Shown here one piece after another: positions 1-64,000 of a stretch of DNA of 64,000 bases. Source of the DNA: Phoronis australis (taxonomy: Eukaryota; Animalia; Phoronida); the NCBI GenBank assembly GCA_002633005.1, contig NMRA01000008.1, forward strand, positions 1,259,080-1,323,079, read 5' to 3'. A program made the position numbers and the translations under genes. The number at the start of each line of letters is the position of its first letter. Positions within the stretch are counted from its first letter, which is position 1. Under the pieces are notes generated by a model. That model searched no databases, was not told the DNA's origin, and saw only the letters and a list, made by a program, of their open reading frames with translations.

Positions 1-490
1 TCCTACTGCCTATGTATTGAAATACTTGTTGCAAGACTGTCGACAAATTTGTTTTCGTGTGTTGGATTTCGGTTGTAAGATGTGTTTGTTCGTTCAAACA
101 CCATAGGCCTGTTCCATCAAAAGTCAGGCATGTTATTGCAAACATGTTTTGTTTGTTTTTTCATATGAATGAAATGCAGCTACTAACATCAAGTTAACTT
201 TTCATCTTCAAACTTAACGACTACCATCACATTTATGAACTGCGTGCAAGTTAAAATTAAAGTCAGGTATGTTGTAGTTAAGACTGAACTTGTAATCTTT
301 GGTAAAAGTGGTCCAAGCTCTTCGTTTGCAGCGTATGGCTTGTTCCTCGAGTTCTAGAAGTCTGAGGGGGTATTCTCCAGAATAGTTTAGACATTGCTCA
401 CCCGTAATCACCCTCGCAAGTCTCAGGGGTGATAATGGGTGTCACCACGTAGCAAGTGTTACTTCACGCGATTGTCTGTTTGCCCGACAG

Positions 491-641
491 GTCATCCTTC
501 AGCGAGTTCGCCAGCAAGTATGGTAAGGACGAGCGATTCAAGGGAATTGAGAAGATGAGAGAGAGGGAAAACTTGTTCCAGGACCACCTGGTCGACCTGC
601 GACACAAGGAGAAGGAAGAAAGGTCCTCACAGAAAGAGAAG
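491..641 (+). CDS. TCERG1: TCERG1 (CA150) internal coding exon, FF domain (SSFSEFASKYGKDERFKGIEKMRERENLFQDHL...)
   Basis: Acceptor cag at 488-490 and donor gtatgt at 642. The peptide matches the FF-repeat region of TCERG1. The gene begins upstream of the window. Confidence 0.95.
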
Positions 642-2156
642 GTATGTTAACACTCAGAGGTTTGTGTACGGTCAGTTTGAAGGTCCAGCTGACTGATGCA
701 GGGTGGTCAGCAGTAACGCATTATCCTGTAAAGGGGACTGATACTTTTTTTCATACGTTAATTCACCCTGAAATTATGACGGTTGTTAAGTTCGTGAAGT
801 GGATAAGACTGTGTTGTTTTCTTAACGACGGAGTGGATTTTTAAAAAAAATGCATTGCTTTTTTGGTGTCCTCCTGCTTAAATAGTATCAATGATCAGTT
901 TTAAATAATTTATAGCAACATATCTGACTGTGTATTACTTTATGTAATGTTTTCGTTCTTCTGTACATTTTAAACAGTGTCATTCTGATATTACGTTGAT
1001 GAATTAACTATTTAATGAGTGTGCCATTCTGTGATGATTGCAAAACACATACGCCGTATATGTAACCCATTACATTTCAGCTGTTCTAAGCCTTTGTTTT
1101 CAGTTCGTGTTGTATTGCATTCAGTCATTGTATTGCCATGTGTCTTAATTGTTAACGATCACTTTAAGATTACGATCTGTGCTCGGTTGAAATGGCGCGT
1201 TTTATGCTGCATTGATAGTTTTTTACAATCGGAACTGCCACTAAATAGATATAACACGAACTTGTTCTGGAGAGTTTATTTTAAAAGTTTGATACCAGTT
1301 GACGTTGATCTCTCTTAACTTACGATTCTCAAGCCGTGTTTAAATATCCGCGCAGTTGTGAAGTAATTTGTTTCGCGTCTCTTAGTGTGTGAATGTCTAG
1401 TGTTATAATGTCACTATGCTTAAAAGGATAAATTTGTTTTTGAAAAGATCCAAGCGCTAGCAGGCTGAAGCGATCATGTATTTGTCTTTGTGTACAAGCA
1501 ATGTCGGGTCAGCGAATGGTCGGCATAAGTTGACCGCTCTCTCTTCTGGACACACGCTGTGAGCATCTAACTGCTACTACCCTTTGACCGTGTATACTAG
1601 AAAACCCTCATGGTATTTTGTGTTTAAAGTTTTCAACTGTTCTAATAAACTGGCAATGTGCCAACAAATTCCAAATCATTTTGGTGTTAGAGGCTTGTAA
1701 ATGAAATAACGTTGCTGTGTTACCTCACTTTGGAATTTCTAACTTCAAGTTACCAACATTACATTGCATCTTCCTCAATAGTATTTGGCCAGCTGAAAAT
1801 TGTGCCAAAGTGAGACCACCGTGTATCGTTTCTCGAGCTTTATAATTTGTTCTTTTTGATCCAAACCTACAAGCTCGATTTAACTAATTGCTGCGTCTAT
1901 GACGACTGCTCGGCGTAATTCGAGATACACACTGGCCATTATTGTTTTTCTGATTCGCTTATCGCTTATTTAATTGATGGACAACAAGATTGCCAGTACT
2001 TTAAGACTTGATGGTATTCGTTTTGTCACAGTGTTCAGTTGGCAAATCTGAGGGTAACATGAACAAAAAGACTGAGTCTGTAAGCAAATTTTAGTTGGAA
2101 GCCTTACCTTGCAAAGATTCGTGTTCGAAACGTTTATGGTATTTCTGTTATGCGCC

Positions 2157-2393
2157 CAGGCCCTCGCTCACCAGAGTGGACTGGTGAGAGGGTAATTTTA
2201 TGGGTGAGCTGAAAATCCCCCTCCCTGGGTCACCACTAATTCCAGCCCTCATCAGCGATGCCTTAGGTACCTAAAACTAACTGTGAAAGGAATATTTTAG
2301 TGATTGGAGGGGATTTTTTGTGCCTGATGAGGGAATTTTGCGATTTTTTCTTAGGAGAATGAGACGATAATTTGCGCCAAAGTTAAGGGCCCT
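2157..2393. mobile_element. MITE-like dispersed repeat (CAGG(G)CCCTC...AGGGCCCT ends), related copy at about 51030-51366
   Basis: Inverted ends plus internal blocks (gagagg..tttt, gggaattt..gcg) shared with the 51 kb copy. Confidence 0.5.
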
Positions 2394-3085
2394 ATCCCTG
2401 TGTCTCAGTTTAAGGCCCAATTTGTCTTTCTGAAAGGCTCTTCTTTTTGTTCATGCTACATGCTGGTTTTGATTATTTCGTGGCCGTGAAGCAGAGCAGG
2501 GAACTCTCATTTTGTACTTTTCAGTTGTGCAAAAGTTAACTTTGTGATCTATTGTTTCAAAACATTTTAAAAGAGGCCTGCTTAATCCGCGTTTTTCTAA
2601 TGTTATTTCATTGTAATTGTTGTTGAATGTATTGTTCTCTGTGCTGCTTCGTGACTTTCATAACAATTTGTAGTACTGCCACAGTCTAGTGCTGGTTAAA
2701 TGCAATGTGAGAAGTCTGATTTAAAATAACTTTACAGAAAAGCAGTTAACTGATTTTACACCGATATCTTGAGAACATGCTGATCAGAGTTTTGCAGAAT
2801 AGTAGTCAATTTTACATTCATTGGTGGTAATATAGTGTGCGGACCATGTTTTTGTTTTATCTTGAGCTTTCAGCTAGTCACATGTGTTGATAATGAATAA
2901 TGCCCTTTGTTTTCAGATACAATTTGCTTTGTGACCAAATATAACTATGCAATACATAATTATAAGCTGCTGCAGTTGACAGAATTTTCGATTTGCCAAC
3001 ATCAGAAGCAAACTTTCAATTGTAGCATGCTGTCGATAAAGAATCTGCACGACACGCTTGATACGATTCTGTAATTTGTGTTGAT

Positions 3086-3188
3086 AAAGATAATGTCTTT
3101 TGTTGGGTCCTTAATTTCGAGAACCAGTTTTCTCCACTGAGTCAAACTGGTTCTCAAAATGCAGCTCCTCCGTAAGTGACTATTGCCA
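3086..3188. mobile_element. Short palindromic MITE, same family as 19103-19212
   Basis: Hairpin GAGAACCAGTTT...AAACTGGTTCTC. Shares gagaaccagttttctccactga with the 19.1 kb copy (reverse complement). Confidence 0.55.
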
Positions 3189-3310
3189 ATTCTTAACACT
3201 GCGCCAATTGATTTTTATTACACTGAGTGTCAAGCTTGTCGGGATTCAGATTTCTAAGTTCATCTTCAGATTGTTGTGCCTCGTTTCTTATTGAACTAAT
3301 TGTGTTGTAG

Positions 3311-3478
3311 CTTAAAGTGGAGTTTATCCAACTGCTCAAGGAGACGTCGGGCTTGGATCGTAACTCTCGCTGGAGTGAGACTAAAAAGAAGATCGACTCC
3401 GATCCACGTTACAAGGCTGTAGATAGCAGCTCGCGACGTGAGGACTGGTTCAGAGATTACGTCAAGAACCTGGAAACA
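3311..3478 (+). CDS. TCERG1: TCERG1 exon, FF domain (LKVEFIQLLKE...WSETKKKIDSDPRYKAVDSSSRREDWFRDY)
   Basis: tag acceptor and gtaagt donor, 168 nt, phase 0/0, with the FF-domain W..DPRY..F signature. Confidence 0.95.
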
Positions 3479-4681
3479 GTAAGTGTTCTGGGGCACTCGA
3501 AGTATTGGTGTCTTTTATAGAAATTATGAGATTGGTGGTGATGGATGATTGAGCAGTGGGGTCACAGAAAAGTCAAATGGCTGGCCCAAGGAATACAATG
3601 CACTGTACTGTCAAATCTAATGGTTACACCATTTGTATCTGGTGGCTGGGGACCACAGTCATGTTACAGTTTGCAGAGTACCTATACGTGACTTTGGTAT
3701 TATCCATTTGGAGCACGTAGACTGATGCAATGTTTCTTGGACTTGACACTGTTGTGTCTAAAGCCAATGTGCCTATTTTGGGGTAACTGAGTACTTCTGG
3801 TACCAGGAATTTTTAAGTTGCGAGACCAATATTGCGAGTTTAGATCTCATCTTCTACAACTTAAAGACTAGCCTTGATACAAAGGTCCGGTAAGTATGCT
3901 GCCATGGATGGCTCTTGGTAAAACGAGTGATGACAAGAATTTGTGTCGTGAAAAACAACACCATCGGGTTGGCAGTAGGAATTTGCGGAGTTAAAATATT
4001 GTCCGCATTGTTCTGTTTCTCCGTTGCAGCTGAGTGTGCGGAATGGTGACATGCTTCACAGCGAAATGGCCACTTTCCGGTGGTGTTATATCATCAACTG
4101 TAATCTCACTGGGGCACAGCTTACAGCGGATCACTAGAATTGATTTCTCACTCGTTGTACCATGTGGTATTTTATCTGCTATTCTTCTCAGACTTATTTA
4201 CCGATGAAGTGAATTTAGATACAAATTTTACCGCTTGGACACGGTTGCCACGGCCACCAAACATCACGTGCCGCTGTGTTGCTAACACAAGCCTGGTGAC
4301 GGATGTAAAAGTATGTCACCAGCAAAGTGTAGCATAGTTGACAGCTTTATCTGTTGCAAAAAATGACAATTGTCAATAGTCTTGATCCACTGGAAATGGC
4401 TATTTTTCACCCACAGCAATTCCTGGATATTTTGATGTTAAGCCAGTGTAAAACTGGTTGGGTTACTGTGTTCAAGCATTGTCGATGACGATCGTTTCAA
4501 TCTACGTCTGCACTTGAAAATGAAATTTATTTTATTTCTGATGACAAATATCTTAGTTTAATTGAACAATAAGAAACAAATATTTGACGTCAAACTACTG
4601 ATTTGTTCGTCAAAATTTATACTTTGTTCTAGTGCATAAGTTTCAGTATTTGGCAGTCCTGTTATCTAGTTTACCCAGAAG

Positions 4682-4763
4682 TGAACTGTGATGAAAACAT
4701 TTGTTCTGGGCGCAGGATTTGTTCCCGGTCATTGGATTCATTCCCCCTCAGTCGTCTGATTCA
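4682..4763 (+). ncRNA. Candidate intronic box C/D snoRNA in a TCERG1 intron
   Basis: TGAA-CT-GTGATGA (box C 4688-4694) ... CTGA (box D 4756-4759)-TTCA gives a 4-bp terminal stem with kink-turn spacing, 82 nt long. No target was identified. Confidence 0.3.
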
Positions 4764-5489
4764 GTTGATTCAGCCATAGGATTTGGTGAAACCGTGCATA
4801 GTGTTTTTAGTCGGACAGTTGGATTTAGCAGTGCTGCACCAATTTTTTTCGGCGCTGTTGTTGGATTTATGGCACTGACCTTAGTCCTGTTTTTGCCCCT
4901 TTGACCAGCAGTACTCATGTTTAGCTGTTGCTGCTTATTCAACCAATAATACAAGTTGTGGCTTTAGGCAGTAATGAGATAAGAAACGAAACATTTCTGG
5001 TTTTCCATAATGATGGGGTTGAATCTTGGCATTTTTTCAGTAATACTAAAGCTGTCTTAAAACATCTTTTTTATTTTGAAATTTTGACTTCCAAAGGAAC
5101 CTTAAATATTACGTGAAATTTAAACTGTGTTGAAGAAGGGAGAAAATGTTGATTCGTCTGTATATGTGTTTGTTTTGTGCATTGAAGTTGACATTTATCT
5201 CATGATGTGATGTCCAATGGTCACGGGCTTAGTTGCCCTGAAACAATCGGGCACCTTTACCACCACGACAATATTGAAGGGAATTAATAAGATGTTAGTA
5301 TAAAGGTGGCCAAGTCGTTCTGTAATTAGAATTTTGGGAGTGTGAGACTTAATTTCTGCCTGAAGACCGCTTGTCTTGCTTGGGCCCGCTAATGCTTGAA
5401 TGGAGCAGTTATCACTTCCCTGGTGCTTGGTGAATAGGTGATGTTTATTGGTTTTGAAACAGCCAGTAATTATATGTTAATTTATGTAG

Positions 5490-5672
5490 GAGTCAGATGA
5501 AGAGGAAAGGCGAGAACGTGAGAAGAAAGAAAGACAGGAGAAGAGTATCAGGGAGCGGGAGAAGGAAGTGGAGCGCACCCTGTCGTCATCGCTGCGTGAG
5601 CGCGACAAGGAACGCGAACAGCACAAGAAGGACGAGGCCATCCAGCACTTCAACGCCCTCTTGGCCGATCTG
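5490..5672 (+). CDS. TCERG1: TCERG1 exon (ESDEEERRE...SIREREKEVERTL...RDKEREQHKKDEAIQHFNALLADL)
   Basis: tag acceptor and gtagga donor, 183 nt. Encodes a charged linker plus the start of an FF domain, as in TCERG1. Confidence 0.95.
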
Positions 5673-6213
5673 GTAGGAACCGCAGTTATCCAACTTAATG
5701 ATGCGTACAGATCTTTGACTAAGTTTCTGCGTGTGAAAGTGTGGAGACAAATCCGTTTCGTTTTAACAAAAATCCGTTTTAATTCCGGCTTAATCTCGTC
5801 AAAATCGCAAAATTTTGCACCTGGAATTATGCATGTCTGTCGATTTTGGCCAACAGAATTAGTGGGTATGCGCAATGCCATTGAATTTGTCTCTGATGGA
5901 AATTAGTGCACAGTTCGTTTTATACATTTTTAAATGCCTAGTAACACGTGCATTGTTGTATTGCAAACAGGTAGCAGATTCCAACTGCCAAAATTTAAAC
6001 TGCGAAAGTGGCGTAAATTTTATAGCAGATATTTGGGCTTATTTATTTGGTCCTGGACTAAAAATCCGATTTGTTTTACGAGGTTTTGTAGTAACGTGAA
6101 TGAAATGTACTGTATCACGTGGGAGTGGTCGGCATTTATTACTCTTTTGACCGCATGGATGTGTTCTGTATACATTACCCATTACACAACATGACTGTCG
6201 TTGTTCTTGGCAG

Positions 6214-6477
6214 GTGCGCAATTCCGAAGTGTCGTGGCGCGATACGCGCAAACAACTAAAGAAGGACTCTCGCTGGGACCTGGCCGACCTGATCGAGCGA
6301 GAAGAGAAGGAGAAACTATTTGACGAGCACATCCTGAGCCTGACCAAGAAGAATAAAGAGATGTTCCACAAGCTACTCGATGAGACAACGGAGGTGACGC
6401 TCACCTCCACCTGGAAGGAAGTAAAGAAACTGATTAAGGAAGACCCGCGTTATTCCAAGTTCTCTTCCAGTGATAGG
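6214..6477 (+). CDS. TCERG1: TCERG1 exon (VRNSEVSWRDTRKQLKKDSRW...TWKEVKKLIKEDPRYSKFSSSDR)
   Basis: cag acceptor and gtaagt donor, 264 nt, FF domains. Confidence 0.96.
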
Positions 6478-6795
6478 GTAAGTATTCCCTTGTTCTGTTA
6501 TGTTGTTGCTGCTGCAATCTTTTGGCTGGCTAGATTGTCAGCATTGGCATTGTCAGCGGTTTCATTGTCAATATCTGTTCTTTCTGTTGTCATCAGTGTT
6601 GAAGGTGGTATCATTGTTGTCTTCATTGATGTTATTGTCAGTGATTCTGGCACCATTTTCAATATTGGTGACGTGTTGTTTTGTCAGAGCGCATTCATTA
6701 TTTCATTATTGTTATTATTTTCTGATAGAAAAAACTGAAAAATGTGTATATATTCCCTGTTTGATTTTCTCTACATGTGGATGTTTGGTTTGTAG

Positions 6796-6896
6796 AAGCG
6801 TGAGCGCGAGTTCGACACGTACATCGAGGAGAAGTATGTCACAGCCAAGTCGGACTTCCGAGAACTACTGAAGGAAACCAAACTGATCACACACAA
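6796..6896 (+). CDS. TCERG1: TCERG1 exon (KREREFDTYIEEKYVTAKSDFRELLKETKLITH)
   Basis: tag acceptor and gttagt donor, 101 nt. It ends in phase 2, which fits the next exon. Confidence 0.95.
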
Positions 6897-6901
6897 GTTA
6901 G

Positions 6902-7040
6902 TAGTGGTGCAGCTCTGTTAGTGGTGCAGCTCTGTTAGTGGTGCAGCTCTGTTAGTGGTGCAGCTCTGTTAGTGGTGCAGCTCTGTTAGTGGTGCAGCTC
7001 TGTTATTGGTGCAGCTCTGTTAGTGGTGCAGCTCTGTTAG
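6902..7040. repeat. 17-bp minisatellite (TAGTGGTGCAGCTCTGT) x8
   Basis: Eight near-perfect units (one G>T) immediately after the TCERG1 donor at 6897. Confidence 0.97.
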
Positions 7041-7917
7041 TAGGCAGTGTAAAGAAACAGTTTATTGACTGGACTCTCACCAATCTGCTGTGATGCTGAA
7101 CCTTTAAGTACAATACCTGCTGTAAAAATTTTCCAGTTTTGTACAGTATTAGTTGTTTTGCTCATAAGGTTGGAGCTTGTACCAAGTTTTAGAAATAGGC
7201 AATGTTGGCCATACCAAGTTGAAGAATTACGTGAATTTTTTCAGCCTGTAGATCAGACATCAGCACTGCCCTCTGATGGGACAGCTTGTTAACAACACGA
7301 GAGTGGCCTCTGAACAATTTTTCCTCTCTTAATAAGTATCAGAAACATCAGATACATGGCATTACCAAGTAGTAAACAGCTTTAGGTTATTCTCTATTGT
7401 GAAGTGATTCAAGGTTTTCTGCCTCATAAATAACATTTAGTTCACCTTATTTGACTCCAGATGTGTGTGAACATTACCTTGCGAAGTGCCTATCGGTTGA
7501 ACATTCAGAACTTTTGTTGCTCAGAATGAAGTAGATCGATATAATCTTAAAATGATGTGGAACCTGATGAAAAGTGTTTGTTTTTAGAAAAAAAATCTGT
7601 AAGCATGGTCGTTTATTTTCCTGATGATTGAATTTACCACTGATCCCATTATGGTGAGGGAATTTTGTGCTAAGTGGAGAAAAAGACACAGCCCAAGGTT
7701 CATCTGAATTTGAATCTTAGCTTCATAAACTGCTGCTTGTTTACATTGGGGAACGTGTTTAATCTTGTGCCTTGCAGAAGTACGTCTGATAGCCATTCAT
7801 AACTGTGGCAGCCTTCAGCCCATTAGGTTGAATGAATAATTATTAGCTAGTAACCGGCAATCCAAAAGTATAGATAAGATCATCGCCGTACCAATCCCCT
7901 TTTCTTCATTATTGCAG

Positions 7918-7978
7918 GTCACTTAAAATGACGGAAGAGTCGGATGTTCATTTGAATGATGTTGAGAAAATCTTGGAG
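7918..7978 (+). CDS. TCERG1: TCERG1 exon (KSLKMTEESDVHLNDVEKILE)
   Basis: cag acceptor and gtaagg donor, 61 nt, in frame with both neighbouring exons. Confidence 0.93.
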
Positions 7979-8638
7979 GTAAGGGAAGATCTACTATTAA
8001 ATTGCAACCCGGTACTTGGCCAACTCTCAACTGTCCCGCATATAGTTGTAGAGTATCTTTGACCAAATCGCTAGGAAGATAACTCCGTTAACAATCGGCA
8101 ATCATTTATTTCACTCGTTTCAGCTGGCTGCCATTTTCGTTGCCCATTATTTTTTATGCGCCCACATATATGTGGACGCATTATCTTTGAATTGCACATT
8201 CTGTTGTGATGACGTTATTTTAAAGGCGATCTATTCACAAAATCCTGTTAATGCATGGACAGATGTCTGGGAGCGGGGTGCACAAGCACTCCTCGCACCA
8301 ATTAGGGATGACGCGATTATCTGTCAGTTGAATGTTTTTCATAGTTCACAGCGATGTTGATAAGGTTATAAAAATCACTTTCTACTAACTGTTTGAAGTT
8401 GTTGACTACACGCGTAAGTTATTTTTTATTTTTTGCGGACATGCCCTCAGCCCAGACGTTCAGTAGGATTTTACCTTATTTCGATAAAGTCTTTGGACCA
8501 GTTGGATCAGACTGGCACAAGTTTTACTGTAGTTGGCCATCTTCATTTCAAGCTATAAAGAGGCTAACACACAGCCATGATGGCCTGATCAAGTTTCTTC
8601 ATGATGCCAGATAATCTATACTGTCTATTGCTTTTCAG

Positions 8639-8785
8639 AATGACAAAAGGTACCTAGTCCTCGACTGTGTGGAGAACGAACGGAAGAAAATGGTCATTGC
8701 TTACATGGAAGACCTTGACCGAAAGGGTCCCCCACCGCCCCCTACAGCCTCCGAACCTTCTCGTCGAAGTGCAAAGAAAGAGTAA
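8639..8785 (+). CDS. TCERG1: TCERG1 terminal coding exon (NDKRYLVLDCVENERKKMVIAYMEDLDRKGPPPPPTASEPSRRSAKKE*)
   Basis: cag acceptor. The C-terminal NDKRYLVL...GPPPPPTASEP is diagnostic of TCERG1. Stop TAA at 8783-8785. Confidence 0.96.
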   Translation, partial: NDKRYLVLDCVENERKKMVIAYMEDLDRKGPPPPPTASEPSRRSAKKE

Positions 8786-9355
8786 ATGGTTCATCTTAGT
8801 GATGATTCACACGACACAAGGGTCGTAGTTGTGCCTCTTGTCTGTAGGGGTCACTGTTTTGTTAGGTAGCACGGTTAAATGGATCGCAAATAGCAGGGTG
8901 GAGGATTGGTTCAGTGACCTGGCTAGTAAGTTTAATGGCCAGTCTGTGTAAACTAAACTCTTCTCTAGAATTAATTTTGTGGACACGTGCAAAAACACCA
9001 ATTGTCAGATTTCTAAATTCTCTTGACAAGTTTCAGTCAAAGACTCCGTGACTTCCAGCTGCTAGGTAGTTTGTCCAGCCACTGGATTGTTCTTGCACCC
9101 TGTTTAGGATTATTCACTGTTGTAACATTGAATTGTGTGAAAAATTGAAAAGTAGGTCGTTCCAGTTGTACCTGTCGTGTTACTGTTCTGAATGCAATTA
9201 ATGCATCTGTGCGCAAATTTTAAAATCCTGTGTCTTTATTGAGGATTGTATCTTGAACACTTTTGGCAACGAATGATGTTTACGACGCAGCATTAAGCAA
9301 TGTTTTAATAGTCCTGTTGTCAATTTTAAGGTAAAAACTGTCTTGACGAGAATGT

Positions 9356-9361
9356 AATAAA
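9356..9361 (+). promoter_or_regulatory. Probable polyadenylation signal of TCERG1
   Basis: AATAAA about 570 nt after the stop, followed by a T-rich tract. Confidence 0.65.
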
Positions 9362-9689
9362 TATTTGTTTTTTTTTCTTGCTCTTTTTAATGTTCACCCA
9401 GTAGCATGTACAAAATCAATGAAATCTGCTTGTTTACACATTTCAAATTTTTATCGTAAAACCTTAACCCATTATAGTGCCCCTTTGGATATCACATTTA
9501 ATATGAAGTAGTCACTTCAGTATCAGATTGCAGAAGAAGTCATTGACGTCCATTTAGTCCCCAGATGTCCAATACCAAGCCACTAAAACACAATGGTCTT
9601 GAAATTTTCTTTACCACGACTTCATTTGTATTGTCATTACTAACATACAGCGTATTTATGAGACAAGGAAAATTTTAAGAAAACTTTGT

Positions 9690-9818
9690 TAGAGTTCAGT
9701 AACGCTAGGAACTCGATAAAATCAAGCCAAAACCATGTGTTCTTATTTCATATACACCCAATAACTTGCGAAATCTTGCTTTTTAGCAAGGTGCTAGTGC
9801 TGTTGAACTCCTCCCTGG
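9690..9818. mobile_element. Diverged copy of the GTTCAGTA..TACTGAAC MITE family
   Basis: gttcagtaacgctagga...ttgctttttagcaagg..ctag..gttgaac resembles 24212-24367 and 39233-39389. Confidence 0.55.
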
Positions 9819-10449
9819 GCTGTGTTGAGCAGATACAAGAATTTCGCTAGTAAATATTGTGATAGCGTGCTTTGCTTGTAATACATGGCAAAGTTGCATA
9901 TTCCTTCATTTCCTTAAGTTTCTCACCTCTGAGGAACACACCCCTAGGCTGGCTGAACCTTCCAATGTTAGACTGCTTCTGAATCATTGGGTGACTTAAA
10001 ATCCACAGGGTGGCATAGTGAGACGAATGTCTTAGCTGTACAAATGTATATTCAGGTAGTTGTTGAGTACCCTAAACGCAGATGGCCCCAAACTGTCAGA
10101 TGAACTTTCAGCTCTTGATCTATTCAAACGTGGAAAACAGAACCTTTTGTTCATAAGCGCCACCTATTGAACATGGCTTTGTCCATTAAACCATAGTCAC
10201 AATTACAAGTGAACGTTAAAACGTGTCACCATTGTGGCTCGGAAATTTTCAAGTCCAGAGCTGTGTACAGAGCAGGATGCACTAAAAGTCCCAGAAGCTA
10301 ACACGCACAAGCTTATAAATAAAGTAACCTATTAAACCAAAGATACCATCTCTCCAATCTCGCCCACAGTCGCCAAGTAGATTGTCTAAAGGGTTAGTCA
10401 TGCTTATCCATTCACAACTGATAAAATAGAAGTCAAAGTTAATCGGAGA

Positions 10450-10740
10450 AAATACAATTTTCCTATCATGATGGCCAACTCTGTTCATGGTAATAGCTGT
10501 AGAAAAGAAAAATAATTACTGAATGGCTTAGCCACCTAATACTAATTCTCCCTTCATTATCTGTCATGAGGGAAGACAACTCTGACGATAAATTTTGCTT
10601 AAGCCTATCCCCCATGACGGAATGCAGAGTCATTTTGTATATTTCTGGCTTTTACTGCACTAGGCTAACTTTAATTTTAAGATTTCAAGTCCGCATTTCT
10701 TCATCAAATAATTGCAGGCAGATAGAAGTCTTGACCAACT
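10450..10740 (+). repeat. Dispersed repeat, paired with about 13710-14005
   Basis: Shared blocks (attttcc, gaatggctta.cca, tcatga.ggaa, ctctga, agtcattttgt) occur in the same order. Confidence 0.55.
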
Positions 10741-10925
10741 GCTTGGTGATAAGCCAATTGTTTCTTAGAGAACTAGTCCTTTCTTCAAGATGATATTTCC
10801 GTATTTGGCCGTTTCCCTGTAAACAGATACAGATTAAGGCATGAAACGAGCTATTCTTTCGAGTAACCAACGGAGGCCATGTCTGTCACAGCTGAATCTG
10901 CCAAACTTAGATTACAGATTACATT

Positions 10926-11757
10926 ACAAGATCAACTTGAGCCCGAATGCACCACAAACGGTGTGCTTTTAGTGGTGTATATTTGATTGATAAAAATGGC
11001 CACTAGATGGAGAAAAATATGCTGAATCGTCTGAAAACGCAATCGTGTCGTTGATTCTTAAATAGAAAACTATTAATAAAATTTCATGAAAATCCGTTAA
11101 GGAACTTCTGAGAAACGGAGGAAAACGGAAAGAAATGAAATTGTCATTAGGGGGCACAGTGTTCGCTGGATCCGTCTGAAAGTTGTTGTCTGTTGTCAGC
11201 TTCATATAAATACACTTGCTAAATTTAATAAAGATACTGCAGTGGGTTTAGGAGATACAGCTGTGGGTGCAAAAAAAGTGCCACTAGGAGGTGCCACAGT
11301 AGTCGGAAAATAATTGTCAACTGTTCTCTTCACACTAAGAACAAAATATGCCAATTTTCACAATTATCCTTGGAGTGGTTTGCTTGATAGAGGGGCAGAC
11401 TCGACAACAGTAAAAATGGGCACTACATGGTGCAAAATACCTCGAATCCATGAAAACGGGAGGATAGTGTAATCTCACTACTTGATGCCTACCGGTATGT
11501 GCCAAATTTTATGAAAATCTGTTAAGCACCTGTTTGAAGATACAGAGGTAAGCGTAAAACACTAAAATTGCCACTAGGGGACACACTGGATGTCGGATCT
11601 TTCCGAAATTCGTCATCATCCGTCATAAACTTCATAGGAACACATCTGCCAAATCTCATCAAGATCCTATGATGGGTTTAGGAGATACAGCTGCAGACGA
11701 CGGACGCCCAGACAGAGATGACGGCAATATGCACCCAAATGTATATGGGCGAATAAA
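10926..11757 (+). mobile_element. Non-autonomous Helentron-like (DINE-1/HINE/pearl-type) element
   Basis: Begins with ACAAG and has internal degenerate tandem units (aaatttcat.aagatcc, ttaggagatacagctg, ccactaggggg). These are followed by a GACG/GACA micro-repeat (11695-11722) and a 3' hairpin (cacccaaatgtatatgggcg) before an A-rich end. Confidence 0.6.
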
Positions 11758-14172
11758 TGCATATTCTTTCTTATCCACAACTCAAATCAAAAAACATGTT
11801 CATTACTGAATTTCACAAAATGTGTCTTGGGCATTTCCAAATCATGCAGGTGAAAAGAAGTCGGAAAAGCTATTTTGACAGGATTGCTCAAGATATTTTT
11901 CTAAAATATTCAGTTTTCGTTTTATGCAAATTACACAAGTCCTATTTTTATGACCCTGGTACAAAAGTGAAACATTTTCGAAATAACTCTTAACAGACTT
12001 GTAGAACAGTGTACAAAGCGTAGCACGTGAAAGTTTCATAGACCAGTCAGTCGTTTATGAGATAGGATGTTCTGAAGTCAACCAAATAAAGATATTTTTC
12101 AAAGCAGTGTTTAGCCTACATGAAGTTAATGTAGGACCTCATCAACAAGCTTTTGTGTTTATCCAAATATAAAAAACTATGGATTTTAAGTCAGTAATAT
12201 TTTCGGGAAAACCTGTAGAATTAGATTTTTTAACCATCAGCCCTTGGTTGGGTCGCGTGACCATGTCTTATTGGTAAAATTTTCCAAAAAGAAAAGTACA
12301 TTTGATATGAAAACTTGTACCAATAACATAACTAAATCTCATTTCCTATAAAACCTCATAAACACTGTTAGTTTTCCAATTCACTGTTTCATTTTTGATG
12401 TAGTTTTTGAAATTCTTCACAAAAATCACGTAAAAATACTAAGTCCCATTTTTGATAGCCCCTCATAAAGAAGTGGAGCGTTTTGAAAACAATTCCTAAA
12501 CAGAGATTGGGAGAACATAAAACATCGAATCTGAAAGTTTCATTATGATCCTGATCAGCCATTTGTGAAATATGATGTTTCCAAGTTTGCCAAATTAGGA
12601 CATTTCTGTACAGTCCTGCCTACATCAGGTAACTGATTCAGTAACAGTGCTACAGTTTTCAAAAATGTTGATGTCGAAGTGATGCTCAAAACTTTCAAGA
12701 GACCTGACAGAACATTAAATCATTTGAAAATTAGCTGGTCAGGAAATGTTTGCTTCTCAATTTCGCCAATTATCAAGTTGTTGGAAATACTGTTCAGTGG
12801 TTGCCTGAGAGTGGATGCTTGCCAAAAAATTGAACTTACCCTGAATGCACTACTGCAAAAGCACACTTGGCTCTCTCATAAAATTGAAATCTTTCAACTT
12901 TTTCAAAGACAATCTGTAACATAAAACACTGCAGCTTAATTTCTTGGTCACATATCTGGTGATGCTTGGCTAATTCCATTGATTGATTTTTTCCAGATAC
13001 ATTTTACGGTGTGAGTTTTTATTGAAGTAACTAGAGGTCCTTGAATTTCGATACAGATCTGTGACTGGGATTCCCAATTATTTCCCAACTGTCAGGTTAT
13101 ACAACCATTTTATGACATAAACTTATGGCATCGATGACAAGTTTAGGTGATCAAAGCATAAAGCATAGCACCAACTTAGGCGACAACAGGGTGGACGTCA
13201 CTAGACTGAGCTGCAAGTTTTGTCAAAACAGAATCTACAGATCTGATCAGAAGATGAGACCAAGTTTAAAAGAATTCAGGGAGAGGATTCTTAGATCGTC
13301 CAGTAGCCATTTTCCATTTTGGGAAAACATGTTGAAATTTGCTGTGTTGCTAGATGGCGATGCAGTACTTTGAATGCAAATGACTTGTGCAATTCCACCT
13401 GCGGTTTGCATGTAACTTGGACAGGGATTTTAAAGCGGCAGAATTTTACATTTTCTAAATTCTTTGCTAACAGTCTGCCTTCAAATCACAATTACTCTGC
13501 GGTGGGACGTTCAAATGATTCACGTAGAAAAGGCCAATGTTACTAAGTGTCCGTGAACGAAAGAAATTGAGTATCATCTTTCTTAACTCTGCCGGTCTCG
13601 ACAAGCACAATTTAAAGTTGATTGCAACAGTTGTGCTCTCCCATTGCTATATTCCATATCAAATGTTTCCTATTTTGTATATACAGTATAGGACAAAAGT
13701 AATCAGACAAAACACCATTTTCCCACCGTGACAGCTAATCAATAGGTTAATAGTAAAAATGACTGGTAATGACTTTTGTATTGGCCAAATTCCAATTACA
13801 GAATGGCTTAACCATCGTACTAACTTTCCTGTTAATTTGCATTAATTCTCAGTCATGACGGAATGCTACTCTGATACCGAGTTCTCAGCTCAAGCATCAC
13901 CACGGGGAATTCCAAGTCATTTTGTCAGAATACTTTTGGCCTGTACTGTACGGCAGCTTTGGGAAAGTGTTATACTCAAGTACCAGCTCTTCATTGACCC
14001 CCAGAGATGTAGAAGTAAAGTTTCACTGACCACGCAAATTTGAAGAGGATGCCAACCAGAAAGAAACTAGCCACACAACTGCCATAAAAAGCAAATATTG
14101 TAAATTTACAAATATTTGACCTAGGGTACCTAATTGTAGATAAGGTTCAACATAACCTTGACACTGACCGAA

Positions 14173-14250
14173 GGCGGCAGGGTGGCCTAGTTGGGTATGT
14201 CTCTGCTTGCTTCCTTTACTCAAGTTTGTGGGTTTGAGTCCCACTGGGGT
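14173..14250 (+). mobile_element. tRNA-derived SINE head (degenerate)
   Basis: A-box TGGCCTAGTTGG and B-box-like GGTTTGAGTCCC, with no intact cloverleaf. Confidence 0.5.
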
Positions 14251-17234
14251 ACACTGCTAAAGCCAGGTCTGCAGCTCCTCAGCCCGGTTTTAACTACACA
14301 TCAAATAAAGCATAAAAATGGTCCAGGTGATCCGTGCAATAGGCCCACCTGACCGGCCTGTGCACGAGTGGTGCAATGTGTACCAGACCACCTGCAATTA
14401 TTACTTTTTTATTTCATTGACACTGGCCATATTCTTGCAATAAATATCCACAAGTAACGACTCACATATTTCCCTTCTGCTTCCGCCACAGTCTTCTCAT
14501 AGTCTGCCCACACAGGAGGCTCACAGCCTTGATCGCTAGGCACTTGCTGCATTACAGCTACCTGCAGAAACAATTGAACATCAGGGCCCAGTTGCATAAA
14601 AGTTATATTCAGCCCAGGGCCCTGTTTCACGACTTAAGATATTTTGTCTAAGGCTCCCACTTCAAAATTTCTGGAAAAGGTTTAGCCGCAGCAATTGCGG
14701 GCACATCACAGTCTAGAAATTAAGTGCAGAAATTATTTTAATATCCAGCAGTTATGCGTACATTTTCTTAGAAATTTAACACTTCTGTTCAAGTAAAAAT
14801 TACTTATAACAAGTAGCTGCATGAAGTATAAGACCAAATTTCTGACAGAAATCATTTAAAGTCACTTTTCCTGAAACAGACCCCAGTGTTTGCAAGCAAT
14901 CTGAACCCAGAGACCATGTTGCTGAAATAATTTCAGGGTCCCAAGACGATGCCTGCGACGGCGAATACCCACCAAGTGACACTTCTCAACCAACCACCTC
15001 CAATAGGAGGGCTCCCCGGGTTATCTCATTTTGGGGTCTGAACATATTGACGAGAGTGAAGGTAACAAAGAGGATATAAACAAACTTACCAACTTTTGAT
15101 TTACTGCTATGAATTTGGTCTCAAATTGTTTCCTCATCATATTAGAGAAATTACACTTTGTTATTTCTTGAGACCAGCTCATCAAGTTGGTTTTTCATGG
15201 CACATCATTTTTTGCCCCGAGCGTGGTCTTGAGGAATAACAAACTGTCTGTTCTTTACAAAACCCAAAAATGACTTCTCTTAGTAAGGGGCAAGCTGAGA
15301 TCAATTTTTTAACGGAAAATGGTCTAAATCAAAAGTTCGATTCGTGAACGCAATGTAGGTTTAAATTTATAGATCTTCAGAACAGAGCAAAATATAAGGG
15401 AGAAAAGTGGATTTCGTTTTGTCACATTTCTTAAACGAGTATTATCAAAATTAAGATTTTAGTTATTTTTTCTACTGACATTCAAAGGTTTTGATTACGC
15501 AAATGTCATCAAGATCAAACAGATGATAAAATTTTAGGATGTAAATTGTTGTAAATGTTGAAATATAGGAAATAACTGAAAAATTGATCAAACAAAATGC
15601 GTCTTTTAAATTACTCGGACAAAATTTAAGTGAAACTACTCACAGGATGCGGGACATAGGTATCCAGTGGAAACAGGTGTAAAATTGCCTTCAAAAGACT
15701 GGGAATGTCGTGACCTACAAAATAACCAGAGAGACGTTGGATCTCAGTTTTCATTCAGCACAGGGTGAAACATAGAGTGTGACCTCAAGCTCTGGAGGGT
15801 TGCAGCACGGTATATATACAATGTCATTTGTCAACCATATTGTGACCTGATAAGATTCTGGCGTAAGGCCAACAAAACAATATTTTGGTTCTAGCCTTTA
15901 CCTAACTGCCAAATTCCCGTTCTTGTTTTCAAAACCATGCAAGTTAGTTTGAGAGACGACTTCACTGACTTAAAAATAGATTATGACCGCTATGTCGCAT
16001 TCATCAACTCGGCTTCCCCTAACTACAAAATTAATGTTCCATCATCACGAAAATGCTTATCAAATCATATGATAATGACTCAACATTTCATGTTCACAAC
16101 CAAATGACATGATTGGATTTATTTCAACCAATAGAAAGCTGGAATGCTAAACGTGGTACTGAAAGCAATGTAATGAGGAGACAAACAGTCAAACAGTCAG
16201 AAACTTTGTAAACACAGACATGCCAGTAGCTTCATCTTTCACTGTGAGATTCCAAACTTAGCCTCTGAAATTCGAAGCACAAGCTCAGTAGATAACGGTC
16301 ACCGTATTATGATAGTCTGGCTTATCTTCTGATTCAGAACCGACAAGTTTTGACGTGTTCATCTGGACAAATTGACTTAGCTAATGTTACCATAAGTGCA
16401 TGCGGGAGGTCACTCCTTTCCAAGATGTCTGCCTGGATAACACCGAGTCACGATTAAACAAATCCCTTTCACAACGCCCATTTTTGCACATTGTTCACCG
16501 AATTCTGAAAACAGCTTTAGCTTAACAAGTTCTGGATAACTCTATAGCCGGACCGTATTTTGCTAAAAACAGCTATGAACAGACGTCCCGAGTCATTTTT
16601 GGTTGGTAACTGCATTCATCCAGTAACACATTTTAGGAGATGTACAAAAAATCCACGATAAAAAATTATATCGAAGCGCCCCTGGCAATAATCAATTGAT
16701 AATACCATCGTTGAATTAGAAATGTCAATAAAACAGCAAAGTCTGGTTGGGGATTACCAGATCTGTACACTTTATTTGAAGACAGTCGTACCATCAGCTC
16801 GTATCTCCTTCGCCCCCTTAGCACGGCAAACAGAGCTTGTTGGGAAATGCGTATCAGCCAAAACTGAAAAGACATATGTAGTTTACATTCACACTAGTTG
16901 AACGCAGCAATTCTTCAATGAATTACCTCTTACAAAAATCAGAGACAGATACAGGATTTAGGGGGAGAAATATATGTTTGACAAGAGAGGGCGTGTTTAA
17001 GTGATGAAGAACATCTCAAAACACACGGTAATCAAATACAGTAGGCACATCTCAACACAATGCTCTCTCGATTTTGGAAGCTGCCAGTTTTGTAAGAAAC
17101 GCTACAAAATCTGACATTTAGTATTTCTGTAGTGAATGCCTTTCAACTGCAAACATCAGTATAGGCTATAGTTAAGGGCAGGGGTTAATACAGGATTTCA
17201 AAATAGGGCGTAAAAAATGGGTTTCTCAAAATCT

Positions 17235-17440
17235 CAGGGTGTCCATGACCAATGACTCGTGCCTGTGAGTTCTTGACCCAAAGTCAGATTGCTGTTATAG
17301 GCTGGTGTGTTAGTGTGGAGATGTGGACCATCCGCAATGAGGTGCCAATATTTACTTCACTTGGGCATCCAAATGCTTAACAGGGATTCCTAGATAGAGT
17401 GTGTCTACATTTGCCTCAGTATGTCCAGTTGGACACCCTG
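17235..17440. mobile_element. Small MITE with 11-bp TIR CAGGGTGTCCA
   Basis: Perfect inverted ends cagggtgtcca / tggacaccctg. Confidence 0.45.
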
Positions 17441-18120
17441 GACAACGTCCAGATGAAGGCCTGGTTAAGGGTTAACTGCAGTCTGTTATGGCCGTCGTTG
17501 GCACAACTCAGTAGCCGTCCCGTGAACTAATACAAGCATAACATCAATGGTGAGCTCTTTTTTGAATTGCGAATCATCCACAAAGCATTACAAACAAAAT
17601 GACTACATCTAAAGCAGAAAAAAAATATTTAATTTCTTCATTATGAGAGTTAAGTGGAAGACCTCCCGCATTGTCAGTACCCTACATTCCCTGAAAAAAT
17701 CCCCGAATTTCCAGCACTGGCTCTGGGACCTTTGAGAGCTCTGCATAGTGAATGTCAGTGATTTCTATCATGCTTAAAAGTCATAGCTAATGGATTTATT
17801 GCTCAGTTCCGCGTAAAAAGAAAGGATGAGCAATTCAGAAATCGTGAAATTGTAGGTTGTTTGCCCAGTGTAACGACTGTAATGGTTCTTGTACTTATCT
17901 ACTGACCAAGTATAAGGTCCCGTCAATATTGGGGCATTTTTGTGAATATCAGTTTTCCGGTTAGCGTACCGTACTACTCTTCGAATAAAACAGTTTGACA
18001 TGCATTGGAGGATAAGCGATGTCTTAAAAGCATTTAACATCTAATTTGGTCACCGTGTTTTGTTTCCATTTGTTGTAATGTAACTTAGTTGCATACTAAA
18101 AGAATAATCCATGTGACATT

Positions 18121-19049
18121 GTTAATTGTAATCAGTGTTTGTAAATCCTCGGAGTATTTCAATACACATGACGGATGCTTATCTTCCATCGTAACCAATG
18201 TTTGTAATTTTTAGCTTATTACTCGAGTTCATGAATTTTTAAAAATCAAAAACCACACTTAGATGATTTTTTACAACTGAATAACGCTGTGATGTTTATT
18301 TTTAACGGCAATTATTGGTTTATGTATTTTGAAAGTTCCCAGTACGTACAGGCAGAGATGTTTACTACGGCCCAGTAACTACACTTAATTTGGTGTTGCT
18401 CATACCAGAAAATGCGGTCATCACAACTATGCTCGACTACGGAGCCAAGCTCTCTTTGATCCTGGTAAAAGACCCCCAGGAAGACCAGCAGTGAAAACTC
18501 CTGCATATCTTTAGAAATGTGTGTATTCCTCGTTATTAAAGCGCATTATTCACGGCACGAGGCTGGCTCAGTTCACACAGTACTACCGTACGTCTAACAG
18601 AAAGGTTGCCCGTTTTCTTCATACCGTAAATAATACTCACACAAGTAATTCACAGATTTCTAAAGATATGCGGGAATTTTCATCGCTCGTCCTTCTGAGC
18701 GGTTTTTACCAGGATCAAAGAGAGCGCGGCGCCAGAGTGCGATGCAGTTGAGATGACCGCATTGTCCAGTGCTAGCAAGACCAAATTAAGCGTAATTACC
18801 CGACCATAAAGTGTAGTAAACATATCTGCCTGTACACACTGTCGAATTTTCAAAATGCATTAACCAATAATTTTCGTTAAAAACGAACACCTCGGCAGTA
18901 TTCAGCTGGAAAATCAACCAAGTACGGTTTTCGATTTTTAAAAACGAACTAAGAAGCTAAAATCTACAAATATTGGGTATGATTGAAGATAAACGACCAT
19001 GCATATTGATGTACTCGGTGGATTTACAAACGCTGATATCAGAGTTAAC
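18121..19049. mobile_element. Long-armed palindromic (foldback/MITE) element, arms about 400 bp, spacer about 125 bp
   Basis: 18121-18523 aligns in reverse complement with 18650-19049, e.g. ctctctttgatcctggtaaaa / ttttaccaggatcaaagagag and gcatatctttagaaat / atttctaaagatatgc. Confidence 0.85.
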
Positions 19050-19102
19050 TAGGAAACAGTAACTCAGTTGTGCCCACTGTTCATTTTTATGACTGATAAA
19101 AA

Positions 19103-19212
19103 GGCAATAGTCTTATATAACGTGCCCGTATTTTGAGAACCAGTTTTATGCCCGTTATTCAGTGGAGAAAACTGGCTCTCAAAATTCGGGCACTTTATAT
19201 CAGACCATTACC
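19103..19212. mobile_element. Short palindromic MITE
   Basis: ggcaatagtcttatataa.gtgcccg.attttgagaaccagtttt pairs with aaaactggctctcaaaattcgggcactttatatcagaccattacc. Confidence 0.7.
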
Positions 19213-21210
19213 AACAAAAAGCTAGAATAATTATGTAGTCGGCGCAACAGAAATTGTCCTGAGACTGCTGAATTCCAAATCTTCAGTCATATTTGCACTT
19301 TTGTATATTTTATGATTAGAACTCTAATGAAGATTAAACTTGAACAAATGACACGTGTCATTTTGTTTGCCGTGAATTGTTTAGTGTAGCTGCATACGTA
19401 ATCTGGAAAGTTCAGGGATGGATTCACAATTAACTAAAAATAACGATATCAACCCGTTTTCGATAAATAAAAGAAAAAACAAACAAACAGGAGTATTGAA
19501 AATGAAATAACAAAAACTGGTATGAAACATATTTAAAACCATCGTTCCTTTGGGAAGTGGCTCTTTGTCAAGATAAACACAAATGAACTTTTTTTAGTCA
19601 TTTTCACGGGTGAGAAACAACATGACCGCCGGTCCTCTAAACAGGACCTCCGGGGATCAAATGGGACCNTGAGCACTGAGTGACCGATGTAAGCGAGAAA
19701 TCCTCCACATCTTGGAGATGGTAACTGGGTAAGGGGTAATTCCATACTACTCACCGAAAACTTTTGAAATATTATCAATTATGTCAAAGTAACGAGATGT
19801 AAGGGGTTTTCTTGGCAGATGGCGACATGGGAGGGGAATCCCACGGCCACGGCCTCGAAACCTGAATCGCTTGTTAATCAGTGCCGTATTGCCGTAAAAA
19901 CTGTCAGAAACTGAACTTCAAGTTTCTCAAAACTCAAGGCAGAGAAATATTCTTCATTTTCTCAAAAGATGCCGACTGGAAACGAGAGAATCTCAAAGCT
20001 CGCAAAAAGTTGACGATTCTCTATGGACATATTCTGTAGGCCCTACTCGCGCCACGGAGACGAATGAGCTTTGTTCGCAAGTGTAGGCCTACGTATGCAC
20101 ACTCACGTTTAGGCAGAGGTTAAGGAACAAAATGAAGACTTCAGTTTATTAACTCACCCACCTATTTCGTCCCCATGCCCCATTGAACATAATGCATGCA
20201 GAAGGTCAGGTGAAATAATTCCAGGGACGTTTTTGAGAGGCATCTTGTAGATCAAGTTTCGAGGGGAAAAGCCTCCTCAGCGCTCCACACTTTCCTTCAC
20301 AGCGCCCCCATGTGCTAACATTGACTACTAAACCCAATGCGTTATTTTTATCTCATTGAGTAAGCCTAGCAGCAGCGCGGTAAGTCCGGGTATGGAGAAT
20401 TATAACAAATAAACATTAGCACATCCTAGAGAGCCGACTAGAAATTAAAATTATATATAGAACAGTTAAAGTAGCTAAATGTAAACAGACAGAATAAAGT
20501 TAAACTATTTATATATACAGATACAACAGAACATACGGACGACATCGAAATAGCCACATTTACGAAGGTCAGAGGTTACACGCGCCGTCGGTGTACAAAG
20601 ATGACACACTGAGAGCGCAGGTAAGCCATTGCACCTGTCATGAGTGTCTGAGTCATTAATGATTCTCAGAGAGAGTTAGGAAGTTTAGTTGTTCCGCAGT
20701 TTGCTCTAGGTTGCAAACAGGATTTAAACTATTCAGTAGGATAAAGTGTTGAAGCAAGTGTATTCTCAGATCTCAGCTGACTCATGTGACGTCATAACGT
20801 GAAGAGAATGTTGCTATATCACTACAATGTGCTTGAAGACTTCAGAAGCCTAGTGTTTTTTTTTTAAATTCTCCATGTCATCAGCATCATTAAAATTCCC
20901 CAGGTCTTAAGCAGAGCATTTAATTTTACTCTAGAATCCCACAGCTAGGGATAGCTTGCATCTGAATAGTCAACTAAGATATAGCCTTCAAAACTCAATT
21001 TTCTTAGAAATTTCCACCCCGGTGCCATTGTAGCTCGAGGGCGGCAGGTTAGATCTGAACATAAGCAAGAAATGATTTCATTTTTATCAGTATTCATTTG
21101 GGTGGCGTAGTCTAAACAGTTCAGTAATTTGTCTAAAAGCTTTCTGGCATATTGTGTCGACATGTCAGGAATTTTTACTTTGCCCGGCCGCGGCTCAATA
21201 GTTACTCCGA

Positions 21211-22133
21211 GATGTTTAACAAATTATTACATTTAACTCTCATCAGTATTTACAACCAGAAAAAACTTTTCAGGCTCGCATACTTCTTGTTTAGAGAGAA
21301 TAATGGCTTTAGCTGATTGCTATGGCAACGCCTCAGTCTAGGGTCCGGAAACTAGTGCATTCCACGGCCGCCGTCCAGTGAGACCCAGAGGCGCGAAAAC
21401 GCAAGCTAGATCACAAGTCTTCGCGAAATTTCGCCATGCATTACAAGCCAAGTAACTGATCACAATGATCTTTTACGTCGAGTGTTTTGGTCAACGGAAC
21501 TTTCCTTCGGACCACGCCGGAGAACTTATTTCGATCTATTAGAAGTACCGGTAAGCCACCCATGCTATATTTTCCAACGGCGATTTCAATGGTATGCCGC
21601 ACACCGCATTTCAATTGAAGTGGAAGGGCTCGAGTGTATAGTAAAACGTATAAAGCACATTAAATTTATTGNGATGTTTAACAAATTATTACATTTAACT
21701 CTCATCAGTATTTACAACCAGTAAAAACTTTTCAGGCTCGCATACTTCTTGTTTAGAGAGAATAATGGCTTTAGCTGATTGCTATGGCAACGCCTCAGTC
21801 TAGGGTCTGGAAACTAGTGCATTCCACGGCCGCCGTCTAGTGAGACCCAGAGGCGCGAAAACGCAAGCTAGATCACAAGTCTTCACGAAATTTCGCCATG
21901 CATTACAAGCCAAGTAACTGATCACAATGATCTTTTACGTCGAGTGTTTTGGTCAACGGAACTTTCCTTCGGACCACGCCGGAGAACTTATTTCGATCTA
22001 TTAGAAGTACCGGTAAGCCACCCATGCTATATTTTCCAACGGCGATTTCAATGGTATGCCGCACACCGCATTTCAATTGAAGTGGAAGGGCTCGAGTGTA
22101 TAGTAAAACGTATAAAGCACATTAAATTTATTG
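21211..22133. other. Tandem duplication of a 461-bp unit joined at a single N (21672), probably an assembly/haplotype overlap artefact
   Basis: 21211-21671 matches 21673-22133 with about 4 substitutions, and the junction is an N. Confidence 0.8.
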
Positions 22134-22605
22134 TCAAATAAATCAAGTAAAACTGAAGCCGGAAGCAAAATGACTGCCCCTTCTAAATATCATACAACCC
22201 TCGTCTTAATTAAGTGTAGCGCCCACGTATGGTTTAGTTCGCCATGGCCGAGTGAGCTCTTGAAAAAAATCGGATGTCCAGGTACAGAAATTCTCGGAGA
22301 TTTTTCCGTTTAGCTGCGCCTACTACAGGGCTAGTGACTCATTTCCTGAAAAGGTAAACATCGCGAGTCGACCAGTAAATATTGGTTATGAGCTCCTCGT
22401 TTACTTGAGGACAAAATAGGTTCAAATCAAATGCACTTCGCAATTTATACGGGGTCTTACTTATCATGTTTCTGCTTTTTCTTGTCAATACTCTCTGTAC
22501 TCTTCGTGGTATGGGCCGCATGTCGGCGGGTTAAAACCACTATATATGTACTTGAAACCGACTTAATTTGGTCAAGGGATAAAATTAAGGCCATTTTCGT
22601 AAGTG

Positions 22606-22894
22606 CATAGGCGGATTTAGGGGACAAGGGGTCGCCCCCCCCCTTGGCTGGCGCAAGCAAAATGAAACAGCAACAGCGTGAAGCGTGAGGAAATAAATAT
22701 TGAGCTCAGGAACTAGGACCGGTAGCGGACGAGGCTCAGGCGCAGAAACACGCTCCCGTTTTTTTATTTTTAGTCCACCGATGGATTATCCGAACAGATG
22801 GTATACATACTCGGCCCCGTAACTTTCGGGCCGCCTGTGCACAACATACAATCGCGCTTTGCCCAATTCCCCGAGGGTGTTGGGGCCGCCACTG
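22606..22894 (+). mobile_element. MITE of the CA(T/G)(A/T)GGCGGAT family with 5-bp TSD AAGTG
   Basis: aagtg|cataggcggatttagg ... ccgccactg|aagtg. The internal sequence is shared with 29297-29623 and 37942-38229. Confidence 0.85.
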
Positions 22895-24211
22895 AAGTGG
22901 TGTGAATTAAAAGCATTCTTTTGTGATAGAAGATTGTTTTTTGCCGCTTTAAATAACTTAAATAATACCACTTGCCACCACAGACACTAAGCAATTTGTT
23001 TATCCATGTTGAACAAAATAAGCATGACCCGAACTTCTTACGATTATTTTGCAGAGTTTAGAAAAAAGCTTTACATTGTTTTCTTTGTGGCAAGTCCATG
23101 AGTACAACAAGCATTCAAGGACAGTGAAATTTTGGCCAGGCAAACGGCTTTTACGTTCTTTCGTAAATTTTCCCACGGAAAATGCTTAATCACAGAAGTG
23201 ACGAGTTTTGCAAGAATGCAATTGTGACTGGTCAAAGGATGATAACAATAACTTTCGTGTTGGCCATTCTAATTCTCTGGGAAGCCTGGTTTCGCTCTTA
23301 TTTTCTGTCTATTTTTAGAAACCAAACAAGTCAATACAAACTGCAGTATGTTTGTAAGCGTGCTAGCCAAGCTTCGCAGTCCATGTCTCTCGAATTCGTA
23401 TATTGTTGGGGTGGGCCAAACAGCTTTCTATACAAATTCTAGTATTTAAATCACATGAAATATTCCAGTTAACAAAGCATATTCATTAATCGTAGTGGGC
23501 GGGGTGTTCGCAGATAAATGAACGTGACACAATACCGAAAATCGGGCCGAGATCATTTCATATAAACCTGGATAATGGTGAATTCACGCACCAGATCGAA
23601 TATACACGACCTTCCGGTTTTATGTATTCATATTTAAAAGTCGAGGGTGAATCGTTATATCGTAAATATTATATCTAGGCATGTGTAGTGTACTTATGGT
23701 CCGTTAATGCATTTTCTTATGAATGTTTACCGAAATCTTTGAAAATTTATCACATGACCACAAAAAGATGCATCGAAAATTTTCAGTCGAATAAACATCT
23801 TGCGTAAATATTCCTTAAAAATAAACAGAAGAGGCAAGAATGAGACAACAAATTTGTGTGTGCGCGGCGGAGGAGGGCCGGTGTTCAGTCACATTACTGT
23901 ACCATTGGTCACAAAACGTTTTCGAAAACGAACTCTAAGGACATATTCAAAGTATTTTGAATGGATGTTGAATTTACATAGCCATTTTAACATATCGAAC
24001 TTAAAAACACCAGTCGTTGATTCCCATCCCTCCTAGATTCATTACGACAGGAGAACGCCGGCGCAACATAGACATTTAAAAGAAATGAAACAGGTCATCA
24101 AAAACTAAACAGAATTTAGGTAAACATATCTGACTAAATCATGTGAGCACTTTCCACAATTATAGCGTCGGACAAGACGCCAAGGGACGCCAAATCGTAG
24201 ATCACACTTTC

Positions 24212-24367
24212 CTGCCTCCCGTTCAGTAACGCTAGGACCTCGCTAAAAAGCAACACTTCGCGAGATTACGTGAGATATTGCCGTGCATTTTAAATGAAAA
24301 CACGTGACTTTGACTAGGTTTTACTAGGTCCTAGCGTAGGTCCTAGCGTCTACTGAACGCACGCCTG
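24212..24367 (+). mobile_element. MITE (CGTTCAGTA...TACTGAACG TIR), with an inverted copy at 39233-39389
   Basis: Near-identical reverse-complement copy at 39.2 kb. Confidence 0.8.
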
Positions 24368-24389
24368 ATTTCCTTCTAATCTTTTTAAT

Positions 24390-24635
24390 TGAAATTAGGT
24401 TATTGGCAGTTTCTACTCTACTTTTGTGCGAACTCAACATAAGTGTCTATTTTTCTATGCTCGAGTACATAATGACCATAATGACTTATGTGGATATTTT
24501 TTTAGTTCTAGTCTGCAGTTGATAAACCCAACATTAAGGCCAAATGTTGGAGTTTGAACTTGAAATTTCGAGTTTTTACTAGTTTGCAGCACGAATATTA
24601 GGGTCATTAAGTGCAAACTTGGACTAGAAACTCAC
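24390..24635 (+). mobile_element. Partial copy of the MITE at 48471-48872
   Basis: gaaattaggtt..tttctactctacttttg.gcgaactcaa.ataagt...gaaatttcgagtttttactag is shared between the two. Confidence 0.75.
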
Positions 24636-24832
24636 TGGCCAGCCAGCTAACTGTATGAAGACTATCGTCAAAATATAGCTAGGGACCACTTAGCCAGCCA
24701 GCCAGCTGTATGAAGACTGTCGTCAAAATACAGTACCACGTGTGTATTTCTTCCATAGACCTCGAAATTGCACACAGCCAGGGTAGTTCTTCTCGTCCGC
24801 AACTCGCCGTGAAACCATAGATTATAGACAAC

Positions 24833-24983
24833 AGGGTCCAGTTGCATAAAAGTTATACGCTGTGTAGCAACAATGACGTCGCATTATCAAGCGTCACGTT
24901 ATTGTTGAACAATGCACCTAACGTCATGCAACAATTAAACTTATCCAGCGGATAACCTTTGAAGCTTTATGCAACTTGGCCCT
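24833..24983. mobile_element. MITE with TIR AGGG(T/C)CCAGTTGCATAAA; one end also occurs at about 14582-14607
   Basis: agggtccagttgcataaaag ... ctttatgcaacttggccct. Confidence 0.7.
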
Positions 24984-27900
24984 AATTCGCAACTCCGACA
25001 TTTTCTTGCGCACTATCCTAGAGAGGAGGCGTCACCCTCCTAAATTACCAATTTTAGTTTTCCGTTAGTGTATTTTGACTGGAAGTTCTCGCATCTAGTT
25101 TACTGTGCAGTAAAACGAAAAAAAAAAAATCGGCATTGAAACGCTGTTCAAAGTATTCCAATAATAGAACTGTTGGTATCGTGAGTACTTTTGGCACCCG
25201 ACCACACAACATCCGACTAGCAGACGACGTACTTACCTGAAGTAAAACTTGCTAATTTTGTCAGGTGACGCTAGTGAATAATGACGTCACGGCTTCTGTG
25301 TAAGATCACAGATTTCCTCCATTGAAAATATACGGAGTTGGCGGCCCATGTGCTATAGTCTACGCAGAATTTGATAGTGACAATGCATAGATAATGGCTT
25401 CTTGTAATTGTCTTCAGCTGTTCCACCGGCTAAAGCATGTGCGGCCGGTTGCATGAAACAGTCTCAAATAGGAGCTCGACTAAGTTTATGAGATTGTGCC
25501 TTTGTTTACTCACAAACGTCATTGTTTCGGTTTACTCTCAAATGTTTCGTTTTCCCATAACGGTTTCCTTTGGTCCGCTAAAGACGAAACTCGCTCTTTT
25601 GTCAGATTGCTTCGCCAGTTGCGTTCAGTTACCGTGCTTTCTGACAAATAGTCATATTTTGATTCAGGTCGCTTACCGTTATAAAGTAGGCTTAATGTCT
25701 TGCCCTTATTCAATTTAGAAATGATCCCTAGGCTTGGAACTCTGACATATCTTTATTTTTCAAGCTATTATATTTTCATAAAATTTGAGCTTCTAAAATG
25801 ATTATGAAACAATACAAGACCAGTTTTATAACGGATCGGTCTGTTAAAACTTGCTTTTGGCAGAAAGTACTGGTTTAATGAGGCTTTAAATATCGAATGA
25901 GGTTTAGTTCCCCCAGCTGAATTGGGCAGCGACCGCGAGATGGATTCAAATTCGCGCCGAGGCTGATCTCAGAAAATCGCTTTTCTAACCGATAACTTTG
26001 AATGTCAAACAAGAGGCGATATGTAACAGTGGAAGTCTTTGGAAACTCAAATACGCAGTGTTATGCCGACAAAGCAACTGGGTGTGCGTTCCGTTGACCG
26101 GGCACGAGAATCTCTTCAAACACGTCATCACACTAGCTCGACATGTTTACACTCGGACTCAAACCAGAACAAGGCGTCATAGATTCGAATACCGAAACCA
26201 AATACTTCCTAATTAAAACGCAGTGAAAATTTTGATGGATTAAAAAGAAGACGACCCCTTTCAATTTCCGCTCTGTCCATCGGCCTGTTTCACGAATACG
26301 CCAATTGAATGTATGAGGATGTTAATTATTGTACAAAATGATTGGCTTGCATTCAACGATTCCCAATGATGCCCTGGGTACCGTTCTAAGAAAACCATCA
26401 TAGTTAAGACAAATCTTGAATTTCAGCCAATTTTATAGAACTTGAATTCATTTCAAGAAAGAGATCTTAAGTTTGACTTAAGTTTTTGACATAAGTCTTG
26501 TCTAAAGTTTGACCAACTTGTCGAATGTAGGAGTTTCAAAGTTTGGAAGTTGAGACAAATCTTAGATTTAAGTAAAAAATGAACTAACTCATTTTTTGGA
26601 ACGGGGCCTTAGTCCGCACTAAGATCGTAAAAAAACACCCAGCTAGTTTAACACTTCCGGCGATTTAAGCTCGAATTAGAAAACAGGTTTGTGGTCCCCG
26701 GTTTAAGGGACTAAAATATGAAAGCGAAAGTGTGTTTGAAATCTCGGGACTAAAGAAAGAGAACGTCGTTCCGTTGTCAAATGTGAGATGGCCTAATTAA
26801 TTAATTACCAAAACACTTCCGCCTCTGAGTATCTGTACTTATTAACGAAGAACGTCAATATTTTTAACGTGCTCATTTACAGATATGAGAACGCGCTATG
26901 TCTATTTCAACATGATAACGAAACCAAACATTTCCTAATTAAAGCGCAGTGACAGATTTGTGTCAAAAAGAAGACTGTCGCATTCAATTACCGCTCTGCC
27001 CATCGGAATAAGTCAAAGTATTGGTCTTAAGCATTACACACCTGACCATTTCTGAAAAATAATTATATCGCCTTGAGAAAAAGTGTAGTTTCCGAGTGCA
27101 TGCACATATCTACTTGTTACCGACTGAGACAATTTCTATAAATCATTTCTAGACTGTGATGCACTCATAATTACCTTTTTTCAGCAATTCAAGTGGGAGC
27201 GCAAGAATCAAGTTTCCCTCTCAAGTTAATTTCATGCAATAGACCCCCAGACTGGGGATAAGGTAATTTCTTTAAAGATTTATAGACCGTGAGACTAGTT
27301 ATGTCACAGGCCACAGATGCACCCTAATGGAATAATCTTAAGAGGCCCAATATACAACGCTTGGATGTAGAAATTTCAGCGATCGTATGTGGGTACCTCC
27401 GTTTTTTGTATTTTTTTTCGTCGACTTCTTTGTTTTGATCAAAGAGACTTTGAGCCTAAATTTAGTCAGCTGTCTTGCCCCAAAAGTAGCGTTCAAGTAT
27501 TAAACGTGCAACGTATTAACATTGCAGCGACAAGAAAAAATAAGCCGTAAACTTTGACTGACAAAAGCCAAAAGCTCCATTTATGAGATAGAAACCCGTC
27601 GAAAGTGCATCACTGGAAAATTTAAAGCGGCCAAAACTCGTCTTCCACCATAAAATAAACGTTTTAGGCACTTTCCATTGAAAATTCGGTCCTAACGTAT
27701 TCCTTGCTCAGACTTAGAATCGATTTCTTGGCTTGGGAAGAAATTACAAATCATTAAATCGTTATTGCTCGAGATCAGGAGCCTAAAGTTGATTTGTCAC
27801 GGCGGATCATTTAAATCGCCGAGACCGGAAATCCTTTTAATCCGACAGAGTAGGGAAGAACCAGTCACGACCAATTTTATAACCGTAAGTAATCTAAAAC

Positions 27901-29239
27901 AAAAGTGAGTCAACAGACATTTTTCGCAGCCGATTGTGTATTTACAGCTATTTCAGTCCCGCGGGTGAGCTCCAAAATTATCCTTATGAAAACCCAAGGT
28001 GTATGTTAAATTTTCACCACGCAAGCCCGTACCGTAACTACATCTTTGCATGAGTTCATAGTTTCTAACACTTCCATACCTAGCTTGTGATGCAACAACA
28101 CGGGAATATTGGCAAGATCAATTCACTAGAGAATTCTTCGAAAAACTAGCCTTTCGTTGCACCACCGTTGAAATTCCCCCTTGCTCTTTTTGTCCTTACA
28201 TAACGATATATTTGACTATACATTTTGTGGACTCTCATCGGTGCAATATTGTTATTGAAACACTAGTTAATAAAAATAACATGTTCGCAGGTCAAGTATA
28301 GGCTCATGCAGCGATCTTGATAAAAATCAGTGAAAGTGGTAGTAAACTACAGACTATGAGTGCAGAAAACCGAAGCATGTATCACCAGTTCTCCTATGTT
28401 AAAAAAGCAACGAGACTATTGTTTTATCTCAAATGCCAACATTTAGTCATGGATATGGTCTTGCTGTGTTATTTCTTTAATCGCTGCTTTTTTTTCTAAA
28501 ACCTTAATTATTGAAAGTTGTTATGAACGTGATAGTCAGGCCAACGGAGCTCGTTCGGCCCACTGGTCAGCCACGCCGGGGCAACCAGACCGTTTTCGCT
28601 AGCCTTCGCTATAGTAGCAATATCTTTGATAGTAGCAAAACGCAAGTCGTGTGAATTAATGACTACAAATGACAGACACTTTTGCGGGCGGTTTGAGTTA
28701 CTCCAAAATTTCTAGGGTTTTCGCTGAGGGCTTTTTAGACAGACCACTTACTTCACCGAACACACATGTACAAGGTTAAGATATGAAGGAGTCGGTTTAG
28801 TCGACCAGTTTTCTTTAAAAAACGATTCGAGTGTTAACTGAGGAAACAAACCTGCTGAAAATGACTTCTTCAGTTCGCGGCGGAAAGATCAATTGTTTGG
28901 CTAAACGCTATCATTTTCGCAAGCGTTTTAGCCAATGAAACTTAGTAGTGCATGCGTTATCGCCTCTCATGAGAGCCTATACGTACGAGTTGACAAATAA
29001 TAGTACTTGTGTATAGTACCATCATTCTCGTTATCGCTAGTGAGATAGAACCGGAGTCTGGGTTATGTTTTTTTTTATAAAACTCGCTATCATGGGCTCT
29101 AATCTCAGAGTCGGCCTTCAAACGACTGCCGAACGGTCCGTGACCACTGGGCTCACGACCAAATAGTTCCGCAGCCAACATAGCGCCACCGGCACCTCTG
29201 CATACTAACACTCGCGGGCAAACATCACGACACATACAA

Positions 29240-30204
29240 CGACGACGTTAGCACGCACGAACTACTCTCACTAGCTAACAAACCACCCCTTCATCTCATA
29301 GGCGGATTTAGGAGGGAGTGGCAGCCCCCCCCCCCCCCTTGGTTACCGCAAGCAAAATGAAACAGCAACAGCGTGAAGCGTGAGGAAATATTGAGTTCTG
29401 GAACTAGGACCAGTAGCGACCCCATATCGCGGCGGTATGGTGTTCCCGTATTCTTTTTTCTTTTAGTCCACCGATAAATTGTCTGAACAGCATGTCCACA
29501 TACTCGGCTCCCACAACTTTCGCACCGCCTGTGCAAATAAAATACATACAATCGCGCTTTGCCCAATTTTTCGATGCAACATGTTGGCCCCCTCCCCCTT
29601 ATGGTATCCTAGATCCGCCACTGCATCTACAAAGGCTTCGACTTATTGCAATAGAAGTATTTAAAATCCTTCATAGCGAATCACCCAAGAAGCAAGAAAA
29701 CAATTACTCCTTTCGCTTCAGCAACCTTTTAATTAGATATTCTTCAACTTAAACCTGTCAAATATGGCAAAAAATCTTTTCGCTTCGAGGCTGCTCGGGT
29801 CTGGAACAGTATACCGAATGTGATGCGCACAACAGAGTCTTTCACTATTTTCCGTGGACTGATTCGGACACGTACCGGCCCCGAATGCAGCTGCTCTCTT
29901 TGTAAACACTCCAGGTTATGCTGTAATTAGTGTATACCATCGTTTCTTTTACGATTTATCTAGATTATAGCAATTACAAGTGTACCTATTATCGTTTATG
30001 CTCAGACCCTAGTCTATACTTCATAGCGATTACGACAACTTAACTTTTATTTACAATTATATATCTGTTATAATCTACCTTTAGCTTAATATAATAAGTT
30101 CCATTTTGTTCACGAGTCTGTTAAATTTAAAGTCGTAGAAATCGCCCAACTGGCTAATGCATTAATCTGTTCTTCAAACGACGATAAATAAAGATTCTTG
30201 ATTC
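29240..30204 (+). mobile_element. 5'-truncated CR1/L2-clade LINE: ORF2 C-terminus and 3' tail, interrupted by a MITE
   Basis: Reads LANKPPLHL|QRLRLIAIEVFKIL...YSFR...KYGKKSFRFEAARVWNSIPNVMRTTESFTIFRGLIRT..CSCSLCK (frameshifted), typical of CR1/L2-type ORF2 ends. The 3' end is aataaagattcttgattc. Confidence 0.8.
29297..29623 (+). mobile_element. MITE (TIR CATAGGCGGATTTAGGA / TCCTAGATCCGCCACTG) with 5-bp TSD CATCT, inserted in the LINE
   Basis: Removing the element and one CATCT copy restores the LINE reading frame. Confidence 0.9.
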
Positions 30205-30710
30205 GCTAGCTTCACATTTGGCAAAAAATCAAACAGCTAGCAACAACCAAGACAACAACAACAACAAATGCATTAGCTGCCTCGATCAGCCTAACCACGA
30301 GGTCTTTTCAGTGGAATGCCTCCATTTGTTCACAACAATTCGGTCAACAGGCCAACGATTCCTGGCCATTGCGAACCGCCCTCTGGGTACTGTAAGATAC
30401 AGGCATACGGCTCCGGAAAAAGCAAATTTTCCACTTCAGGTCATGCTCAGAAACATAGTTTTCGTAAATTTCCGTAACTTGTAGTCGAACCAATCATTTG
30501 TTAAGACGGTTTCGGAAGTGGCTCAGGCACTCGCCGCAAAGTTTTGAAACTGTACGTTCTTACTAGTCGATGCCGGACATTCCTTAGCTAATCGAATCAT
30601 TTCTACAGTACACAATGACCATTCCTCTGAGCCAATCGTAAGCAAACACTTCAAGCGTTTATTATTATTTGTCCGAGTCCTCGTTCTCTATTCGATACAC
30701 CCGCGCATTG

Positions 30711-30876
30711 GTGACGTCACAGTTTCGAATGGCAGTCATTGCTCAGTTTCGTTTAATCGCCGTGAACGGCTACCCCAATCTATTTTAGTCATCTGACTAT
30801 GCGTCCACCAAGAGAAATTCCCCGGTATTCACTATTGCCCATATAAATTCAGAGACATGGCCAAATCACATCAGTT
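30711..30876 (+). promoter_or_regulatory. Proximal promoter of cytokine-like gene A: CRE, kB-like site, TATA, Inr
   Basis: GTGACGTCAC at 30711-30720, GAGAAATTCCCC at 30812-30823 (GGGGAATTTCTC on -), TATAAA at 30842-30847, and an Inr-like TCAGTT about 30 nt downstream. Confidence 0.7.
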
Positions 30877-30938
30877 CAACTGTTTGCAAGCCGGTATTCA
30901 ACATTTTCTGAATCACAAGCCAGAATTTAATAACCAAC

Positions 30939-30945
30939 ATGCAAG
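30939..30945 (+). CDS. Helical cytokine-like gene A, coding exon 1 (ATG CAA G)
   Basis: aacATGCAAG|gtaag. A phase-1 donor is needed to put exon 2 in frame, and the same structure occurs in gene B. Confidence 0.8.
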
Positions 30946-31369
30946 GTAAGACGCGGTTGATTATATACCTACATAATTAGCATCAAACATGATATCGACG
31001 AGACAAATTTTAATTATGTCTCATTTGGGTTCAACCTTACTAAATACCGATTTCACTGAATATTTTTGAGTAATGCAGATTAAAGGTTCTTTATAGAATA
31101 GGCAAACTTATCCTTAAAAATCGCAATACATACTAATGGAATTTATATTTGATTAGCGCGAGAAGTTTCATTCTAACCAAGTTAGTCGTGAAAACCATCT
31201 TTGGTGTTCATCTGTTCCATTAGTAAAGCCCGTTAGGAAAGGTGAAAGTTCCATAGACACAGTTTATTTCAGTTCGAATATTCTTAGCAAAAATCGGGCC
31301 GTTTCATTCATTCAGGCAATATAGATAAGCAGACTGGCATACAATTTGCCCGCGTTATACATGTGACCG

Positions 31370-31610
31370 TTCTGGGAAATCCCAGGGTTGCCATAGGAAC
31401 CGTGCTGAGTAAGAATAGTGCAGAATATTATGAACCCGGCTTTTTGGGTCTAACACATGCTTAGAATGACGAATAATGGGAAATCACCCTAAAATCGACA
31501 GAAAACGTTTTCTGATTTCGGGCTTTCGCACTATGATTTCCCATAATTTGTCCTCGAGGCCGGAATAAGGGAACCGCAAACGGATATTCCAGATAAGGCG
31601 GGAAATTTTC
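31370..31610 (+). promoter_or_regulatory. Intron-1 STAT/NF-kB motif cluster of gene A
   Basis: TTCTGGGAA (31370-31378) overlaps GGGAAATCCC (31374-31383). Further GGGAAAT half-matches occur at 31478, about 31534-31542 (-) and 31600. Confidence 0.55.
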
Positions 31611-31958
31611 AACGAAAATATAAATGAGCACAACACTGTAGTAGTAATGATTCACATTAACAGTTCAACATGCAAACGCGCGGTAGGTATAAAGATCTCT
31701 GAGTAATCTTCAGAGCGGTCTGTCACCAACTGAGACTGATCGCAGCTATAGCGAGTCAATACCAGTGGTTCAAATTTCATATTAGGGTTCAACATGGTAA
31801 TAAAGGCCTATGGTCCGAGTTTTAGTCAAAAAAAAACTCTTAACGGCGTTTTAGCCGATTTTTTGGTGTGATAGATTTAATTCCTCTCCAGTTGATTTTT
31901 CTGTTGCTTGTATTCGATTAGCCCCTGATCACGAGAAAATCGTTACTTGCATTTACAG

Positions 31959-32230
31959 GAATAAGAAATACAGTGATCACAGCCCTCCTCTCTTTTGGTC
32001 TCATGGGCATCCAGTCGGCGTCAATCGGCGGCGTCAAGACGCAGCGAGACGTCGAGTCAACACAAACGAGCCATGGAAGATGTCACTGGTACAGACCATG
32101 CGGGGGTGAGATAGAACAAGTCCAAATTAATACGACTCCGAGTGGACAAACCTTCAATCAAGCTTACAGAGACATGGCAGTAAAGGCTTTTGGACTATCT
32201 AGACAGTCGCAAGATTTAAAGATATCCTAC
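31959..32230 (+). CDS. Cytokine-like gene A exon 2 (signal peptide, pro-region, CHWYRPC, helix A)
   Basis: cag acceptor and gtgagt donor. Reads GIRNTVITALLSFGLMGIQSAS...GRCHWYRPC...YRDMAVKAFGLSRQSQDLKISY, paralogous to 53823-54097. Confidence 0.9.
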
Positions 32231-33914
32231 GTGAGTTTATTTTACAATTTAAGTCACTGACAGTTTGCGTACCGGTACGGTATATACTTTGTTGAGCGTC
32301 CGTAGTCGGATTACATTCGACTCGGTAAAATGGCTTTTCAGTCAGCCTAGCGGGGACAGGGGGGTGGTGTCCGATCAAGAGAATCAAATCGCATTCAATA
32401 CCCAAAATAAAATTTCCCGTATGTAGTGCCTCTCACTGAAAATTCTCTGCAACCGCCTACGCAGTGTTTAAAACCAAAACTGTAAAGACAACGGGCAACG
32501 CGTTTCGAAGAAATCGCAACCTGCCAGAACAACAACGTCCTACTGCATTAAATAGGTCGCATAAGTAATCGGAAAGGGCTATTGGGTGATAAGGTGATGG
32601 TTTGCGATAACTTGGCGGGTGACGCAAAATTGCAAGGCTTTTCAGACCTGTAGAAGTTCCCTTGATTTTAAAGTGTGCAAAATTTAGATTTACACGCCAT
32701 CGCAGTTGAATGAGACATTTATCAGTGCGAACTCGCAAATGTAGTAATGTGCTGTTTATGCCACCTCCATCCAGGAGAGAACGGTAAGAGTGTGTCAGGT
32801 CGTTTGTTTTCCAACTGCTCTACGAAACTTCTTAGATCTTCATAGGCATCTCATTTGAGTTTGTTTTGTATTTGTACGAATTCATATAGTGTATTCGCAC
32901 TATTGGACTGCACCTGCAAAATTATAATTGCATTAAGTTACTGGAATTATTTTTGGAGTGTGCAACTTGTGAGTTGTGTGTGAAGTTGAACCGTCCATTT
33001 GATTTGTCTCACGGGCTGTAAAGCCCCAGGCATAGTCTAGGTAGTCTGACCATAGACTGGTGGCCGCCTTGTCCTGTTGTGTTAAAACCGAAGGTAGATA
33101 ATCTCCATTATTCAACCTAAATATTTGTTTCATTTTTGGCGGAAATTAGTCACGAAATGTTTTTAAATTTACATGCTCGTACTGACAGCGGCTCCTTGGC
33201 TTACTTCGCATTTGTCAGTTGATGAAAAAGGTGACCCAGGCTCATGGAAGTGAGGAAAGCACAAAAAATTCAGTATTTCAGGCTTCATGTCCAAGTCTCA
33301 ATTTGCAGTACAATTGTCCGGTACTTCGTCTCTCATGGATCTATTATGAACAAATGGACGTCGTGCTCAACAAAACTTGTCTCAAGGAAAATTTGCTGCC
33401 GATATACTCCAAATAAAATATATATAACACATAGATAGGTGACTTGGTTTATGAAATTTCGAAAAGTGTCCATGAATTTTATCGCAGTTGTTGCCAACTT
33501 CACTGTATCCTTGATTAGTGTGAAAGTTTATTCTGCCTGTGTTGGAGCTGTTCACTGTAGTTATGCTGAGTGAAAATTAGTTTTAATTGACCAAGCGTCA
33601 TTGGAGATTCTTTTTGGTGGGGAAGATGGACAATTAGAAATGGATTATTAACATTTGTGGTACCTGTATCATAGGTCTGTGATTTGCAAAAACTGTTAGC
33701 TCAATCCTGTTGTGTCAAAATTCTCGACTAAACCAAAGGCACTCTCATTACTCATTTGACTATATGTATCAGAACTTCTATATAATGTGGTGTAAAAATG
33801 CAGTGGCTGATACGTGTGCATGTGTGAGAACTTTTGTAGTGAGAACTGCCATGGTATGACTGGGTCCTCTGCTTTTTATGATAATTGCACCGTTTATTTA
33901 ATTATTATTGACAG

Positions 33915-34028
33915 ATCAAGAGAGCAATGCATGACCCGGAGTTTGCGAGTCTGTTTGATGCATTTCACTTCAACAAATTTCCTGTCAATCAAGTCACAGA
34001 CAGCGCAGTGGAATTCGCCACAGAACAC
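33915..34028 (+). CDS. Cytokine-like gene A exon 3 (114 nt; AB loop IKRAMHDPEFASLFDAFHFNKFPVNQVTDSAVEFATEH)
   Basis: cag acceptor and gtaagt donor, phase 0/0, paralogous to 55660-55773. Confidence 0.9.
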
Positions 34029-34559
34029 GTAAGTCAGATAATCACAACAGAATATCTATAAGGATATGTGTCACTTTATCAACAAGTGTGTAGTTGCCCA
34101 AATATCTACTGTAGAACAATGGGTTTTAACTCAGTGAAAGTTTTACATTTTCTGAAAGTAGAAAGCCTTTATTTATTTTTTTGTTTACTTTAAAGCTATA
34201 GTGTCTTGTGACCATATCTTTTTGTAGTAAAATTTAGCAAAAAGAATGGTTCGTTTATAGAAAAACAACATCATCATCAATAACGTGGCAAAGTTTTGAT
34301 TGATAAAAATATTCACGATGAAATCTCAAAAATGCTGCTGATGCATGTCTTGCCGCTGATCATGATGTTGTTAACTCCATTGTTAACAATGCCCCCTGGT
34401 GCCAGATATCACATGTAAAGCTGAATTAACTCGTGTAATGTTGCACTGTCATCTCAGATAAAAAGTTACTAGTAACTTGCTTAACGTTACTTCAATCGTA
34501 TCCATACTGGTCCGCCATGGTATGTGACTCGTCCTTAGTTTTGCACTGCTTTATTTCAG

Positions 34560-34749
34560 ACCGACACGTTTCTTGTTCAAACCTATCAAGAGATGGCAAC
34601 CATTTCCGTCTATCTTAACAGAGTGCGACTGGAGAACAAGCACTGGTCAGTAGGTGGCAACAGTATGTTCTACACCACCATCGACCAGATTTCTATTCAA
34701 TATTGTGATTTGATGTGCAGCCTCAACATCCATATCAAGGCAACTAAAG
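34560..34749 (+). CDS. Cytokine-like gene A exon 4 (helices B and C: TDTFLVQTYQEMATISVYLNRVRLE...IQYCDLMCSLNIHIKATK)
   Basis: cag acceptor and gtaaat donor, 190 nt, ending in phase 1. Confidence 0.9.
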
Positions 34750-35289
34750 GTAAATTCAACACCCACATGCACACATGCAGTCAGGGATACCAATTCTTTT
34801 GTTCATGTTGCCCTCGAGGCCTTAAAATCCATTTTGTGTTATGTCTAGTTCCCTGATCTACCTTAAGTCAACAAAACTTTCACGTACGAGTTAAGTGGTG
34901 TTTTGAACAACAGTCGAAACTTTAAAGCCTTTGGAACATCAAAAAATCGCTTTCGAAAAAATTCTGTAAACATATGCTCTTCAAGTAGAAATTGTTGAAA
35001 TATATTTGAAACAGTTGTACAGAATGTTTTTCTTTGCTTTTGTTTTTAGAAACTTCCTCGAAATTTTGAAAATAGAATCGATGGCAGTTCTCCTAAATTT
35101 ACCAGTCGATAAATAACTCAGTAAAATTTATTTAAAAAATTCCTGGCAAACCAATTGTTCTGGTAGGATTGGTGTGTGATTAACGTAAAAATGTGGGAAG
35201 CAGATGGACCAGTTGGAAGGAAATGTGAAATGTTTTGTGTTGGTATGATGTAAGTGAATTGTTTTACACTCATTGTTTTCTCGTTGTAG

Positions 35290-35468
35290 GTCTCGTAATA
35301 CCGGAAACGGTCACCGAAGATGTTATAGATCCTCATTACGATAACTTGGGCTTCAGCGAGACCTACAAATATGTGCGCGACTACATAATAATTCGCGATT
35401 ACAGTCACTACCTTAATTACTTGGGTGAAATGATGCAGGAGTTGGAGAATCTGCCTTCAAACCACTAA
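35290..35468 (+). CDS. Cytokine-like gene A exon 5 (CD loop and helix D: ...YKYVRDYIIIRDYSHYLNYLGEMMQELENLPSNH*)
   Basis: tag acceptor in frame. Total CDS is 762 nt (253 aa). Confidence 0.9.
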
Positions 35469-36363
35469 AGTGATAAAGCTGTTCCACGTTTCCCCGCACC
35501 CTATGTGGGGTGCCCAATTTGTACAGTTTATGATCCATCTGATATTCAGATTGGTTCGTAAGTTGTACAAAAATGTATGTGCTATGCACGTGTTATAATT
35601 TTAAATAAATGATTGCTTAACATGTGATTTGATGACATCAAAACAGTTGTATGATTATGTTCCAGTTGTCTGAGACAATTACCAACCACTGGGTGCATAA
35701 TTGTATTAATTTTTGATATCATGTGTTTGATAATTATTTTGATCTGTTAAAGGCTAGTATATCTATTTAGATATATTTCTCATGAGTGACTTCAGTAAAG
35801 ATTTGTTATCATTAGCTTTTTTATTTTAAATTGTTTGTGAACTGGAATACAAATTAATAAGGAAATAGAAAAAGAACTACTGTAAAATGCAGTTATGATA
35901 TGTAGCTTCAAAGCTTTCTAAACAAACTTACTTGTAATAATGTAATGATGTAATAATGTAATAAATAAACTAACAATAATGAAGTGATGGAAAAATTTTA
36001 ATGAAAGGAATTTTAATAAATGTTTGTTAATACTTATTACATTCAGTGTTGTAAATCAACTGAGTGTGAAGTTGTGTAACCGTAACTCAGAGTGTTATAA
36101 TCAAAAAATGTACTGTAGTTTTGTAATCATGAAGTACTTAATCCACTATCTTGTTTTGTTTTGTTTTGTTGTGTGTTGTTTTTGAAGTGTTATTACAACT
36201 TGTTCATGATTTATGTGATGGGTTAGTACTGCAATATACTGCCAATAATTTATGCTAATTTATGCCTGTTATGTGAGACTGCTACTTAACCTGAGTTTTT
36301 GCTCCGTTTAAACTACTGCTTTTTCATTTGTGAACTGCTGATATTTCCTGATATTTATATCTC

Positions 36364-36387
36364 TTTATTTATTTATTTATTTATTTT
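36364..36387 (+). promoter_or_regulatory. Class-II-type AU-rich element in the gene A 3' UTR
   Basis: Overlapping ATTTA pentamers (TTATTTATTTATTTATTTATT), with a matching tract in gene B. Confidence 0.65.
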
Positions 36388-36597
36388 TTTATTTGGATAA
36401 GTTGTTTAAGTAGCTGAATACCGCATTTTACTTAAAATTTCTAAGTTTCCCACAATATGTTTTTGGGTTTTCAATATGGTTAGTTAGGGTTCCAACTGTC
36501 TATATCATGGAATATTAACTTAACATTCCTATGCAGAGTGTAAATATATAACTTGCCTGTACTGAAAGCATTCCTTTGTAATTCGTGGTTGTGGTGT

Positions 36598-36603
36598 AAT
36601 AAA
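36598..36603 (+). promoter_or_regulatory. Probable polyA signal of gene A
   Basis: AATAAA lies in a block (aataaa..tataaa.ctgacttt.attt) conserved with gene B 58694-58724. Earlier AATAAA hexamers also exist. Confidence 0.55.
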
Positions 36604-37941
36604 TTATTAATATAAAACTGACTTTTATTTCATTAAATTCTATACATAACGAATTATTAACGTCAGCGGCAAAAGTGAAAAACACGAAGAAAAATGAAAT
36701 CAAACACTTTCACAATGGTCTGGTATTGTGGTTCTTATTGATTGATCTTTGCATCTGTTCACTTGAGCCGTCCGGGTCTCGGTGATTCATTTCAACCAAT
36801 GGCGTTTTGGGGATGAAGTTGCTGTAACAACATTAGGCCTACTGTTGAGTGTAGCGTTGTACAATCTGTGTTCTTAGAAATTTTCAAAATAGTTTGATCT
36901 GAAGTGATAGATCTCCTTTCGCATTTTAGAGAAGAAGAATGAAGATTTTTCAGTTTTCTCTTGAAATATTGGTAACGGCAAACAATTCGCTTGCGATTCT
37001 ATCGTCATTCATCTGTTCCATAGGCGAGCAATATTTTCATGTTGTTTACTTTTTATCGTCGGCCGTCCGGTATCGCCATAGAAAACTGCGTAATGTGGTG
37101 AAGAGCTACAGCTTTGTGTGTAGGCCTCACCCGCAGGCCCGTACCCAGCATTGCGCGGGAGTGGTTCGAATTTCTAAAACGGTGGACCTTAGACATTTTG
37201 CAAACGTCGGCACTAGAGTTCTCGGTTAGGCCCTTGACGCAGCTTAATTAGGGGGTTCCATGCTTTGCGTTCCTGAGATAAGACGAAATTTATAATACTA
37301 GAAATCAAGATTGCCGTAACGGTTGCTCGCAAAGAACTAAACGCAAATTCAGATGTAACGTGGCTCAGAGTGTATCGCGTGCCGTAGCGGTGGAAGTGTA
37401 GCGCGTAAATTTACGAGCGAGACTTCGCTCGTATTTTACGACCGAAATCGTTATATCCAATGAAAAATTGGTTTGTCGGTTACGTGAGCTCTGAAGCAGT
37501 TGTGCGCTCGTAATATGTTTCGCTCGTACTTTTACGTTCGTAATTTTACGCTCGTATTTTTCGCATGTTATTAAGTATTCAGAAGGTAAAATCTCAGGTG
37601 CAAAGTCCAAAAGGTTGAAAATATCAAAGACTGACTGAAATGTTTTTACATCAGTTGCTCCCCTAACCATCCCAGACACTTGAAAGTGCTCCGTTTTAGT
37701 ACATAATGATGTATCAAATGTCTGACAATGCTTCGATATTATTTTGTTAAAATAACTATGCTTTATCGTTTATTTCGACAACATCTCATTCTCTTACTCT
37801 TAACATTGCGTGCAAATGACATATGACGTTGCAAAAAACATTGGTTCCAAACGGTTTGAGGGGTTTATTTAATAGAATTTCTAAATGTTGCTGGTAAATC
37901 ACTCACTCTTTATTCAAGACATTTGAATAAGAAACCATATG

Positions 37942-38229
37942 CCGTGGCAGATCTAGGATACCATATGGGCGGGGGGGGCAAAATGTTGCCTCGGGGAATT
38001 GGGCAACTCGTGGTTGTATGTGTACAGGCGTCTCGAAAGTTGCGGGGGCCAGGAGTATGAACCTTCTGTTCGTAAAATCTGTCGACTAAAATAAAAACGG
38101 GAACGCGATCCCGACGCGAACTGGGGTCTGAGCCCCCCACCCCCCTCCTCCGCTACCGGGCCTTGTTATATTTCCTCACGCTTCTTGCTGCTGCTGTTGC
38201 TGTTTCATTTTGCTTGCGGCAGCCAAGGG
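37942..38229 (-). mobile_element. Third copy of the GGCGGAT MITE family, running into the gap
   Basis: Reverse complement of the 29297-29623 element (gtggcagatctaggataccata...tgtttcattttgcttgcggcagccaaggg). Confidence 0.85.
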
Positions 38230-38808
38230 NNNNNNNNNNNNNNNNNNNNNNNNNNNNNNNNNNNNNNNNNNNNNNNNNNNNNNNNNNNNNNNNNNNNNNN
38301 NNNNNNNNNNNNNNNNNNNNNNNNNNNNNNNNNNNNNNNNNNNNNNNNNNNNNNNNNNNNNNNNNNNNNNNNNNNNNNNNNNNNNNNNNNNNNNNNNNNN
38401 NNNNNNNNNNNNNNNNNNNNNNNNNNNNNNNNNNNNNNNNNNNNNNNNNNNNNNNNNNNNNNNNNNNNNNNNNNNNNNNNNNNNNNNNNNNNNNNNNNNN
38501 NNNNNNNNNNNNNNNNNNNNNNNNNNNNNNNNNNNNNNNNNNNNNNNNNNNNNNNNNNNNNNNNNNNNNNNNNNNNNNNNNNNNNNNNNNNNNNNNNNNN
38601 NNNNNNNNNNNNNNNNNNNNNNNNNNNNNNNNNNNNNNNNNNNNNNNNNNNNNNNNNNNNNNNNNNNNNNNNNNNNNNNNNNNNNNNNNNNNNNNNNNNN
38701 NNNNNNNNNNNNNNNNNNNNNNNNNNNNNNNNNNNNNNNNNNNNNNNNNNNNNNNNNNNNNNNNNNNNNNNNNNNNNNNNNNNNNNNNNNNNNNNNNNNN
38801 NNNNNNNN
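38230..38808. other. Assembly gap (579 N)
   Basis: Run of N. Confidence 1.
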
Positions 38809-39232
38809 AATAACTATTCAACTAGTGCACATTCTTTAAATGGTTACTAAATGGACACAAATACAAAACTTTATTTATGTCAGTTCCGACTAATTAACAG
38901 ACAATCAGAGTAATGAACTGTCGGAATTCTGGTTTCAGAATTCGAAGTAAGGAACTTTCGAAGGTAATGAACCTTCGGAGACGTGAATCTTGGAAACATA
39001 CTCATTTTTATTGTTCGTATAAAATCTGCGAGGCTGTGCACCGTCGACACTGATTGACAAGAGAAGACTTTCGTCATTGACCAAAGTTCCTATTAGGCCT
39101 AGGGTTACTTTTCCCTTATAGTGTGAACATGCCTGTAGGAGATTTCTCAATGCAAGAAGTCACGGTAATTAAATGTCTGGTTTTTGAGCAACGACGGAGG
39201 ACTGACAATATTGAACTTACCATCGACGATTA

Positions 39233-39389
39233 CTGGTGTGCGTTCAGTAGTCGTTAGGACCTACGCTAGGACCTGGCTAAAACCTAGTCAATGTCACGTG
39301 TTCTCATTTAAAATGCACGGCAATATCTCACGTAATCTCGCTAAGTCTTGCTTTTTAGCGAGGTCCTAGCGTTACTGAACGGGAGGCTG
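39233..39389 (-). mobile_element. MITE, inverted copy of 24212-24367
   Basis: Direct comparison of the two sequences. Confidence 0.8.
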
Positions 39390-42331
39390 AATTTAAAAGA
39401 ACGGAAACACATACACGCATGCGTTTCAATCCACCGATCCACAATCAAAATGGACACTAGATGAACAAAATATTTGACGATCACTTTCAATTCGAAATTT
39501 GAAAATGTCTGCACTTTATCGAGCTATGCTATCAAGTGTACCAAAATAGCAGACGACCAACATATTTTCTGCTGTTTGTTTTTTGATCGATTTTAAGGCA
39601 AAGGTCATTCAAGATCAAGGTCACTTGATTATTTCCCAATCGCTGTTACTTTCCTCCAAAAAAGGATTCTGAGTTTGGAAATTAGACGCTGGGCTCAGGC
39701 CTGACTGTCAGTTTTACGCTCGTCCTTGGCCGCAATCTTGCACTAGCGGGGTATGAGAAGAGTTAGTGGTATTGCGTCATAATTAGACCGGCAGTAAAAG
39801 GCCGCCTTGGCATAGATGAACGAGATACCATCATCTGACCATAACAGCACTTACAGTCCACCTCAGTATATACAGAAATGTACGTTTGCCGTTGTCTAGA
39901 CTCTGGATGTGACCCCTGGGGACCTTACAAAGGGGACAAAAACGAGCTGATTACATATTCGAGGTACCGGCCAAAACTGATTTAAAACGGACAATAGTAC
40001 CGCACTGAACATCAAAATACACATGACAGAAAAACTGCACTGATACTGGAATGGGTCCGGCAGAAACCAAGAATGGACCCCAAAATGAGCGAGCTCATAC
40101 ATTCGAGGAACCACAAAAATCAATTCCATGTGATTCAATACATGCCACTGATCACTAAATGCCCCATGACAGACAAAATACACTCTGGGTTGTGCACTTC
40201 ACTGAGAAATCCTCAAAAATGTCAACAACGGTAAGCCATTGGAAATTTGAGCTATATATTGGATATACGAGATACTGAGCTAAATCTGATTTAAAACGAA
40301 CAATGGTACCTCACTGGACACCGAATGACCCATGCAGTCTGGAAAGCGTCCGCCAGAAAACCAAAAAGACCCCCCCCCCCCAAATGAGCTAGCTCATACA
40401 TTCGAGATACCACAAAACAATTCCATGTGATTCAATACATGTCACTGGTCACCAAATGACCTATGACAGATAAATTACCCTCTGGGATGCCAGTGCCTGC
40501 TAGAAATCCCCAAAATTCTCAACTACGGTATGCCATCGAACGTTTGAGCTACATTAGACAATTGAGGTACCCTCTAAAATTGACTTAAAACCAACAAACG
40601 TTCCGCATTGAACACCGAATGCCACGGCAAACCAAATGTCCTCTGGAAAAGGTTCACCAGAAGCTCAAAGGAGCTAGCTCATATATTCGAGGTACCACAA
40701 TAAACAATTCCATGTAATTCCAATAGATGTTACTGGTTACTAAAGGGCCTGTGAAAGACAAAACCCAATCTGGTTTGTGTGCGCCAGCCCCAGAAATCTC
40801 AACCACGTAATTCTGTTGCAAACGTGTGATACATTTGATGATAAAGGTTCCTGTTAAATTTTGGTGAAGTTCCATAGAATCAAGAACTTCGATAAGGAAG
40901 GTATTGTGATCACGTGCTTCGTTTGCAGTTATGGCGAATTCTTGTATTTCCGTAATACTTTCGCGTCCACCGATCTCTCGCCTTGCTTAAAATTAATAAC
41001 AGCGTTAAACTGAGTTCCAAGAAGTTGATGGCGGAAAGTAATTTGGAAAATACCTGATAACACTAAAACTTTGGGATACCAGGAACTGTCACTTTCAAAC
41101 AGCAACCCAAAAACTTAAAACAAGATAAAAGACACATTAAAATCACTGCATGGACGAGAACATTAGGTATACACATGTTTACACGTCAATAATAGTTTCT
41201 TGTTAGATTTTATGTTTCACTATCAGATTCGTCACTGCTTCTCCAACTTGATTCGGGCTCGCTTGTTTCGTCATCAGTCCATTTCATTTCCTTCTTGATC
41301 GGCTTGTTTTCTTGAAAAGACCCGCACCTTCAAAAAGGACGACAGGAACGGCAGGTCCACAAAACCATTGGAGAGTATAATATCTATAATGTAGCTTCCA
41401 TCAGTAGTTGAAAGTATTCCAAACGTTTCCTAAGACCATCGCAACATAATGGGCTCATTTAGCTTGTTCAGTAGTGTGTTTTGCAAGTAGAAAACAATGC
41501 ACTGTCTATCGTCTTGACGTTGGACATCGGGTTTTCTGGAAATAAATAGTGAGAAAACTTAATTGATGAGGAACCAACTGTCTAACAGTGGAAAAAACCT
41601 AGAGCCAGAACATCACTTACTGTCCTTTAAGCATCATCTGAGACTGGACCTTTTGGTTTAATACGACGGAAGCGTTATTTGAAATTATTTTCATTGCATT
41701 TATCAACTATATTTTACCAATTATGATTATATTTCCGGTCATGTCGATTAATTTCAGATATCTCGCTTCATTATCTTCGACGCCCTCCTTCAATCCAAAC
41801 AGTATGCTTATGAAATTCTTCTAACTTTCTTTTGCCTGGACAAACGTTTGAGTTTACTATGAGGATGTGTTCTACTGTTGTTTTCGTGCTGGGTTCCTAA
41901 AAACGACGTCACCACTTTCCATCGACGAGTATTTTACAACAAGCTAGGTTGTTAGAGAACTCAACTAGGATTTAGGAATCGCTTAGTTTATAGCAGTCTG
42001 AAAATGGCTGGAGTCGGCGACCCATATCACAGACACAGTGTCGTGAGTGACGGAGACATATTGTTCACAGCAGCGGTGAAGAGGAATTTTTCACGAACAG
42101 TCAGTGGGTAGATATAAGCTTGAGCGCGAGTATAATGAGACAGAAAATGCACAGAGACTTGCGGGATGAGGCAGAGACTGATGACACACCTGGTGGGACG
42201 TCTTGCTGCACGGTGTGCACTGTTATAATACAGGCCTATGCTGTTCCCACTGGATGGTGACCTGAGAACGTTGCGTAGACGGGTAACGCTGCTTTCTTCA
42301 CACGAACGAGACAAAGGCGGCAGAGTGTTAC

Positions 42332-42418
42332 CTTTCGGAAAGCTATGTAATGGCTTACCCAAAGTGCGCGTGAGACAATAATAGGTATACACCCCGATAC
42401 GCAGCAGCCGTGCGGCAT
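42332..42418 (-). pseudogene. THAP zinc-finger N-terminal exon relic (MPHGCCVSGC..YCLTRTLGKPLHSFPK, one frameshift)
   Basis: MPxxCCVxGC...LHxFPK is the THAP start motif, followed by the donor-like AAAG|GTAACA. A possible degraded VSVHF lies downstream. Confidence 0.6.
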
Positions 42419-42464
42419 GCTGACTGACCGTAAACAAAGGCAAACGACGACCAGACTTATCACA

Positions 42465-42557
42465 ACCACAGGCACCTTTAATCAGCCCTCGACGACATAC
42501 CGTATAATAAAGAGAGTATCGGTATATCGTCGAGGGCTGATTAAAAGTGCCTGTGGT
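42465..42557. repeat. About 35-bp-arm hairpin just upstream of the THAP ATG
   Basis: accacaggcacctttaatcagccctcgacga / tcgtcgagggctgattaaaagtgcctgtggt. Confidence 0.85.
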
Positions 42558-43507
42558 AAGACAATTACTGTCTTGACAGCTCACACTGTCAGACGATATG
42601 GAAACAAACTGGCAGGAAATTCTTAACACCCAAAACGTCACTTCCGGAGTAAGACACGATTAATTAATAAAATCACGTTATTAACAGACCTGTATACCAC
42701 CAAAACTGCACTGGAGTACTTTGGACTCCAGATTTGCAGATTTTCTTAGTGAATTTGCAGATTATCATTGCGTACAGAGCAAAATTTCGAAAATTCGAAT
42801 AGAAAGGTTTCTTACTGAACTAAATAGTTATGTTGATACATGCCGCAATGGCAATAAATACCGTGAATCGTGATAAGTTGGATACACAACAGACAGGCCT
42901 TGCTTCAAAAGTTGTGCTCGTTTCTAAATAAAAAACATATCTGCTAAAAGGTGTTCATGAATCTACAATAGATAATGTTTTGCACTAGACGTCATGTTCT
43001 TAACCATTCACAAAAGTTTAGAATAATTATTCATTCCAAGTGTCTGTGAACACGTACCGCCGCACTACCTGTGAAAAATCTAGAGTGTTACCGTCGGCTC
43101 AACGTGCCACGAAGTCAGTGCAGTCACCATGCGCGCACAAGAAAACAACACGCTCCACAAGTTGCATTATAAATTCGAATGTCCCTTCCATGAGACACTG
43201 TCATTCATTGAAATAACGAAGTAAAAACAGATGTTCCCTTCCTTCAGAAGCTACTTTCTTCACAGCTCGGAGTTGGCGGACACTCATACTTTGCCATTTT
43301 ATCAACAGAACCCAATTAGGCGGAAATAGCCGAAATTACGGAAGGAAATTTCAGTGGGCCTAAATGAAAAGTTTAGGCCCTAAAAACATGTAATGTTTGT
43401 TATTCTGTAGTATTTACCTATAACTACAATAATCTTAGTTCCCGTGAAATAAAGTTTTGAAAAATGAAAAGTCCACCTTGTAAAAGATCCTAAGCCAGTG
43501 CTTCGTG

Positions 43508-44103
43508 CTCGCTGGTTCCCTGCCTGCTTAGCCCAGCCAGCACGCAGGTATCACGTAGCGGCACGTGCTTTAGCATTGGTCGATGTAACCACGGCAGTCA
43601 TTGGTTAGCTTTACAACACCGTGAAAAATGGCGGAGTGTGAACGATTTTTAGCCTTGTCATGCAAGTGAGTGGCGTCGCAGCAACTATTTCGTTTCTGTA
43701 GCGATGTTCAATAGCCGCGTGGTTGAAGCATATACATGTACAATTAACACATATCTGGCCAATTTAACCGGTGTGTTATTCATACTGTATGAATACAGGA
43801 CAGTATCGTAAACAAAAGTCATCGACAGTAGAAAGATGCATTCCGAAAAGGCGCAATCACAATTTCTAGGCTTCACATTTCCTGAACATAAATTTTAAGC
43901 ACCGATTTGTCTGTACAACAGACTGCATTTTACACTTCAGTCTATCAGTCATGCCCGTTTTTTTGCGTAAAGCGCTGTCTGTTGAGAATTCTACTAGCCA
44001 ATCAGAAACGCCGGTGTAAAAAAATTTCCCGAGGAAAATTAAGTGATACCTGCGTGCTGGTGCGGCTACCGCCCCACCTAGTGGCACGCAGGGAACCAGC
44101 GAG
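43508..44103. mobile_element. Non-autonomous DNA transposon, Mutator-like (9-10 bp TSD)
   Basis: TIR CTCGCTGGTTCCCTGC...CCAGCACGCAGGTATCAC at both ends, flanked by GTGCTTCGTG and GTACTTCGTG. Confidence 0.75.
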
Positions 44104-47100
44104 GTACTTCGTGTTACTGACAGCGTACAACGTATAATTATGTCAATTTTCCCGTTCTTTGCAGATTGACCGACTTATTTGAATTTTTTCCGCTATTCCG
44201 CCATCTAGATGTCCTGCTTTTTGACACACGTCCAAACTAACATACTGTCATACACTACTGTGATTTCCCACGCAACATAGCCATATTTTCCCGCTCGACT
44301 TCCTTATCGAAGTTGCTGATTATACGAAACTCCAACAAGATTTAATCGGGATCTTCATTGTTAAATATATCACACATTTTCGACAGTGTGTTTTGGCTGT
44401 CACAAGCCATTTAGTAACCAGTAACATGTACAGTGTATTCGAATCACAGCGAGTTGTTTGTGTGGTACCTCAAATACATGAGTTAACTTCTTTTTTGGGT
44501 GTCGATTTTGAGTTTTTGGCGAATCCTTTCTGAAGGACAATTCGTCTGTCATGGGTCATCCAGTGCTCATTGCGGCACGATTGTTGGTTTATCATGGGGC
44601 ATTTAGTGACCAGTGACATGCACTGAATCACAAGGAATTGTTTTTTGTGTTATCTGGAATGTATGAGCTAGCTCATTTTTGGGTTCAGCGGACCGTTCCA
44701 GAGTTCAATTTGTCTGTCATGAATCATTTGGTGTTCAGAGCAGTACTATAAATCAGTTTAAGCTGGTACCTCGAATATTTAATCAAACACTAATTTTCAG
44801 TGGTATACCGTGGTTGACATTTTTGGGGGTTTCTGGTGGGCACAACCCAGAGTGTATTTTGTCTGTCATGCGGCATTTAGTGGACAGTGACATATATTGA
44901 ATAAAATCGAATTATTTTTCTGTGGTACCTCGAATGTATGAGGTAACTCATTTTTTTTTGGGGGGGGGGCGTTTTTGGTTTCTGCCGGACCCATTCCAGT
45001 ATGCAATTTGTCTGTCATTAGTCATTCGATGTTGAGTGCAGTATTATTGTCCGTTTTTAATCAGTTTAATTGGGCGGTACCTCTAATATCTAATCTAGGT
45101 CATTTTTGACCCCTTTGTGTCCCCAGGGTCACACCCAGAATGCAGATAACGGCAGAAATCCATTTCCGTATATACTGAGGTGGACTCCAAGTGCTCCTAT
45201 GGTCAGATGTTGGTACCTTGCTCATCTATGCTAAGTGCTCTGGGCTGCCGGTCAAAGTGTGCTTTGGAACATCCCTTAGTTTATACAAGTGTGCTGGCTA
45301 CAAATTAGGATTAATATTCGCAAGTTTTATTCGAAATCACCATTTGTCTTTGCCCAAACATACAATTCCAGACATGGTACATGCTTAAAGTTCTAGTTGA
45401 AAGTACGCATCTTGTACAATCATTAGAGAGAAGTGACGGAAATTCTATGTTTTGTTGAAGGTCGTTTACATTCGCCAAGTGGTTTATACTTTGCGGTTGC
45501 TTAAAAACAAATGTGACGTCAGAATCCGGAAGAAATAAAAATTCGAAGTCGTTTAAAAAGACATTCGATTTCTGGAACGAGTAGCAGCAGCCAATCGGAA
45601 GACACGAAGGGTCAATATAATGCTCTAAAATACTGAGTGGCTGCTTGTAAGCCTGTAAGTCCATAATATCCCCAAATCATATAATAACAATAGCTATTCA
45701 CTCGAAAGGGTCCCTGTGTTCAAAGTCTGCCCGTGGATGTCCCCGAACAGGGGATAAGTTAGCCCATCACTGAAACTCGAAGTCCATTATTCCGTAGCCA
45801 GCGCACCTCACAGAATTAATGAGGCGCATGATATTGACTGGACTACGCGCGAGCTCTGGACAACATCCGGCTAAAATTCACAGGCTAAATGTCACATTTC
45901 TTGTCCGATTTTAAAAATTCAAAAACCATACAAAGTCTACTTCTCATGAACGATTCAAGTCTAAAATTAAAAAAATCGCCACCCCCAGTATGTTTATGGT
46001 GGGTCTGATTATCTAAGAACGATAACATCAGCAGATTGATGCAACTTTGAACCACAACAGCATACCTTTGATCCCAACCGGCAATTCTTACGGTAGGCAA
46101 ACCGGTCGAGTTGCCGAATCTCGACCGGTTTCTGCGTCAACGGAAAGGCTTCTTGTTATGTGTTCCAAAGCGCATTTGTTACTACTGTGAAATTTTCTTA
46201 TGGGGAACAAAGTTGACTTCTGGGCAACAATTCTTGTTATTCCTTTCAACTTAGTTTTGTGCCACTAACCCTCTCATACCCTCGCTTCCTACACAAGTAG
46301 ATAAGCCGTCGTGTAAGATTGCGGCACTAAAGCGGATGGACAGGTCTGAGCCCAGCATCTAATTTCTGAAATCATACACACACGAGATACTCGAAACTTC
46401 AAGCTAAAGTCGCCATGTTTAGCCAGGCTAAAAGCGAAAATGGAATTACATCTTTTGCTCTACCATTTTAACTCGGTCACACAACACTCATTATCATGAC
46501 AGTATTTCCTGTTACCAACAAAAATCATGAAACCATCACTGGCTCACTCAAGAGTTTATATGCCAAGCTGGATGTGGTCAACACAAAAATTGCGAAGCCG
46601 AAACCAAATGGCGTATGAACACCGGCACTGCGGAATGTTGTGACGGGTTCTCATGGTTAAAGTATTGGAACCTCAGCGTGTTAATATCCAGCCATTCCCA
46701 TTGTTGAAATGTGGGGAACCCCTTTCAGTTTACTGTTTTGTACATGTAGTATGGCGACCACCTTTGACTTTAATATTTGCAATATATTAAAACGGTCAGT
46801 GATCGAAGTAAGAAAATCAAGGGAACCCCGATCCATTGGCTTACGCCCAAACAATGAGTGCATAAAGCGTGTGCAAGTGGTGGCGATGTGACCGGTATTG
46901 ATGCTGTTACTACTCGGCAAATCTCTGCCCGCCTCATTAGAAGCGCGCTGCAAGGTCCGGATAGCTTTTCTTTGTAGTAAAATAAGATTGATTAATTACA
47001 CCCTGCAAGTTTTATTCAGACAAGGGTGAAAACTACAAAGACAAAAGCCGCAAAGAATTGTTTACATAAATCCTTTTCTCCATGCATGATATACAAAGCT

Positions 47101-48470
47101 GTACGAAACGTGAGCTCAACTCTCCGTCGACGAGGGTGCTCAACTATCCTCCACATTCACATGAGTTAATTGAACCACTCGACAAATATTTCGTAACCAT
47201 AAATGCAGAGCGAGATTTAACTCCAGTTGACCGTAACAATCATCTTCAAGATCCGTTGGCTTCAAGTTATACTCACAGCCCGACGACTATCGGCAATGAA
47301 CGAACAGGTGTCTCAATCCACGCTGGTCTCCCCTCAGTGTACGGTTGTTCACTGGTCCTGGCTGATCTAGTGTAGCGGTGCCGGGATTTCAAAGAAAGTC
47401 CAACTCTGGAACCTCGTATCTTCATTTGGAAAAAAGTCTCATGACGACACTGCAGGATAACGTCACCCGTGGTCATCTCAATCGGGTCGTGGACTTGCCG
47501 TCCTTCATCCTGGCATCGTAGCACTCGATCAGTTATGGAGGCCAAACAGCCTTTCGTCTTGTTTAGGGAAACCAGTGAATTTGGGTAACTTTCAATTGGT
47601 TTCAGTTGTGAGTGAAGCATGCGATCTCTAGTGATAATATCGAAGATTGAACATATAACCTAATTAAAAATGGGTCAAAGGTCGACAGCAGTCATCCCTT
47701 CATGACGTGGAGGAGTATAGTTGAGTGCAGTGTAAAAAGGAGACTTGAGCTCACACTTGCTCCAGTTGTGGTGCAATGATGGAGACAATTAAATGCTCTA
47801 TGGCTGGTGTTTTTATTTTCCGGTACTTTCAAATGTAACCCTATCTGCAACAACTTTAAATAACAGAGCCTTCTGTCAGACATTATGTGACAAAACAAAG
47901 TTCCATTGGATACATTAGGCAACTCGCACGCCAACGCCATTTGCACACGAGTGGACGAGAATGCGCGCATCTTTCACCCACAGTGTCGACACTGGTTTCA
48001 TCATGGTCCGATACATGCGCCATCTGTGGTTTTAATTACTTTGATATTTATTGCGGTGGCTGTTAATCCGGTACAGTGGGAACATTGGCGATTTACTACG
48101 GTTGCTTATCTTAAGTATCTGAGGAAATGTTACCTATTTCTTTATTCCGGTGTGGCCTGTGGGAAACCATCTAAAGGCTTAATTGTTATGATTTAAATGA
48201 ACTGGTCGCTATTCATGGTTTCGCCCAAATGTGTGCTACCCTCTAACACAGTACCAACTATACTGAAAAATGGCATTCTTGAAACATGATGAACAACACA
48301 CGGAATTCCGCGTGTAGGCATCAATGCCATGCCTAGGTTGGAAGTATGTCGATCACATCGCCACTACATCCAAAGGCCTTTAAAGGAGAATGCCACAGAA
48401 AAAAACTATCAATTTAGATCGAGTAGTTCCTCTCGATAACAGCAATTTCAGTTGTTTTACCTGAAACCTG

Positions 48471-48872
48471 AGCCCGGTCTCCAATCTTTTTACTCGAAAT
48501 GGAACTCGAAATTAGGTTTGGCATTTTCTACTCTACTTTTGGGCGAACTCAAGATAAGTCTCTAATATTCTATGCTCGAGTACACAATAACTTACGTAGA
48601 TAATTTATTGCCCTTTGTTCACAGTTTGTAAACCCAATATTAAAGCAATAAGTTCGGCTTTGAACTCGAAATTTCGAGTTTTTACTAGAGTTTGTACCAC
48701 GAATATAAGGGTCTTCAAGGGCAAACTTGACCTAGAAACCTCTATGCATAAACTATAATGTATTCGAGCACAGTCTGATAACCAATTATCTTAAGTTCGC
48801 ACAAAAGGAGCAGAGAAATTGCCAAGAATAGTTTCGAGTTCGTTTCAAGTACAAAGATTAGAGACCGGGCCC
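48471..48872. mobile_element. MITE with about 90-bp TIRs (GCCCGGTCTC.AATCTTT.TACT.GAAA.GAACTCGAAA)
   Basis: Clear inverted ends, with a second partial copy at 24390-24635. Confidence 0.8.
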
Positions 48873-49850
48873 TGACTGCAGACGGACGTGTTGAAATTAA
48901 CCAATGACGTAATCGGTTCGAACGCTGTCTGTTCAGCCGAACACGCTTAGGCTTACTGGTGTCAACTTATCGCTTGAATTCATCGTTTTACACCAATAAA
49001 TCATCAAAATTGGATGTAAAACCTTTACAAATACACCAAGTTCTTGAACAAACGTGTTGTTTTATTTCACTGTTACGGATTTATTTGAACGTACTGTAGC
49101 CTACAGAGTTCTGTAGGCCAATTTACCATGGTCGATCGCGGGAGTTTGGGTCTGTTTGGTGATAAATTCGAATCATTCTTTCGTGAAATACAGACAGGAG
49201 AACACAGCTTGGTGTTGTAATTTTATTCGTATGATTTTTTTCAGTTCTAAACACACAAAACACTTGTTATCCCAGCCAGTGGCTCGGAACTCGATCAGGC
49301 CCGTCGCGGCCGCCGGCGGGATTGCACATCACGAACATAAACCAGCTTAAGTTGGAAACTAAACCTCTAGTCACGAAAAGAAATAATGTGCACGTAATTA
49401 GTTTGGTGAATTAGTCACGAAACTGAAAATCTACATACTCGTCCGGGGCAGCGGAGTCACTGAGGTTCCTCTTCCACAGAACCTTCAAGGCAAAAGTTGT
49501 ACAATAACAATGATTTGAATAATGTATTTGTATATCTAAGTAAAGATTCCCCAAACATGGGACCATAGCATATAAGATCGAGTTATTGTTTCACAACAGC
49601 TTCTGTCAGCAAATACTGAATTAATTAGCATGCGCTCACACGGCCTCGGTGCCCGGTGAATTATCTTTATTGCATCTAAAGACGGTAACGCAGTGTTTCA
49701 CTCATTGCTGGCTTCTCAAAACATTTGCCCTCACGAATACTCCAAAGGCATTACAAATTGTATCTAACGAGACAGACTTTGTTTCAGTTTCATATAGGCG
49801 TAGATTAGGGTGAGAATAATTCATTTCAACACAGAATAATAAACGTCAAC

Positions 49851-50018
49851 ATGGCGACTCGCAATCACGACTCAGGCGAGAGCTCATCCGACGCAGACTT
49901 TACAGGTGGATCGTTAGGTTTTACAGGCTATCAGTTCGAACCGCAATACACTGATCAAGAAATACTAAAGTGGCGCCATTAAAATGCACAGGCAACGGAA
50001 CGTATGGATAGTTCTTTG
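49851..50018 (+). pseudogene. Relic first exon of a P2X7-C-terminus-like (KolX-type) transposon accessory gene
   Basis: MATRNHDSGESSSDADF...GYQFEPQYTDQEI..*..ERMDSS followed by gtaagc. An acidic/Ser N-terminus plus the YxFEP motif is typical of this family. There is an in-frame stop. Confidence 0.5.
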
Positions 50019-51029
50019 GTAAGCCGGCATTCGTTAGAGAAATCACTGTCGACGAAATGTCGGCCACATACACGGAGATGTTTCACGGCCTCATACTTGC
50101 TATTAACTGCGTACTTTTCATTCTTCACTTCCGCGAGTCACTTCCTAAGCAATTCGGGTTCTCGAGGAAGTCGAAAAAACGATATACCCGCTTTCTTCGC
50201 AGCTCTATAGTTCTGGCAAGCGGGAACTATGCACCGCAACATAGACTCTATTCACGCGGCGGCCATTAAAATCCAAAGCGAGGCTCACTGCGATAAACAA
50301 AGCGGAAGTAGACATTGCGTGAGTTAAATAGCCGGTCTTTCGAGTCCAACCTGGATACTGAATTTTAATGATGTGTCGACAATTAACCACAGAGACGCAG
50401 AAAATTACATTAGAGAACAAGTTAAGACGCCAAAGAGTTGTCTGACGAAAAGGTTAAATTTTTTCGGAAAACTAGGTTCGAAACATGAAAAGTAAATATG
50501 ACCAAATTGCAGCAATCGTGGTGTTAAGGATTAGGTATTATGGTGAATGCAGGGTTACGTTTTTTCTTGTAAATTGTTGATCAAAATACTTTCTACGCGG
50601 ACCAGGTCATCTGCTCGTATTGTTGACGAGTTGCAGACATATTCGACAGTGGTGGCTGTCATGTGCAATTAGTCACATCTGGTTTAATTTGTTGATCAAG
50701 AATATTAACATCAAGCATAGGATGATCCTATGCACTCACTGGGACTAACAGTTGATTTGTCATTGATCTGAAAGAATAGTTGATGTTATTAAATACATTT
50801 TTTATTAAAATAATAAACCAGGCTCGTAATTGAAAATAAAAATGATTTGACCATCAATTCTGCTTTCATGGTTGTAATAATTCTTACGTCTATTTCATGT
50901 GTTAGATATCAATCTGGACCAAGTTGAATTTTAAATTAAAACACCTAATTCGTTCGTCCAAAACATAACCTCGTTTTAGAACTCAATTTCAGTTAACTGG
51001 ACAATGCAATCATAGTTATCATGTTTCTT

Positions 51030-51366
51030 CAGGAACCTCGTTCATCCGAGGGTAAAGGTGCCAGTGCGGCCTACTGAGAGGCGATTTTTTCGCCGAGTGA
51101 GAGCGGGAACAATCTACCTCCCGATCACCATCAATAGCACCCCCGCCCTGTTGCAAGCTCTCATAGGCTCTGTCTCAATTTAAAGTAGCCTTTTGTGCTC
51201 TTAAAAATTGTCACCTGTGTGGTTACAAATGACGTGAACTCAGAGAGATTTTTCACTAGGGGAATTTTTATACCTCGTGGGGGGGAATTTCGCGTGATAT
51301 TTCAATATTTTTGAGAGGGGAATAGGACCGATATTGGGCCCCAAATTTTAGGGAATGAGGGCCCTG
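51030..51366. mobile_element. MITE related to 2157-2393
   Basis: caggaacctcgtt ... aatgagggccctg ends and shared internal blocks. Confidence 0.5.
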
Positions 51367-51409
51367 TTCTTTTTGGAAAGAAGAATTATAATGTTCGTTC
51401 AACCCGTAG

Positions 51410-51715
51410 CAGGGGCGGATCCAGGATTTTGAGTTGGGGGGGGGCAGGGCACAGGAATAAGCAGCATTTCGGCAGATGCGCGCGCCCAGCCTAAAATCTG
51501 GAGATGCAGGGGTCTTGAATTCTTGGGTTTGCGGACGTGTTGACTAAAAAAAAAAACGGTAAACCGAGGGTTCATTCAGCGCCTATGCGTTGTTTATTCA
51601 CCCCCCAAAGACCCCCTGGTTGCGCTCGTGTGCTAGTCAGCAATTCGCACCCGAACTCAAAAATGGGATCTGATACAATTTTAGGGGGGGGGGGGGCACC
51701 CCCCTCCCCCAAATC
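51410..51715. mobile_element. CAGGGGCGGATCCAGGA-type MITE with an eroded right end and possible TSD CGTAG
   Basis: cgtag|caggggcggatccagga ... cccccaaatc|cgtag. Confidence 0.6.
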
Positions 51716-52950
51716 CGTAGTCATGAAAATACAGCCTGGCATTCTCCGTTCGTTACTACATGATGCTTGACAACTAGATGCGACAACATATGATCTACTC
51801 ATTTCGAAAACATTTATTTTACACGGACATATTTTGCTTCGTCACGGCGTATGGCAACGACCCAACGCTTCCGAATCTCACGTCTTTAGAGATTGTAAAG
51901 CAAACAGTTGCGTGTCCGAATTTTTTCAAGCCGTTCGCGGAACAATACGGACGGAAACACAGACTCCTATGCCGATAAGCTAACAGAGCTATCGTAGCGA
52001 GCCTCGTTTTGGAACGCGCCTCCTATCGGCGTGAATAGGGTCTATAGCGGCATTCACTCTGCAGACGTCGCTGCGTCGTTTCTCGCCTTCCTTACAGGTT
52101 AACACGACACCTCTCGGCAAAAAGGTAAGGTCGACCGTGTGAGAGGCGATGTGGACATAGACCGATTAAGACGGTAAAAAGACTAATTAAATCGGGTAGC
52201 ATTCTCTCTTAAGCATTGTACCTGCTTGGGCTTAAGCCAATGGACCGCGGATTGATTTTGTTTACTTCGATCACCGTATAGGGAAACAGTAACCAGAGAG
52301 GGGTTTCTCAGATTTCAACCAATGGGAATCACTGAATTCTATGACGTCGATTTCATTACTTTAACCAATGAGAACCCATTTTAAACAACATTCGAGAGTA
52401 GAGAGTGTAAAATGCGTATTGGATGAGATAAATTACTGTCGTGATAACGCGTCTGGTTATCGTACGAGTTTCAAAATAAAAAACGACCAATAAGTAAAGG
52501 CAATTGACCAACCTCACGGTTTTTTAAAATTGAAAAGTAAATAATAGCAGTCTTCGAATTTTTAAAAGCGGTGCATTATTAGAGAAATTAGGAATAGTTT
52601 TTCTTCATGAGCCATGCGCATTAATTAACTTTTACATGCGAAACTTCCGCTTTTAACCAAGTTTCGGTAAGTGGGAGAGGATAATTCCGTTAGTTAATCT
52701 GCAAGCGGTCATCGATATGGTCGCTAGAGATAAACATCGAAACGAAATAAATTTCAAGTCAGTGATATAGATTTTGCAACTTCCCTAAAAAGTCAAGTAT
52801 CGAATGAAAATCGATTCCAAGATTGTTAAAGCTATTCTATAGGTCCCCTAAAAAGCAAATGAGGGAAAGCCTCCTTGGACGCATGCATATGATCGCTAGC
52901 TAAAATCAGTAAATTGTATACAAGAAAAAAAAACCCCGGTTCAACTACTC

Positions 52951-52958
52951 TATATAAA
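52951..52958 (+). promoter_or_regulatory. TATA box of cytokine-like gene B
   Basis: TATATAAA 57 nt before the ATG, preceded by ccccggt as in the gene A promoter. Several CCAAT motifs lie at 52237-52491. Confidence 0.65.
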
Positions 52959-53007
52959 GAATTTGAACATGAATTCAAACCAAGTTAGCATTATATTTTA
53001 CTCAAGC

Positions 53008-53014
53008 ATGGAAG
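53008..53014 (+). CDS. Helical cytokine-like gene B, coding exon 1 (ATG GAA G)
   Basis: agcATGGAAG|gtaaga. The start of intron 1 aligns with that of gene A. Confidence 0.8.
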
Positions 53015-53822
53015 GTAAGAAGCGGTTGTGCGTAACGATAGATAAATAAGAAACATGGTCTCGATGCGGAGACAACTCTGAAGGCTTCATTTGGGTTCTG
53101 CCTTACGAAGTATTAAATTTGGTTACATCTTTCCAAGTAATACAGGTTCTAGGCTCTTTTGAATAGAAAAAGTTTTTATCTATGGAACCACGATTTGTTC
53201 TAAGTAAATCATAAAGTGTATTACAGGCGGAAAAAGTTATACCTTACCAAGTTATTCGTGAAACCTATTTTTGGTCTTCGGCTGTTCCTTTAGAGAACTC
53301 TATTAAAAACAGTAAAACTCCCGTTGCATTTTTTAATATGTTTAAGAATATGAAAATAGGTTTCATTTTTTCACTCATAATCGATAGGAACGACTCAACG
53401 GTAACGTCGCACGGTAATGGACGAACTTTGTATCGAACGAACGGGGCATAGTCACGAGCAACAATATTAACTGTCAGTTTCTTGAAAGACCAAAAGAACC
53501 TCTTCCCATCCCAGTAAGGAACAAGTTGAGCAAAGAATTGTAGCAGTTTTGTGACCTAAACCAAGAGTTAGTTTTTTGGCAGAACGCGGGTTTATCGTCA
53601 CCTAAATCTGGCGTACATAGCAAAGCATCATGCTAAACATTTATTGCTAGGTATGTAAGTGCATATGTTACATGTTTAGTTACAATTTGTTAATTACTTG
53701 AGAATATAATGCATTGCAAAGAAATGGTTTAGTTTATTTGCGAATACGTATGTCCAATTTCACGTTTTTTTTTCTTTCCACTAACTTTGAATCTCTCAGA
53801 AATTTCACGCTTGAATTTTTAG

Positions 53823-54097
53823 GAATCAAAAATTCATCGATCGTCCTGATCCTCCTTGGCCCGTTCATCATGGACATCTTGTCGGCGCCAGTCGACAGCA
53901 ACGAGACGCAGCAAGTCGTTGAGTCAACGCAGACGATAAACCGCAGATGTCATTGGTACAGACCATGCATTAGTGAGATAGAACAGGTACAAGCTAACAC
54001 GACACCAAGCGGACAACTCCTCAATGAAGCTTACCGAAACATGTCATTGAAGGCTTTTGGACTATCTATACAGTCACAAGATTTAAAGACATCCTAC
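53823..54097 (+). CDS. Cytokine-like gene B exon 2 (GIKNSSIVLILLGPFIMDILSAPVD...RRCHWYRPC...QSQDLKTSY)
   Basis: tag acceptor and gtaaga donor, with a signal-peptide-like N-terminus, paralogous to gene A. Confidence 0.9.
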
Positions 54098-55659
54098 GTA
54101 AGATTTTGAAACATTTATTTGGATGAGTTTTAATCCAATCAAATTGTAGTGTTGGCTACTTCAGTATCGTTGTGAAAATTTATTAATTTCACCTGCTAAA
54201 ACGCGTTTTTCAAACCAATGGGTAAGTCTTATTTCATAATTATCCCAGATGTATCAGCGTTTGGGATTTATTATCCTTAGCGGACGTTGATCGTTCCGCA
54301 GAAATCTTGGTGAGCATAATTAGTACAGTTATCAAGTAAAATGTTACGTCACACGTGAGAAGACGCACCATAACATCACCACGCGGCAGTAAAGGGTGTT
54401 TATTGGAGGCTGGTATTTGATGCAGGGAACCGTTCAAGTTCTGCTGTTGCCAAAACAGGAGTGCTGAATTGATTTTTGGATAACCTAATACACTGGTTAG
54501 AGAACCATACCGAGGGACAATTTATAGAGAAACCGGCGGATATAGCGTGTGGTGAAAAGAGTGTACGCACAACTTTGAAGCAAGTCTGACGGCCCGGGCA
54601 TGGTGATGAGTTTTGGTTTAGTCCCGAGGGGGCGCAACCTTTGACTTCCTGAATTTTTCAAAGACGAAGAGTTTGACCTGACTGTTACCGATGGACGGTA
54701 TAGGCCTAGAGCCGGTACAGTGTGTTCCTTCGCAGCGCTCACCTGTGGTGAAAATGGCGTTACAAATGTCAATTCTGCGCAAGAACTTGGAATCCTGCTT
54801 AATCTCAAGATCGCGTATGCGTGAACTTGGATTACACGAGGAAACTTGACAACTTCACTCAAATAATCACGTTCACGTTGATAAAAATTTGCACCGCACT
54901 AACTCAAATTACATATTAACAAATTAACGTAAATTTTAACCAATCTTTTTCTAACAATTCACAGTATACCTCCGATTCTGTGACACAAGTTACGCTAATG
55001 GAGGAAATGGATGATCATGAGGCCAACAATTACAAAACTCTTTACAATGACCAAAAAGTTCACCTGATTGCCCAAATGAATATTCAGTTCCAAGCTCACG
55101 CATTCACGATCTTGAGATTAAGCAGGATTCTAAGTTCTGTATTAGAATTTCGTTTCCGTTTTATACAACTTTATTTTTTTCGCAAAAACCACATAAGTTT
55201 CTTTTTTGATAGCTTCTCATGCAAAAATGAAACATTTAAAAAACAATTCTTAAAACATTTTGGGGAACTGTGTGTAAAGCATAGTAGCTGAAAGATTCAT
55301 AAGAATTTACCTGCCGTTTCTGAAATAAGATATTCCGGAGTTGGCCAAAATTGGAAATTTTTATGGGCCCTATGTGACTTTAACATTTTGACGAATCTGA
55401 CTGGTGCTGGCGGAAACGGGCAACTGTGGCCAAAAACGTGTCTCGAATACGGCATCAATAATGGACCTCCTACCGGTGGTGTCTGCAACTATTCCGCGCC
55501 ACTCTCAATTCTAGCCCGTTGTGTCTAAATCTTTGGGAACTGTCGATTGGCTGTTACATGCACCTTTGTGAGAACTTTCGCAGTGTGAACTGCCTTGGTG
55601 TGACAGGGTCCTTTGGCTTTTCATGATTATTGCACTGTTTATTCAATTATTATTGACAG

Positions 55660-55773
55660 ATCAAGACAGCAATTCATGACCCGGAGTTTGCGAGTCTGTT
55701 TGATGCATTTCACTTCAACAAATTTCCTGTCAATCAAGTCACAGACAGCGTAGTGGAATTCGCCATAGAACAC
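55660..55773 (+). CDS. Cytokine-like gene B exon 3 (114 nt)
   Basis: cag acceptor and gtaaga donor. Reads IKTAIHDPEFASLFDAFHFNKFPVNQVTDSVVEFAIEH. Confidence 0.9.
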
Positions 55774-56286
55774 GTAAGACAGATAACGACATTAGAATAT
55801 CTATAATGATATGTGTCACGTGATCAACAAGTGCGTATTTGCCCAAATATCTACAGAACAATGGATTTTAACTCAGTGAAAGATTTATATTTTCTGCAAC
55901 TAGAAAGCCTTTATTTTCTACTTTAAAGCTATAGTGTCATGTGACCATATTTTTATGTAGTATTTAGTAAAATTTAGCAAAAAGAATGGTTCGTTTATAG
56001 AAAAACAACACCATGGCAAAATTTTGATCGATAAAAATATTCAAGATGAAATCTAAAAAATGCTGTTGATGCATGTCTTGCCGCTGATCATGATGTTGTT
56101 AACACCATTGATAGCAATGCCCCTGGTATCAGTTATGACATGTCAAGCGGAGTAAACTCATGCAATGTTGCACTGTCTTCGCCGACAAAAATCATTAGTA
56201 CTTTGATAAACGTTAATTCAATCGTTTTAATAATTATCCGCCGTGGTACCTGACTTGTCCTTAAGTTTTGCACCGTTTTATTTCAG

Positions 56287-56476
56287 ACCGACACGTTCCT
56301 TGTTCAAACCTATCAAGAGATGGCAACCATTTCCGTCTATCTTAACAGAGTGCGACTGGAGAACAAGCACTGGTCAGTAGGTGGCAGCAGTATGTTCTAC
56401 ACTACCATCGACCAGATTTCTATTCAATATTGTGATTTGATGTGCAGCCTCAACATCCATATCAAGGCATTAAAAG
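56287..56476 (+). CDS. Cytokine-like gene B exon 4 (190 nt)
   Basis: cag acceptor and gtaaag donor, nearly identical to gene A exon 4. Confidence 0.9.
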
Positions 56477-56784
56477 GTAAAGACAAAACGCACACGCCCA
56501 CGCAGAGGCGCACGCAATCACCCGCAATCATTGGACTGTTTTTTTTCATGATGTCTTATAACGGCTAACCAAACACAAGTTTTTGGCATCACAAATTCCT
56601 TCTTTTCTCACCTCCATTCTCTCTCGACAAATCGCTCACTTCCCAACGTTTACCATGTTTTCTTCATTTGTACATGACTTTGGAGTGAGCTGAAAAGCAC
56701 TGATTGCACGATATCTGCACAATATAAGCATGTAATTCTGAAACCCGTTTGGAAACGAAATGCGCGAACATTTTTAAGTCTGGT

Positions 56785-56988
56785 CAGCACGCCACCTGTG
56801 GCCACATCACGTGAACTGAATATAAGTATGAAAAGATTTCTGCCCCAACCGGGAATCGAACACGGAACCTTCTACTCAGTGGATTAGAGCTTGACTACGG
56901 TTACAAGCGTTCGAGTCCCGCTTGAGGCAGAAGGCGTTTCAGACTTATATTCATTAGGTCACGTGATGTAGCCACAGGCGGTGTGCTG
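56785..56988. mobile_element. Palindromic element with tRNA-like T-arm/B-box in both arms, in intron 4 of gene B
   Basis: cagcacgccacctgtggccacatcacgtga...ctgccccaaccgggaatcgaac / gttcgagtcccgcttgaggcag...tcacgtgatgtagccacaggcggtgtgctg. Confidence 0.75.
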
Positions 56989-57485
56989 CACAAAGTAAAC
57001 TGTTACTCTGAGCTTGTCAATTGATTGCTGACAATGTATGAAGAATTGGTTTCGATGTAATTTTACTGTAAATGTGCACACTTAAGGCCATGCGTCTAAT
57101 TCCAAAATGCGTTTCTTTCACTCACGTTCTCCATGCAATAAGGCACACGAGCCTACTCTTTACTGTCTTGGGCACAGTCATCTACACACGTTACTAAATT
57201 TGTGTTTTCCCAGGGTTTTCGTCCATTCTTAGAATTCACCTATATCGCCCAGGAGAGTTACAATTGAAGTAATTGTTAACGTAATAGTATCTAACTTCCA
57301 CAGGAAAGGATCTTAAATCTGCATGCTTGATTTTGTGGGTGTATGACGCTCATGGTTCTTATACTTTTCTATGGACAAAGTATAAGTTTCAGATGATCAC
57401 GATTTCTGCCACTGTGTAGTTTAATGTTCACTAAGAGGTATAATCCTGTAACTTTTTTCCACTCATCATCGTTATCTTTTGGTAG

Positions 57486-57661
57486 GTCTCACAATACCAG
57501 AAGTGGTCAAAGAAGACGTGATAGACCGTCGTTACGCTAACATGGGCAACGAGTCCTACAAATACGTGCGTGACTTCATAATAATTCGGGATTACAGTCA
57601 CTACCTAAATTACTTGAGTAAACTAATGCTGGTGTTGGAAAATCTGTCTACGAACAACTAA
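57486..57661 (+). CDS. Cytokine-like gene B exon 5 (...YKYVRDFIIIRDYSHYLNYLSKLMLVLENLSTNN*)
   Basis: tag acceptor in frame. Total CDS is 762 nt (253 aa). Confidence 0.9.
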
Positions 57662-58187
57662 AGTGATAAAGCTGTTCCACGTACAACCCGCTCTACGTAG
57701 AGAGCCTCTTGTACAATTATTGTACCGTCTCACACACCGATTGGTTTATGAATTGCTCAAAAATGTATGCACATTTAAATCTTAGATAAATGAGTTTCAT
57801 GTCCTGAAATGGAGTAGAAGTAACTCGATGTATGTAGTAGTCAAAACGCAATGGCATAACCGCGCAGCACAATTCACGAATTCTTGTCTTGTTTTGTTTT
57901 ATTCATTGTTCCTCTTGAATTATCATTACTACTTGTTCATTGCTTTATGTAACGTTTTTCTACTGCTCTGTTTACTTGATATCTAGTTCGTACGACTTGA
58001 TGTTTCGCACGTACGACTGAATTATTGTTTTTCTCACGTACAAATACGCTTCTGTAATTTGTGACACGCAGTCAATTATTTGCCGTTGTAGAACTGCCAC
58101 TGGACTTGAGTTTTTGCTCTACATAACCTGTTGCTAACGTATTGAGTTTTCTGCATTGTTTTCAATGTCAATAGTGTTTGTATGGTT

Positions 58188-58216
58188 TTATTTATTTATT
58201 TATATTTTGATTTATT
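58188..58216 (+). promoter_or_regulatory. AU-rich element in the gene B 3' UTR
   Basis: TTATTTATTTATTTATA plus a further ATTTA. Confidence 0.65.
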
Positions 58217-58693
58217 TGTACTGTAAAACACTTTCTTTGTCCGGAATACGTTTTTAAATTTTTAATAGAGCAAGCTGAGTTTCTCACTAGATGAATTTAC
58301 ACACTAAATATTAGAAGGCTGAACTAGTAAATTGTTAGTGCTTTAAACTAACTTTCACGAGGCTTGGAATTTTCTTCTTTTAAGATAATTGTCTCTTTTT
58401 TGGTTTTGATTTCCTTTTATTTGATTTCTAGTTTCCTTTTTTGATTCTCTTTTTTATCATAAATTTGACTTTGCTAATGCAAAAACATTTATTTCACTTA
58501 AATTCTACAACACGAAAAATATTTGTATTACTCAAGCCTATTTATTTGTCGAATTATAAAAAACCTGGAAATTTTTCCTCTTTTTGTCATTCGTCATTCT
58601 AAGCCCTGCTTTCAATACAAAGTGTGTAGATTTATAACGTACCAGAATCGGTTTTAGAACGTTTTGTTCCTTTGTACTTCTTGACTGCGGTGG

Positions 58694-58699
58694 AATAAA
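58694..58699 (+). promoter_or_regulatory. Probable polyA signal of gene B
   Basis: AATAAA in a block conserved with gene A. Confidence 0.6.
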
Positions 58700-59990
58700 A
58701 TTTTATATAAACTGACTTTCATTTATACATAATCATAAATTGGTCTGAAAAACGATAAAATGATTTAGCAAATTGAAATAATCTACAACTTTTCAATGCG
58801 ATGTGGTAATATGTTTCATGTTAATCCTTCGTGTTTAAAAGGATATCCCACCCAGTCCATGAATCTCTTTGTTTTCTCAAACCATGCGTACTATTTATTA
58901 TCCCATGAAAATATGGCCATTGTATATGTGACGTATTCAACTGTGATATACGGGAAAGTAGAGCCAATCCGTATTAAACGGTAGAAGTCCGGTATTTCTC
59001 GGTTGGTGACTAGTGGTGGAGTAAGTTCGCGTGTACAACGCCAAATGTTATATCATTTGTGTTACCTAAATCATTAATTCAAGGCATCGTTTCTGAAAAA
59101 ATCAGTTTTACTGCTCTAAAAACAGAAAAGATTTACCGATGAAAATTCCGACGCACGGTGATCAGGCGGCTATTTTTCGGTCTCGTTCAAGTCTTAATTT
59201 GAGTAAATAGGTCAAACTGAGTAAGGTCACCAGCTAGTAAAATCTGCCAAAATCTAATTCAAATCCAACAAAAACGTTTCGTTATGGATGCATACAGTAT
59301 ATCTACCCTGGGATCTAAGGTCTTTACAGGAAATCAAGACCTAATAACTAGTATGTATTTTTTACTGAAGCAATTGTCTGCTCGCAGCGTACAACTCTCC
59401 GTCGCCGGCCGTGGCGTATAACTTCTGTTTTTTGCGATAGTCCTTAGGCCTACCTCAAGTTTTACAAATCAGCATAGTTTCCACCGTTATTTCCTAATGC
59501 TGTGATCAACACAGGGAAATGTTTCTATTGCTATGTACATTTCAGAAGCTAAGACACGAAAATAGACCAAGAAAACTAAGAAATTTATCGAAGCTGACAA
59601 CAAACTGTTGCAGGCAACTCAGTTCAGGGAATGTTTCAATTTTTATATTCCCGGATGGATTATTTCTAAGTTTCCGACAAACTTATGATATAATTGAATG
59701 CTTCAATGCTTTAACTTGTATACTTGACAGTGTAAAAATTCCGATGAATTTATTACAAAATAAAACTTTACTGGTTATTCAACACTTTCACAGATTCTCT
59801 TATAGCTTAACCAGTTTTGGTAACGTACTTGGCATACATATGACGTCATATAACAACAAGCCGGATCACACGGCAACAGGGTATTGCCACGATGATGCAA
59901 ATATATGGGATATAACACAATATTAGCCTCGAATGGCTAATACAACCGTGTAATAACCCATTTAGTTATCTCACTAGTGAGATAACATTT

Positions 59991-60070
59991 GGCGGGAACC
60001 GAGGCCAGTTTCGAACCCGGGCCGCAAGAGTTTCCAGTCGTCGACTTTACCACTACACCACTCAGCGGCT
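59991..60070 (-). mobile_element. tRNA-derived SINE head or tRNA pseudogene
   Basis: On the - strand: A-box TGGTGTAGTGG and B-box GGTTCGAAAC. The acceptor stem is not intact. Confidence 0.6.
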
Positions 60071-60349
60071 GACATCATCGAATGCGAAAACACGCGCAAC
60101 AATCGCATGTTCAACAAAGGGCATTGTACCGACATTTATAGGCTATGGAAACTAAGACGCATAATTTCCATAAAAACGATATTTTAATTCAGTGAAATTT
60201 TTCTCTCATTTCCACTCACTTGTAAATCCCCGATCTCCACTTATTTGAATGCGAGTATCGCGTCGTCGGGATCCTTTGACTTGAGCATTATACTCAGTTA
60301 CCAGTGGTAACATTCTTTAGCAGACGATACTTTCCAGGTCGAAGCTTGG

Positions 60350-60353
<4 letters not shown>

Positions 60354-60444
<91 letters not shown>
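60354..60444. repeat. (TA)n microsatellite
   Basis: About 45 dinucleotide units with two TG interruptions. Confidence 0.99.
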
Positions 60445-60445
<1 letters not shown>

Positions 60446-62866
60446 TAAGAGAACTATACAGATCCGGGGTATTTTTATATATGAGACCTTTACTGTGGGG
60501 TTGCAAAAAATTGTGGGGTATATATAATGCCCCACAATTTCAGACCTATCAGAAACTGTTATTTGGTATGTACAGTGCCTCCACGTGTATTCTATCAACA
60601 ACTTGGTTTCATCACAACATCATATATATAACTCTGTACAGTCACTCCCAAAAGATGTCACTGTTATTATGAGTGTCCTGCCACAGAGTGCCATATGTGA
60701 CCTACATTGGTATACTGTTATGTAATGGCCATGGAGGATATTAAGTTACTTGACCTAACACTGCAACAAGCGTCTGAGGTTTTGATTTTAGTGTTTAATA
60801 GAGTTGGGGTTGAACATCCGTTTTAGAGTTTGAGTTGAGACAAGTTTTACTTCGTTTTATCTGAAACAAGAATGTTTGTGTGGAAGATGGTACATCCCAG
60901 ATCTAAGTCTATGGTACATCTGAGATCTAAGGCTATGGTAAGTCTTTCAAATTCCTTAATAATTTGATTATTAAAGTAATTCAAATTCATGTATCACAGT
61001 GGTGATTATCATGGATGGCTAACATGCTTTTAATAGAGTCCTAGGAACTATTTCTAATGCAGAAGATGCGACCACATACTCGCATCTGTCCCTCCTAAAA
61101 ATATTTCAAAATCTAACGACCCTCTTAGTGTTATGAGCTGAATATTTAGTCTTTTTACTTTAAAAACTCCAGAGAGTTGTAGATTTCTATGCTTTATATC
61201 TCTGAGAAGAATTGCACTTCGTAAGATTTTCCAGATTCACTGCGAAATGGTGCCATTTTGAGAGAATTCCTTACAAATGTGTGTCCTTTCAGTACCGATT
61301 TTCCTACGAAAAAGGTCCATTTGTGGCCCTGAAACGTTACAAAAGTCCCTCTAAGATGGAACCCCTCGATCAAATAAACAAGCAATAACTGTACATATTA
61401 CAAATTCTAACAAGAAGTAAATACTGGAAAAGCAAATGTACATACTAGCATTTACACTGAAACACATCGTCAGTGAGGCAATTGAGTAAAATCTTTCATA
61501 GAACTTTCGAAGTAATTGATCCGGTTGGTCCTAAATGTCACTGAACCAAACACTTTTCTTTAAAAAATATTTTACACTTCAAACAAGCCTGGAAAATTAG
61601 TGACCAAAGTCATAGAAATGCTGTGATGTTTGCCTGTTCTTTAAATGTGCGTTTTTACTTAATGTAGCAACGAAACAGTGATTCGTACATGTTTTGACAT
61701 TGATTCAATGTGAGTGAACTAGTATCAACCTTGGATCATATTTAACTCTTAAATGAGCCCTTGGAAATCAGTGACTGAAAACCAAATCTCAAACTTGAAA
61801 TGGGAAAATGCAGGGTAAAATAATTTACTGAAGTTATTTTGTCTTCTAAGTTGCCAAAATATACAGGTTCTCAAATCTTTACTAACCAAGTGCCTAGAAT
61901 GTGTATGGTTTCTGTTGTCATTATAAAAAGAGGGCACATACACCAGACCAGACCTTGTGAAAAAATACTTAAAAATATCTTTGAATTCTCTTAGTAACTT
62001 TGATGTCTGTTTAAATGACTCAACAAGGGATGGAGTGGTCCAAAGGGTCTGTGGGTCGATTGCTCAATAGTCTGACAGTGCTGTAGTGGGGCGTAGGTGC
62101 ATGTAGGCGCAGCCAACTACCTTTTTGCTGTTCAACATAGCGCCTACCCACCGGGAGTTATGGTATACGTGGAACATACTTGCAGCCATCCACCTTCTTA
62201 CATTTTATCGTAGCAACCACCTTTTTAATTTAACGTACATGTAGCGTCTACGAGCTGTAAGAGACGGTATAGTGGGGCGAAGTCTTAATACGATAACTTA
62301 CGCCATCAATGCGCTACGCCGATGATAACATCATTGATGAACATTTTGGCGCGCGCAACCACCAGGCGTACATGATGCTCGCCGAGTAATGGAATTTTTA
62401 TTAATATTTCAAGATCAAGAAATAGTTATGGTGTCACGCANCCGCCACTGCAGACTCTATGCAAATACCTACTCATGAGTCAAAATATATGCCTACATGT
62501 TTGTGAGTCAGGTTTCGCGAGTTCAATGCACTTTTAAAATTCAGTGCTCAATGCAACACGAAGGACTTCGGATGCCTACTTACCTCTTGTTTTATCACTA
62601 CAGCACTGTAAGATTAAGGGGAATTTCATCTGTCGTTACCAACTCGGTAGTTTCCAAGAATATTTTGCAACATCAAACTAAGTGTTCGTATCTTGTTTAG
62701 GTTGTTTTTCATTGAATAACCACAGTTTCTCGAAAGAGAGCTTTGCCTGATTTACAGAGCTTTACGAAATTTTGAAAGATGGAGAAAATGGTGTGAACTG
62801 AAATCCTGAAGACATTTAACTCTGTAGATTACGGAATAACGTAAAAAAAGTATTAACAAGTTTTTT

Positions 62867-62936
62867 ATTCCGACTATTGACTCTTCGGACTATAGATCCT
62901 ATTGTTTTCGGACTAAAGACCCTTTGGACTATAGAC
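62867..62936. repeat. Degenerate tandem TTCGGACTATAGAC motifs (possible transposon subterminal repeats)
   Basis: Four imperfect copies of ttcggactatagac. Confidence 0.5.
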
Positions 62937-64000
62937 AGCATTTCATTTCTATTGACAGTTTTGATTTTTTTCAGATGAGAGTGTTGTCACTCCTTTCAGT
63001 TCAAGTGACAATGGCACAGATGAAGGTAGAATTTGGTGCTTGTTTTCTCAGAGCAGGGACACAAGCAACTTCCCATGGGTGAGTTAGGAAGGGGGTGTGA
63101 GTTTCGCATAAGTGAAGTATTATGGGAAATATACATGTACATATACACATACATTTTCGCAGATTCTACATATTTCGGCAAGGTTTCCGCAATTTTATTT
63201 TTTAAACTCGTGAGTGCGAGGTCATAATTAATGGCTACTTTGATTTAATTCTTCCATAAGGTAACTGCATAGTCATTTTGATTCTTATTTCGTCAGCATA
63301 GAGCCTGTTTTTCAGACATACATCAACTAGCATTGTAAAACATTGCACATGTCGTTATTTGCAACAGTTTTCTTCCCAACATATTTATTGTTAACTAGGT
63401 GAACCATTTAATGTAGCAGAATAACTTAAAAACTTTCAAACTCATGTTGTTGGAAATTTAGAAGACAGCTTTAAGTAAGCCAAACAAGTGAATGCAAATG
63501 TCAAGTTGCAGCATAGATCACTGCATTTATAATTTGTTTCAGATGAAGAAGTGAGTGATGCCGTTTTCGTCACAAGGTGTTGAGTTCTGCTAAAATAATC
63601 AAGAATTTTCTGATAGATCGTCTTAAAAGTATGTCATGTAATCAAAATTACTTGTTTTTCAAATTTCATCGCACAATATCTTTGTAAATTCAAAATTTAT
63701 TTCTTGCTGATGTCAAACATATGGTAATACCTTTTCAGCTATTGTTTCTTTATTGTTTTGTGATTTCTATATGAAATGTGCTGAGATGGGGTTGGTCGAT
63801 CCTGTATTCCGAAGGACCTTTGATAGTCTCTAGTGCAAAGGAATTTTAGTTCGAAGGACTGTCAGTCTGCAAGTGATCTGGGTGATGACATTACAACAGA
63901 GCTTATAGAAGACTGCTGTTTTAGTACATTTAAGCACAATTAAGGATTATTATGAATGCAAATGATAACGACTTTGTTTTGAAGATGCACGCCTCTTTCG

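Follow-up and report, generated by a model that had tools for sequence, protein, structure and literature searches.

The tandem pair of genes described here, A and B, lies on the plus strand of a 64-kb stretch of Phoronis australis DNA (the window), in which no third copy was found. The coding exons of A are at 30939..30945, 31959..32230, 33915..34028, 34560..34749 and 35290..35468 (7/272/114/190/179 nt), and those of B at 53008..53014, 53823..54097, 55660..55773, 56287..56476 and 57486..57661 (7/275/114/190/176 nt). The first-pass annotation had proposed two intact five-exon genes of 253 aa, and this proved correct in full: the coordinates are exact, all 8 introns (4 per copy) are GT..AG, and in each copy the exons splice to a CDS of 762 nt and 253 aa with no internal stop. 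The intron phases are 1,0,0,1 in both. In A the 7-nt first exon has the ATG and is followed by a phase-1 intron inside the signal peptide. TCERG1 is the sole recognised neighbour gene, and there is no synteny evidence with IL-11 or IL-6.

The two proteins are identical at 193 of the 254 alignment columns. DNA similarity between the copies starts at the proposed ATG (30938-31109 against 53007-53174, 66%), and common blocks run on as far as a polyA-signal block some 1.1 kb beyond the stop. There an AATAAA-bearing block at 36571..36630 (plus strand) of A, probably its 3' end, corresponds to 58667-58724 in B. Taken overall, dN/dS is 0.47; the value is 0.30 in mature exon 2 and 0.22 in helix D, and judged from these sequence comparisons purifying selection is acting on the gene pair. 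The match from ATG through polyA-signal block, together with the dN/dS values, indicates that the gene models are more than chance. The plus-strand segment 33804..34774, common to 55548-56501, is 87% identical over 980 columns, introns included, and is likely to be a gene-conversion tract.

A scan by consensus for 11 patterns in 4 regions gave several plus-strand motifs of regulatory interest. Upstream of A there is a promoter-like stretch (30712..30848) with a perfect CRE at 30712 and a TATA-like box at 30842, and intron 1 of A has overlapping STAT (GAS) and NF-kB consensus sites (31370..31383); in the same scan none of these was found in B. The 3' UTRs carry AU-rich (ATTTA) clusters, at 36364..36395 in A and 58187..58218 in B, which are conserved between the copies.

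With regard to the proteins, exon 2 of A encodes the signal peptide, a variable spacer, Cys44-x5-Cys50 and predicted helix A, and exon 3 a predicted long AB loop. Exon 4 encodes predicted helix B (133-159), a 6-residue link and helix C (166-193) with Cys180 and Cys184, and the coding part of exon 5 a predicted CD loop and amphipathic helix D, with Tyr220 at the helix start. B has the same arrangement, with signal peptide, Cys45-x5-Cys51 and predicted helix A in exon 2, predicted helices B and C with Cys181 and Cys185 in exon 4, and predicted CD loop and helix D in exon 5. The sequence profile has a single hydrophobic peak, at residues 7-26, with small residues at -3/-1 near 22-24, and no second peak or transmembrane segment was seen along the 253 aa, a length within the 150-280 aa expected of long-chain class I cytokines; a signal peptide cut near residue 22-24 is predicted, giving a secreted mature protein of about 230 residues. 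The four conserved cysteines of A (44, 50, 180 and 184, with no others) comprise a pair six apart ahead of helix A and a pair in the C-terminal half of helix C.

Long-chain class I cytokines are up-up-down-down bundles of four helices of 20-30 residues each, with AB and CD loops that are long and a BC loop that is short. The four helix segments marked in the first-pass annotation are residues 70-95, 134-156, 168-190 and 220-243 of A, and we place the predicted helices at about 67-95 (A), 133-159 (B), 166-193 (C) and about 220-247 (D). Exon 4 alone was modelled as two helices of 27-28 residues (2-28 and 35-62) joined by the 6-residue link, with pLDDT 80.9 in 2 of 5 models, which supports the labels for B and C. 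The model of exon 2 is of low quality (pLDDT 45.5), with a helix at residues 67-79 only, so that helix A is weakly backed. Helix D is placed by its hydrophobic moment alone, which is at the 97-99th percentile of shuffles, whereas the sampled windows of helices A, B and C fall below the 90th.

The RNA basis is three raw runs (X5, X6 and X7), with 11-68 reads per run and 18-19% of each run read. For A the junction between exons 3 and 4 is spanned by 8 reads in X7, 1 in X6 and 0 in X5, but junctions 1-2, 2-3 and 4-5 have no spanning reads in the three runs, so that the transcript check of the proposed splicing succeeded for one junction of four. Exons 1 and 2 of A have zero depth in 3/3 runs, exon 3 reaches a depth of about 7, the coding part of exon 5 is covered in 3/3 runs, and same-strand reads also lie within intron 2 for X6 and X7. 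The 3' half of A is transcribed, at a low level, on the plus strand. Reads placed on exons 3 and 4 of B match A's letters at 5 of the 5 listed positions and B exon 5 has none, so B has no RNA reads of its own. An in-frame stop lies directly before A exon 3.

Searches for relatives were made with single exons. In Pfam 0 of 8 exons matched at E up to 10, neither Unpaired nor the clan families IL6, IL11, CNTF, LIF_OSM, GCSF and Hormone_1 giving a match, and no relative was found by word search, among the PDB sequences, in metagenomes, or by phmmer against 1.84 billion proteins, where there was one repeat-derived false match. The by-eye alignment of helix D to IL-6 made in the first-pass annotation was not confirmed by any search. 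In the ESM Atlas exon 4 gave no usable match, and structural matches to its modelled hairpin were generic hairpins only. Exon 5 was recognised there (recognition 2792), and 4 of the 6 rows listed belong to long-chain clusters of class I, namely Hormone_1 (rank 2, 0.87, 196 shared features), CNTF (rank 8, 0.80), cardiotrophin-2-like (rank 9, 0.80) and IL-11 (rank 13, 0.75). Hormone_1 also appears within the other three cytokine rows. The top row is an unrelated family, ArAE_1_C (0.91, 26% of members), and every cytokine row is below 0.9.

The best reading of each protein is a secreted long-chain four-helix cytokine, as first proposed, and there are four leads to it: the exon 4 hairpin of the fragment model, the exon 5 Atlas neighbours, the IL-11-like position of the first intron and the LIF-like placement of the cysteines. 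Against this there is no significant profile match on single exons. We consider it probable that the tandem paralogs are secreted proteins of about 230 residues, likely long-chain class I four-helix cytokines, which would act through a gp130/Domeless-type receptor on JAK-STAT and serve as an inducible signal of injury or infection. After removal of the signal peptide near residue 22-24 the mature protein would be secreted, with putative disulfides Cys44-Cys184 and Cys50-Cys180 holding the N-terminal arm against the end of helix C in the manner of LIF. This tether may enlarge receptor site 2, in which case the ligand would act without an alpha receptor, and the aromatic residue of site 3 would be Tyr220. 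Binding to a gp130/Domeless-type receptor would then lead to JAK-STAT signalling. Expression would normally be low and short-lived, with copy A perhaps under CRE, NF-kB and STAT control.

There is a small chance that the proteins have the same long-chain fold but are endocrine signals of the GH/prolactin/leptin type, acting in growth, reproduction or metabolism through a homodimeric receptor. Hormone_1 is the best cytokine-clan row for exon 5 and is present in the three others; also the genes of GH and prolactin comprise five exons, the first of them short, and prolactin carries a small disulfide loop at its N terminus. However the GH/prolactin disulfides are from AB loop to helix D and C-terminal, and as there is no cysteine between residues 51 and 179, hence none in the AB loop, and none after 184, these could not form here; the AU-rich clusters and near-silence in three RNA runs also suit an inducible cytokine better. 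A class II helical cytokine, interferon or IL-10-like, is much less likely. The oyster protein CgIFNLP has a class II-like model and activates JAK-STAT reporters through its receptor, and interferon genes also have five exons, but their phases are 0-0-0-0 against 1,0,0,1, and no interferon or IL-10 row is among the 6 Atlas rows listed for exon 5.

It is also improbable, though to be kept in mind, that these are lineage-specific secreted helical proteins of another fold or role (matrix, gamete recognition or defence), in which the likeness to cytokines is one of helix spacing only. The failure of every sequence search to find a relative and the generic hairpin matches of exon 4 would fit this, and tandem duplication with conversion is frequent among fast-evolving secreted genes. 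What speaks for a cytokine instead is that gene plan, cysteine placement, long-short-long loops and the exon 5 Atlas neighbours all indicate one clan. The least probable account is that one or both copies no longer yield full-length protein, with B silent and A read mainly from within intron 2. It would explain the zero depth of A exons 1-2 beside about 7 in exon 3, the intron 2 reads in X6 and X7, the lack of reads belonging to B and the stop just ahead of A exon 3. Yet the frames are intact, the splice sites canonical, exon 1 and the 3' UTR blocks conserved, and dN/dS is 0.22 for helix D and 0.30 for mature exon 2; moreover the RNA sample is sparse.

A 2026 survey reports receptor, JAK and STAT in molluscs, with IL-6-family ligands in vertebrates only (PMC13203501). 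Two further surveys found no invertebrate IL-6-family members. All three bear out the first-pass statement that little is known of such ligands beyond vertebrates and flies, but a mosquito Upd-like ligand has been tested and the title of a 2009 paper reports an invertebrate CNTF/LIF-like cytokine. The pair would be candidates for the JAK-STAT trigger that the surveys report as missing in lophotrochozoans, and a cloned, foldable ligand would open lophotrochozoan JAK-STAT signalling to direct testing. As a tentative suggestion, which we hold more doubtful than not, they may represent a lophotrochozoan gp130-type ligand with the gene plan of IL-11 and the double-disulfide arm of LIF, and the last common bilaterian ancestor may already have had an alpha-receptor-independent LIF-like cytokine, from which both the IL-6 family of vertebrates and the Unpaired proteins of flies would descend.

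Among known systems, Drosophila Unpaired 1-3 and Aedes Upd-like, ligands of Domeless, are likewise secreted proteins of protostomes whose sequences are weakly conserved, but belong to a different superphylum, and, as noted, the single exons have no Pfam Unpaired match. The Aedes protein is bacterially induced and requires Domeless (bioRxiv 10.1101/2025.09.21.677592), the role that we propose here. The interferons differ in intron phase, and growth hormone/prolactin (Hormone_1, PF00103) is the best of the cytokine-clan neighbours listed for exon 5 in the Atlas.

The likeness to IL-11 (PF07400) and IL-6 (PF00489), with G-CSF placed beside them, is in gene structure. In the IL-11 gene the first intron is 7 bp after the ATG, inside the signal peptide, exactly as here, and the five exons, the AU-rich 3' UTR and the IL-11 cluster among the exon 5 neighbours are further points in common. 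Human IL-6 has a 114-nt third exon, and its introns are at structural places equivalent to those here. The phases of IL-6 and IL-11 are 1,0,0,0, so that the fourth intron differs, being phase 1 in both our copies, and the N-terminal arm is longer here. IL-6 proper is ruled out, as its C-x9-C-x6-G-L signature is absent and the only cysteines are at 44, 50, 180 and 184.

With LIF and OSM (Pfam LIF_OSM, gp130 family) the likeness is in the protein. Their genes have three exons, against five here, there is no sequence match, the third disulfide is absent, the helix C cysteines are 4 apart rather than 3, and the FxxK motif that marks the helix D start is missing, the conserved Tyr220 having no basic residue at +3. 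However in LIF C34-C156 and C40-C153 tie the N-terminal arm to helix C (PMC10022904), and the Phoronis proteins share the signal peptide, the N-terminal cysteine pair six apart before helix A, the pair late in helix C, for which we infer the same pairing, and an aromatic residue at the start of helix D. The cysteine pattern appears to fit LIF/OSM better than IL-6, and would predict a ligand that works without an alpha receptor, like LIF, which bears on the earliest form of gp130 signalling.

A and B are real genes. Spliced at 30939-30945, 31959-32230, 33915-34028, 34560-34749 and 35290-35468 for A (coding exons of 7, 272, 114, 190 and 179 nt) and at 53008-53014, 53823-54097, 55660-55773, 56287-56476 and 57486-57661 for B (7, 275, 114, 190 and 176 nt), all on the plus strand, each gives a 762-nt frame for 253 aa, with GT..AG ends on all eight introns and phases 1,0,0,1 in both, and the first-pass annotation of two intact 5-exon genes is thus confirmed. 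The 7-nt exon 1 is the least trusted part of the model, and has independent backing because the DNA match between A and B starts at the ATG and extends for 176 columns, into intron 1. Other shared blocks lie in intron 1 and the 3' UTR and include an AU-rich cluster and a polyA-signal block. The proteins are identical at 193 of 254 columns. The overall dN/dS of 0.47 falls to 0.22 in helix D (the predicted cytokine helices A to D being distinct from the genes), stands at 0.30 for mature exon 2 and 0.31 for exon 4, and rises to 0.61 where the signal and spacer are encoded. No third copy was found by tblastn within the window; a 579-base assembly gap between A and B (38230-38808) could hold a further copy or exon.

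The synonymous differences are unevenly spread: exon 3 has 0 at 22 sites and exon 4 has 2.7 at 38, against 24 at 61 sites for exon 2 and 11 at 36 for exon 5. Intron 3 is identical at 444 of 505 positions and the remaining introns scarcely align. Read from the sequences, this points to an old duplication followed by conversion across exons 3 and 4, and the tract comprising these exons and intron 3 (33804-34774 in A, 55548-56501 in B) has likely been homogenised by gene conversion. The two therefore diverge chiefly along the N-terminal arm and helix A, in the CD loop and where helix D ends; N-glycosylation sequons are more numerous in B than in A.

In three raw RNA runs labelled as this species (X5, X6 and X7, 18-19% of each sampled) there are 11, 22 and 68 reads on A, almost all in plus-strand-RNA orientation, with coverage of exon 5 and the 3' UTR in every run. 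The junction 34028-34560 is crossed by 8 reads in X7, 1 in X6 and 0 in X5, so that the proposed splicing of A has transcript support between exons 3 and 4, but no reads in these samples at junctions 1-2, 2-3 and 4-5; depth over exons 1-2 is zero in all three. Towards the 3' end of intron 2 (32600-33914, +), two runs have same-strand reads with exon 2 empty, and these may come from an internal start, an enhancer RNA or unspliced precursor; there is an in-frame stop just before exon 3, so RNA begun in intron 2 would yield no secreted protein. Four junction reads and others placed on exons 3-4 of B have the letters of A at all five listed positions, and no read in the portion sampled belongs to B itself. 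The low depth fits an inducible gene, without demonstrating induction. Three X7 reads skip 251 bases of the A 3' UTR (35773-36025); the ends of the skip are non-canonical, and it probably reflects a deletion allele.

Upstream of the pair is the 3' part of TCERG1 (CA150) at 492-8785 (+; FF domain, E 3.6e-15), whose best named relatives among the matches listed come from molluscs and an annelid. For 39 chosen of 120 listed matches (27 with names and 12 without), compared over the first 290 residues, mollusc sequences are 71-79% identical and arthropod ones 61-72%; Capitella is at 73%, Dimorphilus at 60% and deuterostomes at 56-60%. A tree of these 39 puts the window copy outside an arthropod-plus-deuterostome clade (97/97), with no phylum placement. 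The DNA thus likely comes from a lophotrochozoan. Beyond 9 kb no further gene was recognised in the 150 of 250 frames scanned, either in the approximately 22 kb upstream of A (9000-30900) or in the 16 kb between the copies (36700-52900). Two 462-bp copies at 21211-22133, 99% identical and separated by a single N, probably arose as an artefact where contigs were joined in assembly. Between A and B lie oppositely oriented elements with internal repeats, 70-77% similar to each other (39806-40900 and 44299-45235), possibly a decayed transposon pair. The introns of B contain short high-copy repeats (56767-56974 and 54783-54831) that draw many partial matches, on both strands, from RNA and contigs, and none from Rfam; that at 56767-56974 has, by eye, inverted ends and tRNA-like boxes.

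Relatives were sought with single exons (38-91 aa) as queries, which reduces search power. Pfam gave no match for any of the 8 exon queries. Word searches found no relatives, PDB sequences and metagenomes gave nothing relevant, and the sole phmmer match among 1.84 billion proteins was rejected as false, being repeat-derived. These searches thus yielded neither an alignment nor a full-length relative that could be folded.

With regard to fold, AlphaFold2 on exon 4 alone predicts helices at residues 133-159 and 166-193 (gene A numbering) with a 6-residue link (pLDDT 80.9, pTM 0.61; 2 of 5 models confident). Such lengths are those of long-chain cytokines; structure matches of the hairpin are generic hairpins only. 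The exon 2 model is poor, with a helix only at 67-79. Hydrophobic moment is highest in helix D (97-99th percentile in A), and below the 90th percentile in the windows sampled over helices A, B and C. An ESM Atlas feature search with exon 5 gave 30 matches, which rank as leads on the tool's own scale, and class I long-chain clusters are four of the six rows shown: Hormone_1 (rank 2, 0.87), CNTF (rank 8, 0.80), cardiotrophin-2-like (rank 9, 0.80) and IL-11 (rank 13, 0.75). The others are ArAE_1_C (rank 1, 0.91), found in 26% of members and common to only 1 of the 10 best family matches, and rank 3, without family. Exon 4 gave no usable match there. It is quite likely that A and B adopt the class I fold.

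In a consensus scan the A promoter showed a TATA-like box at 30842 and, at 30712, a CRE with no mismatch (0.06 expected from the rate in the window), and A intron 1 showed three GAS-type sites (0.43 expected), one overlapped by an NF-kB site (0.08 expected). B has a TATA-like box but no CRE, GAS-type or NF-kB site. With eleven patterns tried across four regions, the promoter sites carry little weight. ATTTA occurs 9 times per 1 kb in each 3' UTR against 2.7 expected, an underestimate as the 3' UTRs are 68-71% AT, and the cluster is conserved between A and B.

What is established is how the genes are built and that A is transcribed at a low level; part of the fold is predicted, and disulfides, receptor and role are inferred. 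The gene would likely be induced by injury or microbes and the protein secreted; helices A and C, together with the tethered arm, would bind a gp130/Domeless-type receptor as site 2, and the helix D tip would make the site 3 contact; JAK-STAT would be activated, with feedback via the intronic STAT site and rapid decay via the AU-rich cluster. Taken whole, a class I cytokine pair signalling in this way is on balance probable.

Fly Unpaired is a counter-example to the absence of such ligands from invertebrates. Passages in PMC13203501 put IL-6 in vertebrates only, with the receptor from molluscs onward, and passages in PMC8226699 and PMC9601804 report no invertebrate members. These three agree with the first-pass view that such ligands are poorly known beyond vertebrates and Drosophila, which must however be qualified by the account of a tested Aedes Upd-like ligand (bioRxiv 10.1101/2025.09.21.677592) and, by title among the references of PMC8624719, a report from 2009 on a CNTF/LIF-like cytokine in an invertebrate; a class II-like protein, CgIFNLP, is described for oyster in parts of PMC8218723 and PMC9756803. 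The literature searches listed no description of a lophotrochozoan class I ligand.

Introns 2-4 come after residues 93, 131 and 194, so that intron 2 falls where helix A ends, intron 3 immediately ahead of helix B and intron 4 immediately behind helix C. IL-6 has introns 2-4 at these same structural places and likewise a 114-nt third exon; the fourth intron of A and B is in phase 1, against phase 0 in IL-6. GH and prolactin genes have the same five-exon plan, which thus marks the clan and not the subfamily. The first intron is 7 bp past the start, as stated for fish and mammalian IL-11 in PMC3271213. The interferon plan was rejected, the phases given in bioRxiv 10.64898/2026.05.30.728932 being 0-0-0-0 against 1,0,0,1.

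The main addition to the four-helix-cytokine reading is the cysteine pattern. Each protein has four cysteines, all conserved (44, 50, 180 and 184 in A), and Cys180 and Cys184, one turn apart within predicted helix C, are unlikely to bond to each other. In LIF, as described in PMC10022904 (numbering also in PMC3865251), C34-C156 and C40-C153 tie the N-terminal extension to helix C, and this extension adds gp130 contacts and may explain alpha-receptor independence; the same account gives OSM one such bond, and CNTF, CLCF1, IL-27 p28 and IL-6 none. The spacing is 6 and 3 in LIF and 6 and 4 in A and B. LIF-type disulfides would require helix A to begin next to where helix C ends, as in up-up-down-down topology. 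Both proteins keep Tyr220 where helix D begins, and this residue could serve as the aromatic of site 3 (described in PMC10022904). The C-x9-C signature of IL-6 (PMC3271213) and the FxxK motif, given in PMC9601804 as a feature of LIFR binders, are absent from both proteins. As each family fails a defining feature we do not file A and B under IL-6, LIF or GH; they are probably new members of the long-chain class I helical cytokines that act in the manner of LIF or Unpaired.

Follow-up and report, generated by a model that had tools for sequence, protein, structure and literature searches.

A 64,000 nt stretch of the Phoronis australis genome (contig NMRA01000008.1), referred to here as the window, contains a tandem pair of paralogous genes, A and B, each with five coding exons and one open frame of 253 aa. 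The two proteins are 76% identical and are homologous to an uncharacterised protein of Rhodnius prolixus (T1IEV2 / XP_073998466). The reading that best accounts for the evidence, with a probability of about 0.7, is that A and B belong to an unnamed family shared with insects and are long-chain class I four-helix cytokines that would signal via a Domeless/gp130-like receptor and JAK/STAT.

Structure and expression of the gene pair

The positions of the exons and of other features are given in Table 1. All eight introns are GT..AG, with phases 1,0,0,1 in each gene. The exon lengths and phases of the original prediction are borne out in both genes, in open frames and with one intron of A seen spliced in RNA. 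Gene B is outside the range from 30939 to 35468 to which that prediction referred. The 7 nt first exons are called from the sequence, each being an ATG with a GTAAG donor and a TATA box 57-97 nt upstream, in a plan that is the same in both paralogues. From the upstream stop to exon 2 there is no in-frame ATG in A and one in B, which is inside the intron. The last intron had been predicted to differ in phase from the vertebrate plan, and its phase 1 is firm: an alternative phase-0 intron 4 was dropped because a search within 60 nt of the exon 5 starts of A and B found no phase-0 acceptor. Both proteins have a hydrophobic stretch at residues 9-26 and no further long hydrophobic run, and are likely to be secreted.

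Table 1. Features of genes A and B in the window
Feature	Position	Strand	Evidence
CRE-like palindrome upstream of A	30712..30719	.	motif scan; 6 such sites in window, weak
TATA-box-like site, gene A	30842..30848	+	motif scan; putative
A coding exon 1 (7 nt, then phase-1 intron)	30939..30945	+	sequence; RNA reads none
Overlapping STAT(GAS)-like and kB-like sites, A intron 1	31370..31383	.	motif scan; weak
A exon 2 (272 nt): likely signal peptide, W-x-x-P-C motif, most of predicted helix A	31959..32230	+	sequence, alignment; RNA reads none
Probable gene-conversion tract (exon 3, intron 3, exon 4), counterpart 55548-56501	33804..34774	+	DNA identity, dS
A exon 3 (114 nt): helix A end and AB loop, by alignment	33915..34028	+	donor spliced in RNA
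A exon 4 (190 nt): predicted helices B and C	34560..34749	+	acceptor spliced in RNA
A exon 5 (179 nt): CD loop and predicted helix D, RD-x-II-x-RDY motif	35290..35468	+	reads present
Overlapping AU-rich element cluster, A 3' UTR	36365..36385	+	motif scan; RNA reads over region
TATA-box-like site, gene B	52951..52957	+	motif scan; putative
B coding exon 1 (7 nt)	53008..53014	+	sequence
B exon 2 (275 nt)	53823..54097	+	sequence
B exon 3 (114 nt)	55660..55773	+	sequence
B exon 4 (190 nt)	56287..56476	+	sequence
B exon 5 (176 nt)	57486..57661	+	sequence
Overlapping AU-rich element cluster, B 3' UTR	58188..58204	+	motif scan

Splicing of intron 3 of A (34028>34560) is seen in 1 read of RNA run X2 and 8 of X3 (9 in total), with none in X1. 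Junctions for introns 1, 2 and 4 of A were sought in the same three runs and none is listed, and A exons 1-2 have zero reads there. Reads also cover 36189-36395, in the 3' UTR of A. Expression is very low across the three runs, as would be expected of an uninduced cytokine. No B-specific reads were found in the RNA runs; junction reads on B were considered as B expression and dropped, since 11 of 11 carry the A-type base at 55667.

Exon 3, intron 3 and exon 4 form a tract that is probably common to A and B by gene conversion, with 87% DNA identity, intron included, and dS of 0-0.07 versus 0.34-0.67 in exons 2 and 5. Overall, dN/dS between the genes is 0.52. Of the 13 plus-strand nonamers in the window, 7 lie in the AU-rich clusters of the two 3' UTRs. 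The window contains 10 GAS-like sites and 5 kB-like ones, and the overlapping GAS/kB pair was not found in B; promoter motifs were dropped as evidence because they are too frequent in the window. A search of Rfam gave no match.

The Rhodnius relative and its predicted fold

A profile of exon 5 identified part of the 244 aa T1IEV2 at E 6.1e-4 in a search of 1.84 billion proteins. Exons 2 and 4, unused in finding this protein, match it independently and are colinear with exon 5: exon 4 outscores 2000 of 2000 shuffles (z 7.2), and 2 of 2000 shuffles reach the score of exon 2; the match of exon 3, whose score is reached by 43 of 2000, is not significant. When exon 5 is left out, the score is reached by 1 of 2000 shuffles for A and by 0 of 2000 for B. 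Identity is about 28% over the C-terminal 125 residues. The Rhodnius protein, the only full-length relative recovered, is similar in length to the 253 aa of A and B and shares with them a signal-like N-terminus, W-x-x-P-C, the helix-B stretch, a Cys in helix C and RD-x-II-x-RDY in helix D; A and B differ from it in having four Cys, as two close pairs.

Searches with the six single cytokine exons found no Pfam family at E 1, and IL6 (PF00489), IL11, GCSF and CNTF matched neither these exons nor T1IEV2. Unpaired (PF15972) matched T1IEV2 at E 0.024 and 14.6 bits, below the 27-bit cut-off. Word-index searches for homologues gave three candidates for exon 4 and four for exon 5, none of them at E 10. 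By sequence, the PDB gave two chance rows for exon 4, nothing at E 10 for the exon 5 profile and nothing for T1IEV2 or for an alignment used as query. Pattern matches in metagenome contigs (204 and 148) and viral contigs (91) yielded zero confirmed cases. The family is undescribed in the literature searched, where the intron phases of IL6, IL11 and CSF3 are not given either; most subscription papers and all figures were unsearchable.

The fold was modelled for T1IEV2, from a shallow alignment, and extended to A and B by alignment. The model, at pTM 0.66 and mean pLDDT 62.6, is an up-up-down-down bundle of four long helices (residues 52-81, 118-153, 159-186 and 210-243) in which the AB and CD loops are long; three of the five models scored 41-50. 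Exon 2 folded alone gave one helix at about residues 66-80 (pLDDT 54). Long-chain class I cytokines make up 45 of the 46 rows listed by Foldseek for the T1IEV2 model, with nothing at E <= 0.001 (best 0.033), and all 50 of those listed by VIA, which re-examined Foldseek's 707 candidates only. The best agreement by VIA is with CNTF and IL-11 (both Z 16.4 and rmsd 2.7, with 161 and 160 residues aligned); IL-6 follows at Z 14.0 and G-CSF and prolactin at 13.4 each, although a Z of about 13-14 is reachable by helical bundles through their common arrangement. Neighbours in the ESM Atlas (0.93-0.96), arthropod and mollusc clusters among them, carry Hormone_1, IL6, LIF_OSM, IL11 or GCSF. A viral structure library gave nothing at E <= 0.001, its best helical-cytokine row being viral IL-10 at rank 7. 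T1IEV2 is predicted to be a long-chain four-helix bundle closest to CNTF/IL-11, and A and B would share this fold by their alignment to it.

Intron positions and competing readings

Introns were placed on the helices of the T1IEV2 model through 60 pairwise alignments with this protein. The exon contents proposed originally hold on the model: most of helix A is encoded by exon 2, the AB loop by exon 3 and helix D by exon 5, and exon 4 contains helices B and C. Intron 2 falls at residues 77-85 in 50 of the 60 alignments (6 leave it unaligned and 4 place it at 98) and is probably at the end of helix A, at residue 81; MAFFT and hhalign place the exon 2/3 boundary inside this helix. Intron 3 lies where helix B begins in the model, at residue 129 in 45 alignments and 120 in 12, with 3 unaligned. 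In 56 of the 60 alignments intron 4 comes 1-5 residues after helix C.

In IL6, IL11 and CSF3 the intron phases are 1,0,0,0, and exon 3 of IL6 is 114 nt. GH1 and PRL also have five exons with phases 1,0,0,0, a tiny phase-1 first exon being followed by phase-0 introns, while the gene plan of CNTF differs. No single vertebrate gene is known to have both a 7 nt first exon and a 114 nt exon. The 7 nt and 114 nt matches stem from different vertebrate genes and are weak when taken alone. A and B have the five coding exons of the proposed IL6/IL11/CSF3 plan, its phase-1 first intron in the signal region and, on the model, a phase-0 intron where helix B begins, but their intron after helix C is phase 1 rather than the phase 0 of that plan, and the layout fits long-chain helical cytokines generally, growth hormone and prolactin included, rather than these three genes specifically. 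The suggested homology to IL-6-type cytokines is supported mainly by the protein evidence, that is the fold of the relative, and as a separate line of proof the layout is weak. Published descriptions place the first intron of IL-11 7 nt after the start (PMC3271213) and give IL-6 and G-CSF five coding exons (PMC13081863, PMC6389648). In interferon-lambda 2/3, too, the first exon is tiny and ends in a phase-1 intron, and phase-0 introns come after it (PMC2654155).

It is possible that the protein homology is real and the intron likeness a coincidence or convergence, through independent gain of all introns, phase bias and loop positions. Three of four phases would match by chance with a probability of about 0.2 on general phase frequencies, and a 0-0 exon of 87-120 nt would arise with about 0.28 in a rough model. 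The last intron is phase 1 after helix C here whereas in Rhodnius it appears to be phase 0 and in the middle of helix C, from one contig ORF that continues unbroken to the stop. The helix-B L-V...V-Y-L motif is also about one codon closer to the intron in IL6 than to intron 3 here, by eye on the supplement alignment of PMC3271213 and with the usual IL6 exon boundary. Against this, introns 2 and 3 each lie no more than about 5 residues from the helix end where they would be expected, for which the chance is roughly 0.01-0.03 (calculated post hoc), and the Rhodnius gene models likewise point to a first coding exon about two codons long. Coincidence is unlikely on this balance, though a serious contender. 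Introns 1-3 would instead likely follow an old long-chain cytokine gene plan, with intron 1 at the signal peptide, intron 2 where helix A ends and intron 3 where helix B starts, and intron 4, which is not common to Rhodnius, would be a lineage-specific gain or shift.

The same fold could also belong to an endocrine signal of the growth-hormone/prolactin or leptin type, or to the ligand of another class I receptor, rather than to an IL-6-like immune cytokine. Prolactin occupies Foldseek ranks 2, 3 and 7-10, Hormone_1 is present in 24% and 13% of the members of the top two Atlas clusters, and the 190 nt of exon 4 are nearer to the 180 nt of PRL than to the 147 nt of IL6. This is nevertheless improbable given that CNTF and IL-11 are three VIA Z units above prolactin, with an rmsd of 2.7 versus 4.2-4.9, and that the AU-rich UTR clusters and the tandem duplication would suit an inducible cytokine. 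A spurious Rhodnius match or fold call, leaving A and B without any relationship to cytokines, would be in keeping with the borderline E, the single relative and the shallow alignment; it is very improbable in light of three exons matching colinearly and the agreement of two structure aligners with a language-model search.

Relationship to known cytokine systems

As long-chain class I cytokines, A and B would probably be secreted and act as inducible stress or immune signals, JAK/STAT signalling following from the binding of a Domeless/gp130-like receptor. More tentatively, and at somewhat less than even odds, they may be part of an unnamed, bilaterian-wide family that is sister to the vertebrate gp130 cytokines, constituting the missing invertebrate ligand of Domeless/gp130-like receptors and keeping three ancestral introns, in which case the IL-6/IL-11/G-CSF/GH exon plan would be older than the protostome-deuterostome split. 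The exon plan would give an age for the gene architecture of class I cytokines, although shared introns are not proven by the A/B locus alone. A conserved family that has a usable motif and includes a Rhodnius protein provides concrete candidates for a JAK/STAT ligand that has been reported missing in most invertebrates.

Recent surveys describe IL-6-family ligands as vertebrate-only, and Dome/gp130-like receptors, JAK and STAT as widespread (PMC13203501, PMC12284397). Upd is reported absent from all studied Hemiptera in two papers (PMC13535093, PMC5778769), the first of which, a review, records Dome as undetected in Rhodnius. Drosophila Unpaired and the products of the genes called Upd in cockroach and thrips are secreted helical JAK/STAT ligands; the Pfam match of T1IEV2 to Unpaired is weak and sub-threshold. 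In the cockroach, knockdown of Upd is reported to stop leg regeneration, as do Dome and Stat knockdown (10.1101/2023.12.09.570905).

Vertebrate IL-11, CNTF, CLCF1, IL-6 and G-CSF have a long-chain four-helix fold like that of the T1IEV2 model (Z 13.4-16.4), with 8-14% identity between the model and the gp130/IL-6 group in structure alignments. Growth hormone and prolactin are of the same fold class, at lower Z and higher rmsd than IL-11 and CNTF. A and B differ from the gp130/IL-6 group in the phase 1 of their last intron and in their longer exons 2 and 4. Their upstream neighbour in the 64-kb window, which ends before the downstream one, is TCERG1, whereas IL-6 is reported to neighbour TOMM7 (PMC13081863).

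Structure, history and transcription of the paired genes

The two neighbouring candidate IL-6-type cytokine genes, A and B, have the coding exon sizes and the intron phases of 1,0,0,1 given in the original prediction: all eight introns have GT..AG borders and each gene gives a single frame of 253 aa, with 76% identity between the two. Neither gene has a phase-0 acceptor within 60 nt of its exon 5, which makes phase 1 firm for the last intron. A tblastn search with A found no third copy in the window, which is animal DNA of about 40% GC.

Features of the window
Feature	Position	Strand	Basis
TCERG1 3' exons (FF domains), upstream neighbour	about 450-8800	+	sequence match
Inverted elements resembling the repeat in intron 4 of B	18131-19037, 54782-55138		
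Near-perfect 461-nt tandem duplicate, single Ns at edges	21211-22133		
Gene A, coding exons 7/272/114/190/179 nt	30939-35468	+	sequence
Sense RNA reads over the 3' half of intron 2 of A	32670-33911		
Loose read ends	33170, 33367		
76-aa ORF in intron 2 of A	33186-33413		
Probable conversion tract (exon 3, intron 3, exon 4), A / B	33804-34774 / 55548-56501		sequence
N gap between A and B, ~580 nt	38230-38808		
Inverted, internally repeated blocks between A and B, 68-77% identity	39806-40860, 44299-45235		
Gene B, coding exons 7/275/114/190/176 nt	53008-57661	+	sequence
Palindromic repeat in intron 4 of B	56764-56988		

The dS between A and B is 0-0.07 in exons 3 and 4 and 0.34-0.67 in exons 2 and 5, and 444 of 505 aligned bases of intron 3 are identical. 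Gene conversion is suggested because the stretch from exon 3 to exon 4 is far more alike than exons 2 and 5. The N gap could conceal sequence, and the tandem duplicate is possibly an assembly artefact. The ORFs searched near the inverted blocks have no Pfam match above cut-off. Many reads derived from other copies map to the palindromic repeat, which we take to have a tRNA-like B-box look.

From three RNA runs, each sampled to about a fifth, 11, 22 and 67 reads fell on A, with sense reads on exons 3-5 and the 3' UTR. Spliced reads (0, 1 and 8) cover intron 3; introns 1, 2 and 4 therefore depend on sequence and paralogue agreement. No reads fell on exons 1-2 in the sampled part of the runs. The 3' half of intron 2 carries sense reads, which could stem from unspliced transcripts, from another allele or from a start site within the gene. 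The letters of the two loose read ends are absent from the window, and the 76-aa ORF has no Pfam match. Reads on B were rejected as a sign of its expression, because 11 of 11 have the A-type base at 55667.

A relative in Rhodnius prolixus and its predicted fold

Single exons found nothing in Pfam or a word-index homologue search and only chance rows in the PDB by sequence, and no sequence match to vertebrate cytokines was found for A or B. Among 1.84 billion proteins, a profile built from both exon-5 peptides matched one at E <=0.001 (E 6.1e-4): P0001, a fragment of the 244-aa uncharacterised R. prolixus protein T1IEV2. That an insect protein is the closest relative, together with the missing vertebrate matches, points to an invertebrate source for A and B. 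In regions left out of that profile, exon 4 scored above 2000 of 2000 shuffles and the exon 2 score was reached by 2 of 2000; exon 3 was not significant (43 of 2000). The matches are colinear; A, B and the Rhodnius protein share W-x-x-P-C ahead of helix A as well as, in helix D, RD-x-II-x-RDY. ESM Atlas neighbours at 0.93-0.96 are unnamed chordate, arthropod and mollusc clusters, with LIF, IL-6, IL-12a and G-CSF-like clusters also close.

An AlphaFold2 model was made from a six-row alignment headed by the Rhodnius protein, so that it is the relative's model and not that of spliced A or B. It has helices at 52-81, 118-153, 159-186 and 210-243, and its AB and CD loops are long (mean pLDDT 62.6, pTM 0.66; two of five models reach this level). 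With this model, 45 of the 46 rows listed by Foldseek are long-chain class I cytokines; no row reaches E <=0.001. VIA-align, run on 700 of Foldseek's 707 candidates, listed such cytokines in 50 of 50 rows, led by CNTF and IL-11 (Z 16.4, rmsd 2.7, ~160 aligned) and followed by CLCF1 (15.4), IL-6 (14.0), and G-CSF and prolactin (13.4).

Intron positions and the helical-cytokine exon plan

The layout of A and B had been held to mirror that of vertebrate IL6, IL11 and CSF3, as independent support for homology. The coding exons are 19/191/114/147/168 in IL6, 7/173/87/162/171 in IL11, 40/164/108/147/165 in CSF3, 10/161/120/165/198 in GH1 and 28/176/108/180/192 in PRL, all with phases 1,0,0,0 and with introns where helix A ends, where B starts and where C ends. 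Because all five share these phases, introns 1-3 of A and B fit a layout common to helical cytokines. The likeness stands to that extent, but the 7-nt and 114-nt matches come from two different genes. By rough, post hoc odds on assumed frequencies, chance gives agreement of three of four phases at 0.21 and of the first three at 0.07-0.13, an exon of exactly 114 nt at 0.02 and of 87-120 nt at 0.28, and placement of both intron 2 and intron 3 no more than 5 residues from where they are expected at 0.01-0.03. The layout serves as supporting evidence rather than independent proof.

Introns were mapped to helices on the relative's model, A and B each being aligned to it under 30 settings (60 alignments). 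Intron 2 fell at residues 77-85, the end of helix A, in 50 (98 in 4, unaligned in 6), and intron 3 at the start of helix B in 57 (residue 129 in 45, 120 in 12). In 56, intron 4, with its differing phase, follows the end of helix C by 1-5 residues. MAFFT and hhalign place intron 2 within helix A; we favour the helix-A-end register, because the alternative requires a 22-25-residue insertion in the helix. Judged by eye, exon 4 begins with an L-V...V-Y-L spacing like that in IL-6 helix B (PMC3271213 supplement). By the same judgement, it lies one codon further from the boundary than in IL6.

In P0001, pyrimidine-rich, intron-like sequence runs into residue 175 and the frame is then open to the stop, which points to a phase-0 intron in the middle of helix C in Rhodnius and to none at the position of intron 4 in A and B. 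The family of invertebrate genes has a labile last intron. The two Rhodnius N-termini (P0002, which is T1IEV2, and P0003, XP_073998466) diverge after residue 2, implying a tiny first coding exon.

Proposed function and known cytokine systems

Most likely, a predicted signal peptide would direct export of a four-helix protein of ~230 aa, which would act through a Dome/gp130-like receptor on JAK/STAT. A conserved Tyr at the start of helix D may be positionally equivalent to the site-III Trp of IL-6 described in PMC7378365. AU-rich clusters in both 3' UTRs, TATA boxes at both genes and the STAT/kB-like site that A carries in its first intron are weakly suggestive of an inducible, short-lived mRNA.

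The Rhodnius protein (T1IEV2 / XP_073998466) has a weak Unpaired (Upd) match and a predicted IL-11/CNTF-like fold, and is a candidate JAK/STAT ligand in an order reported without Upd. PMC13535093, PMC5778769 and 10.1101/2023.12.09.570905 report Upd as absent from Hemiptera and present in cockroach and thrips; the latter proteins may be members of the same family as A, B and the Rhodnius protein. BLAST-based surveys (PMC13203501, PMC12284397) place IL-6-family ligands in vertebrates only. Orthology of A and B to IL6, IL11 or CSF3 is not established. A and B are a real gene pair that, judged largely by the modelled fold of their relative, probably encodes long-chain helical cytokines, as new members of a class already known.
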